This document shows, one piece after another, positions 1-64,000 of a stretch of 64,000 bases of DNA. Every line of letters starts with the position of its first letter. Within the stretch, counting starts at the first letter, position 1. Under the pieces are notes generated by a model. That model ran no database searches, had not been told where the DNA came from, and was given only the letters and a program-made list of their open reading frames with translations. The DNA lies in the NCBI GenBank assembly GCA_024137785.1, contig JAHRHZ010000223.1:12836284-12900283 (forward strand). The letters are read 5' to 3'. Position numbers and translations under genes: made by a program. This DNA comes from Ginglymostoma cirratum (Eukaryota).

Positions 1-180
1 CCCCCCCCACCTCTCCCTCTCTCCCCCTCCACCTCTCCCTCTCACACACACAGACACTCACACACTCTCTCTCTCTCCCCCCCACGTCTCTCTCTCCCCC
101 ACCTCACACACGCCCGCGCACACTCTCTCCTCCACCTCTCTCTCTCTCACACACACATACATACACACACACACAGAGAC
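1..180. repeat. Compound (CT)n/(CA)n/poly-C microsatellite
   Basis: Interleaved ctctct, cacaca and cccc tracts, directly visible. Confidence 0.9.
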
Positions 181-695
181 AAACTTATTGGGTGAATTTA
201 CATTTGCAGATTCATTATATTTTGTTCAAAAAACACACAATTTGTAGGCACAGTCAGTGACTGGGACATTTTGTCAGTTCATGCTTTGGAAGTAAAACCA
301 GTCTGTCTCCAGGTTAAAACCCAGTCAGACTGTAAACAAGACGTCACATCTAAAATGCATTGTCTGATCTGAGATGTCATCTCTTATGCACTGATAAAAC
401 CTTTGGTTATCTTGGGGCAGTGACTTGAAAGAAATTCTGGAATTTGCATCTTAATCAATCAAAATCTGCATCTCCTTTCTAACCGATTAATGATTTAATG
501 GGAGGGAGTCAGTCAGCCAGCCATTTTAGGTTTATTCAGTACATTCCCATCCATTTTCTGATCTTTTCTGTGTAAGTTCTGGGTCGATACCTCCTCTCTC
601 AGTATACCGGGGGAAGGAACAACACTCTGAAAGCAACTGCTTGGACTATAACTTCGTGTCGTGTGATTTTTGATCTGGTCCAACCTCCACATCAT
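181..695 (+). mobile_element. Degenerate 3' UTR/pLTR of a Penelope-like element
   Basis: Tail 'gaaggaacaacactctgaaagc…ttggactataac…gtgtgatttttga…gtccaac' is the reverse-complement homologue of the better-preserved copy at 59366-59482. Confidence 0.6.
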
Positions 696-2724
696 TGCCA
701 AAGAAGCAAATGTGAGGTGTTAAAGCGTTATCTCACAGCAAGTGGTCTGGGTTTGAAATGCCTCGCCTGGAAATTTGGCAGAGGCAGGTTCAATTCAGAC
801 ATTCAAAAGAGCACTAATAGAAACAATATGCAGGGAGACGGGCAAAAAGCAGGAAACTGGCAGTTGGTCACAATGCTCAGACAGCTCGTGCAGAAATGGC
901 AGCCTTCTTCTGCACCACAACAATTGTGACTTTCTCTGAACAGCTCCTTATGGAAAGTTGCACTGCATAAAGCTAGACAAGGATGCAAGTAACTCTCTTC
1001 CAACAAGTTTAAACATGTTGAAAGAGATTTGACTTTTCTAAACAGTTAAAGTGATGTCATGTAAGCTAAGTAAAAGTGATGAGGGAAGCCAGTGTATCTC
1101 CTGTGCACTTTGTAAATTAGATTTGACACCATACCACATTTATAATCCATGAAGTTTCAAACTGAGGAAATATGAAACTACCCACTCTCTAGGGTATCAC
1201 TTGAGAGACCCCTAACCAGTCCCTGGATTTATACTGCAAGCTTAGTATTGGCGTAAAGCAGAAAACAAACCAGTGGACTGCTTTGAATTCTCCACTTTGT
1301 TCCACTGTTTTTGCTGTGGGTCGTATTATTTATCCATTCCAGCTTGTTTGCACCTATTCTTTTTACCTCTGTTCGCTGCGCCAAGTAAATTTCCACGAGG
1401 CTAAAGCATCAGAGAGAGTTCATAATCAAATATAATCAAATCAAATACAAAAACCAACATTTTCCAACAACACACGTTTGTTACAGGGAAATTCAACACG
1501 GAAAATATTCTAATATCGGGAGGAGAAATTATATAGCCAGATAAATAAATAGTGTAAAAACCTATACGATATTTAGGTGCAAAAATATATAGCACCACAT
1601 GGGAATTCACTCTTTTAAAATACAGTTGTGTTTTGTGATCATTTTCTACAGAATGCTCTGGTTTTGCAGTAAATTTTAGCATCTTGTAATTAATCAAGTG
1701 ATTCTCTCCTGACTACATATTCTTAGTAATTAAAGTTTTCTAATACAGTAGCTTATTCTTTCTGCTCCAGCACCTGCATTTCATTTGTTTACTTTCCCAT
1801 AGTCATAAATCTGCACAACTGTCAATGTGCCATAATATTAGTGCAGTAATCAAAGTTAATTAGCTCTCTCAATACACCACAACATGGCTATAATAGGGAA
1901 TCATTTAGAGTGTTCTGTATACCAAGTTACAAATGATTCATCAGTAACACAGCAATATGAAATCCCAAGTGACTGGTATTTAAGGAAGAAAATGCTCAAT
2001 TTCATACTGATTAAATTCTATTGGAAGCTTGATGTATTATTTTTTACCTCAACTTTCAACTAAAATTTATCTAGTGCCCATTATGTTTGGAAGAGGAAGA
2101 AAGAGCAGAGGGTTCCTTTTGAGTGATTTTCTGATGATACTAATTTACTGGTATTTTGTTGTGTGCACCACAAATTTCCGGATCTGGACAAAGAATGCAT
2201 TACCACACTGCAAACAGATACTTCTATTTAGTTTACATTTATGAAAAGCAATCTATGTGATAAGTGCACTTTGCAAACAAAAACAAAATCAAACACATAA
2301 CTACCTCAGACTTTGGAAAACATGCTTTGCAAAATTGGAAGAGTGACTAACAAAGGCTCATGTAGAAATCTCTTGAAAATACTGGCATACTGTTTTATCA
2401 TAGCTTCCAAAAGAGAATGTAAGGAAAGGAGGTTCAAACAAGACTGAAAAAGATCACCTTCTTTCGTTTATCCAGAACCAGCGTTAAGCAGTTTAAAGAA
2501 TGGACCATCATGTATACCTTCAGTCAATATTCTAATGTATGACCACTTTCTTGTTAAAAGTGCTCATACTCACAACTTTTGTTGACTTTCTGAAGCTCAT
2601 TCCCACAGTGCAGCTTTCCTGGTCCTATGACAGAATCTTCTCATCGTTCAACCGACTGATATTCTGGTGCATCTTAACTAAGATCACCTCTTGTAGCATA
2701 ACAGAAAACATTGTTCCTTGAGTA

Positions 2725-2875
2725 AAGATAGAAAATATTGGAAACATACAACATGTGAACCAGCAAGAAGAGAGGCTTTCAGGTCAGTGATTCTTTAATC
2801 AACATTAAGATCATTAACCTGACACTAATGCCATTTTCTTCCAAATTTCCAGCATCTAAGGGGTTTCTGACATTT
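2725..2875. mobile_element. Old degenerate fold-back (inverted pLTR pair) mini-element
   Basis: Centre tcaggtcagtgattctttaat-caac-attaagatcattaacctga (2779-2822) is an imperfect palindrome. The flank carries the 'atttccagcatct' tail motif shared with the 7541-7780 family. Confidence 0.45.
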
Positions 2876-2959
2876 GTTTGCTTTCAAATCCTTTCATCTC
2901 CTTTTAGTGCTCTGGTGCTTGGTGTTATCAGACAGATAGGCATCTGCTGCCTCTTTCAA

Positions 2960-3340
2960 CATGTGATGTTCCTCCTCTAACCATGGTGACCAGAACTATT
3001 GAACCATTCCAAATGTGGGCAAATCCATAGCCTGAGTAGGTATGGAATCACATTCTGTGTTTTGTCACCTACTTCATGAACCACAATCAATTTTGCCTTA
3101 TTTAGAGCTGTTGCATGCAATTGTTTCAATGGCCTACCTGCAAATACCTCCAAGTTCCTTTACCTGTTTGATGTCTTGAAGATCATAACTAAAATATAGT
3201 TCCAAAGTTTAATCTTCTTCCCAATCCCACCATTTTGCAACTATTGACACAGCAACATTTATCTTTTCCAAGACCAATTTCCTCCTTTATCGAAATCTTT
3301 GTGTACCTAATTAGTTTGGTCCTATTTGAAAACATCTGCT
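2960..3340 (-). mobile_element. Highly decayed CR1 LINE ORF2 fragment
   Basis: Motifs 'ggtgaccagaactattgaaccattccaaatgtgg' (reverse of HLEYCVQFWSP) and 'acatctgc' (reverse of ADD). Confidence 0.5.
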
Positions 3341-3384
3341 ATCTACGTTGTTACCACCAGTGAATTTTGACAGGCTTGTTCATT

Positions 3385-4020
3385 ATGCAACAGACCAAAC
3401 CTCCTCAAAATATGTTAAGGAGATAGCGTGGACCCTAACTTTTATCTTATTTAAAGGCAAGTGTAAGGTGCTGTGTTCCAGATGTGATTCAATTGGTCAC
3501 TTTACTAGGCTTTAACAAAACACACTTTATTCTTACACCACGGTTAAAACAAAAACAAAAAAGAAAGAATTAGCACAACTTTAACTCTTTCGAAATACTT
3601 TACTAAATAATATATTATTTAACTAGTACTCATCAACTGTTCCAATACAGCAGTATTCTGTAAACACACGTTTGGCATAGGCAAATTCAACAAAACATTT
3701 CCCTCACTTGCAATCACTTCCAGTCCAAAAGCCTGAAAGCATGAATCTCAAACCAGAGAAAGAACTCAAGATTTTGCAGCAGCAGGGACAGAGCTGTATG
3801 TAGTAGCTTCAACTCCAAAATCTCAACTTCAACAACTCAGAGCAAAACTAAAACCTTGGGTCTGTGCGAGCCTGACTCTATGCACTCAAGCTTCTTTTGT
3901 CTTTTTTTTTTAATAAACCAAAGCGATTTAGACTGTTTTCCATGGAGTAGACACCTTCTCACCAGGTTAACAACATCACTCTTCAAGAATGAATCCTTAA
4001 TAAAGGCACATATCATTACA
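3385..4020 (-). mobile_element. Possible solo LTR-like repeat
   Basis: About 630-bp block ending in 'cattaca' (TGTAATG on minus), with AATAAA on minus at about 3526. No TSD found. Confidence 0.3.
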
Positions 4021-4120
4021 GTCTCCACCCTGATTTCCAAATGAGTAAGATGCATCTAAAGTATAAAACTCCTAGAACAGATCCTTGGAGTGTCCTACAA
4101 GTTAACTATACAAGTTAACT

Positions 4121-5038
4121 TGCAGATGACACTAAGATTGGTGGAGTAGCAGATAGTGAAGGGGACTGTCGGAGAATGCAGCAGAATATAGATAGATTGG
4201 AGAGTTGGGCGGAGAAATGGCAGATGGAGTTCAATCCAGGCAAATGCGAGGTGATGCATTTTGGAAGATCTAATTCAACAGCGAACTATAAGGTAAATGG
4301 GAAAGCCCTGGGGAAAGTTGATGCACAGAGAGTTCTGGATGTTCAGGTCCATTGTTCCCTGAAGGTGGCAACGCAGTTGATAGAGTGGTCAAGAAGGCAC
4401 ACAGCATGCTTTCATTCATTGGACGGGGTATTGAGTATAAGAGTTGGCAGGTCATGTTACAGTTCTATAGGACTTTGGTTCGGCCACATTTGGAATACTG
4501 TGTACAGTTCTGGTCGCCACATTACCAAAAGGATGTGGATGCTTTGGAGAGGGTGCAGAGGAGGTTCACCAGGATGTTGCCTGGTATGGAGGGCGCTAGC
4601 TATGAAAAGAGGTTGAGTAGATTAGGATTTTTACGTTAGAAAGACGGAGGTTGAGGGGGTACCTGATTGAGGGCTACAAAATCATTAGAGGTATAGACAC
4701 GGTGGATAGCAAGAAGCTTTTTCCCCCAGAGTGGGGAACTCAGTTACTAGGGGTCACGATTTCAAGGTGAGAGGGGAAAAGTTTAAGGAAGATATGCGTG
4801 GAAAGTTCTTCACGCAGAGGGTGGGTGGTGCCTGGAACGCGTTGCCAGCGGAGGTAGTAGAGGCGGGCACGATAGCGTCATTTAAGATGTATCTCGACAG
4901 ATACATGAATGGGCAGGGAGCAGAGGGATACAGATCCTTGGAAAATAAGCGACAGGTTTAAATAGAGGAACTGGATCGGCGCAGGCTTGGAGGGCCGAAG
5001 GGCCTGTTCTGTGCTGTAATTTTCTTTGTTCTTGTTCT
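4121..5038 (+). mobile_element. 5'-truncated CR1 (HER1-like) LINE: RT C-terminus and 3' UTR
   Basis: Frameshifted ORFs ADDTKIGG…WAEKWQMEFNPGKCEVMHFG, LVRPHLEYCVQFWSP…LERVQRRFTRMLPG and TRGH…FFTQRV…WNALP. 3' UTR 'gggccgaagggcctgttctgtgctgtaa' with a ttcttg tail. Confidence 0.93.
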
Positions 5039-6674
5039 ATAACATTCAATGCCTCAATCAGGCAGGCTCCAGCGCACAAGTGAAACTTGACTACTGTACA
5101 AAATGATCATATCGAAGATTAACAGTTTGATCGTGAGTTTGATCAAATCAAATAACCACTTGCTTACAGACTGAATCGAAGGGATCAAAATATTACTGGG
5201 AACTGGGTGTCTTACTCGTTAGCTCCAGAAAACTCTGTAAATCAGCTGCTTGATGGGAGAAGTCACTCTTTCTTGAGAAGCTATAGGACATTTCTCAGTG
5301 CTATGAGCGGACGGTCTGCATCTTTCTATCTGCTTAAGTATCAACATGCAAATTCAGGGGTTCTGCCAATGCCATGCCAAAGGCACTTTTGTAAACGGGG
5401 ATCGTGTGTACTGTATATTCCTAATCATGCAACTTCAATTCCACTACAACAGATTTTCATTAGCTTGGTTTAGAGATTCTTAAAGATGGTGACAGGTTTC
5501 CACACGCATCGTAGACCTGCACGGCTATAAACAAAATCCACAGTCATAATTTTTCTTTAAAGGGACTTGTAAAAATTGAAATGCATTTTATAGAAAGAAA
5601 TTTATGCTTCTTGGCTTTTCAAAACAGAAAGTTGTAAAAGAAATGAAATTCTGATGAAGAAAATTTGAAATTCAATGAAAATCTACTGGTCACAATTAAA
5701 TAATGATTCATTTGCAGACCAAAATCAGAGCAGTGATCCATTGTTCCGTGCATAAGGAATAATGAAATATGCCTCGTTGGTAAGTGGAAATTGTAATTCT
5801 ATTGCAAGTGTTTAAAGAAAAATACAAGCACACAGATTCTATCAGCACCCAGGCTGGATCCTGTCAAAGGGCAGGCAGGGCATGATAGATCAAATGGCTT
5901 CCTTCTGTACTGTCAGATTCTCTGAATTTAATGTAATCTACTTTACAAAAAATAGCTAAATGAATTCAATTTAATCTACAGCTCTATTCTGTTGTGCATT
6001 ATAAAACCACACTATTTATTAAATGTTCCCTTTTCAGTTTAGAAAATATGGAACATTGCAGAGATTTCTGTTGCACAATTTGTGTGCAATAATGTCAGTT
6101 ATCAACTGGATTTTGCCATTGACGAGTCACTAATTCCAGCTTCCAGTCTCAAAAAGGTTAGAATGATTATTGTTTAGGCTTTTGTCCAACAACTTTTGCA
6201 CATTCCTGACTGAGCCACAGCTGCCTCAAGCAGGTCTTTATGGACCAAAACTTGAGTCTTTAATTTCCATAGTGGACAGGTTATCAGGTAGTTATCAATT
6301 CTGGTCAATGGAGGATATGTAAGATGCACATCATGCTCTTCATCACAGAAGACAGGCAAAAAGACAAAAGCTATACCATTGCACAAATGCAGAGCTCCTT
6401 AAGAAGATATACATGCAGGTAGATTAGCACTGCAAAGAAAAAGACCTAGCAAGTCAGCCTGATAACCAGCCTTCTACAATATACAATATACGTAGAAAAT
6501 GCTAGAAATAGTCAGCACATCAGGCAATACGTGATGAAAAAGTGAATTAAGTTAATCATGGTCCAGATCTTCCAACAGGAAGACGGGCTTCACATCAGGA
6601 CAACATAGAGGTCACTACACAGCTGATTCTGCAGGAAATTGAAACTTCCAAGTAAAAATGAATCAACATCTAGA

Positions 6675-6806
6675 CCTCGGAGGAAACACACACAGACACA
6701 GGGAGAATGTGCAAACTCCACACACAGTCGCCCAAGGATGGAATCGAACCTGGATCCTTGGTGTTTTGAGGCTGCAGTGCTAACCACTGAGCCACTGTGC
6801 CACCCC
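6675..6806 (-). mobile_element. HE1-type V-SINE, 5' tRNA-derived part
   Basis: Minus strand GTGGCACAGTGGCTCAGTGGTTAGCACTGC (A box), GGTTCGATTCC (B box), then 'tgtgtggagtttgcacattctccc'. Confidence 0.88.
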
Positions 6807-6977
6807 CTTAGTTGATGGAATCAACTGTCGCCAGGCAAAAGCAAGCTCAACATTCAGCAGACTCACCCACAGAAATCATGGAGTTGGTTTTAAAACAAAT
6901 ATCAAAATTGACCAGGCAGCAGTCATCACAACACTTCTTTACGAGGGATGGTCAACCACTGTCATGTCATAAAGCAA

Positions 6978-7105
6978 GTTCTGAAGGGTCACTGGTCTCG
7001 AAGCGTTAACTCTGTTTTCTCTCCAAATATGTTGCCAGACCTGCTGAATTTCCCCAATTTCTGTTTTTGTTTCTTTCAGATCTCCAGCATCTGCAGTTCT
7101 TTCTT
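6978..7105 (+). mobile_element. Single degenerate PLE terminal-repeat copy
   Basis: ttctgaagggtcactggtctcgaagcgttaac…gccagacctgctg…tccagcatctgcag, homologous to the arms at 7570-7780. Confidence 0.65.
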
Positions 7106-7254
7106 TTACATTAGATACATTCCACCTTCATGTTTAAGATCTATCAACAAAGTCAAGTAGCTGAACAAGCCCTAACTTTAAAGTTATTACATGATACCAC
7201 ATTGCAGAGATAGCTCACAGATCAATAATATTTTTACAGACTATTTTTTGTAGA

Positions 7255-7470
7255 GTAATAGAGTTTACAGCATGGAAAGAGGCCTTTCAGCCAAATCATG
7301 TCTGCACAAGTAATCAATCATCCATCTATTATAATCCCATTTTCTAGCACTAAGCCTATAACCTTCCACCCTTTGTTTACTGAGAATCTATTCTCTTCTG
7401 CCACAAAAAGTTTCAAACTCCGCTTCCACTGCCTTTTGAGAAAGAGGTGCAAAGACTCATGATCTTCTGT
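7255..7470 (-). mobile_element. Decayed CR1 3' end
   Basis: 'tacagcatggaaagaggcctttcagcc' is the reverse of the CR1/HE1 3' tail. Confidence 0.55.
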
Positions 7471-7540
7471 GGTGGAGAGAGAGAGAACAATCTTTGTCCT
7501 TTCCAGTGTTTGCTGTACAAAGCTGAGTCCTGCTCATGGT

Positions 7541-7780
7541 AAACCAAAAGAACTGCAAATGCTGTGAATCAGGAACAAAAACAGAAGTTGCTGGAAAAGC
7601 TCAGCAGGTCTGGCAGCATCTGTGAAGAAAAAAAATCAGTTAACATTTCAGATCCGGTGACCCTTCTGCAAATCCTTGTGAGGAAGGGTCACCAGATCTG
7701 AAATGCTAACTTTGATTTTTTTCTTCACAGATGCTGCCAGATCTGCTGAGCTTTTCCAGCCACTTCTATGTTTGTTCCTG
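7541..7780. mobile_element. Fold-back mini-element (two inverted PLE terminal repeats)
   Basis: Arms about 7570-7666 and 7683-7780 are near reverse complements. Flanking direct repeat tcctgctcatg (7528-7538) / tcctgttcatg (7776-7786). Confidence 0.85.
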
Positions 7781-8077
7781 TTCATGCCAGCTGGCCAGTA
7801 CAAAGGCAGTAGCGTGGTAAAGACACAGAGAGAGACGGAACTGGCCATCCCTTGGAATACATGTGAAAGGTGACTCACGTCTGATCATTAAACTGCAGCA
7901 CATAGATGTGGCCAAGAAATATAATTGAACATAAATAAAGTGCCGTGTAAATCTGTATTAAAGTGACTATAAAGTAGGTATTTGTCATCCAGAACATTGT
8001 AAGTCAGAGGTTGCTTATTGCAATTGAACTTGAACCTTCTCCCTGCTCCCCACATCTGTCATTGTAATTTCTTTTTT

Positions 8078-8200
8078 AATTATTTGTTCATGGGGTGTCG
8101 ATGTCACTGGTTGGGCCAGCATTTATTGCCCATCTCTAATTGCCCTTGAGAAGCTGATGGTAAGCTGCCTTCATGAACCACTGCAATCCTTTGGGTGTAA
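8078..8200 (-). mobile_element. 3' tail of a shark LINE/SINE family ('…ttctcaagggcaattagagatgggcaataaatgctggccc…')
   Basis: The same tail recurs at about 12870, 28600, 35270, 46190, 47620, 56310 and 56810. Confidence 0.7.
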
Positions 8201-10676
8201 TATTGTAAGATGTCATGACAAACAGAATTTCACTCTCATTGGAATTAAATGAGTAACACTTGACAAATCAACATCACATTCTTACCTCTTAGTTGCTGTG
8301 CCTCATCATTACCACATATGTGCAGTGCACGTAGAGTTTCCTAAGAAACTGAGTAATTGTTAACATGTTTATTCAGCTTGAAACACATTTCTGTAATTAT
8401 AATTAAATTATACTGATGCAAACCTAATTGATTTATAAATGTTCCTGCATTACAGCTAAGTAACAAACAATCTACTTTGATTGAAAAGGTTAATAATTCC
8501 AGGTCTAAATAACTCTGGTTGAAAGCAGAAAATAATTAGACTGTGTATTTTCTAAATTTGTTTTTCAAGGTGCTGGGTGATTTCACACAGACGACATTAA
8601 GCCCATATACTTCGGCTTGGGATTTCATAAAAACGTCACCAAGTATCAGAACTTGCAACTGCAAAGGCAGCATTGGTAGGCTGCTGGTTCAATTTCTTCC
8701 CTTCACTCCTTAAATTTCCAATCAAAGCAAAAAGGGGAGTATCAAAAATAGGTAAATTATGGACTTATGACTGATTCCCTTGGGTGTCTGTGGCAGCTGA
8801 AAGAATACGGAAATTGCTGGCAACAGATGGCAACAGGTGGTCCCAGCAGCAGGTGGATGGTGGTTTAGAAAAGTGGGCAAGAAAACAATTCAATTGATTA
8901 TTCAATATATATTGCAGATCAGTACGTTCTGGTACATTAACTCACTCCATCTTGGACCTTGCACCATCAAGGGCCAAGATGCAGGCTTGGATTAGATTTC
9001 TCACAACTCAAGTCCCTGAGCTTTGGGTTCACAAAGGAAGAAATTTTACTTTATTGAAATGAGCAAGCAGAAGGTTAAAGTGACCTTTCTTTAACACAAC
9101 TGAAAACTCTTCAGCTGAACTTTATTTTCATTTTGAGAAAAAAGCAACTGTAGTCATGATTCAAATATTTTTCCATGAGTGAGATACATTCAAATGTACC
9201 TTCCTACATTATGATCTCCATTATGATCACTTTCGTAAAATGTAAGCTCTTTCTGTTAAAAAAGCAAAATACAGACAGCCACAAGGTGGGCACTCACACA
9301 GTATGTCTGAATGCTTTTTGGTGCTGAGACCCCTAGAGCTCAAAAGAATCTGATGCACAGTAGTCACATCTCCCCAAGAAACAATAGTGTTCCCTTTAAA
9401 TTGGCAATCTAATGAAAATGTTTATAAAACTGCAGCAATAGGCACTGCAAAGAAAAGCAGCTGCACAGTGACTTTTATTTTTACTGCAACTGTATCATAC
9501 AAATTTCCCCCGAGGAAAACTCAATCCTGCAGGAACGTAAGTTATATTAGAGCACTGTCCCATTAGTGTCTCTTTCTACTTTTTGTCAGCCTTTTGTGTG
9601 GCAAATTGCAGCAGACAAGAGCACTCCATTGCATAATAACAGTATGATTTTAGAGCTTACACTTGTTGTCCCAATTAGCTAAGAATGCGTTATTTAGTAA
9701 CTATCTATGACCAACAAGCTCAGGGATGTTAAAATGCTGCTATTCTCATAATATGCAGTAACATTTTCTTATTATTCATATAATAGAGATTTCATTGTTA
9801 AAGTCTCTTGAACAATGGTCACATTTCATTCTGTTGTAACTTACAGAGAGAGGAAAGAAGCTCTTAAAAGGTGGAATAACAAAATATTTTCAAATACGTC
9901 TTCTTCACATGTCTGCTAGCTGTTGACACCATTCACCAGAAAAACACCACTTGTGTGTATAATTTTACCCAAACTAATACAGAGTTAAGAGAAACAACAA
10001 ATCACAACACCTCTGGAATAATATTCAAATGTTGCTGAAGTCTAACACTTCAACAAACAGTGAAACCACAATGTCCAAACAATTTTTGCAATTGAGACTC
10101 TTGGCAGAATATAAACAATGAGAAACTGATATTTGATATATTTAACCAATTTGAAATATAGAAATACCACACTTTTCATTTAAAAATTACACCTAACATG
10201 TTTCTTACTAATACATTTCTTTTTGAATTGCAAATTTTACATTAAGTGTTCAATTAATATGCTTTTACATTTGCCCCAGTCTTGGTGTTTTGTTTTGTGA
10301 TCCTTGTGCAGCTGGGGTAATTCTGCAACATCGGTGGAGAGCTATGCTTGCAGGGCGCAAACAGCAAAATCAGTACAACAATCCTCTAACCTCATTTGCA
10401 AGCATGGCTGCCAATAAGCATATCTTCCCATTGCGGATCATGGAATTACACACTGAACTTGAAAGAAAACATGGTCATGGGAATGTTAAGTATACATATC
10501 CTAGAATTATGGACACTATTGTCAATCCAAAGTTCCAGTTGGATAGCTAAGTTTGAATCCTCATATCTCAGTGTGAATTTTTAGTCCAAAAAAGTAGAAT
10601 TTACTGAACAGACTTATTAGTAGGCATGGGTTAGATAAGTCGAGTAAAGGTTTTGACACAACATAGCAACACTCAC

Positions 10677-10783
10677 CCATTCATCCAGTATCTGTTGTGT
10701 GGCCTCATTGCCTCGAGCTCGATTTCTGCAGGCTAGGACAACATGGGCTCCATGCAAAGCTAAAGAGCGTGCAGTCTCAAAAC
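10677..10783 (-). CDS. WWOX: Internal coding exon of WW domain-containing oxidoreductase (orthologous to human exon 5), N-terminal part of the SDR Rossmann fold
   Basis: Minus strand reads ...GTTTGTTTTGGTAG|GT TTT GAG ACT GCA...GAT GAA TGG|GTGAGT, with canonical acceptor and donor. It is 107 nt, phase 1 in and phase 0 out. Translation (G)[35 protein letters not shown] versus recalled human WWOX [36 protein letters not shown] gives 26/36 identity. Human exon 5 is also 107 nt and also ends at EW. Confidence 0.95.
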
Positions 10784-12864
10784 CTACCAAAACAAACATC
10801 ATTATTGCTTACATATGTGGTAGGGTGGGGGAAAATCCAGTTCTCAGACTTTCAACTGTCTCTGCTTGAATAAGCAACAATTTTAGAAGGTTTGAGCGCA
10901 GTTGCACCATCACAAGGCGCTGACTTACATGAAGGCCCTACAGTGCAACTTAGCAGCCTGAGAACAACGTCACGTAACTTTTACCAATAACAATGTCTAT
11001 TTGCAATAATGTTACCAGACAATCTAACTGGGTAAGTTTATTTGAAAAACAGTGGGCATTTGTCAATTATTTCAAAATTAGTGAGCATGATCACCTCCTA
11101 CAAGTACAACATTTGTCAGGAAATTAGTGCATATGCTACCCTTCCCACCTTTCATTCTGCTCATTTTGAATTTATGTTTTTAATTTCCTTGATGTTGCAG
11201 CACTGGTTCCGATTTGCAAAGGGACTACAATACCCGAAGGGATAATACCAGACATGCAAACTCACCCACAAGTTATTATAAACTGTATAATAAATGAGTT
11301 GTGATTCAGTACTATTTATTTCTATACTAGTGACTGCCAGCTGTGCAATCTTTCCAGATATCTTTTCAGTCATTTTATGGCAAATGGGAGCAAATTCCTG
11401 CCAAAAACGAGCCAACTCTCAAAGTAATAATTTGCTACAGTTTAAATGCAGTCTTCAGAAAGTTTAGCAGAGGCTGCTTATTTTCTGTGCTTCACTCATA
11501 TCTTCCCACTCCAATTGAAGTTGGGGAAAAATTGCTTTTCAGTACTTTGGAAGTCATCCCAAAAGTATTCAACATCAACCCAACATGCACAATGTCTTTT
11601 AACGGTTCGGTTCAACCTGGGTTTATATGGCACAGAATCAGAAAAAATGTCTTAGAATCCACCCAAGACATAAAAACCAGTGAAAGTGACATGGCTGTGA
11701 TCCAGAACAATTCAATGGATATTTGATCCAGTTTTCCATTTAATGAGCCAATAATGGTCTGAGGTTAGCCTCTGGTTTCAGATTACCCTCCCAATTAATG
11801 GCCTTTTTTAAAAAAGTCCAACTATGAACCCCTGCTCAGACAATTCAAAGCATATAGAACAATGGGCCAACTACCTAGATCCTTCTTCTTGGACAGGTTA
11901 ATACAAAAAGCACACACAATCACACTGTTTGTTACAAACTGTGCTTCCCTCCACTTCAAATGTTACTTCACTGACCATGTCAGGTTCATTGCACGCTCCA
12001 GTTGATCTGGGATTGAAACCATTGATATATAAATTATATATCTCTCATCACACCTTTACGTATTGCAAGCAAAGCATACTGATTATGTGCTCTGGATGCT
12101 CAACATTTATGGAAATATAATCTTGATGTCATCAATTGCAGTGCAAGAAATAGTAAATACTATCATCCAAGTACATCAAGTATTGTGCCTTCTTTATACT
12201 TCAACCAAAGGAATCTATTACACAAGGAAAAGTGTTGAACAATCAAATAACTAATTCACCGTTGGCCCACGGAGTGGTTGGGAAGGTTTTGGAAACAGAA
12301 TATGACAACTTAAACACGTATGGCTGTTCAGAAGATTCTCTCTCAAAATAGTGAGCAAACATGCTGGATCTGGGTAAAGTTTCTTTTTATGACAGTTTTA
12401 ATAAAGTGGTTGAGTTCGGTGAAACTATTGAATACATAAACCCGCATTAAACTGAAATATTATTAGACATCATGCATGAGAGGGTAGCATTCAGCAATAC
12501 TGGAACGACTCCCCTTGATGTTTTGTGTGAATGACTGAAAAAGATTGGGGGTTGTTATTAATGCACAAGCAGACTGAATGTGCATTCCACCTTTTCAAAA
12601 CAATGGATGGAGAAGATGATGATTTCTTCTGCAGGGACGATTTTGAAACCAAAATGACTAAATCTGTTCCACAACAGGACCCATGCAATAAATGCTCTAG
12701 TCAAACAGAATCAAAATTAATCTGAACTCTGCATCAGATATGAATGACAATGAATTTGACAAATGTCTGAAATATTTTAATTGTAATTAAAGATGTCCTT
12801 GCAGAATGAATTAATTCAATAAATATGTTATATCAATTTAATTTCTATTATCAATGCCATTTTT

Positions 12865-12952
12865 TTTATTCATTTGTGGCATGTGCATTTTGCTGGCTGG
12901 TCATCATTTACAGCCCATCCCTGGTTGCCCTTGAGAAAGGAGTGATGAGCTC
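12865..12952 (-). mobile_element. Same LINE/SINE 3' tail fragment
   Basis: 'gctggctggtcatcatttacagcccatccctggttgcccttgagaa' is homologous to 8078-8200. Confidence 0.6.
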
Positions 12953-14609
12953 TCTCAGTTCAAAATCGCATACTAGCCATACCTTTGCATAAACGTTGAC
13001 CACAGTTGTTAAGGTAGAATTAATTTATTCACAAAAAGGTGTCACAGTGCTTTAACTGGAACTATCAGTGTTTTCTTCCTCAAATTTCAAAAAGGAGATC
13101 ACCCATAACCAACAACAGTACTTCACAGATAATACACCACACATTTCTGCTAGGACTTCAAGACTTCAAAGATTAAACTATATGCAGCGACTTCTAGAAT
13201 ATTCAAGTGTAAATAGGTAAAATTATACTTCTATTATTAATGCACAGTCAAGTGTCAAGCAGCTGTCCTCAAAAGAGAAAAGACCATTGTGCACAGTCTG
13301 TTTCTCTTGATCTGTCAATGTTACAATAGCATAAAGGCTTTGTGCATCACATAATTTCAAATACCTTGGGTTTAAAACGCCGAACACTTTTTCCACTGAA
13401 TATGAAATGATAGACCATTGGTATTCTGTCTGCATCAGACAGAGTAGCGACCAATAAGTTAGTTGATAAACACTGCAGAAGACAATCAATTCACTGTTGC
13501 ATTTTTTTCTGGATGACCAACTCAATAACAAAAGTGTGATACAACAGAATGAAAAACCATTATTCTAAACTAGCAAATCTCCAAAGTGGGGGAACAGTAG
13601 ATGACCTGTAAGCAGCACCAGCACAGAAATAAATCAGCTGATTTCTACAAACGATCACTCCTCTACAAGGTTCTTCTTGTGATGACAAACAAGTGTGTGG
13701 TATCATTGAACATTGACAGCACTCTGGTACCTTCAAAGGTTGACACGTTCAAGTTGTCAAACAACTGGAAGAAGTGCTCATAATTAAAATGCTCCTAACG
13801 AAGTTTTGTCACAAAGGCAACAATTTTGCTTTCCAGAATAACTCAAACAATTGAAACAGTGGACAAGTGAAATATCTATTTTGTTAAAAGGTACAATTGC
13901 AAGAATTATATGATCTTATTCAAGGCATTTGGGCTGAAATCAAACATATTTCTGTACTTTCACTTCAACATTATACATACAAAGTTTCCTTTTAATTCAT
14001 TTTCACATACAGAATGACCAATCCTAAATAATGGAGAAAAATCAAAAACTAAAATGAAAACCCTGAACCTCATAGCACATCGCTCCACCACCTCTGAGGA
14101 AGAAGCCACAGATCCTTCAGAAGAAGCACCAGCAAGGCTGCCTCCTGCACCCTCCATTAGCTCAAATACTAATACCTTGGAAGGTATTTTAGATAAATTA
14201 GAGTCAGCAGCAGAACTTCATAGAAGTGCACAAGCCAGCGTACAGGCAACAGGTAGGCACCTGAAAAATTGACAAAGTTTGTGGGACTGCATAGGCGTTG
14301 TTTGCACTCTGCTACGTCAGGCATATAAGGGGTTGGCTGCTTCCATGGGCGGTTTGGCAGCTGTCATGGACAGCCAGGTCCAGCAGGCTTAGTGGGATGA
14401 GTTACTGTGAACTTACTCCAGGTACCCCCTCCCGAGAAGCAGACAGCATGGTGCCAATAGGCACCCAGTCAGAGGAGAAATCACATACAGGCCCTCTGGT
14501 CACAAAGCGCTCCCTGCTACAGACTCCCTGATCCTAACTATCCTAAGCAACCAACTGATTGTGCTCAAGCTGATGACAGATACTACCCTTACGAGGAGGC
14601 ATACCAAAC

Positions 14610-14672
14610 TAAAAATGTTAACTCTACTTCTCTTCATTGATGCTGCCAGACCTGCTGCATTTCTCCAGCACA
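14610..14672 (+). mobile_element. Degenerate PLE terminal-repeat fragment
   Basis: 'aaaatgttaactct…gatgctgccagacctgctg…tttctccagca'. Confidence 0.55.
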
Positions 14673-15524
14673 TGCAATGTGTCTGCCCCTTTGACTCATC
14701 ACTGCTGGAAAACATAAACTGCTTGGCTTTGAATCTGCGCTAAAGGGCAAGTCAATACAGATATAATGTGAGCATTTAAACTTTGGCTGAGGAAGCAAAG
14801 TACAAAAAGACAAGACAATGCAAACCAGGCAAGACAGATGTGATGAGAAACAAAACAAGCAAGTAGCCCTCAGATACATTCTAGTCCAATCCTTGAGTTG
14901 GGTGCCTGTCCCTGCGCACAAATGTCCTGGCAGCAAAATTGCAATGAGAAGTGCAGGCGCTCTCCAAAGTGCAGAACTGAAGTGTCATGAGGGTGCAGTG
15001 AGGCTGGCACAAGTCTGATGCCCAGGTCCATGAAAAGGCAGCATGTGTACTCACTGCCCATGAAATGTGCCCTCGAATGTTGGAGACTGCTGTCCAAGAA
15101 GGAGAACCTGAAGATCAAGCAGGAGTTCAAAGGCTACTGTTCTAATTTTCATGTTGGAATTGTTAGCATCAGGTTTCTATCCAGCAGGTGGGAGAATGGA
15201 AAATTACATTTTAATGGGGTGAAACTGGGAAATATTGAGATGTTGATACACGCTAACTAATGTAAGTAGGCCTCTCACCACACATAGTGAGGATCTCATC
15301 TTGATGTTCAACACTTAGTTGGAAAATGGGCCATTTAGAATCTCCTCATTTACTGCGGCACCCACATGGTCCATTGCTGTAAAGGATCCACCCATTGGAT
15401 CTACCACTTGAACCACCAAAGTAATGTCTGAGTAAATCCAATTTCCTCTTGTCAAACATAGTAATACATCCAATCCACTAATGTCAGTGTTCTGAATGCT
15501 AGAGGTCACCATAGAGCCCCAACC

Positions 15525-15660
15525 AGAATTGAACAGGAGTCATATCTGACTCAAAACCTTAACTCCGTTTCTTCCTCCACAGATGCTGTCGGACCTGCTG
15601 AGTTTCTCCTGCGTTCTGTGTTTGTTTCAGATTTCCAGCATCCTGCAGCATTTTACTTTT
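15525..15660 (+). mobile_element. Degenerate PLE terminal-repeat copy
   Basis: 'gagtcatatctgactcaaaaccttaact…cacagatgctgtcggacctgctgagtttctcc…tttcagatttccagcatcctgcag'. Stem II gagtc/gactc is retained. Confidence 0.65.
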
Positions 15661-16259
15661 GAGTGTGAAGTCCAGCCCAATGATATAATCAACACCAACA
15701 TGGATGGGTGGATTTGCATTGGCAATTTACACTGGCACTACAGTTAGCGTAAATGTTGTTTGATATGACCACAGTAAAACTGTCCAGGTTAGTCTCGAAT
15801 CATTTTGGTCTGGGGTCAGTTTATTTTTGGTATTACAGACTTAACTTACACCAAAAATTGTGTATCGAAGCAAGGCAGGTCAGTTTTTCCTGCTGTACTG
15901 ATCTTGTGCCACATGATTGCACTGGGATACTGAGTGGAAAACTGGTTTTCTAATTCAACTGACACTGATGGGATAAAAGTCTCCTGGCTGCTGTGCAAGT
16001 AGGACCAATGTGAACAAAGTACAGGTGTTTTCAAACTGAATGATCTTTGAATTAAGAGAAGCTTTTGAAATTTGTATTTATATAATGCTATCACAATTAC
16101 CAGACATCTCCAACCACAGCTTAATGAAACACTGTTGGAATACAGGAAACACAGGAGCCAAGTCGCACACTGCAAGTTCTGACCAACAAAGGTTTGGTAA
16201 TTACCAGATAATATGCTTTGTGGTGCTGAAGGTGGGATAAACATTAATCAGGAAATTTG

Positions 16260-16440
16260 GGTAACTTCTTGCTCTTCTTGCAGATGGGTCCTCTGTGATG
16301 TCTTATCCAAAAGATGACATCTTTAACAATGTGACACTCCGTCAGTACTGGAATGCATTGGCAACTTTTGATCTTTGGTAATCAAGCCCTGGAGCAGAAC
16401 TTAAAGCCACTTATTTAAGATTCAGAAGCAAGGGTTTGCA
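16260..16440 (-). mobile_element. DeuSINE-type (SacSINE1-like) SINE fragment
   Basis: Minus strand 'cagtactgacggagtgtcacattgttaaagatgtcatcttttggataagac' resembles the recalled Deu-domain consensus 'cagtactgagggagtgctgcactgtcggaggtgccgtctttcggatgagac'. Confidence 0.55.
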
Positions 16441-17617
16441 GTTCAATAGCCAGCAACTACCTACATCATGAGCACCAATTTCAGTTATGATGTCACAGTT
16501 GAAGCCAAGCAAGGCAAACAAACATAACAAAAGGATCCCACTCACCCATTTACCCTGAAAACAACTCTTCGGTCCTCCCCATCAATTCAGAAGGGTGCAA
16601 TGCAAAACAGAACTTAGAAGTCAAAGCACGGACAATTAAGTATAAAAATAAACACAAAAGTAGGACAACTGTAAACAAAGAGTATATTATGCGCAGTGCT
16701 GACGATTTCCTAATTCAATCCAAATAGAACCTAAAGTAACAAAAATGTTCACAATTCAACAGCTACTTGTTTGGAAAGTTATAGGACATTCTGCAGTCAA
16801 AATATTCTTGAGGCATTTCAGGTTGTTAGCAAATACATAATTCCAGTCATCCAGGATTTGAAAATACCTGCCAAACTAAGTTTGCTCTGTTAAAGACCTA
16901 CCTGTTCTTTTAATCCACAGAAGAGCTAATATTGATATCCAAAGCTTTTGGTTTATGGCGGCAAAACATGAGCTAAAGAAATAGTTATTTGATAAAAAAA
17001 CACCTTAGTCATAAATGATTCGGATGTCTTCAAAATAAAATGTCAGAGCATAATTAAGAAGTTGGAAGTCTTCTTAATTTACAAGCCCCCTTAAACCCCA
17101 CCCTCAGGCCAATATAAAACCACCAAGACGCGTTAGGCACAATGAGCCAAAAAATAACATTTTGAATCCAGTTGTGGAGAAATTGCCAGAAAACAGAGGT
17201 TGTACTGTTTGAAGATTGCAGGATATAGGATGTGGAAATGACATCCTATTTTGCACAAAGCAAATTATCACGAAGACAAAATAACAAGATAAAACAAATA
17301 AATTTCCACCAATGATTCAGTAGGATGCATGCAACCCTAGCTGTTCATAACTTGCAACTTGACAAGGAAAGTTGCATGTTCAATTCTTCACTCATTGAAC
17401 TATCCCTAGCAGCTCTGGTCAGGATCACCAGATTAGGGAAGGAAAGAACAAGTGGATTTCACAATTTAATCTTGGAGAAAAAAGGATACTTGAATATTTT
17501 TTGACCACTGGATCAACCTCTGATGTAACGGCTACCTACCGTTGGTCTTTAAAACCACAATATTCATCCATACCTGAAAAGACAGTGGAGAAAGAGAGAA
17601 GAAAAAGATGAAAATGT

Positions 17618-17718
17618 GTTCTGAGGAAGGGTCACCAGACCCAAAACGTTAACTGATTTTTTTTTTCTTCACAGATGCTGCCAGACCTCCGAGCTTTTCC
17701 AGCAACTTCTGTTTTTAT
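17618..17718 (+). mobile_element. PLE terminal-repeat copy with a decayed hammerhead-like core
   Basis: CTGAGGA-A-GGGTC-ACCA-GACCC-AAAAC-GTT (GAAA changed to AAAA at a CpG), followed by 'cacagatgctgccagacc…ttttccagcaact'. Confidence 0.75.
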
Positions 17719-18007
17719 TAGAGAAAAAGATGAGGTTTCTTGTGCTGCTGCCACTATTCCTATCCCCAACCTTTCATCATCTCAGAAAATAAGGATCCCG
17801 AGAAGAGAAAACCAGAAGTGGGGATGGGAGCAGAAAGAGAAAGAAAAGGCAGGGTCTTTTAAAAAAAACAGTGAAGATGATTAACAGAGTCATTTTTCCA
17901 TCTTTGCTCATTGTATGTATAGAAAAAACATAGAAGGTACAAATGGAGATAAATAATTGAACCCAGTCAGGCAATGTCCAATTTTACTCTCCAGCTGAAC
18001 AAACTGT

Positions 18008-18367
18008 CACAGAATCATAGAATCCCTCCAATGTGGAAACTGGCCATTCGGCCCAACAAGTCCACACCAACCCTCTGAAGAGCATCCCACCCAGGGCCAT
18101 TCCCCTACCCTTTCCCTGTAACCCTGCATTTCCCATAGCTAATCCACTTAACTTAAACACCTCTGTACACTATGGGCAATTTAGCACAGCCAATCCACCT
18201 CACCTGCACATTCTTGGACTGTGGGAGAGAACCGGAGCACCCAGAGGAAACCCACGCAAATACGGGAACAATGTGCACACTCCACACAGACGGTCGCCCA
18301 AAGGTAAAATCAAACCCGGGTCCCTGGTGCTGTGGGACAGCAGAGCTAACCACTGAGTCACTATGCC
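18008..18367 (-). mobile_element. Full-length HE1 V-SINE
   Basis: tRNA-like head, central domain 'gtgggtttcctctgggtgctccggttc…cccacagtccaagaatgtgcaggt', and CR1-like tail 'gggccgaatggccagtttccacattggagggattctatgattct'. Confidence 0.92.
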
Positions 18368-18551
18368 TCAGTCCTTATCACTTCCACCCATTTTACTCCC
18401 ATATGCCTTCAACCCTTTATCCTTCATAACCTGTCCACTGTAACCTTAAATATTGTTGTAATTTTTGCATTTAATCTCTAACTCTGGAAGTGAAATTCAC
18501 AGTTTCACGGCTCTGAAAAATTCTGCCCTCTACCTGAAATCTCTCTCACGT

Positions 18552-18812
18552 GGGCAGCATTGTGGCTCAGTGGTTAGCACTGCTGCCTCACAGCTCCAGG
18601 GACCTGGTTTGATTCCAGCCTTGGGCAACAGTCTGTGTGAAGTTTGCACCTTCTCCCCATGTCAGCATGGGTTTCCTCCAGGTCCAAAGATGTGCCGATT
18701 TGGTGGATTAGCCATGGTAAATGCAGGGTTACAGGGATAGGGTGGGGGGAGCTGGGATGCTCTTCAGAGCGTTAATGTGGACTTCATGGGCTCTTTCCAC
18801 ACTGTGGTGATT
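18552..18812 (+). mobile_element. HE1 V-SINE (internally deleted)
   Basis: gggcagcattgtggctcagtggttagcactgctgcctcacagc…ggtttgattcc…ttccacactgt. Confidence 0.9.
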
Positions 18813-18829
18813 TTATTTTAATGTGTTAT

Positions 18830-19150
18830 CTGCTACGCTCCTGAACTCTCAAAACTACGGTAACAAATCTGCTTACATCCATCTTACCACATTGATATGT
18901 AATTTTAAATACCCATCATTTTTTCCTGAAAACAAAGGGCCAGTCTCGTATTTTCTACATACCTACTATTTTCTCAGACCAGACATCAACCCGGCGCATT
19001 GGTATTGCACCCTGTCCAAACCTTCATCGTCATTCCTAGAACACAAAGCCTAATGTTGCACAGAATAGTCAAATTGAGATCCTATCGAGGTATTATGTCA
19101 GCTGATCATTGCCTCCTGGTTTTACATTCTAGGCATGTGATTAATCCTAG
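18830..19150 (-). mobile_element. Highly decayed CR1 fragment (continues at about 18370-18545)
   Basis: 'cattcctagaacacaaagcctaatgttgcacagaatagtcaaattgaga' resembles the reverse of the PHLEYCVQFW region. Confidence 0.4.
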
Positions 19151-19219
19151 AATTCAATTAGTTTTTTTCCCCTGACAGTTTCACAGACAGAATGAGTATC
19201 CCCTTCACCACTCATAATC

Positions 19220-19395
19220 TACACATGTAGTTCTCCTATAAATCAATAGTTGCGTTCTTATGTGACCTTGTGCTATAGAAAATTGCTGTGCCTATACTGC
19301 AGAAAGTTTGCGTTATCCAAACAGCGTCCGCTACTCATCAACCTTGTTACAGCCAATTCGCGTTAATGAAACACATTATAGCAGAACTATCTGTA
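19220..19395. mobile_element. Tc1/mariner-pogo (Tigger-like) MITE
   Basis: TIRs TA-CACATGTAGTTCTCCTATAA … TTATAGCAGAACTATCTG-TA. TA target duplication; no ORF. Confidence 0.7.
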
Positions 19396-20221
19396 TGTCT
19401 TGTATTAAAAAGTGTGCTTTTTCTGACCCTCAATGTGCATACACCATTTAAATAAAACCAGCAAAAAGCTGTAGTGAGCCTAAATATAAAGGTTAATTAT
19501 TATAGCCATTTGCACTAACTTTAAATGTGACACCCTACACTCACCCAGATATAGATTGGGTACCGGTAAAGCACCATGCTACAAATTAAGGCTTACCTAG
19601 TCTCTGGTTTACAATCTGCATCTCCCACGTTGCAGGCCAGGTTTCTTGAAACAGGATTGAGGGTCTTGTCAAGGAAAGGATTCTCAGCAAGTTGCGAGTT
19701 TCCTGTAGTTAAATTTCTAGGAGCTTGGATCTTGAGTAAACTTTAATTGGAACCTACTGAGGGAGTCCTTTACACTGTTGGGATCTCCACTTTCAAGCTT
19801 TGCCATTATTTACTTTAGTTGCTTGGATTCTTGTAGATAGTTTGACGACTTTGGTGGTCAGTTTGCAAACACCTTCTAGCTGATTTTAAAAGCAGACTTG
19901 TACGAGTTCAAAGTACTTTTCCAAATAAAAGGTCACATGTACTTTGATCCCAAACATCCAATGTTGTTTATGAACATCCAAAGAGTTTCAGGCAGTGTCT
20001 TTGTTTTAAAATTACCCATTCAATTTGATAATACTCTTTTGGTCCAGTTTCAGGAAGAAGCATTGATTCTCATCAGTCTGAAATGGTCATATATTCCCTT
20101 GTGAGTGAGGGGAGCATCCACAGTAGAACTCAGGTGACCCTTGTGTAGCCATCTTTTCTAGCCTTTGGTGTCTAATTTTAAGGTAGAAAAGTATCACTTG
20201 ACTGTCCATAACACGTTGAAG

Positions 20222-20900
20222 TATAAGAAATAGGAGCAGGATAAGGCCATTACGTCCCTCAAGCCTACACCACCATGCAAAGAAATCATGGTTGATCTGC
20301 CCCAGACCTCAATTCCTCTTTTGTGCCAATTCCTCATAGACCTCAACTCCTTGGTCTTTCAAAAATCTCTCTTCCTCCCCCTTAAATACATGCAGTCATG
20401 AAAAATCTTTCCATCTCAGTTTCAAACAGGTGTCCCATCATTCTGTAACTATGCCGTCCAGTTTGAGATTCACCCACTATTGGAAACATCTCAACACCTA
20501 CCATGGCCAGCCCAATCAGAATTATGTGTGTTATGACATCACTTCACACTATTCTCATGGATGCAGGCAGAATTTCTTTCACTATTCTTGACAAGTCAAC
20601 CCCTTCATTCCAGGAATCAGCCTATTGAATCTGTTTTGAACAAATTCCAAAGCCAGTCTGTCTTTTTTTTAAATATGGGGATCAAAACTGTACACAGTAC
20701 TCCAGGCGCAGCCTCACCAACATCCTGTGCACTTGTAACAGGAAGTCCCTGTTTTTAAACACCAGCAACAAAGGCCAAAATTCTATTTGCATTCTTAATA
20801 ACTTGCTACAGTGCAAGCTAGCTTTTTGTAGTCATGCACTAGAGCACCCATATCCCTCTGTACTGCATTACTTTTTGGAGTGTCTCTCCATTTAAATAAC
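20222..20900 (-). mobile_element. Decayed CR1 3' portion
   Basis: Tail 'taagaaataggagcagg…ggccatt…ccctcaagcct'. 'caaaactgtacacagtactccagg' is the reverse of LEYCVQF. Confidence 0.8.
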
Positions 20901-21984
20901 AGACTTTGTATCTCAGTACGACAGAGAACATTACCAACCCGAGGTACATTGAATCAAAAGTCACCTTCAGGTCAGTGAAAATGAATTTCATTTCCTTGTT
21001 TTTTGGCCCAGGCACCTGGAATGCTCACTTGCATGCCAAAGGTGATGAGAAAGATTAAACCCCTGCAACATGCTCGAGCTACAGTATTTTGGTGAGGATT
21101 TAGATTTGCCTCTTTGACGTCCAGCACAAACATTCATAGAATTGTGTTTTTGTCAGCTACAAGGTCAGTTTAGCAACAAATGCTCTTAGGTCAAAAGTGT
21201 TGGGCAATTAAACAGTCAAAAGTAAAAATAGCAATAACCTCCATGTAGAAATGGGCTTCATAAACAAGTAAAAGCTTTTATTTTATTATTAACAAACCAT
21301 GGGAGTGATAGTGAATCCTTATAAGTAGTGTATGTGTTTGTATTCAAAATTCTATTCTCATTTACTGGGTAGACATTAATTATGATTGCAGCACAAACTC
21401 AAATGTAGTACCGATTTAAATGACGGTTAAAATTACTTTTTTTTGCACTCAATCAAAACAAGGCTGCCAGCATTTGGAATCCCTGACAAGAACTTTGGCT
21501 CCAGTGCAAAAGAACCATCTTTAAGCTGCAGACATGACTCAACAGTCTAAATGAACGATGATGACAATAGACAGTTGTTGTTAAACAAATTGATTAACTG
21601 AATTTGAAAATCTCTTCTAAAACGCTTTAGCAACTGTACTCTTCAGAGGAGAAACGGTACTGTTAGGAGTGGGATCCCTGTTTCCCAAAATCTCTCAAAA
21701 GTTGAACAGCAATAAATAGTATGAAACCAATCTAACAGGTCATTTGGAAAACACACTCAATCAGGAGCAGGAACAATGAACATGAGGTAGGTAGAAGTGA
21801 ATTACCTGAGTGTAATCCACTGTACAGTTTGGATAATATCTCAGGCTTACTATCTTTATGCATGTCCTTACTATGATGATTGCAACAGCATGCAATCCTC
21901 TCCCAACATAAATTTTAAAGATCATGCGTCTGAGTCCACTTTTTTTTTTGTTGAAGCCTGTAGATCATACAGGACCAACAGGAA

Positions 21985-23108
21985 ATTAGAGTTCATCAAC
22001 TACAGCTCCACTTTCAACACCATTATCCCCTCCAGACTGATCTCAAAACTCCAAGACTTTGTTATTGGCCCTGTCCTCTACAACTGGATCCTCAGCTTTC
22101 TTATCCAAAGGCCGCAACCAGTGAGGATAGACAACTGCACCTCCTCCACGACAACACTCAATACTGGAGCCCCCCCAAGGATGTGTCCTCAGCCCCCTAC
22201 TGTACTCCCTGTACACCCACGACTGTGTTGCCAAATTCTGAACAGATGCCATCCACAAGTGTGCTGACAACACCACTTTGGTAGGAAGGATATCTAACAA
22301 CGATGAATCGGAATACAGAAAGTAGATAGAGGGCTTGGTGACGTGGTGCAATGAGAACAACCTCTCAATGCCAGTAAAACTAAAGAACTGATCATTGACT
22401 TCAGAAAGGAAGGAAGAGAACACGCCCCCATCTGCATCAGTGGAGCTGAGGTTGAGAGGGTGAAAAGCATCAAGTTCCTAGGAGTGACAATAACCAATCA
22501 CCTGTCCTGGACTTCCCACATCGATGCGACAGTCAAGGCGGCAGAACAATGCCTCTTTTTCTTCAGGCAGCTCAGGAAGTTTGGCATGTCCATAAGGTCC
22601 CTCACAAGCTCCTACAGATGCACCATTGAAAGCATACTGTCCAGGTGCATAACAGCCTGGTATGGCAAGTGCTCTGCCCAGGGCCATAAGAAACTATAGA
22701 AGGTGGTGTGCACAGCCCAGACCATCATGGAGGCCAACCTTCCATCCATGGACACCATTTATACATTTCGTTGCCACAAAAAAGGCTGCGGACATCATCA
22801 ACAACCCATCGCACCCCAGTAATGAACTCCTATAACCTCTTCCGTCAGGCAGAAGATACAGAAGCTTGAACACACGCACCAACAGGTTCAGGAACAGCTG
22901 ATGAATGGACTAACTTCAAATAAAGCTGATCTTGCTAACATTGATCTTGACTAGTGCACACCCTGTGCAACGAGACTTGTATGCCTCTAAGTTCTTTTTC
23001 CACCCTACAAACTATATGTCCTTGCTTACTATAATCTACCTGTACTTGTTGTAAACAAAGCTTTTCACTGTACTCAGGTACATGTGACAATAAAATCAAT
23101 CAAATAAA
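21985..23108 (+). mobile_element. 5'-truncated Rex1/Babar-clade LINE
   Basis: FINYSSTFNTIIP…NWILSFL…RPQ…LNTGAP; KELIIDFRK; IKFLGVTITNHLSW…FRQLRKFG…YRCTIESILS.CITAWYG. 3' end aataaaatcaatcaaataaa. Confidence 0.88.
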
Positions 23109-24002
23109 ATGAACATGGTTAATTTCAGAGGTAAATTCAGAAATAAGTAACTGGATCAATATCAGTTAAAGGAAGCAAGGATTATAAAGGGATTAGCAGA
23201 ACTGCTGAATAATTTTCAGAAAAGGAGATGAATGCAATTGTCTTTATAGGAGGGGTTTGTGGGTGAGGATTACATAATATCCATGATTAAATATTCAGGC
23301 ATAGGTTATGGATGGAGCAGAATGGCTTGGTCAAATGCCTTTTATCTTCAACATTCGCTTGATATCAGGTTAGTAATACAATGCACCATAGGAATATAGC
23401 CTAACAAAATAATGGATTCTTCCAGATTATGATCCACGAAGAAATTTACAACCCTCCATTTAATATAAAAAGGATAATTGAAGCGTTTAAACTGCCTTTA
23501 CTTGAATGCTTTGTCAGAGCTAAGTTTAGCTGAAACTCCTCCAATTTTCACCATGCTGCTAATGCAACTCAATTGGCTTAGAAACAAATGGAAAAGGTCA
23601 GCATATTGTGGCCCTTGGCTGATTTCTTTTTCAGTAATTAGCCAAAGTGCTTAGCTGGTTAGTAAAACATTATTCCTAATGAAACCATGACTTTTTCCAT
23701 TTTCAATTCACTCCAAAATATTCCCTAGAGTGAGAACACGAACACTAAAAATACAAGTGACTTAGGTTTGGATTTAAATTTTTCAAACACACTCAGTTTA
23801 ACTGACATTATAACTGTTTTACCATCTGTACCTGGATAATAACCATTTTTTAAGTCATTGTTAAGAATTTAATGTAATTGCATAATTAAAAAACACCTGT
23901 ACATTTAATGTCTATTTTAATATAGCTCTGAACTGATTATTTTAAAAATAATGCGCATGAAACAAAGAATTGCAGTTAAATTATCAAACGAACTGAAGAG
24001 GT

Positions 24003-24745
24003 TCATAGGCACATAGGAAGAGGTATAGAACGTGTAGCCCCCTTGAGTCTGCTCCACCATTCAATAAACTCAGAGCTACAATGTGGCCGAATGCCATTTT
24101 TGGTTATTCTTTATTAACTGTGGTTAACAAAAATCTTACAGATCTTAGTTTTAAGATTAACATTTGATTGCGCATTAAATGCTATTTACAGAAGACAGCG
24201 CTAAACTTATCATCCTTTGTTGGAAAATTTCCTAATTTCACTCCTGAAATGTTTGGCTCTGACTTTAAGAACATGCCCCTTGTCCTAGATTCCCCAACCA
24301 GCAGAAACTGCTTCTAACTACTCTATCTATACTCTATAATATCCTGAAGACTTCTACCAAAACAATCCTTAACCTTCTAAATTCAGGAAATACAACCCTG
24401 GTTTCTGCTTAATCTCATCTCATTATTTAAGCCTGGGAGTCCAGATACCTTTCTGGCAAATTTACGTTCCTCCCAAAGTCAATATATCATTTCCAAAGTG
24501 TGGCCCCAGAACTATTCACATTCTTCCAGGTGTGGTATATCCATGACTCTGTACAGCCGAAGCAAACTTGCCCCTCTGTATTCTCGACATCTAGATATGA
24601 AAGCTGGCAATCCAAGAACATTTTGAATTGTTTTCTACACTTCTCATTACATTTTCAATGATCTATGTAGTTGTACCTATAAGTTTCTTTGGACCAACAC
24701 TGTTTCTAAGCTCTTACTAATTAGAAAGTATTTTGGTTGCATAAA
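24003..24745 (-). mobile_element. Old CR1 3' portion (host of the nested block; resumes at about 27720-27840)
   Basis: Tail 'cataggcacataggaagagg…cccttgagtctgctccaccattcaataa'. 'ggccccagaactattcacattcttccaggtgtgg' is the reverse of PHLE..QFW.P. Confidence 0.75.
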
Positions 24746-24749
24746 TTTG

Positions 24750-25297
24750 AGAAGATTTGTATTTCGGGTTGTGGATGAGGATGTGGATATGGATGAGGTT
24801 GTAGACAGCACCATGAAACTGCTGGATCTGCGCCTCACAACCCACTTCACCTTCAACGACCATATATTCAAACAAATCAACAGAATACCAATGGGATCCC
24901 CACTATCAGGGCTGATAGCAAAAGCCGTAATGCAAAGGTTAGAATTGCGCAAAGCAGAACAGGAGCGCTTGTACAGAGTTTTTAAAAGGAACGATACCCA
25001 AAAAGCACAATCCACTGTTACCTCCACGACAGACCACAGCAAGAGGATACAACACGGCCAGACACACTAATCACTCTACTGTACATTAGAGACATATCAG
25101 AGATGACCACAAGACTACGCAGACCCCTAGGTATCAGGGTAGTCCACAAACCAACAACCACGCTGCGACAGCTACTGACGAACGTAAAAGATCCCATACC
25201 CACAACCAATAAACCTAACGTAATATTAAAATACCATGCAAGGTCTGTGGGAAACATTACATAGGCCAAACTGAAAGAAAACTGACAATAAGGATGA
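24750..25297 (+). mobile_element. Internally deleted Penelope-like (Poseidon-type) RT/GIY-YIG fragment
   Basis: LLDL.LTTHFTFNDHIFKQIN.IPMGSPLSGLIA.AVMQRLE (RT), then YIRDISEMTTRL.RPLGIRVVHKP…VKDP, and IPCKVCGKHYIGQTERKLTIR (GIY-YIG). Confidence 0.88.
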
Positions 25298-27588
25298 GAG
25301 CCTGCCCAGCCATGTAATAAGATCATGTGTGATCATTTTGAGACTCAGCTCCACTTACCCGCTCACTCACCATAACCCTTAATTCCTTTACTGTTCAAAA
25401 ATTTATCTAGCCTTGCCTTAAAAACATTCAGTGAGGTAGCTTCAACCGCTTCACTGGGCAGGGAATTCCACAGATTCACAACCCTTTGGGTGAAGAAGTT
25501 CCTCCTGACCTCAGTCCTACATCTGCTTCCCTTTATTTTGAGGCGATGCCCTCTAGTCCTAGTTTCACCTGCTAGCGGAAACAACCTCCCTGCCTCCACT
25601 TAATCTATTCCCTTCATAATCTTGTATGTTTCTATATGATCTCCCCTCATTCTTCTGAATTCCAATGAGTATAATCCCAGTCTACTCACTCTATCCTCAT
25701 AATCCAACCCTCTGAACTCCGGAATCAACCAAGTGAATCTCCTCTGCACCCCCTCCAGTGTTAATATATCTCTTCTCAAGTAAGGAGACCAAAACTGCAC
25801 ACAGTACTCCAGGTGTGGCCTCTCCAGGACCCTATACAGCTGCAGCATAGCCCCCCAACCCCGTTTTTAAACTCCATCCCTTGAGCAATGGCAGACAAAA
25901 TTCCATTTGCCTTTCTAATCACCTGCTGCACGTGCAATCCCACCTTCAGCGATTCATGCACAAGGACACCTAGGTCCCTCTGCACGTCAGCGTGCTGCAA
26001 TTTTTTACCTTTTAAAACATAGTCCATTTTCTGTTACTCCTACCAAAATGGATGACCTCACACTTATCAACATTGTACTCCATCTGCCAGACCTTTGCCG
26101 ATTCACTTAGACTATCTATATCCCTCTGCAGACTTTCAGTATCTTCTGCACACTTTGCTCTACCACTCAACTTAGTGTCATCTGCAAATGTTGACACACC
26201 ACACTTAGTGCCCAACTCAAGTCATCTAGGTAATTTGTAAACAATTGAGGTCCCAACACTGATCCCTGAGGCACACCACTAGCCACTGACCGCCAACCAA
26301 AAAAATGCCCATTTACCCCTACTCTTTGCTTTCTTCTGGTCAACCAATCCTCTATCCCTGCCAATACATTGCCTGTAATACCATGCAACTTCATCTTATG
26401 TAGCAGCCTTTGGTGTGGCACCTTGTCAAATGCCTTCTGGAAATCCAGATACACCAAATCCACAGGTTCCCCATTGTCCACCATGCAAGTAATGTCCTCA
26501 AAGAATTCCACCAAATTAGTTAAACATGGCCTACCCTTCATGAACCCATGCTGGGTGTTGCCAATGGGACAATTTATATCCAGATGTCTTGCTATTTCTT
26601 CCTTAATGATAGATTCAAGCATTTTCCTCACTACCGAAGTTAAGCTAACTGGCCTATAGTTACCTGCTTTTTGTCTACTTCCTTTTTTAAACAGTGGCGT
26701 CACATTGGCTGTTTTCCAATCTGCAGGAACCACCCCAGAGTCCAGTGAATTTTGGTAAATAATTACTAGCGCATTTGCTATTTCCCCCATCACCTCTTTT
26801 AGTACCCTGGGATGCATTTCATCAGGGCCAGGAGACTTGTCTACCTTTAGCCCCATTAGCTTGCCCAGCACTGCCTCCATAGTTTCTAGGTCCTCACACG
26901 CTATAACCTTCTTGCCATTAGTTTTCGGCATGTTATTTGTGTCTTCCACAGTGAAGACCGACACGAAATAACTGTTTAATGTCTCAGCTATTTCCTCATT
27001 CTCAGTTATTAAGTTGGCCTTCTCATCCTCTCATCCTATGATTTACATATTTATAGAAACTTTTGCTGCCTGTTTTTATATTCTGAGCTAGTTTACTCTC
27101 ATAATCTATCTTACTTTTCTTTATAACTTTTTTTTGTGGTTTTCTGCTGGCCTTTAAAGATTTCCCAGTCTACTAGTTTTCCACCACTCTTTGCTTTTTT
27201 GTACTTTTTTTTTCAATCTGATACTTTCCTTTATTTCCTTAGGCATCCATGGCTGGCTCTCTCTTTTCCTACAGTTCTTCCTTATCACTGGAATATACTT
27301 CTGCTGAGCAATGTGAAAAATTGTTTTGAAAGTCCTCCACTGTTCCTCAATTGACCCACCATAATGTTTTTGCTCCCATTCTACCTTAGCTAACTCCTTC
27401 CTCATTCCTTCATAGGTACTGGATTTAACCTTCTCACGCTCCATCTGTATTTTAAATTCGACCATACTGTGATCACTCCTTCCGAGAGGATCCCTAACTG
27501 TGAGATCATTAATTATTCCTGTCTCATTACACAGGACTAGATCTAGGATAGCTTGCTCCCTCGTAGGTTCCATTACATATTGTTCAAG
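25298..27588 (-). mobile_element. 2.3-kb 5'-truncated CR1 LINE (endonuclease C-terminus, RT, 3' UTR), frameshifted
   Basis: PTREQAILDLVL…LGRSDHSMV; KSPGPD..HPRVLKE…NYRPVSLTS…QHGF…YLDFQKAFDKVPH…GVPQGSVLGP; FADDTKL; HLEYCVQFWSP; RTRGH…FFTQRVVNLWNSLP. Confidence 0.95.
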
Positions 27589-27720
27589 ACGTGCAGGCTA
27601 GGTGGATTAACCATGGGAAATGTGGGGTTACAGCGATAGGGGAGTGGGATGCTCTTTGGAAGGTAAGTGTAGATTCACTGGGCTAAACGCCTGCTTCCAC
27701 GCTGCAGGGATTCTGTGACT
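27589..27720 (+). mobile_element. 5'-truncated HE1 SINE (3' half)
   Basis: gtgcaggctaggtggattaaccatggg…gatgctctttggaagg…cctgcttccacgctgcagggattctgtga. Confidence 0.8.
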
Positions 27721-28597
27721 TTTATCGTCCAAAATGAATGGTCTCACAATTACCTATATTGAAATCCATTTGCTACAGACTTCCCTATTCACTTAATCTA
27801 TTTTTTATAAATAGATACACTTCCATCTACACCACCTACCATGTTGCCTTTTGCTTCTTTGCTTTAGTTGTAATTGGATCAATGCCCGTAATCCACCAAC
27901 ATTTATATGTGTAGTGTTGGCTAAACTAGGCGTTTAGGTGAGATGAGAGTTCTGATGATCATGACTTTGAAATGAAAATAATCTAAAGGATCAGCCTTGA
28001 AGATTTCAAGTGATGAGACTACGATTATTTCCTTTGGCAGCTTGCTCCATTCCGGGTTGTCCTTGGGAAGAAAGAATGTACACACACCGTCTCTGTAGTT
28101 TGTGTGGATGGCTACTTTGTGTTTTTTGTTATTGCCAGAGGACAGCAGGTACTTGTTTCTGCCAATTCCTGTCAGTCCATTTCATATTTTGTGCAACATG
28201 TTCCGTCTATATTTTTCCATCTTTTGCTGTGGAGATCCTCGTTCCAAATCAATGATCAAGGACAGGACACTGATGCATGCAGTGCATTTTGGATTGCTTC
28301 AATCTAATTTATAAAATATCTCTCACCATATAAGATTTCCACATTCAGCCTGGGATGACCAAATGTTTGTCAGCTATAACTATATTGTTGCTGCATTGCC
28401 AAAGATTTCTCTTCAGAATCCAAGAGCCTTGCTTGTTTTGGACATTATCTGCTAACCTTGGGAACCCCATGGAAGATAGTTTCTAAGCTGAACAAGGTCG
28501 AACATCGTCGAACATGGAACTTTAAACTGCCTCTTTGTGATGCATGGGACATAGCATTTATTGGCACTGAATCTTGGAGTCATCAAATACTTTTTTT

Positions 28598-28710
28598 TTA
28601 ATTCACTCATGGGATGTAGGCATTGCTGTTGGGCCAGCATTTATTGGCAAACCTTAGTTGTCCTTGAGGTGGTGGTGGTAAGCTGCCTTCTTGAATCCCT
28701 GCAGCCCATA
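28598..28710 (-). mobile_element. LINE/SINE 3' tail fragment
   Basis: 'attcactcatgggatgtaggcattgctgttgggccagcatttattg…gagg tggtggtggtaagctgccttcttgaa', homologous to 8078-8200. Confidence 0.7.
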
Positions 28711-28714
28711 ATTT

Positions 28715-28830
28715 GAAAGTATAAAAAGCCACAATTCAAAGTGTTAATAAAAGCAGCAAATGGCTGCGGTTCCAGCACAGATTCTTGCAGGACACCACTA
28801 GCCACATCCTCTCGATTACAGTACATGATC
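28715..28830 (-). mobile_element. Decayed CR1 RT fragment
   Basis: Minus ORF 'DVASGVLQESVLEPQPF..FIN' resembles VTSGVPQGSVLGPQLF.IFIN. Confidence 0.6.
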
Positions 28831-29019
28831 ATCATTCCTAGTTCCTGTACAGTAACTTGCATTCAATTCGTTGAGCTTCAACTTGAGCTAACAAACTCGA
28901 GCAATATCACCAAATTCTGGAAGTCCATATAAATTAATATTCATAGAGGTTCAGTTTAAAGTCCGATATTACAGAGAATTAACAAAATGTTTACCTGGTT
29001 GAGTCAAACATGGGTAGCC

Positions 29020-29228
29020 TAAAGCACTTCACCTGTTTTTAAAGCATTGTCATACTGCTACGTCAAATTTGTGCACAGCAAGATGCTACAAATGATGAAA
29101 TTAAATTAACAATCTATTCTTCAGTTGGTGCCTTACGCAACAGAGGGGAGAGCATCACTCACTCAGTACTACACTGAAGTGTCAGCCTAGATCACATGCT
29201 TAAGTCTTGAAATTGCATTTGAATCATT
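29020..29228 (-). mobile_element. DeuSINE-type SINE fragment
   Basis: 'actcagtactacactgaagtgtcagcctaga' and 'aatttgtgcacagcaaga' match the reverse of the Deu head and tail motifs. Confidence 0.55.
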
Positions 29229-30548
29229 AGACCTAATTCACCTTGATTTGGGTATTACAGGTTCATAACTCTTGAACCATATTACAGGTATCCTTCAATG
29301 AATGCACTTATAAAATATGTCTTTACTCATTTATGTGATTTAGAAAGGTACAGAAACATTAATTTTAAAACAATAGGTTAGCTCCTTTCAGACCTTGTTC
29401 AAAATATCAAAATTAAGCTAAGCTACAGGTTTAATTCTCCTAATTTCGAATGAATGAATATTCACAGTACTTTATACAGAAACATTCATAACCAATAAAG
29501 ACCATTTCGTCCTTCTAGTAAATCCCAGAAATCAATAGAAGAATCCACATCTTCACTTCCGAGAAGATCATTGACCTCAAATACCTTCATGTGCAGTACT
29601 CAAAATGTGACCACTTGGTGGACATTATTCTGGGAAAAGTACTTCCAAAGTTTTGTTCATTGTCCCTGAAGCATTATACCTTAAAGTCCAATGATGCATC
29701 AGTTTGTTGAAGTACAGAACGAGGTAGAAATTTCCACGATTTTAAGTTCTCACGTTTTTCAAAAAAGAACTAAGAAGCATGATTTGATTCTTCACTGCAA
29801 GATTCTAAATTTAAAGTATCAGAAACTCCTGGCAAATGTGGTAATTCTCCTGAAATCTTCACAATGCAGTTCTCACCACTGAGTCTGGGTAGTTACTCAA
29901 CATTTCCAGTGTCAAAACTTCAACTGCACACTGAGTGCTCTCAAGTTTTCCAACACAACTTATAAACTTAAATATATGCTTTAACTAATTGATAAACTTC
30001 AGTGACAATGCTGAGAGTTGCCTTGCAGGTGAAGTAGCTTTTTGGAATAGTGAACAAAGTTGGGAGATAAACAATAAATAACTGGCTAGCTCTGAATTTA
30101 AAATTAATTTTCAATCTGCACATAACACACTAAACTAAGACACACTCATGACTGGAATGTATAAACATGTATGGTCGCAAACGTATTTTTCTCATTACCT
30201 ATTAATTACACCAAATAAGAAACAAAGATTGAAATAATGAATACTTATCTTGCAGTGTACAATTCCCATCAAGTCAATTGGGCGCAAAAGCCATTTTAGT
30301 CTTTTTTGCAAAAAAAAACTAGCAGTTTATATTTTCAACAGTTATTGGAATTTGGAATATATCATGGTGTTTATTGAGGCACAGCATCAATTCAACCTCC
30401 TGCTTAGTTCATACAAGTTCACAAACAATTTAGCACCAAAGGATATAAGATAGTTCATCCTGCCTGTAGTGGGGTCTGGATTCACTGCAAACTACCGACT
30501 GGAGGTCAATTCGTTTTGCTTTCCATCTAAATATTTTACTTTATATAA

Positions 30549-30592
30549 TGTGTGTGTGTGTATATATGTGTATATATATAAAATGTGTATAT
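30549..30592. repeat. (TG)n(TA)n microsatellite
   Basis: tgtgtgtgtgtgtatatatgtgtatatatata. Confidence 0.85.
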
Positions 30593-30664
30593 AATTTGGG
30601 TTAACAAGGTGTGGGGCTGGATGTACACAACAGGCCAAGCAGCATCATAGGAGCAGGAAAGCTT

Positions 30665-30692
30665 GACGTTTCGGGCCTAGACCCTTCATCAG
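30665..30692 (-). ncRNA. Minimal hammerhead-ribozyme-like core in the PLE 3' repeat
   Basis: CUGAUGA-A-GGGUC-UA-GGCCC-GAAAC-GUC. All conserved core boxes are present and helix III is the palindrome ACGU, but helix I is poor. Confidence 0.55.
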
Positions 30693-30890
30693 GAATGGGG
30701 GAGGGGAAGAGGGTTCTGAAATAAATAGGGAGAGAGGGGGAGGCGGATAGAGGAGAGGATAGGTGGAGAGGAGGCAGACAAGTCGAAGAGGCGGGGATGG
30801 AGCCAGTAAAGGTGAGTACAGGTGGGGGGGTAGGGAGGAGATAGGTCAGTCCAGGGAGGATGGACAGGTCAAGGGGGTGGGATGAGGTTA

Positions 30891-30990
30891 NNNNNNNNNN
30901 NNNNNNNNNNNNNNNNNNNNNNNNNNNNNNNNNNNNNNNNNNNNNNNNNNNNNNNNNNNNNNNNNNNNNNNNNNNNNNNNNNNNNNNNNN
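30891..30990. other. Assembly gap (100 N)
   Basis: Run of N inside the purine-rich PLE 3' UTR. Confidence 1.
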
Positions 30991-33143
30991 GTTGGGGGAG
31001 GGGAGATTTTGAAGCTTGTGAAATCCACATTGATACCTTTGCGCTGCAGGGTTCCCAGGCTGGATATGATTTGCTGTTCCTGCAGCCTTCGGGTGGCATC
31101 ACTGTGGCATTGCAGGAGGCCCAGGATGGACATGTCGTCTGAGGAATGGAAGGGGGAGTTGAAATGGTTCGCAACGGGGAGGTGCAGTTGTTTGTTGCGA
31201 ACTGAGCGCAGGTGTTCTGCAAAGCGGTCCCCAAGCCTCCGCTTGGTTTCCCCGATGTAGAGGAAGCCACAACGGGTACAGCGGATGCAGTATACCACAT
31301 TGGCAGATGTGCAGGTGAACATCTGCCTGATGTGGAAAGTCTTCTTGGGGCCTGGGATTGGGGTGAGGGAGGAGGTGTGGTGGCAGGTGTAGCACTGCCT
31401 GCGGTTGCAGGGAAAAGTGCCGGGTGTGGTGGGGCTGGAAGGGAGTGTGGAGCGGACAAGGGAGTCGCGGAGGGAGTGGTCCCTCTGGAAAGCAGATAAG
31501 GGTGGGGAGGGAAAAATGTCTTTGGTGGTGGGGTCAGATTGCAGATGGCGGAAGTGTCGGAGGATGATGCGTTGGATCCAGAGTTTGGTGGGGTGGTACG
31601 TGAGGACGAGGGGGATTTTTTTTGGTTATTATTGCGGGGACGGGGTGTGAGGGATGAGTTACGGGTAATGTGGGAGACACTGTCGAGGGCGTTCTTGACC
31701 ACTGTGGGGGGGGAAGTTGCGGTCCTTGAAGAATGAGGACATCTGAGATGTACGGGAGTGGAATGTCTCATCCTGGGAGCAGATGCGGCGGAGGCGAAGG
31801 AATTGGGAATAGGGGATGGCATTTTTGCAGGAAGGTGGGTGGGAGGAGGTGTATTCCAGGTAGCTGTGGAAGTCAGTGGGCTTGAAATGGACTTCGGTTT
31901 CTAGGTGGTTACCCGAGATGGAGACAGAGAGGTCCAGGAAGGAGAGAGAAGTGTTGGAGATGGTCCAGGTGAACTTCAGGTTGGGCTGGAAGGTGTTGGT
32001 GAAGTGGATGAACTGTTTGAGCTCCTCGTCGGAGCACGAGGCGGCGCCGATACAGTAATGGAGGAAGAGGTGGGGTTTAGGGCCAGTGTAGGTACGGAAG
32101 AGGGATTTTCTACGTAGCCTACAAAGAAAATTTGGGTCATGTTGAGATCAAAAGGGAGGTGGTATTGGGGGTCTTGAAAAACATTATGGTAGACAAGTCC
32201 CCCAGATTACTAAGAGAGGCAAGGGAGGACATTGCTGGGGCCTTGAGACAAATCTTTGTGTCCTCACTGGGGAGGTCCCAGAGGATTGGAGAATAGCCAA
32301 TGTTGTTTCTTTGTTTATGACGGGTGGCAGGGATAATCCAGCTAATTACAGGTCGGTGAGCCTTACTTCAGTGGTAGGGAAATTATTGGAGAGGATTCAC
32401 TTCTCCTTGGAAATAAGTGGGCGTATTAGCAAGAGGCAACATGGTTTTGTGAAGGGGAGGTCGTGTCTCGCTAACTTGATTGAGCTTTTTGAGGAAGTGA
32501 CGAAGATGATCAATGAGGGTAGGGCAGTTGTCTACATAGACTTCAGTAAGGCCTTTGACAAGGTTCCTCATGGCAGACTGATACACAAGGTAAAGTCACA
32601 CAGGGTCAGAGGTGAGTTTGCAAGATGGATAAAAACTGACTTGGTCATGGAAGACAGAGGGTAGCAGTGGAAGGGTGCGTTTCTGAATGGAGGGCTATGA
32701 CTAGCAGCGTTCCTCAGGGATCAGTGCTGGGACCTTTGCTATTTGTATATGTAGATATATCTAAATGATTTGGAGGAAAATGTAACTGGTTTGATTAATA
32801 AGTTTGTGGATGACACAAAGATTGACGGAATTGCGGACTGCGATGAGGACCGTCAGAGGATATAGATTGGTTGGTGACTTGGGCAAAGAGATGGCAAATG
32901 GAGTTTAATCCAGAAAACTGTGAGGTAATACATTTTGGAAGGTCTAATCCGGATGGAAAATATACAGTAAATGGCAGAACCCTTAAGTGTACTGATAGGC
33001 AGAGGAATCTGGGCGTACAGGTACAAAGGTCACTGAAAGTGGCAACACAGGTAGAAAAGGTAGTCAACAAGGCATACGGCATAACAAGGTGTAGAGCTGG
33101 ATGAACACAGCAGGCCAAGCAGCATCAGAGGAGTGGGAAAGCT

Positions 33144-33171
33144 GACGTTTCGGGCCTAGACCCTTCTTCAG
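33144..33171 (-). ncRNA. Minimal hammerhead-ribozyme-like core
   Basis: U-CUGAAGA-A-GGGUC-UA-GGCCC-GAAAC-GUC-A. Confidence 0.55.
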
Positions 33172-33172
33172 A

Positions 33173-33572
33173 NNNNNNNNNNNNNNNNNNNNNNNNNNNN
33201 NNNNNNNNNNNNNNNNNNNNNNNNNNNNNNNNNNNNNNNNNNNNNNNNNNNNNNNNNNNNNNNNNNNNNNNNNNNNNNNNNNNNNNNNNNNNNNNNNNNN
33301 NNNNNNNNNNNNNNNNNNNNNNNNNNNNNNNNNNNNNNNNNNNNNNNNNNNNNNNNNNNNNNNNNNNNNNNNNNNNNNNNNNNNNNNNNNNNNNNNNNNN
33401 NNNNNNNNNNNNNNNNNNNNNNNNNNNNNNNNNNNNNNNNNNNNNNNNNNNNNNNNNNNNNNNNNNNNNNNNNNNNNNNNNNNNNNNNNNNNNNNNNNNN
33501 NNNNNNNNNNNNNNNNNNNNNNNNNNNNNNNNNNNNNNNNNNNNNNNNNNNNNNNNNNNNNNNNNNNNNNNN
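33173..33572. other. Assembly gap (400 N)
   Basis: Run of N within the fold-back element. Confidence 1.
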
Positions 33573-33586
33573 GGAGCAGGAAAGTT

Positions 33587-33614
33587 GACGTTTCAGGCCT
33601 AGACCCTTCTTCAG
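33587..33614 (-). ncRNA. Minimal hammerhead-ribozyme-like core (second tandem copy)
   Basis: UU-CUGAAGA-A-GGGUC-UA-GGCCU-GAAAC-GUC-AA. Confidence 0.5.
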
Positions 33615-34119
33615 AAAAAAGTCTAGGCCCAAAACGTCAGCTTTCCCGCTCCTCTGGTGCTGCTTGGCCTGCTGTGTTCATCCAGCTCTACAGCTTGTTA
33701 TCTCAGATTCTCCAGCATCTGCAGTTCCTCCTATCTCTAAAGCATACTGCATGCTTGCCTTCATTAGCTGGGGCAGTGAGTTTAAAAATTGGCAGGTAAT
33801 GTTGCAGTTGTATAGCACCTTGGTTCAGCCGCATTTGGAATATTGTGTTCAATTCTGGTCGCCACACTGCCAAAAGGATGTGGCTGCTTTGGAGAGAGTA
33901 CGGAAAAGATTTACCAGAACGTTGCCTGGTATGGAGGGCATTAGCTATGAGAAGAGGCTGGAGAAACTTGGTTGTTTTCACAGGAACAACAGAGGTTGAG
34001 GAGCGACCTGATAGAGGTCAACAAGATTATGAAGGGCATGGACAGGGTAGACAGTCAGAAGCATTTCCACAGGGTACAAGGATAAAGAAGTATTATTACA
34101 TTTGGAAAAATATACATCC

Positions 34120-34562
34120 ATCGCAGAGTGTGGAAAGTGTTCACTATGTTTACAGGGTTGTCTTCTGAAGAGAGGCTGAATAAATACTGAATTCTCTGGA
34201 GACTAAAGGACCGAGAAGCAATCTCCCTGAAACAGAAGATTCTGAAGGGGCTTGATAGGATGGACACAGAGGCTGTTTCCCCTGGCTCCAGACTCTAGAT
34301 CATGGGAGTGCAGTCTCAGGATAAGGGGCTGATCATTTAGGTCTCAAATAAAGGGAAATTATTCACACACAGGGTTGAGAATCTTTGCAATTCTCTACTC
34401 CAAAGGGTTAGTGATGCTCCATCACTGAATATACTTAGGGCTAGGATAGGCAGGTTTTTGGTCTTTGAAACAATTGAGGGATATGGGGAGTGGGCAGGAA
34501 AATGAATTTAAAGATTAAGTCAGCCTTTATTAAGGCTTAGAGAACTGTATGGTTTATGTTTC
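34120..34562 (+). mobile_element. Older CR1 3' end
   Basis: 'gggttgtcttctgaagagaggctgaataaa…gtctcaggataagggg…attcacacacagggttgagaatctttgcaattctcta'. Confidence 0.75.
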
Positions 34563-34934
34563 TACTTTTTGATCACCCTCAGAAGTCTCCAAGGCACTTA
34601 CAATAAGTTTCACAAAGGTGCTTTACCCAAACAGAGTTGGGGCTGCAGCTACTTTTTTCTTTCAGCATTGGCCACAGGCTTTGTGGTTCATGTTGTACAC
34701 TGCTCATACTAAGTCAGTTTCACTTTGTGCACTGGCCTTCTCCAAACTGGCAAGCTGCACACACAGCTAAGTATCATTGACAAAGCTATTCCATATTTAA
34801 AAAGCTTCCTCCTTGCCTTTCAATTTATCACACTGGCTTTCTGCCAAACGCTCAGGCCAGTCCTAGCACTGGCAATGGTAACCCCCAGGGCAATGAACGG
34901 AATTGAGCCAGTCATATAAATACAAAAACAGGTC

Positions 34935-35360
34935 AGAGACTAGGAATTCTGCAGCAAGTAACTCAATTCTTTACTCCCAAAAGTCTGTCCACCATCTGCA
35001 AGGCAGAAGTCAGAAGTATGATGAAATACTCACCACTTGCCTGGACGGGTGTGAACATTTGTACCTCCAACAATGATGCACAGTGGCAGCTGTATGTATC
35101 ACCTAGAAGATGCACTGCAGCTACTCACCTGTAAGTTCCTCTCCACGCCACACACCATCCTGACTTGGGGCTCTATCACATTTCCTCCACTGTTCCTGAG
35201 TCAAAATCCAGAAACTCCCATCCCAACACACTGTGAGATTACCTAACTCATCTCCCAAGGACTGCAGTGGCTCAAGAAGACAGCTCACCACTACCTTCTC
35301 AAGGGCAATAAGGGATGAGCAAAGCCTAGCCAGCAAAACCCACATCCAGAGAGTAGCTTT
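34935..35360 (+). mobile_element. Decayed LINE 3' portion (family with the 'ttctcaagggcaa' tail)
   Basis: 'tccaccatctgcaaggcagaagtcagaagtatgatgaaatactcaccacttgcctgg' (approx. YKAQVRSVMEYSPLAW), plus the shared tail. Confidence 0.75.
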
Positions 35361-36634
35361 TTAAGAAAATGCCACAGGCTGACTGGATTCTGACCTGACA
35401 CCTTTTTCTGTGACTTTCTCACCACTAGCCACAACAGTGTCAGAAAATTCTGCTCTTTTACATGCGAAATATAATGGAGAATTGCATATTAAGAAGTCAG
35501 CCAGTTCTCAAGTTTATAGCTTGAAAACGGACAACACAAGCCTGTGAAATTTGGGCACATGTCAATTCAAGGTCATTTCATACAGCTGGTTCGTGTTTTA
35601 ACCAAATGAACAAGGGTGAAAAGAAAGCCATCACATATCCTAATGAACACACTAAAGTTTCTCAATCACAGTTATTGCTTGCCAATGACTGTAGCATTCA
35701 GTTAACAATTCTGTTACTTACAAAAAGCTAATTGAGATGAAAATGTGACTGCTTCTGTGTACTACTGTGACACTTTTTTTTGGAGCTCATGGATTAAGAT
35801 TAAACTGTCCTATCACAGAATATAACGGGGGAAGCTCAGGTAGTAGTTAAGTGAATTAAATGGCTAAGAAGCCAGGCAAAACCTACAAACTTGATTACAG
35901 CGAGGTAACAAGCAAAGCACAGAGCAAAGCAGGGAAATACCGGTACACAATTGCTCCACAAACATCTGGAGGTGAAGGAATAAAGGGAAGTAAGCAATTT
36001 TTTTAGATCTCCATCAAGCTAAGCAAAATGAGCACATATTCGACATCTCTGCCAGTTTGGATTAGTTTGGACTATTCATAGGGGTCCCACGTCAATTACA
36101 GATACCCATTGTGAGATCTCACCACAGCAACCTGAGCTAACTGCCCTCCAATTTACCCCACCCCTTTGTCTGGGGTGGGGGTGTGTGGGGGAAGGTTACG
36201 TATGAAACTGTCATTTCAACTTTACACAAAATACCTCACCACAATGCATTAAGAATGCAGGTTATGCTAGATTTATTCACTGTGAATTCTGTAAACACTC
36301 TTGTCAGTTTACACAATGTATCTTTTTCCAGACATCTGGAAAAGTGATTCTCCACTGCATATTTCCACTGATGGATATTAAATTTAAAGTTAAGTTTAAA
36401 AAGAAAAGTATTTTACTTCCCTTCTTTAAAACAATTCATCATTAATTGCTGCTGCAGGACAACATACACAAATCAAATGAAAAACACATTGTTTATTGGA
36501 CGACCCACTTGGGATATTCCTTGCCATCAAGTTAGTTTGGTTTTATTTGCAAATATTTGTTCAAAGTCATGGGATAGAGTAATAGGCTTTTTAGACAAAG
36601 TACAGTTTGGCTGCCAAAATAAGAGGTGACAGAG

Positions 36635-36930
36635 GGGGAATATCACTGGACTTGTATTTCAGAGGCCCAGGTTAATGCTCTGGGTATATGGGCTCAAACT
36701 GGAATTCATTCAATTAATAAAACAAACCAGTGATGAAACAAGAAATGAAACTATCATTTTTTGTTAGACATCCCAGCTATTCACTAATGTCCTTTGGTGA
36801 AGGAAATCTGTCATCTTTTTACCAGATCTGGCCTGATCAAACTCTAGACTCGCCCCAGCAAGCCAACTGGGAATGCAAGACAATTAGGAGTGGGCCTGGC
36901 CATTGATAATGCATGCCCCGTGAAATAATG
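36635..36930 (+). mobile_element. Decayed tRNA-head SINE sharing head and tail with the element at 46815
   Basis: 'atatcactggact…cagaggcccaggttaatgctctggg…gggctcaaa', 'ttcactaatgtccttt…gaaggaaatctg', and tail 'caattagg…ggcctggcca'. Confidence 0.55.
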
Positions 36931-36999
36931 TATTTTTTCCAAAAAGTCCATTCTTTAAAAATGTTGCTGAATGTTCAAAAGGACCGAAGAATTAAGAAT

Positions 37000-37310
37000 T
37001 CAGTGTACTACTGAAGGAGCGCTGCACGGTTTAGAGTGTCAACTTTTGCAACAGACTTTAAACTGAACCTTGCCTACCTTCTCAGGGAATTAAGGGTCCA
37101 CATTATGACCACTAAGAAAAGCAAGGCATGCTCCTAAGTGCCTGTCAGCAATTATCATTAATCAACATAACAAAAATAAACTGACCATTCTCAATTGATT
37201 ATTTGTTGGAGCTCTCTATGCACAATTTGGCAGCTGAATCGCCTACATTATAAACAGTTAAAACACGAAGTAAGTCATGGCAATTTGGTGGTGGGAAAGT
37301 CATTTGATTG
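37000..37310 (+). mobile_element. DeuSINE-type SINE fragment
   Basis: 'cagtgtactactgaaggagcgctgcac…ttaaactga…atgcacaatttggcagctg…cctacatta'. Confidence 0.6.
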
Positions 37311-38720
37311 TGAGGCACACCTCCAAATTAAAAACACACTAAGTACACGTGATTGACTGTACAGCAGTTTGGGATATCCTGAATTAGTGAATAGCAATAT
37401 TTACACACATTCATTAATATATGCATTTCTACTATACAAAATAGTTATATCTTCAAAGATCAAACATATACGAAAGAAAATTAGAAAATGGCTGAAAAAA
37501 GAAATAGACTTTCAAAGCTGGAAACTTCATACATTTAAGGACGGACCTGCACTCTGCAAGTACTTGTATGTCACTAGTTAAAAATTCAAAAATGCAAATA
37601 ATATTAAATACACACTTTGCATAACACACATATCACAACCCTACACGAAATTTCGCTTCTTTCAAAGATGGATTCTGCTCCTTCCACCTTGGTTACGTCA
37701 AACAATTTAGTTACACATTTAGATTTTTGAAAACATACATTTTTTTTCCTTGTACTTTCAGTGACTTGAAAATTGAACAGAATGTGCTGCTTATCATTTG
37801 CATGCAGACTCAATTGAACGGGAATATCTCCGACAGATTTCAACACTTCCAATCCAAGCACATTTCATGACAATAGTTTCATGTCCAAAAAAAAAACACA
37901 TCTGGTTGCATAAGCAGAAAAGCAGGTCAGCGATGAAAAATGTTGGTTTATTTTGACACGTATGTCCAGAATACAGGCACGGACCTCTAAACTACCTACA
38001 TAACAATTTAAATCCAAAGCAGACATCTATGTCAAAAAAATTTATTCTGTAAACTGTCTGCAACAAATGATCATAAACCACAGCAAAAAAAATTACTCCA
38101 TCTGACTGGAAATATTTAAGCCTACTGGATGTTTGATAACCTGACTAAGACTTAACCCACACTCTTGCTGATACCTTAACTCACACATATAAATCACATC
38201 ATATCTAGATACCTCAGCAAGTAAGTGTAAATGGGGTAACATTGGTGAACATCAGTAAAAACTGTTTCAAAAGACTACTTTGGCTCAGGATACTACGTGG
38301 ACCTCAAAGCAAAGGCACAAAAATAAAGCATTTCACTTGCAAAACTAATTAATGCAACCTTGATGTATGAAGTCTATTCAGTGTACAACAGTAGAAGCTG
38401 TATTCCCTAGCTTGTCATGATGGACAGGTTTATTCTAAGAAATGTTTGTTTTAGTACATGCCAGTAAAGATCAAGTACCAGAACAGTTACATTATTGATC
38501 TGACACCACTGTAAAACTGTGAAGTAGCATATGTTTAGGAGCTGACTGTGCAAGACATGCCAACAATGCATATGGACAGAAGTAATACACGGCTTCAGAC
38601 TTCTGAAGTGAAAGTGAATTAAGGGTGATCTTTGTGAACAGGGTCAGGTATCAAGTTTTTGAAAGATTCACTATTTGTAATTATCTGATGACAGTATGAA
38701 CTATACCAGCCAGTTAATTA

Positions 38721-38780
38721 GGGTGGCACTGTGGTTAGCACTGCTGCCTCACAGCACCATGGGCCCAGATTCAATTCCAA
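38721..38780 (+). mobile_element. HE1 tRNA-derived head only
   Basis: gggtggcactgtggttagcactgctgcctcacagcacc…agattcaattcca. Confidence 0.8.
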
Positions 38781-39725
38781 TCTGATTAGTAAATTTGCCA
38801 ATGACGCAAATGTTGGTGGAATTGCGGATAGCGATGAGGACCGTCAAAGGATACAGCAGGATATAGATCGGTTGGTGACTTGGGCAGAGAGATGGCAGAT
38901 GGACTTTATCCAGAAAAACGTGCGGTAATGCATTTTGGAAGATCTAATCTAGATGGAAAATATACAGTAAATGGCAGAACCCTTAAGAGTACCGATAGGC
39001 AGAGAGATCTGGGTGTACAGGCATACAGGTCACTGAAAGTGGCAACGCAGTTGGAAAAAGGTAGTCAACAAGGCATTTGGCATGCTTGCCTTCATCAGCC
39101 AGGGCACTGAGTTTAAAAATTGGCAGGTAATGTTGTAGCTGTATAGAACCTTAGTTAGGCCACATTTGGAATATTGTTCAATTCTGGTCGCCACACTACC
39201 AGAAGGATATAGTGGCTTTGGAGAGGGTACAGAAAAGATTTACCAGGATGTTGCCTGGTATGGAGGGCATTAGCTATGAGGAGAGGTTGGAGAAACTTGG
39301 GCTGTTCTCACTGGAACAACAGAGGTTGACGGCAGACCTGATAGAGGTCTACATGATTATGAAGGGCATGGACAGATTGGATAGTCAGAAGCTTTTTCCC
39401 AGGTGGAAGTGTCAGTTACCAGGGGCCATGGGTTTAAAGGTGTGAGGGGCAAGGTTTAAAGGTGATGTACGAGGCAAGTTTTTTTTTACACGGAGGATGG
39501 TGGGTGCCTAGAACTCGCTGCCAGGAAAGGTAGTGGAAGCAGATACGTTAGTGAGTTTTAAAGGGAGTCTTGAGTCTTGAGTCTTGGCAAATACATGAAT
39601 AGAATGAGAATAGAGGGATACGATCCCCGGAAGGGTAGAGTGTTTTAGTTGTGATGGGCAGCATGTCGGTGCAGGCTTGGAGGGCCGAAGGGCCTGATCC
39701 TGCGCTGTAATTTTCTTTGTTCTTT
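38781..39725 (+). mobile_element. 5'-truncated CR1 LINE (same subfamily as 32128-34080)
   Basis: LISKFAND..VGG…WAERWQM; LERVQKRFTRMLPGMEG; 3' UTR 'gagggccgaagggcctg…gctgtaattttctttgttcttt'. Confidence 0.93.
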
Positions 39726-41466
39726 ATTTCGAAGCAAGACAGAGTGAGGGAGCGAGTGCGTACAGGTGTGTTGCGATGAATTTTTCTATGCCTTGGAATA
39801 CTCACCTTTCCTCAAGTACATTCAAATAGTTCTAAACTGGCATTCCTACTGCTATAATGATATCATGGGATTTCATTAAATATATCCATGCAAGAAAAAT
39901 AAATAAACAACAAAACAACTCAATAAGACAGCATAGATTTCCCATCTCCATTGTCATTTGTACTGATTGCTTTGTCTTCCATTACTGCAAGCCGTCAAAT
40001 AAATACCTTCCAAACAAAAGCAAACAGCAGCACTACACTAACTACAGTATATCTCCCAAATTAGTATTGGAGCTCCTACAGAATATCACATCAGTTACCA
40101 GAGGAAAAAGACAAAGTATAACCAAGGACAGACTGAAAAAGGTGCATTGGCCTGGGTTTGCAGCTATGATAACGGAAAAACCGTCAGCATTTGCCATGAT
40201 TACTGTGAAACTGAAGGCAATATCTGGTGTCTGTACATGCAGTTAAATGCAAAAATTCAGAAGTTGCTATCTGCAGTCCCTCACTCCTTCACAGGTTGTG
40301 CTTTCATTGAAGAAGTTCGTGGTCAATGAAATTCCATTTTTTATACTATCATTATGACTTCATAAACTCATGAAAGGCTGCCCCTCATTAAATGAGCTAT
40401 AACTGTTTTTATTCACAGCGAAGTCATTATTACTTTAGAACAACCTCTCTGACCCTGAAAAATTCATTTCCCTTTTATGGAATGTATACTTTTTCCATTC
40501 CATTGTAGAAATTGGACACATTATTAAAACTATACTCAAAGTTTATAACTCAGCTTCTAGTCTTCACTCTATCTGAGCTCCCCAATCTTTAATTGGCTTT
40601 GAGTAAAAATTATATAAAAAAAGTGAATGATCAAACCTGCCTATTATTTGCTGATTTCACAATCTGAGAATTCTTCAGTGTAATTAGTTGGTTTGCCAGT
40701 TCAACGATATTACTCTTGCTGGAGGTGGGAAATTACCCATTGCTGGCAGTCAAATGGAATTAATGTCAGGAAAGTTAAACTCCATACCATAGAGCTCGCT
40801 CGGTCATTGTGGCCAGCTTTCTTTGTGACCAGCATTATTTCACCGTTGGTTGCAAAATCTTCAACTATATCCTTGAAATATACCCCTGTCTGTACCAGAC
40901 CTACCACACCAAAATAAATGAAGCATGCTTTGCACAAGCATTTTTCACCCCTTCTTTAGGAGTCAGCTACTCCTTTTAAAAAGAAAATCACTGACCAGCA
41001 TCATATTCAACTTGTTTTCCATAGGTAATACCAACTCCCTTCCCCAGACAACTTAAATCCCAAGATTCTGGAACACATCACAAAAGATCCACACACGTTT
41101 CTCCCAAAACGTCTTTCAACCATTTCATAGTTCAGCTTCTGCCTTGCCCACAGTACGATGACCACCTTGTCAAAATTATGAACGGCAGCGTTTTTCACTG
41201 GAACAATGGTAGATTTAACCTTCTTAGGCTCCTCAATCTATTTGATAAATTTGTCAAGTTCATCTATGAAATCCTATTGCACAAGCCTATTTCTGTGGAA
41301 CCGGCCCGTTCTGATTCGACTATTATGTCTGAATGCAGCAAGAACATCTGCAGCAGTGGCTTCCTATCTATCCCTTCATAGTTAAAGCCAAAGCACGCTA
41401 AACTTTGATTCTTCCTTCACTCCCTTTTCCTAATATGCATGCTGTTTGTGGCATTATCTCTAAACG

Positions 41467-42641
41467 TAAGAACATACATAAGAACTAGGAGCAAAAGTAG
41501 GCCATCCAGCCTTTCGAGCCTGCTCCGCCATTCAATAAGATCATGGCTGATCTTTTTGTGGACTCAGATCCACTTACCCGCGCTCTCACCGTATCCCTTA
41601 ATTCCTTTATTGTTCAAAAAAAATCTACCTTAGCTTTAAAAACGTTTACTGAAGTAGTGTCAACTACTTCACTGGGCAAGGAATTCCATACATTAACAAC
41701 CCACTGGGTGAAGAAGTTCCTTCTCAATTCAGTCCTAAATCTGCTCCCTCTAATCTTGAGGCTATGCCCTCTTGTCCTAGCTTCACCTGCCAGTGGAAAC
41801 ATCCTCTCTACTTCTATCTTATCTATTCCCTTCATAATTTTATATGTTTCTATAAGATCCCCCCTCAATCTTCAGCATTCCAATGAATATAATCCCAATC
41901 TACTCAGTCTCTCCTCATAAGCCAACCCCCTCAACTCCGGAATCAACCTCGTGAACCTCCTCTGCACCCCCTCCAGTGCCAGTACATCCTTTTTCAAGTA
42001 AGGAGACCAAAACTGCACATCGTACTCCAGGTGTGGCCTCACCAGCACCTTGTACAGCTGCAACATAACCTCTCTGCTTTTAAACTCAATCCCTTTAGCA
42101 ATGAAAGACAAAATTCCATTTGCCTTCCTAATTACTTGTTGTACCTGCAGACCAACCTTCTGTGATTCATGCACAAGGACAGCCAGGTCCCTCTGCATAG
42201 CAGCATGCTGCAACTTTTTACCATTCAAGTAATAATCATTTTTACTGTTACTCCTACCAAAATGTACGCTTCACATTTACTTACATTGTATTCCATCTGC
42301 CAGACCTTTGCCCACTCACTCAATGTATTTATGTTCCTTGGCAAGGTTTCACAGTCCTCTGCACACTTTGCTCTGCCACTCACCTTAGTGTCATCTGCAA
42401 ACTTTGACACCCTACACGTGGTCCCCAACTCCAAATCATCTATATAAATTGTAAATAATTGCAGTCCCAACACCGATCCCTGAGGCACACCAGTAGTCAC
42501 TGATTGCCAGCCAGAATAGCACTCATTTATCCCCACTCTTTGCTTCCTGTTAGTCAACCAATCCTTTATCCATGCTAATACTTTACCCCTAACGCCATGC
42601 ATCCTTGTCTTATGCAGCAGCCTCTTGTGCGGCACCTTGTT
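41467..42641 (-). mobile_element. 5'-truncated CR1 LINE (same subfamily as 25298-27588)
   Basis: VPHKRLLHK…GVPQGSVLG…FADDTKV; RPHLEY.VQFWSP; RTRGHSLKIRG…WNSLP. Tail (taagaaca)-like. Confidence 0.94.
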
Positions 42642-42789
42642 GATTTTAACAGGTCAGCTCACACCCAGCTTTAGTTGTCAACTACTATCCTGGATTCTAT
42701 GATTCTAGACTTTTTGACTTAGTCAGTATTGTCAGATTGGTTTTCTAATATCAAACAAGATGACCAATACTATTTACATGAACCTGACA

Positions 42790-42925
42790 TCCTTTCTTTT
42801 CCGCTGCCTAAGTCAGGTTGCGTTCTACCACTCATTCACACTTCCACAATAACCGGACCTCACTACCACTGAAACTTTTAGCCACATTTTTATTAGCTCC
42901 AAAAATGACTTTCAAACATACTCAT
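42790..42925 (+). mobile_element. Decayed L2-type LINE fragment
   Basis: 'actgaaacttttagccacatttttattagctccaaaaatgact' resembles AETLIHAFVTSRLDY. Confidence 0.35.
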
Positions 42926-42927
42926 TA

Positions 42928-43310
42928 TCTATCAAACAACATGTCCCATCAGCTCCACATAACAAGCAAGGTACTGACTATACGCAACTAGCCTGTGCTT
43001 GCAAAACACACAAAATAGTGTCTAACATTAGATGGGATTCTGAAATTGGACAACATTTGCTAGATAATCCTGAATCTGTGAAAAGTACAGAGCTATCAGT
43101 TGGGATCTCAGTGTGGTGCAACTGTAGGCTATGTATATTAATACACAGGGCCTCTTCTTTGCAGACAGTAAGGCCATGTATATCTACTCCTGTTTCGACT
43201 CAACAAAACAGGTGACAGGCATTCATTGGCTCATTTCTCAGGGCTAAGCCCTGACCAATCAGTGTCAACTTGCTTGCAACATTCCCTCTAAGCCAGTCAG
43301 CATGCAGACA
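42928..43310 (+). mobile_element. Decayed Penelope-like GIY-YIG C-terminal/3' fragment
   Basis: IKQHVPS…SNIRWDSEIGQHLLDNPE resembles the PLE endonuclease 'RIKQH…SAIGQHL' segment. Confidence 0.6.
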
Positions 43311-43589
43311 CATCGATATCCCATTTTTAGAATGTAAATTTATAACCCAGGCACAAAAGTTAAAAAAAAGACAGTTACTACAAATAACATAAATGAAACA
43401 TGCTGAAGTGATTTTTCTTAAAAACAAATGACATTCCAGAAAATTCTCATACCATTAAACAAACAGAATATGCCAAAAAATGTGCAAATTTACAGAAACA
43501 AAGCACAAGCATTTTGTAATCAAGCTGAAATTCATGACAACTCTATCCTCACAACCCAAGGTTAAAAAAAATCAAAACTAGACCCATTT

Positions 43590-44040
43590 CACAAAAATGA
43601 TTCCAAGAATGAGAAACTTCAGTTATAAAGATGGATTGGAGAAGTTGTGACTGTATCCCTTGGAGAGAAGAAAGCTAAGGGTAGATTTAATTAAAGTTTT
43701 CAAAAGCATGAGGAGTCTGGGCAAAGTAGATGGGGGTAGAGAAATTGTTACAACTTAAAAGGTATGAGATCTAGAAGGCACAGATTTAAAGTATTTCACA
43801 AAAGAAAAATATGATGTGAGAAAAACCTTATTCACATAGCAAGTCATTAGGGTCTGGGAGTATGGTGGAGGCAGGTTCAATCAACACATTCAAGAGGGCA
43901 TTAGATATTTATTTGAATACAAACAATGCTCAGGGTTACAGGGAAAAGGCAGGTGAATAAATCATAATGCTCAGACAGCTAATGCAGTGGCAATGAGCTG
44001 AGTGACCCTCCTTCTGCATCATATCAATTCTGTGAAATGA
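43590..44040 (+). mobile_element. Decayed CR1 3' end
   Basis: 'ttcacaaaaatgattccaagaatgaga…ttggagagaagaaagctaaggg…ccttctgcatcatatcaattctgtga'. Confidence 0.8.
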
Positions 44041-45784
44041 TTCTAAACAAGGCTGTCTATGGTAATTTATGATCACTGCAGAAAAACTTTTAGCCCCTCC
44101 ATGATCCACTGCCAAGAAGAAAATTCAAATGCAAAGTTACCAATCCTTTTACCGACAGCATCACCTTGTCCAATTTTCCACCTGTTTTGCAGTTTAAGGT
44201 CTGAGTTTTGGGACACCTACAGATGCTTAGCAATTTCATTAGCACAAGTAAACAGATACATTTCCGGATCAAAAATAACTTTTAAGACCAAAGTAAAAAC
44301 CCACTGTTTGTGCATTTCAAATAAAGGTTACTGTTTTAAAAACAAATTTACACACTGATCCTAAGACAGATAAATTACTCAAAACTGAAATTGTGATTAA
44401 TTTTGGGAACAAGAACCAGCACTGGAGCTTTAGATAAATCAAAACGGAATGGGAGCACAATTATCTCTGACTCCCTCTTTGCTCTGACTACTAATCGAAG
44501 CTTCTAATGTCTCTGAAATAATTGAAAAAACTAGGATGTTCACAAGTTCCAGTTTAACATCTCTATAGTCATTTTAACTCTGCTCGCAAGCTTGTGCCCA
44601 AATGTATCTCTAGTAATTGATTCTATTCTGCATTCCTTTGTATTCCAGTCCAGCCACATCCTGCCCTAGCCCTCGTCTTTTCAAACAGAAACTCCAGTTA
44701 TTCTTGGAAAGGAAAATAACTCACAAGAGCCAACCAAAATGAATCTTGAACAGTAATATACAGAAACCTTGTTCAAAAAGAAGTTATTTTACCAAACGAC
44801 CTTGTAATCAAAGGCATTTTACACAAGATTTGTTGTTTTCCACAAAAGACTAAAATGTTTAACACAGGGGATTTATTTATTTAGTAAAAGATACCTTAGC
44901 TCCAAATATTTTGAAATAAAAACAGTTCAACTTCAATAGCTGGAAACCATCAAGGGCAGCTTATACAATTGTGTTATGAGAAAGGGCTAAAGAAACTCAG
45001 TCCTTTCAGTTTGAAAGGGGGCAGTCAAGAGGTCATCACATTGAAGCTTCGCCACCTTTCCTGTCACATATCTGCACATGCCTTAACATTATTGTTATAC
45101 ATGGGCAGGTCAATAATAAGGACACAAGCAAGAGTTCACAACAGAGCAGATAGGGAATCATTTGCAGTGCATTACCAGAGCTGGACATGACAGAATTACG
45201 ATCACTGCAGCCCAGCCCTCATCATGACCTTGGAAAAGTCAGCGTGAGTGCCATATGCAATTGAGGCACTGCCAGATGGCTCAAGTTAGGAGATGTTCAT
45301 CGTGTTTAACTGTCCAGTCAAGGAGGCTCATTCAGTGATATGTTCTCCAGGTGTAACTGTCGCTTATCCTACAGAACGTAGGAAGTTGCTCTCAACTTCA
45401 GTTTATTCTAAGCAAGATGGTGCTGGAACTGCATACGGATAGAAAGGATCATAACATTATTGATTAATTTTTGCTATGGCTGCTTGTCCAGTCAATAAGT
45501 GATACGGCCGGAAGCGGCTCAAGATCATAAGATTGTAGGTTCAAGACAAACAGCAATACATGGACATTGACAACAGAGTTCATTCCTTTGCAAGGATATA
45601 AGGTTCCAATAACAGGCAATATATTCAGTAACAAAGCAATAGTGCCAGAGCTGCAGGCCTGATGATATTTGGATCATTGCCTGATCCAAGTCATTATTTC
45701 ATACCATTTCAATGCTAGAGCCAACATTAGCTTTGATCTGATGTTTTTCTTGTAACTCAACGATGGAGTGCACAAACTTGTCTA

Positions 45785-46262
45785 GTTCAAACCGCTCCTC
45801 AGTTAATCAGAAATAGTACTGGATGGTGCAGCCAGCATCTCTTTGATCTCGACTTGCCTGGATATGTGCAACGCCAATAGCAGTCATGAAGGTCCACACC
45901 ATCCAGGTCAACGCAGCCTGCTTGATCGACACTACTTGACTCTTTAAAAATTCAATGACTCAACAAGCTTGTACAAAAGCACCTCCCAAAACTGTAATCT
46001 CTACCAGTGAGGACCAATGGCTGCAGAAGCACAGGGACACCATCATTTGCAAATTCTCCTTCAAATCACATACTAACCTGACTTTGAACCATGTCAGCTT
46101 TCCTGGCCTATCCCTGCGCAAAATTATTAACTCCCTCCCTCATACCACTGTGGGTGCACTTACATCACACGGACTGCAGTTCAATGAAGCAGCTCACTAC
46201 CACCCTTGTCAAGGGCAATTAAGAATGGGCTTGCCAGTGATATTCCCATTGATGAATAATTT
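45785..46262 (+). mobile_element. Decayed LINE 3' portion ('caagggcaattaag' tail family)
   Basis: 'cacaccatccaggtcaacgcagcctgcttgat…ggactgcagttcaatgaagcagctcactaccacc…caagggcaattaagaatggg'. Confidence 0.7.
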
Positions 46263-46814
46263 TAAAAATCTGATGAGAATGTTAGGTATTAAACAGTAAC
46301 AAAGATCATGAGCAACCTCTGGTACCAGAGTGAGTTGGTTAAAGGTACATATATCAGACAGAACTAGGCTAAACACATTATGGCAGTTCATTTTGAGCCT
46401 ATGGCAACAACATGGTTGTAACCTATCAAGTTAAGCAGTAGAGACCGTTTGAAAACACTGCTTCATACTAAACAACAGTACAACAAAAGGACACAAGTTC
46501 AAAGTAGTGAAGGGCAAATTTAAGACTAAGATCAATAAATTCTTCTCCACTCAGAGTGATCAATACATGAGATGGACATATAAGTAGGGTAAGGTAACAA
46601 AGGCAAAAACGCAAATAATTTAAGAAACGGATGTTGCAATAGAAAAGATTTTCTAGATCAATAGATTAAGATGGGTCAAATAGCCTACGTCCTTCGCTAT
46701 CTTGTGACGTTCTTCAAAGTAAAAAGGAACAATTTCAACATGCATCTCTTTCAAGAAAGAATAACACTGATACAATCAGCATGAAGAAATTATATGTTGC
46801 ACCAATTCAGAACA

Positions 46815-47690
46815 GTGGCAATGGTAGTATTACTGATAGTAATATTAGTGATGGTCGTAATCCAGAGGCCTGGAGCTAATATTCCAGAGACCAGAGTTCA
46901 AAACCCACCATGGCTAGTGAGTTAAATTCAGCTAATTAATAAACCAGGAATAGAAAACTAGCCCCAATAACAGTAATCATGGAACTGCAGAATAACTTGA
47001 AAAAGATCTGATTCTTTCATGTTATCGTAAGAAGGAAATATCATTTATATATGGCTCCCGACTGACAAGAACGTGCTTAACTCTATTTGCCCTAGCAAAG
47101 TGCTCAGTTGTACAAAATCACTACAGAAGACACACATGAACAAACAAGACAGACTACCCAATATCCATCTAGGTACAAGAGACGACAAAACAGCATGCTG
47201 CCCGGTTTACCCTGCAAGGTTCTCATTACCATCTGGGGAAAGCTGGTGCACAGACTGGTTAGGTCACAACCTGAAAAAAAAATCATACTCACAAGTCAAA
47301 TCTCATAGCCAATGTCCCAGGCTCCCCTTTCACCATCCCAGGGTACGTCCTGTGCTTTACTGCGACAACTTACTCAGACATCAATGGTACCTTCCAAGCC
47401 CATAACACCTATCACCTAAACACACAAAGGTACCACACACCAGGGAACATCACTATCTGAAACTTTCCCTCTAAGACACATACCATCATGACTTGGGGCT
47501 ATACCATCACACCTACCATGACTTGGAGCTATACCATCACGCCTACCATGTCTCTGGGTCAAAATCCTGGAACTACCTCTTCAAAAAATAAAAATGACTA
47601 TACCTACATGAAAATGTGACTCACTACCACATTTACAAGGGCAAATAGAAGTGGACAATAAACTCTGGCCTCGTCAGCAATGCATTATTT
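46815..47690 (+). mobile_element. Internally deleted LINE derivative: tRNA/SINE-like head, start of APE endonuclease, LINE 3' end
   Basis: Head 'gtggcaatggtagtattact…ccagagttcaaaaccc'; LITIWG-KLVHRLVRSQPE..IILT…NVP..PFTIPGYVL (APE N-terminus-like); then the shared tail 'caagggcaaatagaagtggacaataaactctggcc'. Confidence 0.6.
47487..47550. repeat. 30-bp tandem duplication
   Basis: catgacttggggctataccatcacacctac / catgacttggagctataccatcacgcctac. Confidence 0.9.
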
Positions 47691-47804
47691 TGTATACTAT
47701 CAGCAAAATAAATGCAAAACCACTTACAAAACTCTTGAATCAACAGTTGGCTTAGTTGGAACAGCATTGGGTAAGACCCTCTAAAAGAGGATGTCAAATC
47801 TAAA

Positions 47805-47985
47805 GAGATAGCAGGAACTGCAGATGCTGGAGAACTGAGATAACAAGGTGCAGAGCTGGATGAACACAGCAGGCCAAGCAGCATCAGAGGAGCAGGAAGG
47901 CTGACGTTTCGGGCCTAGACCCTTCTTCCTGCTCCTCTGATGCTGCTTGGCCTGCTGTGTTCATCCAGCTCTGCACCTTGTTTTC
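47805..47985. mobile_element. Fold-back PLE mini-element with a perfect 58-bp inverted repeat
   Basis: Arms 47842-47899 and 47925-47982 are exact reverse complements with a 25-nt loop. TSD tgtcaaatctaaa (47792-47804) / tgtcaattctaaa (47986-47998). Confidence 0.92.
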
Positions 47986-48297
47986 TGTCAATTCTAAATT
48001 CAGGTCTAACTCAGCTCATACTCTATACTCAGAATGGCAAGTAAATTTAACCCTCAAGTATCACTGATCCAAACAACATCTCAATAGCGTGCTTCACATT
48101 AATGCAGTTTCTGAAAAAATAAATTTTAGAAGTAAAATCAATGTAATTTTGCTTATTTCGACTCTTCTCTTCAAACTAAATTTATTTTACTCTAAGCAAA
48201 AAGTGTTAATAACAGAAGAAATCAAAATAACTGAAAAAAATCATGCCTGACAACTTGAGTAATTTGAATTGAAAGGTACAAGTATAATTATTAGAAA

Positions 48298-48385
48298 ATT
48301 CTGATGCAAGGACATTGACCTGTAACTGTAATGCTGCTTCTCTTGCTACAGATGCCTGCTGAGCAGTTCCTGCATTTTCCATCAT
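48298..48385 (+). mobile_element. Very old PLE terminal-repeat copy
   Basis: 'ttctgatgcaaggacattgacctgtaac…acagatgcctgctgagcagttcctgcatttt'. Confidence 0.45.
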
Positions 48386-48763
48386 TAACTTAGCATATTG
48401 CAATTCAATTCCATCTCAGTGAAAATTTCTAGCTTCTGGTCAGTTCCTTCATGGAGATCAGTACCCGATACTACTTTTTGGGAGAGGGAAGAGGGTGTAG
48501 GTGGAGGAACTATACATAGAGAGTTTCACTTATCACAGTTTACATGCTCCTTATGCTCAAGACCAAAATTCAAATTGTTTAAAAGGTATTTCCACTCACT
48601 CATTAATTGAATTCAGTTTAATTTCTGTCATGAGAGTATTTTCTGCTGGTATCACATATGCTCAATTGCTCCTAGTCCTTTGTTAAGTCCACTCAAACAG
48701 ATATTAAGAAATGAAATGAGGTGATCATTCCTTTGGCTCTTACCTTGCACTGTGCCTAATAAA

Positions 48764-48875
48764 GACTCTTGTGGCGCAGTGGTAGTGTCCCTATATCAGA
48801 ACCAGGAGCCCCGAGTTCAAGTCCCACCTGCCCCAAAGGTATGCTGAGCAAGTTTATTAGAAAATACCTGCAGGA
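48764..48875 (+). mobile_element. tRNA-derived SINE head fragment
   Basis: A box TGGCGCAGTGG and B box GTTCAAGTCC are present; no complete cloverleaf. Confidence 0.65.
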
Positions 48876-49489
48876 CACCCAACATCTACACTCACTACAA
48901 GGGTGAAAACAGAAATCAGTCAGAATAGGATATTTGTTGCTAATCTGTACCTTGCCACCTCCTGGCCGAGTATACTACACAGCTCAAACATGCTGTCTTC
49001 TCCCACAAACTTTTAGATTAAATTTTTAATCTTTCATGTGTCAACATAATCTATATGAAGCAAGAAGGAATAATCAAAAGCATTCTTTTGGAAGGCAAAT
49101 GACTGTATGATTAATTGACATATTTTTCTACATCACCATTTTTGTTTTAAAAAAAAAAGGCCAGTATTCCTTACAATTAAACTAGGAATTACTGATGGGC
49201 CCTGTTGTATTTCCACTTTTTAGCCTTCAGAGTACATTCTAAATGGAAATGCAAAAGCTGGGACTTTGGCAAGTGGAATTCTCATAGTAATGATGAATAG
49301 TTTCAAACTGAAATTTAACACATTAAACACTGCAAAAGAATTTGCAAATGAACTGTTCCCCGTTAGTTGCAGTTAACAGCCAGTTAATTACTGTGAACAA
49401 GAAACCCTATTGTAACTTGGGGTGGCTTAAAACAATGTATAGAAGACTGGAAATGGAGAGTGGAATTCTTCCAGAACGAACAGATAAGA

Positions 49490-51765
49490 GTCATAGATAC
49501 AGAGATACACACAGCATGGAAACAGCGCCTTTTGTCCAACTCTCCAATACCGACTCGACACCTAAATAAGTCTAGTCCCATTTGACCACATTTGGCCCGT
49601 ATCCCTCTAAATCCTTGCTATTCATATACAATCCAGATGCCTTTTAAATGTTGAAATTTCACCAGCCTCCATTACTTCCTCTGGCGGCTCATTCCATACA
49701 AGCACCACCCTCTGCATGAAAATGTTGCCCCTTAGGTTGCTTTTAAATCATTCCCCTCTCACCTTGTGCCCTCTAGTTTTGGACTCTCCCACCCCAGAGA
49801 AAAGACCCTGTCAATTTACCCTATCCATGCCCCTCATGATGTATAAACATCTATAAGGTCACCGCTCAGCCTGACACTCCAGGGAAAATAGCCCCAGCCT
49901 ATTCAGCCTCACCCTATAGCTCAAACCACCCAACACTGGCAACATCCTTGTAAATCTTTCCTGAACCCTGTCAAGTTTCACAACATCCTTCCCATAGCAG
50001 GGAGGCCAGAATTGAATGCAGTATTCTGATAGTGGCCTAACCAATGTCCTGTCCAGCTGCAACATGACCTCCCAACTCCTATACTCAATGCACCCACCAA
50101 TAAAGGCAAGCGTACCAAACGCTGCCTTCACTATTCTATTTACCCGAGGCTCCACATTCAACGAACTATGAATCAACACTCCAAGGTCACTTTGTTCAGC
50201 AACACTCCCCAGGGGCTAACCATTAAGAGTACAAGTCCTGCCCTGATTTGCCATTCCAAAATGCAGCACCTCACATTTCTTTAAATTAAACTCCATCTGC
50301 CACTTCTCGGTCCATTGGTCCATCTGTTCAAGATCCCATTGTGCTCGGAGGTAACCTTCTTCGCTGTCCACCACACCTCCAATTTTGTTGTCATCTTCAA
50401 ACTTACCAACCATACCTCTTATGTTCACATCTAAATCATTTACACAAATAAATGGACACAGCACCAATCCTTGTGACACACCACTGGCCACAGGCCTCCA
50501 ATCTGAAAAGCAACCTTCCACCACCGCCCTGTGACTCGATCTTTGAGCCGGTTCTGTATCCAAATAGCTAGTTCTCCCTATATTCCGTGTGATCTAACCT
50601 TGCTGACCAGTCTACCACGAGAAACTTTGTTGAACGCCTTACGGAAGTCCATATAGATCACATCCACTGCTCTGCCCTCATCAATCCTCTTTGCTACTTC
50701 TTCAAAAAACTCAATCAAGTTCATGAGACACTATTTCCCACCCACAAAGCCATGTTGACTATCCATAATCAGTCCTTGCCTTTCCAAATACATGTAAATC
50801 CTGTCCCTCAGGATTCCCTCCGACAACTTGCCTGCCATTGATGTCAGGCTTACCAGTCAGGGTTCCGTGGCTTTTCTTTACCACCTTTCTTGAATAGTGG
50901 CATCACTTTAGCCAATGTCCAGCCTTCTGGCACCTCACCTGTGGCTATTGATGATAATACAAGTATCTCAGCAAGGGGCCCAGCAATCACTTCCCTAGCT
51001 TCCCAAAAACTTCTGGGGTAACACGTGATCAGATCCCAGGAATTTATCCACCATTATGCGTCTTAAAACATCCAGTACTGCCTCTGTAAAATGGACAGTT
51101 TTCAAGATGTCGCTATTTATTTTCCCACGTTCTCTAGCTTCCATCTCCTTCTCCACAGTAAACATTGATGCAAAACACTGTTTAGTATGTCCCCTATCTC
51201 CTGCGATTCCACACATAGGTGGCCTTGATGATCTTTAAGGGGCCCTACTCTCTCCCTAGTTACCCATTTTTCCTTTATATATTTGTAGAATCCCTTTGGA
51301 TTTGCCTTAAGCCATCTCACATCCTCTTTTTGCCATCCTGATTTTCCTCTTAAGTCTACTCCTACTGCCTTCTGAGTCTTCCAGGGAATCATTCTATTTC
51401 TATTGTTTATACCTGACATATGCTTCCTTCCTATTTCTATTGTTTATACCTGACATATGCTTCCTTCCTATTCTTGACCAAAACCTCAATTTCTCCAGTC
51501 ATCCAGCATTCTCTACACCTACCAGCCTTGCCCTTCACCCTAACAGGAAAAATAGTGTCTCTGGACTCTCATTATCTCAATTTTGAAGGCTTCCCATTTT
51601 CTAGCCGTCCTTTTGCCGAGGAGCACCCTTTTTGAAAGTTCTTGCCTACCACTGTTAAAATTGTCCTCCCCTAATTCAGAACTTTAACTTACAGATCTGC
51701 TCTATCATTTTCCACGACTGCTTTAAAATTAACAGAATTATGATCACTGGCCGCAAAGTGTTCTG
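49490..51765 (-). mobile_element. 2.3-kb 5'-truncated CR1 LINE, frameshifted
   Basis: KANPKGFYKYIK…RERVGPLKD; VASGVSQGLVL…VNDLD…KFEDDNKIGG…WQMEFN.KKCEVLHFG; LVRPLSEYCIQFW. The tail at 49490-49540 is homologous to the HE1 tail. Confidence 0.93.
51394..51467. repeat. Perfect 37-bp tandem duplication inside CR1
   Basis: ctatttctattgtttatacctgacatatgcttccttc x2. Confidence 0.95.
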
Positions 51766-52261
51766 ATGCTGCTTATTATTTCAGATATTTGCAGTGCTCA
51801 TGTAAATTTCAGGCAGTCTTTAACATCTTGTCCAGGGTTTCAGTCCTTAGTGCAAGTTTATACATAACACAAGTAATGTTAGATTATTTATATCCACTGA
51901 GATAATGTACAGGAAGCTACTGCCTTCACTGCTTTATGTGGGAGTTTGCGGTCAGCAAGACTGGCTTAAGTGTACACATCTGCAATACATATCTCTTCCT
52001 CAAATCTCTCTGGTTCAATACTATTGAACGCAAGTGAGAGATGGAGACAGTCCAGGAGGAAGAAGTGGGAGGAATATCTGGACAATTCACCCCAGACCAC
52101 CTCCTTCACACCTTAACAAGAGCAGCAGGTTCAGAAGCTGCCGAACCTCAGATTCAGAGGGGTGGTATAACTCACAGCCTGCAACGTAAGGGGAATTCAG
52201 AGTAGACAGAAAATAAAGACCTTCAAAAAAAGGAAATGGAACCTTTTCCAGTAGGTATAGT

Positions 52262-52436
52262 ATTTCTATGTCTGGACAAAGTTAAGGTTTCAATAGGCAA
52301 TTTCTGTTTGATCTGGAGTCTACAACAGTTAAACCTTTTTGTAAGACACTGCTTGTGGCCAGTTGAGCAACAGGCAGGGCTCAAGCTCACAGAATCAATA
52401 ACAAGGAAGAAAGAGCAAGCCTTCAAGCTGTAGCAC
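52262..52436. repeat. Left arm of a ~175-bp inverted repeat
   Basis: Reverse complement of 53737-53910, e.g. gttgagcaacaggcagggctcaagctcacag versus ctgtgagcttgagccctgcctgttgctcaac. Confidence 0.92.
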
Positions 52437-52748
52437 GCTGGCTCAGTGGTTAGCACTGCTGCCTCACAGCACCAGGGACCCGGGTTCGATTCCACGCTCA
52501 GGTGATTGTCTATGTGGAGTTTGCACACTCTCCCCATGACTGCATGGGTTTCCTCCAGGTGCACCGGTTTCCTTCCACAGCCCAAAGATGTGCAGGCTGT
52601 GTGGACAGTCCATTTAAATTGCCTATAGTGTAGAGGGACGTGTTGATTAGGTGGGTAATAAGTGATGGGTTGAGGTGGAATGCTCTGAGGGTCAGTGTGG
52701 TCTTGGTGGGCCGAAGGGCCTGTTTCCACACCGTAGGGATTCTCTCTC
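52432..52748 (+). mobile_element. Near full-length HE1 V-SINE
   Basis: A box TGGCTCAGTGG, B box GGTTCGATTCC, V domain, and tail gggccgaagggcctgtttccacaccgtagggattct. Confidence 0.93.
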
Positions 52749-53736
52749 TGAAACTTGGTGCCATTAGGACAGACAGACAGGCTGGCTATCACAAGGATAG
52801 GCAAAATGCTGACTGTGGCATAATGTAGCAGGAGCTTGTCGAAAAGGGAAGCACAACAGGGTAGTTGAAGAGCATTCAACAACTTGCCAAATGGATAGAA
52901 ATCTTTGTAAACACAAAGACGACCTCACATTTTGTGTTGCCTACCTAGCACAAGGGAAATCTCAAACCAGCTTGAAAAGACAGTGGAGACAGAGAAAGGA
53001 TTATACAAACATGGAAGGGTTACAACACTGAAGAAGACCATTTGCCTCACAAAATCTAAGCTAGCACTCTATATAAATAATTTCACTGGTAACACTGTCC
53101 AGCGCTTCCCCTGTAATTCCCTTCCATTCAGGTGCTTACCCAGTTCCCACTTGCAGTGGTTCACGTAAATTTCAAGCAGTTACAACTGCCACAACTAAAT
53201 CTCACCCCATTACCCTTTTCGGACCTAGCTGTTGTGACCCTTCCGAGGATTAACAAAACTCAGAGTGCAGCCAAAGACTTTGTCTGGCAAGAACCGAAAA
53301 GGAGGAGCTAAATTCAAGAGCAAGGCCTCAATGATTACAATATCTGGATTAATAGCCATACACTGATTTGTACTTAGCTAAGATGACAGGGGAAATGAAT
53401 GCGTGATTAAAAGGAGCGGTGTGGAAAAGGGGGACCCTGGCACATGGAACACTGGTATCAGTATTATGACGGGAAGGAACTATACAGTTGAGACCAACTC
53501 CACCTGGTTATGAGAAGTTTTAACCAGCAAATTTAATTACAAATCAAGAGATTAAAGTACCGGTCGTAAACTCACTTATAATCAAAAATCACTAATTATT
53601 AGGGCAAAACTACTTGGGTTGAGTTTTGAGAAGAACGACTTACACAGTGGCTCAGAAATGACTGAATGTTCGCATAATTACACCTTACAAATTTCAGAGC
53701 CATTAAAAATGGAAGCTAGCTGCCAGGCAATAGACA

Positions 53737-53910
53737 GTGCTGCAGCTTGAAGGCTCGCTCTCTCTCCCCATTATTGATCCTGTGAGCTTGAGCCCTGCCT
53801 GTTGCTCAACTAGCCACAAGCAGTGTCTTACAAAAACATTTAACTGTTGTAGACTCCAGATCAACCAGAAATTGCCCACTGCAACCTTAACTTTGTCCAG
53901 ACCTGGAAAT
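53737..53910. repeat. Right arm of the ~175-bp inverted repeat
   Basis: Reverse complement of 52262-52436. Confidence 0.92.
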
Positions 53911-54279
53911 CAAAGTCCATTATGCCCAACATGAAACGTCCGAGGCATCAATCCACCAAATTTTTCGAACCTTACTACTTAACCTGCCCTTCCGTTCTAT
54001 AACTTATTTGTGTGTACTTGCATGAATGTTTGATTGTATGCAAGAGAGATTGCATGCTACTGAGAATGCTCCAACATATTCAGGACTAGGAACAAAATAT
54101 ACTAGGCTAACAGTTCTAAAAGCAAAGAAGAAAGATAAAGAAAAAGTAAATGGGGAGGAGGAACCTTAATGATCAAGGTTAAAATCACTCCAGTGATAAG
54201 AAACAAAAGATAAGCAGGAAGTGGGGTCTTTATTGCTTGAGTTAAACTAGAGAGAAGGATTCAAGACTGGAATGGGAGC

Positions 54280-56300
54280 TGTTGGCAGAAGCTACAAACG
54301 TAGTGAGTGCAGAGAAGGGACATAGCAAAGGAACACCTCAACTTTCATTTGATTGGAATAAGGAGAATCAGTCAAAAAAGTATGAACTTCCTGCCGCATT
54401 CAGGATAGTTTTCTGCAATATATTCTAGAAGTAGCAAAGGGACAGGCTACGTTACAAAATTTAATGAGTTAGATTTAGGTAACAGCTTGAGGAAGTGAAC
54501 ATTTATCCATAGTTATACATTGGCAAAGTTTAATGAGGTTTTTGAAAAATGGAAAGACAGAAAAAAAAATCTTGAAGATTCACTTCAATATAATGAGACA
54601 GAGCCTGTCAACAGGAAACTGGGCAAATTTGCTAATGGGCAAAAATAAAGACAACCAGTGGGTTTAAAAGCAACAATTCAATGTGATACTGAACCAGTTT
54701 ATACACTGACAGGAAAGAGATCCACTTGCCAAAAATCTACAGCCAAGGACAAATAAAGAGGTAATAGATATCTTAGAAGCGAAAGAAAAATACACAATTT
54801 TAAAACCATGTTCAAAAACATTGTTAAAACCACGTATCCTGGCAAAGGTAAGTGATGCAAAGTACAAAGGGTGGCAAAAAAGGCTAGTAAGCAACATAAA
54901 CAAAGAAAACATTGGCTAAAACAGTGACAAAACCCACAGACCAGATGGTTACCATTCCAATATTTTAAAGGAAGTGAGAACATTGCAGATGCACCAAACA
55001 TAACCTTTCAAAGTTTCCTCGATTTGGAACCCCTTTATTAGACTTAAATATTACACACACTATTCCATCTTTAAAGATGACTCATCAGTTAGGCAAACAT
55101 CTGGCTGTGAGTTTGACAGGGTTCATAGCTAAGGATAGAGTAAGTGAACATCCCGAAAATGTACAAATGATCAAAGAGACCTAGCATGGATTTGTATAGG
55201 GAACTTCACGCATGACAAACACAATTGATTTTTGAAGAGGTTACTAAAGTAGCAGATGGGAAGTGTATTCAGATTCTAGAAATGCCCAGAAGACATTAAA
55301 GTCTGTCATAAGAGGCAATTAGCTGAAGTTGAAGCCCATGGAACTGAAGTCAATTTATTAGCCTGGTTAAAAAACTGCCTAACAAGGCCAAAGATAAGGA
55401 ATACTAATAATGAAATGTTCTATTGGTAGGATGTGACTGGTGGTGCGCCACAAGAATCTGCACTGAAACCTCAACTGTTCAGTATTTTATCACCATATTT
55501 ATGGACTACTCAAATCACAGGAGTAGTTTCCAAGTTTGACAATGACACAAAAATGGATTCAGCTGTGATCAGTGTAAATGGGTGCATAAGGTACACGGGC
55601 AGATAATAGATTGTGAAGGGAACAGCCACATTTTAGGTCAATGCAGACAAATGAAAGATCATTCACTTTGGATGCAAAAAAAAAGGAGAACAAGGCACTT
55701 TCTAAACAAAAATAAAGCAGCAATGGAAGTCTAAAGAAATAAATCATTACAATATCACGTGTAGTTGCAGGAAATAATCTAAAAGGCTCATGGAACGTTG
55801 ACCTTGGTATGCAGGGCACTAAAATACAAAGTGGGTGCCCGTACAAAATTCTGGTTCCATCACACTATAGACCATTATCAGTATTTCTACGCAGCACATA
55901 TTAAGGATGTTACATTGGCCTTGGAGGAAATGCAGCATTTCGAAGAATTGATGCCTGGAACCTAAGGGTTAAATTACGAGATGCGATGAGTTAAATTCAG
56001 GTGACGTTCCTTGACATTCAGAAGGTAAGAGTTAGGGTAGATACAGAGAAACCATTTTTGCTACACAAGTAGCCTAGGACTTGGGACATTGTCAAAATAT
56101 TAGACCCACACTTTTCAGCAGTGAAATTAAAAAAAAACACTTCTACACAGAAGGTAGAAGTTTAGCAATCTACTGTTAATACCAAACTCATATTGGATCA
56201 CTTGTTAACCGTCAAACAAAGATTGACAGATTTTTGTTAGCTAATTGTATTGAGAGGTACGGAGCAAAAGGCGGTAGTGAATTGGTTTTTGGTTAATCAT
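54280..56300 (+). mobile_element. Ancient, heavily mutated CR1 ORF2
   Basis: Collinear relics: 'cagcatggatttgt'-like (QHGF) at about 55183, 'gtgactggtggtgcgccacaagaatctgcactg' (VTSGVPQGSVL) at 55433, 'tccaagtttgacaatgacacaaaa' (KFADDTK) at 55530, 'ggccttggagg', 'cacttctacacag'. Confidence 0.75.
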
Positions 56301-56799
56301 GGTATACAGGCCTCATTGGCAAGGCCAATGTTATTGTTCAACCTTAGCAATCCTTGAGGAAGTGGGGGCGAGATGCTTTCTTGAAGTGTTGCAGTTCTTA
56401 TTGTATCAATACAATAACAGTGCTACATTGCAAAGAGTTCCAGGATCTTAACCTGAAGAACTGGCAATACATTCCCAAGGAAGAAAGATATTCAACTTGG
56501 AAGCAAAGTTGCAGGTTCAGCTATGAATTCGACAAATTGAAGATCAAAGTTTGAAAAGCAATTCATTTCTGTTTCGGTTTTTCCCATATTATACAAGTTC
56601 ACCACATGCCAGCTGATCAATCCCATAAATCAACTCTTTTTTTGTCACATTTGGCAGGAGGTTTTAGAGCCGGATGTCACCAATCCCCACCCCCACCCAC
56701 AACTGACTCTTCCCATTTTTCTGGGCTGTGGACTGACACTGATGCACGCTGCTTTCCTGCACCTGTGCTTGGATTAACAATCTTAAATAGCCACGTTTT

Positions 56800-57120
56800 T
56801 AAAAATTCATTCATGAGATATGGGCTTCACTGGCTAGGCCAGCATTTATTGCCAATCCTTAATTGTCCAGACAGCAATCAAGAGTCAATCACATGCTGTG
56901 GGTCCGGCGCCACATGTAGGCCAGATCAGATGAGGATGGTACTTTGCTTCCTTAAAAAGTGAACCAGACGGGTTTTGCTGACAATTGGCAATGGTTTCAT
57001 GGTCATCATTAGGCTCCCAATTCCAGATTTTTATTGATTTCAAACTTTACCATCTGTCACGTGGGATTCGAACCAAAGTTCCTGGATAAAATGCCTAGCA
57101 ATAACAACACTAGGCCCTCA
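56800..57120 (-). mobile_element. tRNA-head SINE with the 'gggcaataaatgctggcctagccag' tail
   Basis: Minus strand: GGCCTAGTG (A-box-like), GGTTCGAATCCC (B box), body homologous to 36635-36930 and 46815-47100, and the shared LINE tail. Confidence 0.75.
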
Positions 57121-59365
57121 GCCTAAATGTTCTATTCTTGTGACAATGGTGCCATGGTATCGACAAATACAATTGTTTTCACTTCTGGGTTCAAATCAGA
57201 TGCAGCAAATGATTCCCTTCCCATAATTTGTAAAGGTCTAATTGAAATGTCAGGAATAGAATACCAACAAAGTATACTCCATAATTCGCAACTACAACAA
57301 ACTGTGAAACAGTGGGCATTTTAACTTCAAAACATATTACTAATCTCAGTAAATTAGTATAATTCATGTACTTTCACAGAACATAGATCACACAACATTG
57401 TTTTACAAGTTACATTTCAAGCAGATTTTACAAGAGTTGGATATGTTTCTACATAATTACTTCCTTGAAATGAAATCCAGAGTTCAAATACTGCATCTTC
57501 ACCAGAATGGAACTCAACATCATGGTACTTTTTTTTTAAAAGGTTTTGTTATCCAAGTTTCAAGTGCAACAGACAATAAAGGAGAACACCATAAAGTCAG
57601 ATATTGATCAAAAACTTCTGTTCAAATTAAAAAACAAGGAACATCCTTAATTGGATTTATACAACCACAATAACTATTCACAAGACCACAAACTGCTATC
57701 TTAAAACCGAGCCCAGTGAACGAAAAACAATAAAAAGAGATTTGCACAGAAGCCTAGCAAAGAACCTTTACAACATCACAAATTGAACAATATTGTGTTA
57801 TACTGATACAATATTAAGTTTATACAATAACTAGAAAAATAAATTAATCCACAACTGAAATTTTAAAAACTTAAAACAATTCCAAATATTCCATTATGAT
57901 CTCTTTCAATACATAATTTGAGAACTGTTAATACTAAGAGAATGAACACTGCCATTAAGACAATTCTTTTGAAAACTGTAAGAGTCCACAAGATTATTAT
58001 GTAGACAAAGATGCTCTTTATGTAAAATACAAGACATAAATAGCTTCAGAATCAAAATCTCAAAAATACTCACAATCATCAAATCAAGCATCATACATGT
58101 ATATTTGTTAAACGGGTGTTATCAGAAGGAATAGCTGAGATGGAATGTATTGTGATGAGCCAGAAAAATACCATGCTTGCTTATGTACTGCATATACATA
58201 ACTTAAATTTCAACCAGACCTTAATAATTACAAAACCTACATTTACATAATACTCCTTAGCAAAAAGGCAGCAATCTCAGTGCATTTCATCAGGAGAAAA
58301 ATGGACAGAGCAAAAAAAGGAAAATAGGAAAAATTGGAGAGGCAAGGATTAGGATCAAAGGCACAGTTGGAGGGATAAGAGTTTTCAGGCATTTTGTAAC
58401 TTTTGAAGAAAGAAACACAAAGGGGAGTTGAATCAAAGCACATTTCCATCCCTGGGCCATTATGGCACATCCCATGTAGTCAGTGCAGTATCAGTGGAGA
58501 TGATCTGCGACCAGGTCATCTGTGCTCTTGGCTCCAGGTAATGTGTGGCCTGAAAAACTGGAGAGAAAAAAAGAGATTTTGTAATCTCACAAGAAGTTTA
58601 TTTATTCTTTCATTGTTGGTATTTTATGGAATGCACATGACAATTCTAGATTCTAAGTTAATAGCTATCTTGAAATAAAGCTCCACTTTCCTGTGACGGA
58701 AATCAATTTTGATTCCAAGTAGGGTTTTGCAAAGAACAAGACTGCCCTCTAATGGAAAGAACCATTCAGGGCTGTCAAGACAATATCTAAACTGCAGCAT
58801 GAAACTTATCCACATTGTTTCCTACTGGAAATATTTAAAGCTTTACCTACATTTTAGAAAAATAAATCATTAATTATTTCAAAGCTAAGTCCTAAACATG
58901 TGGGATTCCCCCACTACCATCTTCAAATGGTTTAACTTATGATGAGCATAATCCCATTCAAGGGATAAGCACATTATTCCTAAAACACAAACATTGCTTT
59001 CTTAATTGCTCAGAGAATATCTCAAGATAATCTTGCACGATTAAACAAGATGAAAACATTCCCTCACCAAGGAAAACTCAAAAATCCATATTTTGCGTTT
59101 CATTGTATGGGGCTCCGTCATGACATAGGTAACTTTGCATAAGATGCTCTTTGCTTTTGGTTACTTTTTTAAATGAGCTTTAATAGTGTGTGAGTGTGTT
59201 ATCACTGCCTCTGCATCTTTGCATCCTATTTATTGCATTCTGCCAGGATTTCACAGCTGCCATTATCAGCTGTCTCAGTGACCACATCATGAGGTCTTGA
59301 GTATAGCCCTTCAATGATTAGTGTACAGGTTTTCAGCTCCATTTACAAATACCTTTGAAAATGAA

Positions 59366-59482
59366 GTGGAGATGCCAGTGTTGGACTGGGGTGGACCAAG
59401 TCAGAAATCACTGTGCCAGATTATAGTCCAACAGGTTTATTTGAAATCACAAGCTTGCGAAGCACTGCTCTTCATCAGGTGA
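59366..59482 (-). mobile_element. PLE terminal repeat (second family) with a hammerhead-like motif at 59447-59482
   Basis: Minus: UCAC-CUGAUGA-A-GAGC-AGU-GCUUC-GCAA-GC-UU-GUGA, then 'tttcaaataaacctgttggactataa…ccagtccaacactggcatctccac'. Confidence 0.75.
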
Positions 59483-59719
59483 CAGATGAATTTTCGTCGA
59501 GTATCAATCACCTCTAATAAGAAGAGACCCAACTAACTCCCTGAACAACAACAGCAAAATGCTATAGCACTAATGTTTTGGGAGATTCCAAAGACTTAAA
59601 ATGGCCATTCATATCAACACTGAGGCTGTAGAAAGAAAGACTGCAATGACTGTTTTGCTTGTGGGCACCTCAATTAATTCATACTAACTATAAAAGGGGC
59701 CAATCAGGATTGTGATGTA

Positions 59720-60095
59720 ACAATCACTGCTGCATGAAACAAATGTAGCTTCAACAAGTAGAAAAAGACAGGAAATAATACACTGCTGGATAGGCACCAA
59801 ACTCCACCGTCAACTATTAGCCCCCTGTCAATAAGCTTCCATTGAAAGCACCTCCCAACCAGCCACCTCAACCACCAGAAATGTAAAAAACATGCACACA
59901 AGATCATTACAAGAAATTCACCAACTAGTTCACTTTTATCAGTCAAACAACATCGTGGAATTCCTCACCTAAAAACATGTGCACCAATGGTACAAGTCAT
60001 AAAACAGTTCAAGAAGAAACCCAAATCCGTCACCCCTCCACATAGCCTTCAAAAATGGAGATGGCTATTATAAATTCAGTTTAATCAGCATTATC
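59720..60095 (+). mobile_element. Very old LINE 3' portion
   Basis: 'cacctcccaacc…ccaccagaa…tggaattcctcaccta…cagttcaagaagaa' parallels 45785-46262. Confidence 0.45.
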
Positions 60096-60594
60096 TGCAA
60101 CATTCCCGCAACAAAAATGTACATCAGCCAAAATATAAAATGAGCGCATGCGTTTTACAGCAGGTCATGGAAAGGATCGGAAAATGTATATGGGATTAGG
60201 TCATAAGACTCAAAACTGAATGCTTCCAGGTAGTGTGTATAATTCAACTTGGACTTTACGTCAGCAATTCATCTTACCAAAATCACCTCAAGCAAAAGTT
60301 AGAACACAGAGCAAGTCCACATTTCTATTATTCCACCCTCACTAGCTAACCTCGACGGATCACATTTTCCTTCCGCTCCATTACCTCACTAATCAACACA
60401 GAAACTCGGGCATCTCAGAAACTGCCTTCATCTACAGTTATTCCAAAAGTGACAGACCCAATCCTCAACCAGAAATTTATTCAGGTTCTCTTGGAAGGAG
60501 TAACATGGGCATCATGATCTAGGAATATCTGTTTCAATCAGGTCAGCAAAACTGCTTAGAACTCAGTGTTGCAAAACAAAATTCAAACTTTTAA

Positions 60595-60850
60595 CGCATG
60601 GTCATTAAAACGGGGCCACAATGTCAGGATAAGCAGGCCAATCATTTAGGGTTGAGGTGAGGAGAAATTACCTCACAAAGGGCTATGGATGTTTCATTGT
60701 TGACCACATTTAAGACTGGGACAGACAGACAGATAGATTTTTGGTTTTCTAGGGAATCAATGGATACCGGGAATGAAGTGTAAGATCAGAAAGGTGTAAC
60801 AGGTTTAAGGGGCCATTTTGTCTATTCCTCATGTTCCTGTGTTCTTATAT
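60595..60850 (+). mobile_element. Decayed CR1 3' end
   Basis: 'acggggccacaatgtcaggataagcaggccaatcatttaggg…aggagaaatt…tctattcctcatgttcctgtgttctta'. Confidence 0.7.
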
Positions 60851-61354
60851 TTTGTATAAAACAGCAGAAAAGTTTCACAGATTAGATGCTGTGATGTACA
60901 AACATCTGGAAGACAATGATTCCAAACATTCATCCTTTCCCGAGTTACCTTAAACAGGACGAAAGCAATTCCTTTGGCAAATCCAGAAAAGCCTACCTTC
61001 AGTAAATGAACTATGGAAGTTCATTTCAGCATAGCCCTTCTACCCAAGAAGTGAACTGAGGGAGTAAGGAGAATTAGCAAACACTTTGCAGTCCAAGCTG
61101 CCTACGTAGGCTGCGGTAATCAGGACACATTAATGGAATGGTGTACGGTGCTGGGCTTATAGCATCATTAAACATTTTCAACTAAGGTTACTTTGAAATA
61201 GGGAAAAGGAGAATTCTGGTGACTTCTCAATGAGACTTCCAACCTATCTGCACTTTGTAATATTCAGTGTAAAGATAATCAAAATAAATTTCAAATGCTT
61301 TTACTGTGCATCATAGCATTGTGTGATACTTAAAAAACCCCTATTTCCACTTCT

Positions 61355-61840
61355 ATAACATGATCTGACTTTCCCACCCATCTTTGTCACCTCAAAACTA
61401 GACTATTCCAATGCAATTCTGGCTGATCTTCCACATTTAATACTGTTAATTTACGATCAACCAAACACTGCCTGACCTTAACTCACATCAAGTTCTTATC
61501 CTAGCTTTCAAATTCCTCCTTGACTTTGCCTCTCCCCATTTCTAATCTCCTCTGGCTCCACAATTCTTACAGGTATGTGCTGTTCTCGTTCTGATCTTTG
61601 TGCATCCCAAATTTTAATCGCTCATCCACTGGGTCTGACTGTCTAGGCCCCACGGTTTAGCATACTCTCCCTATTACTCTCCACTACATTTTCTTCCTTT
61701 AAAACACTTAAAAATGTACTTATTTGGTCAAGCTTTCGATCATCCAATCTAATTTTTTCTTTAATGGCTCGGTCCGTACTTTTCTTTGTAACTCCTCTAT
61801 GAAGCATTTTGGGATATTTCATTATATTAGAGGTTCTACA
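61355..61840 (+). mobile_element. Decayed L2-type LINE 3' end
   Basis: 'tttgtcacctcaaaactagactattccaatgcaattctggct' = FVTSKLDYSNAILA; 'ttaaaacacttaaaaatgtacttattt…caagcttt'; tail 'tgaagcattttgggat'. Confidence 0.7.
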
Positions 61841-61849
61841 TTACATACT

Positions 61850-62487
61850 TAACGGTAAGGTCCTGGGGAGTGTTGCTGAACAAAGAGCCCTTGGAGTGCG
61901 GTGTCACAGGTAGATAAGATAGTGAAGGTGGTATTTGGTGTGCTTTCCTTTACTGGTCAATGCATTGAGTATAGGAGTTGCTATAGGATGGATGCTGCGA
62001 AACTTGAAGGTGTTCAGAAAAGATTTACAAGGATGTTGCCACCGTTGGAGGGTTTGACCATAGGCAGAGGTTGAATAGGCTGGGGCTGTGTTCTCTAGTG
62101 CCAGAGGCTGAGGGGTGACCTTATAGAGATTTATAAAATCATATGGGGTATGGATAGGATAAATAGACAAGGCCTTTTCCCTGAGGTTTTTTTTGAGGGG
62201 GGGGGGTCCAAAACCAGATTTAACACGAGAGGGGAAAGATTTAAAAGGGACCTAAAGCTCAATTTCTTCATGCAGATGTTGGTGCATGGATGGAATGAAC
62301 TGCCAGAAGAAGTGGTGGAGGCTGGTACAATTACAACATTTAAAAGACATCTGGGTGGGTATATTAAAAGGAAGGGTTTCAAGGGATATGGGGCAAATGG
62401 AACAAGATTAATTTAGCATATCTGGTCAGTATGGACAAGTTGGACTAAAGGGTCTGTTTCCATACTGTACATCTCTACGCCTCTATA
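61850..62487 (+). mobile_element. CR1 3' fragment with internal deletions
   Basis: 'gttcagaaaagatttacaaggatgttgcc', RGERFKRDL..NFF.Q..V..WNELPEEVVEAGT, and tail 'ggactaaagggtctgtttccatactgta'. Confidence 0.88.
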
Positions 62488-64000
62488 AATTGCTCATGTA
62501 ACTCAGTAACCTTCAAATTTTCAAATATTTAAGAAACCAAACATTTGATTTAAACCATTTGTTACCAGATTAACACAGTATCTTGAGATTCATATAAGGG
62601 TAACAGGAAGAAAGAATTCTTTCATAATATTAGCAGGATACAAGATACATTTCAGAATCCAAATAAAGGTAGATTTTGTAATACCAGTTTAACAATACAT
62701 GTTGAAAAGCAAATTGCAAATTTATAAGAACTTTAGAATGTATATCCTTCTCTGCAAATTTAAATTACTAAAATGAGTAGAACTAAGTATACAGAACATT
62801 GCAATAACAAACAAAATAGTAGCTCTTTCAACACTACGAGCTCCAAATTTCTTTAGTAATGAAGGATTTTCATGAGTTTCTTGGTGTTACCCCAAAGACT
62901 AGTTTGTTGGAGTTGTAATTGATACCTAATATTTTTAATGTCGGTGTATAAATACTCCCCTATATTTTTAAGGGAATATAAAGCCAACCTTGTGCTTTTG
63001 AGTTTGACACAACTTTTACATATCTAATTTAGCCTCTCCACATCATTACATATACATTGATTTTGCCACAATTCACCACTACATTACAGAACACCTGCAA
63101 AATTGACTTAAATTGCAAGTTGACAGGTAAACATACTTGTAGACTGTACAATATATCTAGATTCAAAATGTAAACTCCTGCGAGATGGTTTGTAATTAGC
63201 CATTTTCTTCAAATGGATTTTCTACTTGTTGAATGATTGCGATTCTCCTACCAACAATGTTGATCAAAGTACAATAGACCTTTAAACTGTTGAACACAGG
63301 GAAGAAAAGCACATTTTTAGGAGTTCTGCAACCAGGCCTGCTCTGACATCTTATACAATCAATTGATCATTAATCTCAACATGGTAACTATGTTGGCGCA
63401 GGAATTCTGTCTAGCTTCACTAGATTTTCCTCACTACAATCACTCTGCATCAGAACTATCCAAAACTGTGGAATTAAACAATACATATTGCGCTTTACCA
63501 CTAAGTTTTGAAAAAACCAATCAATGTTCAAATCATAACTAAAACCAAGAATACAACTTTGCCTATTATCATCCATTAAAGTACTTCAACATTGATCTAT
63601 CTGACAATGTAAGTTTCACTTGCATAGTGACTACTTAGAGGAGTTAAATAGTGATATGGGTTCAGCAGACTTACAAGTTGATCACTATTTGTTGACAGAT
63701 CATTGCGACATTACTTTTTGATATTTCATTCAACCTCTCTAGGAGCAAAGACTCTCTAGACTAACTTTTAATGGCTTTTGCAAACCTGGGGAAAATATTG
63801 TACTTTGGCCTTTAATGAAAACAGTTATGATTCTGTGCACTTTTCTGCAAGCCAACTACAACAAACTATCAGCACTGGGACACTTACATGAAAACACATT
63901 TGGATAGCAGCAGTTTGAAAGAATGAATTCCAAGCTTGTGACCTCTACATTTATTCAACACATCGGAGCCATTTGAACTCTTGCTAACTCATGCATTTCC

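Follow-up and report, generated by a model that had tools for sequence, protein, structure and literature searches.

The short repeats scattered through a 64,000-nt stretch of the shark Ginglymostoma cirratum (GCA_024137785.1, contig JAHRHZ010000223.1, 12,836,284-12,900,283, forward strand; here the window) derive from three families, A, B, and C, of Neptune-type Penelope-like elements (PLEs). We think, at a probability of roughly two in three, that these stubs are dead-end by-products of PLE insertion, left by run-off from two priming events, and not a self-propagating family of mini-elements.

RESULTS

Parent element and repeats in the window

The PLE origin proposed in the original prediction held up: the repeat is identical to the autonomous element's own 5′ UTR, or pseudo-LTR (pLTR), with the ATG at +166 counted from CUGA. 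The order repeat, tail (the 35 nt directly after the repeat), 5′ UTR, and ATG at +166 was seen in L257-L259, L261, L268, L274, L278, and L280. A GIY-YIG body is attached to some copies of each of the three families. The domain was matched in the window element (PF01541, E 1.7e-6), and RVT_1 was matched at E 6e-6 in L197 and L194, below the Pfam cut-off. In the window open reading frame (ORF), C-x4-C-x2-C precedes GIY-YIG and matches the Cys-rich, Zn-finger-like linker described between RT and EN as a feature of Neptune and Nematis (PMC8557442). Judged by its sequence, the parent is an endonuclease-bearing PLE, probably of the Neptune type, the linker being also found in Nematis. All parent copies that we saw are broken or truncated. 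Partial tandems form a pLTR in L259 and L280, and the features of a PLE insertion unit are present: a pLTR tandem, an inverted 5′-truncated copy, a tail at one end, and a target site duplication (TSD).

Repeat arms were called with iterated nhmmer profiles at a cut-off of E≤1e-3, with the reversed sequence as the control. The prediction that the repeat at the PLE 3′ end recurs about a dozen times in the window was confirmed, with 15 arms (13 of family A/B and 2 of family C) and none in the reversed sequence. The comparison sample was 723 kb of unselected genome, from which all-N stretches were dropped (19 of 40 single 10-kb stretches and 3 of 8 100-kb blocks); it contained 245 arms. The window holds the following features.

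605..695, plus strand: family C terminal repeat, decayed, with an internal deletion and a core that is not intact (nhmmer E 1e-14)
2725..2880, no strand: imperfect inverted repeat, an RNAfold hairpin (profiles E 1.2-9.9, family not assignable)
6977..7103, plus strand: family B solo arm with tail, beginning at -4; core broken
7541..7780, no single strand: family B head-to-head pair with a tail on the left arm and none on the right; both cores broken
10677..10783, minus strand: host exon, SDR-like, 107 nt, bounded by AG/GT (Pfam adh_short E 0.095, weak)
14589..14670, plus strand: old family B-like arm, decayed (nhmmer)
15529..15652, plus strand: old B-like solo arm with tail, stem II GAGUC/GACUC; core broken
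17618..17719, plus strand: family B solo arm, untailed, beginning at -3; G12 mutated
30602..32147, minus strand: 5′-truncated family A PLE with RT thumb region, Cys-rich linker, GIY-YIG, TATA/Inr-like region, and 3′ terminal repeat
30602-30700, minus strand: terminal repeat of family A attached to this PLE, with an intact hammerhead core at 30692-30665
33081..33738, no single strand: family A inverted structure with an untailed left arm, a tailed right arm, and an extra partial arm at the gap edge; two cores intact, both of them minus-strand (33171, 33614)
47804..47986, no single strand: family A head-to-head pair, arms +2..+128 and +31..+93; no intact core
48298..48396, plus strand: very old B-like solo arm (nhmmer E 5e-7)
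59362..59482, minus strand: family C solo arm, tailed, with a mutated GAAA box

The earlier reading of individual loci needs some revision. No profile assigns the inverted repeat at 2725 to the family of which it had been called an inverted pair; it is possibly a very old fold-back. The presumed relatives at 59366 and about 600 are indeed terminal repeats, but they belong to the separate family C and not to the family of the 30602 repeat. The arms at 33083 are inverted as described, but the structure spans an assembly gap of 400 N (33173-33572). The TSD-like flanks expected at three inverted pairs were recovered, with 11 bp and 1 mismatch at 7541, 13 bp and 1 mismatch at 47804, and 11/13 identical positions, read directly, at 33081; the solo arm at 17618..17719 has 12-bp TSD-like flanks, also read directly.

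The window is intronic on either side of the exon at 10677..10783, which is probably exon 5 of WWOX. A WW-domain exon lies on the same strand 20 kb past the window and, queried against PDB, returned WW domains and no WWOX entry. Of the proposed population in WWOX introns, the intronic placement stands, with WWOX as the probable host gene. Arm density is no higher here than elsewhere, at about 24 per 100 kb versus 34 in the 723-kb sample. With the first profiles, too, no enrichment in WWOX introns was seen (18.9 per 100 kb in the window versus 22.8-58.5 in five other blocks). The repeats are not WWOX-specific, and the stubs are unrelated to WWOX function.

Pairs, tails, and junctions

We found 53 head-to-head pairs versus 3 tail-to-tail neighbours. 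Exactly one tail is present in 44 of 50 pairs (no tail in 5, two tails in 1), and TSDs of at least 11 bp flank 33 of 50 pairs versus 0 of 150 random sites; TSDs are near 14 bp. There are two 3′ ends about 35 nt apart, at +92 and +128, giving arms of about 95 or 130 bases. One-tail inverted ends also flank copies of up to 2.6 kb (L196, L200). The junction configurations are distinct in 53 of 53 pairs, with a best junction match of 18-34 of 40 nt, and therefore no master mini-element was amplified. DNA transposons of the MITE type, with the arms as terminal inverted repeats, would also be short, non-coding, and abundant and have inverted arms with TSDs. We give this reading next to no weight: the arms are unequal, with one tail, no two junctions are alike, and an RT/GIY-YIG element carries this sequence as its 5′ UTR.

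Could one arm of a pair be copied from the other? Self-priming of one strand was proposed for rotifer PLEs, on an antisense template, from palindromes at their junctions (PMC3846280). Some shark junctions are perfect palindromes, and the arms of a pair mostly belong to one subfamily (20 of 264 diagnostic sites discordant versus 38.6% in random pairs). However, in 19 of 44 pairs the untailed arm is 5′-longer by at least 10 nt than the tailed arm, so these pairs are not simple cDNA fold-backs; because the untailed arm has extra 5′ sequence and the tailed arm has the tail, neither copies the other. Two pairs have arms that differ at 3-4 of 15 diagnostic sites, and we regard self-priming as very improbable. 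The arms of a pair are mutually nearest relatives in only 2 of 14 cases, and there is therefore no sign of homogenization.

The common 5′ end and a putative promoter

In all three families the 5′ ends cluster at a site of TATA/Inr-like character, 4-7 nt upstream of CUGA. Of 90 such ends in young family A arms from the unselected sample, 39 fall in -8..+2, 3 in -139..-15, and 18 beyond -140; among the best genome matches, the corresponding ends are 18 of 25 in -7..-1 for family A, 20 of 27 in -8..0 for family B, and 22 of 26 in -10..0 for family C. TATA-like boxes stand 29-31 nt upstream of an Inr-like A in each family, and Inr was matched in 3 of 4 copies examined. In D. virilis, the promoter was reported to be internal and TATA-less (PMC2377424).

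Ordinary 5′ truncation, in which reverse transcription from the 3′ pLTR of a tandem transcript stalls at the hammerhead edge or a pyrimidine tract, is the strongest competitor, though an unlikely one. PLE insertions are described as heavily 5′-truncated (PMC8557442), in each of the three families the 5′ strand of stem I sits at the common boundary, and neither a cap signature nor an RNA start was seen. A cap-derived untemplated G was considered and rejected (family A, 6/27 with a background of 0.23; B, 3/8; C, 7/9; pooled 16/44, p=0.06), the 7/9 in family C being the complement of a short inverted arm. Likewise, poly(A) RNA-seq gave no pile-up of read starts; copies in host transcripts dominate there (85% run on into unlike sequence). 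Against truncation, the enzyme would have to halt after, not before, unwinding the structure; the TATA/Inr-like spacing is repeated in three families whose upstream sequences differ; and ORF-bearing, non-tandem copies (L261, L268, L278) begin at the same -4/-5, as checked over about 1 kb of 5′ ends. Moreover, a fourth, Poseidon-like family has a good stem I and the same two 3′ ends, yet lacks the 5′ pile-up (0 of 30 within -15..0). The rule of run-off at the 5′ end is therefore not general.

Hammerhead structure and decay

A descriptor of the minimal hammerhead gave 3 matches in the window versus 0-1 in 20 shuffles, and 58 in the 723 kb versus 0-1 in shuffles. The 8 Rfam matches at E≤1 included no hammerhead family; they were sub-threshold miRNA hairpins and one snoRNA. 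The layout covaries between families: in 18 hand-picked intact copies from four lineages, 92.2% of cells are paired and 7 of 8 pairs changed on both sides, a count that is not independent of the descriptor because the copies were picked for an intact core. Stem III is palindromic (ACGU in A, B, and D; AGCU in C), and stem I of family A is weak, with 2-4 bp. The type I minimal layout of the original prediction is supported by the descriptor matches and the covariation, but it is not preserved in most window arms: core and stem II are intact in only 3 of 15 (30692, 33171, 33614), the others being mutated in the core or cut. Stem II covariation was correctly recognized between families, but only some of the individual pairs put forward for it survive. 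The stem given as GGGUC/GGCCC would leave a 2-nt loop; the actual stem, GGGU/GCCC, has a loop of 4 nt. GGCCC and GACCC differ on one side only, and GAGC/GCUU is not a separate stem II but a mutated copy of GGAGC/GCUCC.

The core had been expected to be more conserved than the rest of the repeat, which we did not see. Core substitutions numbered 70 versus 64.3 expected in 217 arms, as in neutral decay, and 28 versus 18.6 expected in 59 arms of the unselected subset. A crude excess of conservation (3.3% versus 5.2%, p=3e-4) vanished with CpG and subfamily-diagnostic columns dropped and bases matched. Only 53 of 242 arms keep the core, and just 4 of 53 pairs keep it in both arms. Dimer cleavage has been reported (Lunse et al., via review PMC6765202), and hammerheads on opposite strands are a published feature of PLEs (PMC4209133). 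For fold-back pairs a long duplex is predicted (-138 and -156 kcal/mol) that would bury both hammerheads, which are on opposite strands, so a cis dimer presumably cannot form. We saw no cleavage footprint at +28 (1 of 90 genomic 5′ ends there and 6 of 90 in +25..+33), and RNA-seq read ends pile up nowhere. In run X21 the loose read ends near +28 trace to an indel of a different subfamily and to a single host transcript. Run X22 yielded 11 reads, and X1 consists of contigs. Active lineages likely maintain the hammerhead, and the copies likely carry it along as a passenger.

These data bear on the view that the stubs are non-autonomous minis, similar to retrozymes or SINEs, copied in trans by PLE protein with the ribozyme under selection. 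Their very high copy number is in line with this view, and so are the fixed ends of the solo copies (15 of 61 with a TSD of at least 11 bp) and the putative promoter retained by remnants. In addition, hammerhead monomers and tandem retrozymes that derive from pLTRs are known, including in one chondrichthyan (bioRxiv 10.64898/2026.07.22.740005). Nevertheless, self-propagation under ribozyme selection, as originally predicted, is improbable in view of the unique junctions of the fold-back pairs, the neutral decay of the core, and the scarcity of pairs with two intact cores. The minis have lost the upstream TATA, share their subfamily signatures with ORF-attached copies, and do not form tandem arrays; the arms are solo or head-to-head. 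A non-LTR retrozyme, which needs head-to-tail units each with a complete hammerhead, was rejected on the same arrangement and core counts.

DISCUSSION

The 5′ pile-up, together with the 19 of 44 pairs in which neither arm copies the other, suggests run-off cDNAs from two priming events. We hypothesize that a transcript starts at the Inr-like A about 30 nt behind a TATA-like box that the preceding unit of the tandem carries in its 3′ end, and that the GIY-YIG domain makes a staggered cut whose two 3′-OH ends both prime reverse transcription within the RNA, one at the proximal +92 and the other at the distal +128. With priming in the 5′ pLTR, the enzyme would copy about 100-130 nt before it runs out of template at the RNA 5′ end, much as in a retroviral strong-stop. 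Two cDNAs joined wherever they meet would give a fold-back, and a single surviving cDNA a solo arm. A broader proposal, for which we see the odds as even, is that Neptune-type PLEs mass-produce strong-stop-like cDNAs from a capped 5′ UTR through a two-enzyme complex that uses the proximal site on one strand and the distal site on the other, so that the tail and the inverted pLTR stem from one twin-priming event. Short transcripts of promoter-keeping remnants may have served as templates in trans.

The anole Poseidon PLE PAc cuts and extends both strands in vitro, initiates at two internal sites bracketing the tail, uses uncleaved RNA, and is predicted to be a dimer (Frangieh et al. 2024, PMC11167929). 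The two 3′ sites around the tail and the lack of RNA-seq ends at the cut site, reported for PAc in the same article, are shared with the shark families. In contrast, the ORF of PAc begins inside the hammerhead, whereas the ATG of the Neptune-type shark element lies 166 nt downstream and both sites fall in the 5′ UTR; PAc is a Poseidon and not a Neptune element, which weakens the parallel.

The stubs as such are unremarkable: both these PLE end products and their ribozyme motif are already known. Endonuclease-bearing PLEs are described as inserting with pLTRs in direct and inverted orientation and with a 30-40 bp tail on one side; TSDs and solo pLTRs are described as well (PMC3846280, PMC8557442, PMC2377424). 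The shark copies resemble them in the head-to-head inverted 5′-truncated copy, the tail on one arm, the TSDs, the solo pLTRs, host DNA caught between arms, and TATA/Inr-like motifs near the pLTR. They differ in that most insertions are 95-130-nt ends alone, at about 34 arms per 100 kb, in TSDs of about 14 bp versus 8-10 bp in the rotifer, and in a sharp common 5′ end, which is absent from the portions of the published accounts consulted.

The hammerheads agree with the minimal type I motifs of metazoan PLEs (Cervera and de la Pena 2014, PMC4209133) in CUGANGA, one unpaired base, G10.1-C11.1, the palindromic stem III, the short stem I, and the prevalence of single motifs, the weak stem I of shark family A being a difference. 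Those authors attributed opposite-strand pairs 100-700 bp apart to truncated PLEs and counted thousands of hammerheads per genome in coelacanth and Xenopus; supplement file 2 of that article contains no shark term. Non-LTR retrozymes (bioRxiv 10.64898/2026.07.22.740005; PMC7229834) are likewise pLTR-derived and non-coding, with a type I hammerhead and dispersed monomers, but they form head-to-tail tandems with a hammerhead per unit, unlike the solo or head-to-head shark arms with mostly broken cores. Among titles and abstracts we found no paper on hammerheads of shark PLEs, on twin priming by PLEs, or on strong-stop products, and no earlier account of the 5′ pile-up or of the 19 of 44 non-fold-back pairs. 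The shark families may already be catalogued in Repbase/Dfam.

How PLEs form inverted pLTRs and tails has been called undefined (PMC8557442), and the shark genome offers very many young PLE events with measurable ends, which are of both mechanistic and practical value. In annotation, the labels MITE, microRNA hairpin, or active intronic ribozyme should be avoided for these stubs. Direct predictions for in vitro work follow from the rule of one tail per pair, the TSD of 14 bp, and the fixed 5′ end. Roughly extrapolated from 245 arms in 723 kb, a sample that leaves masked stretches outside, the genome holds more than 1 million arms. If our broader proposal is true, these approximately one million stubs would be a population-scale record of the PLE insertion mechanism.

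The arms in the window, single copies of a short terminal repeat, belong to an already described kind of end product of Penelope-like elements (PLEs). Inverted pseudo-LTRs (pLTRs), one-sided tails, target-site duplications (TSDs) and solo pLTRs are described for PLEs in the accessible text of PMC3846280 and PMC8557442, that of PMC4209133 attributes minimal hammerheads, single or on opposite strands, to truncated PLEs, and that of bioRxiv 10.64898/2026.07.22.740005 reports pLTR-derived retrozymes, one chondrichthyan included. We found no shark PLE hammerheads, PLE run-off products or PLE twin priming in the literature searched, subscription papers, Repbase and Dfam lying outside the search.

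Arms in the window and the genome

Natural copies served as seeds for nhmmer profiles, which after iteration identified (cut-off E ≤ 1e−3) 13 arms of the related Neptune-type families A and B and 2 of family C in the window; the same profiles found none at this cut-off in the reversed-sequence control. They recovered every repeat of the original prediction except that at 2725 (E-values of 1.2 to 9.9), which folds into an imperfect hairpin, and the pair at 33083 bridges a 400-N gap. A weak further A/B match at 6495-6578 (minus strand; E-values of 0.07 to 0.9) is possibly a very old arm. The host gene is represented in the window by one exon.

10677-10783, minus strand: SDR-like exon of 107 nt, fitting WWOX

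Outside the window, another SDR exon and one WW exon also fit WWOX, and we take this to be the gene carrying them. The window, part of a 4.36-Gb genome, has 15 arms in 63.5 kb, and the whole unselected sample, window included, has 245 in 723 kb. Arm density is thus no higher than elsewhere, and the WWOX-intron setting once regarded as special is incidental. The 100-kb block downstream of the window, around the WW exons (L061-L070), is about twice as dense as other blocks, with 58 arms per 100 kb versus 19-29.

The window also contains decayed CR1/L2-like LINE reverse transcriptase fragments (4119-4730, 25398-27030, 32146-34070, 38780-39400, 41616-42640, 49630-50300 and 61850-62350), one of which encloses the 33081 fold-back, and several inverted copies of a tRNA-like SINE family (6719-6803, 18100-18750, 38723-38779, 52262-52605 and 53771-53910).

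The repeat and the autonomous element

Families A, B and C each have copies joined to a GIY-YIG-bearing body with a Cys-rich linker, a mark of Neptune and Nematis PLEs according to the accessible part of PMC8557442. A query with the most N-terminal ORF piece found 30 loci, 8 of which extend 5' into the repeat and read repeat, tail, 5' UTR and ATG at +166 from the CUGA. Two of the eight are partial tandems, one is fused to the body via a deletion, three start at −4/−5, and two start within the repeat, one of them at an N gap. Since the repeat runs through the tail into the 5' UTR and ATG, the mini-element is the 5' end of the autonomous element itself, cut to its first 95 or 130 nt, the tail being the following 35 nt. 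The family A ORF (L257, L258, L259) has a helical-looking N-terminus, a variable Ala/Pro/Thr/Asp-rich repeat tract resembling the low-complexity inserts of rotifer PLEs, and then the reverse transcriptase region.

In unselected sequence, young arms of family A terminate 3' in two peaks, at about +91 to +99 and +127 to +131. Of 90 assessable 5' ends, 39 fall in −8 to +2, 3 in −14 to −9, 3 in −139 to −15, 18 beyond −140 and 27 within the repeat; among the best genome matches, the 5' end lies at most 10 nt before the CUGA in 18/25 (A), 20/27 (B) and 22/26 (C). Body-attached copies carry a TATA-like box 29 to 31 nt ahead of an A, which sits at −4 in families A and B and at −7 in family C; three of four copies examined have an initiator match. 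Because a cap-derived G at the 5' ends could not be demonstrated and RNA-seq read starts or ends nowhere accumulate, we only infer that transcription starts at this A. Stalling at the hammerhead edge and the copying of short transcripts in trans are rival explanations of the copies. A young Poseidon-like PLE, family D, also has a hammerhead at its end (L064:250-377, L085:1243-1716, L281-L310). Its tail is 36 nt and its 3' ends (n = 30) show the two-site pattern of the other families, at +75 to +79 (21) and +112 to +115 (8), but the 5' pile-up is missing: none of 30 5' ends falls in −15 to 0, and they are scattered.

Head-to-head pairs

Head-to-head pairs (53, two old ones with mixed family calls) account for 106 of 242 arms; tail-to-tail neighbours number only three. 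Where both outer ends are readable (n = 50), 44 pairs are tailed on one arm only, 5 lack a tail and 1 is tailed on both arms. The TSD-like flanks of the original prediction were borne out: 33/50 pairs have at least 11 bp versus 0/150 random sites (mode 14 bp, boundary slack permitted). MITEs, a rival reading of such inverted copies, have to be weighed against junction configurations that are distinct in 53/53 pairs. The architecture extends to copies of up to 2.6 kb, in which the inverted arm bearing the tail is tiny (L196).

Self-priming, in which one arm would template the other, is a further rival. When the two arms of each one-tail pair (n = 44) are compared, the untailed one is at least 10 nt longer 5' in 19 and the tailed one in 8, the difference being below 10 nt in 17. 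In the 19, neither arm could be copied from the other, so that two RNA-templated priming events would be needed. Paired arms are mostly of the same subfamily (20/264 diagnostic sites discordant in 23 pairs versus 38.6% in random pairs), and no homogenisation was seen, the partner being the best match in only 2/14. Two pairs with arms differing at 3-4 of 15 subfamily-diagnostic sites (L102-L109, C19 88579-88809; L068, C223dn 76406-76623) may each go back to two distinct RNA templates. In two others, unrelated DNA of 124-135 nt separates the arms (L079-L080, C223up 4462-4822; L067, C223dn 68639-69012), so that their junctions hold filler or captured host DNA.

The hammerhead motif

A minimal-hammerhead descriptor matched 3 times in the window and 58 times in 723 kb (0-1 in each of 20 shuffles); core and stem II are intact in 3/15 window arms and 53/242 sampled arms. 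The proposed covariation holds across four lineages: stem I is UU(U)/AA(G), AGUU/AACU, UCAC/GUGA or UGCA/UGC(G), stem II is GGGU/GCCC, GGGUC/GACCC, GGAGC/GCUCC or GUUACC/GGUAAC (the last, of family D, 7 bp), and stem III is a palindrome, ACGU or AGCU. In 18 copies from these lineages, hand-picked for intactness, 92.2% of cells are paired and 7/8 pairs show two-sided change. The suggested selection on the ribozyme is not seen among copies, with 70 core substitutions versus 64.3 expected in 217 arms; a cruder test had hinted at excess core conservation, which disappeared in this comparison. The two motifs of a fold-back are on opposite strands, and folding predicts a long duplex, which on this model prevents a cis hammerhead dimer. 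Only 4/53 pairs have two intact cores.

Origin of the copies

The best-supported mechanism, to which we assign a probability of about 0.65, would begin with a staggered cut of the target, followed by two internal priming events, one per start site; where priming sits in the 5' pLTR, synthesis would run off at the RNA 5' end, and the two cDNAs would then be joined. The ends, tails, TSDs and junctions behind it are observed in the copies; the site where transcription starts, the run-off and the twin priming are proposed by analogy with in vitro work on a Poseidon element (accessible part of PMC11167929). Firmer than the mechanism is our view that the copies are very probably by-products and not a replicating fold-back family. 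Two features deserve a bench test, namely the fixed position of the 5' end and the restriction of the tail to one arm.
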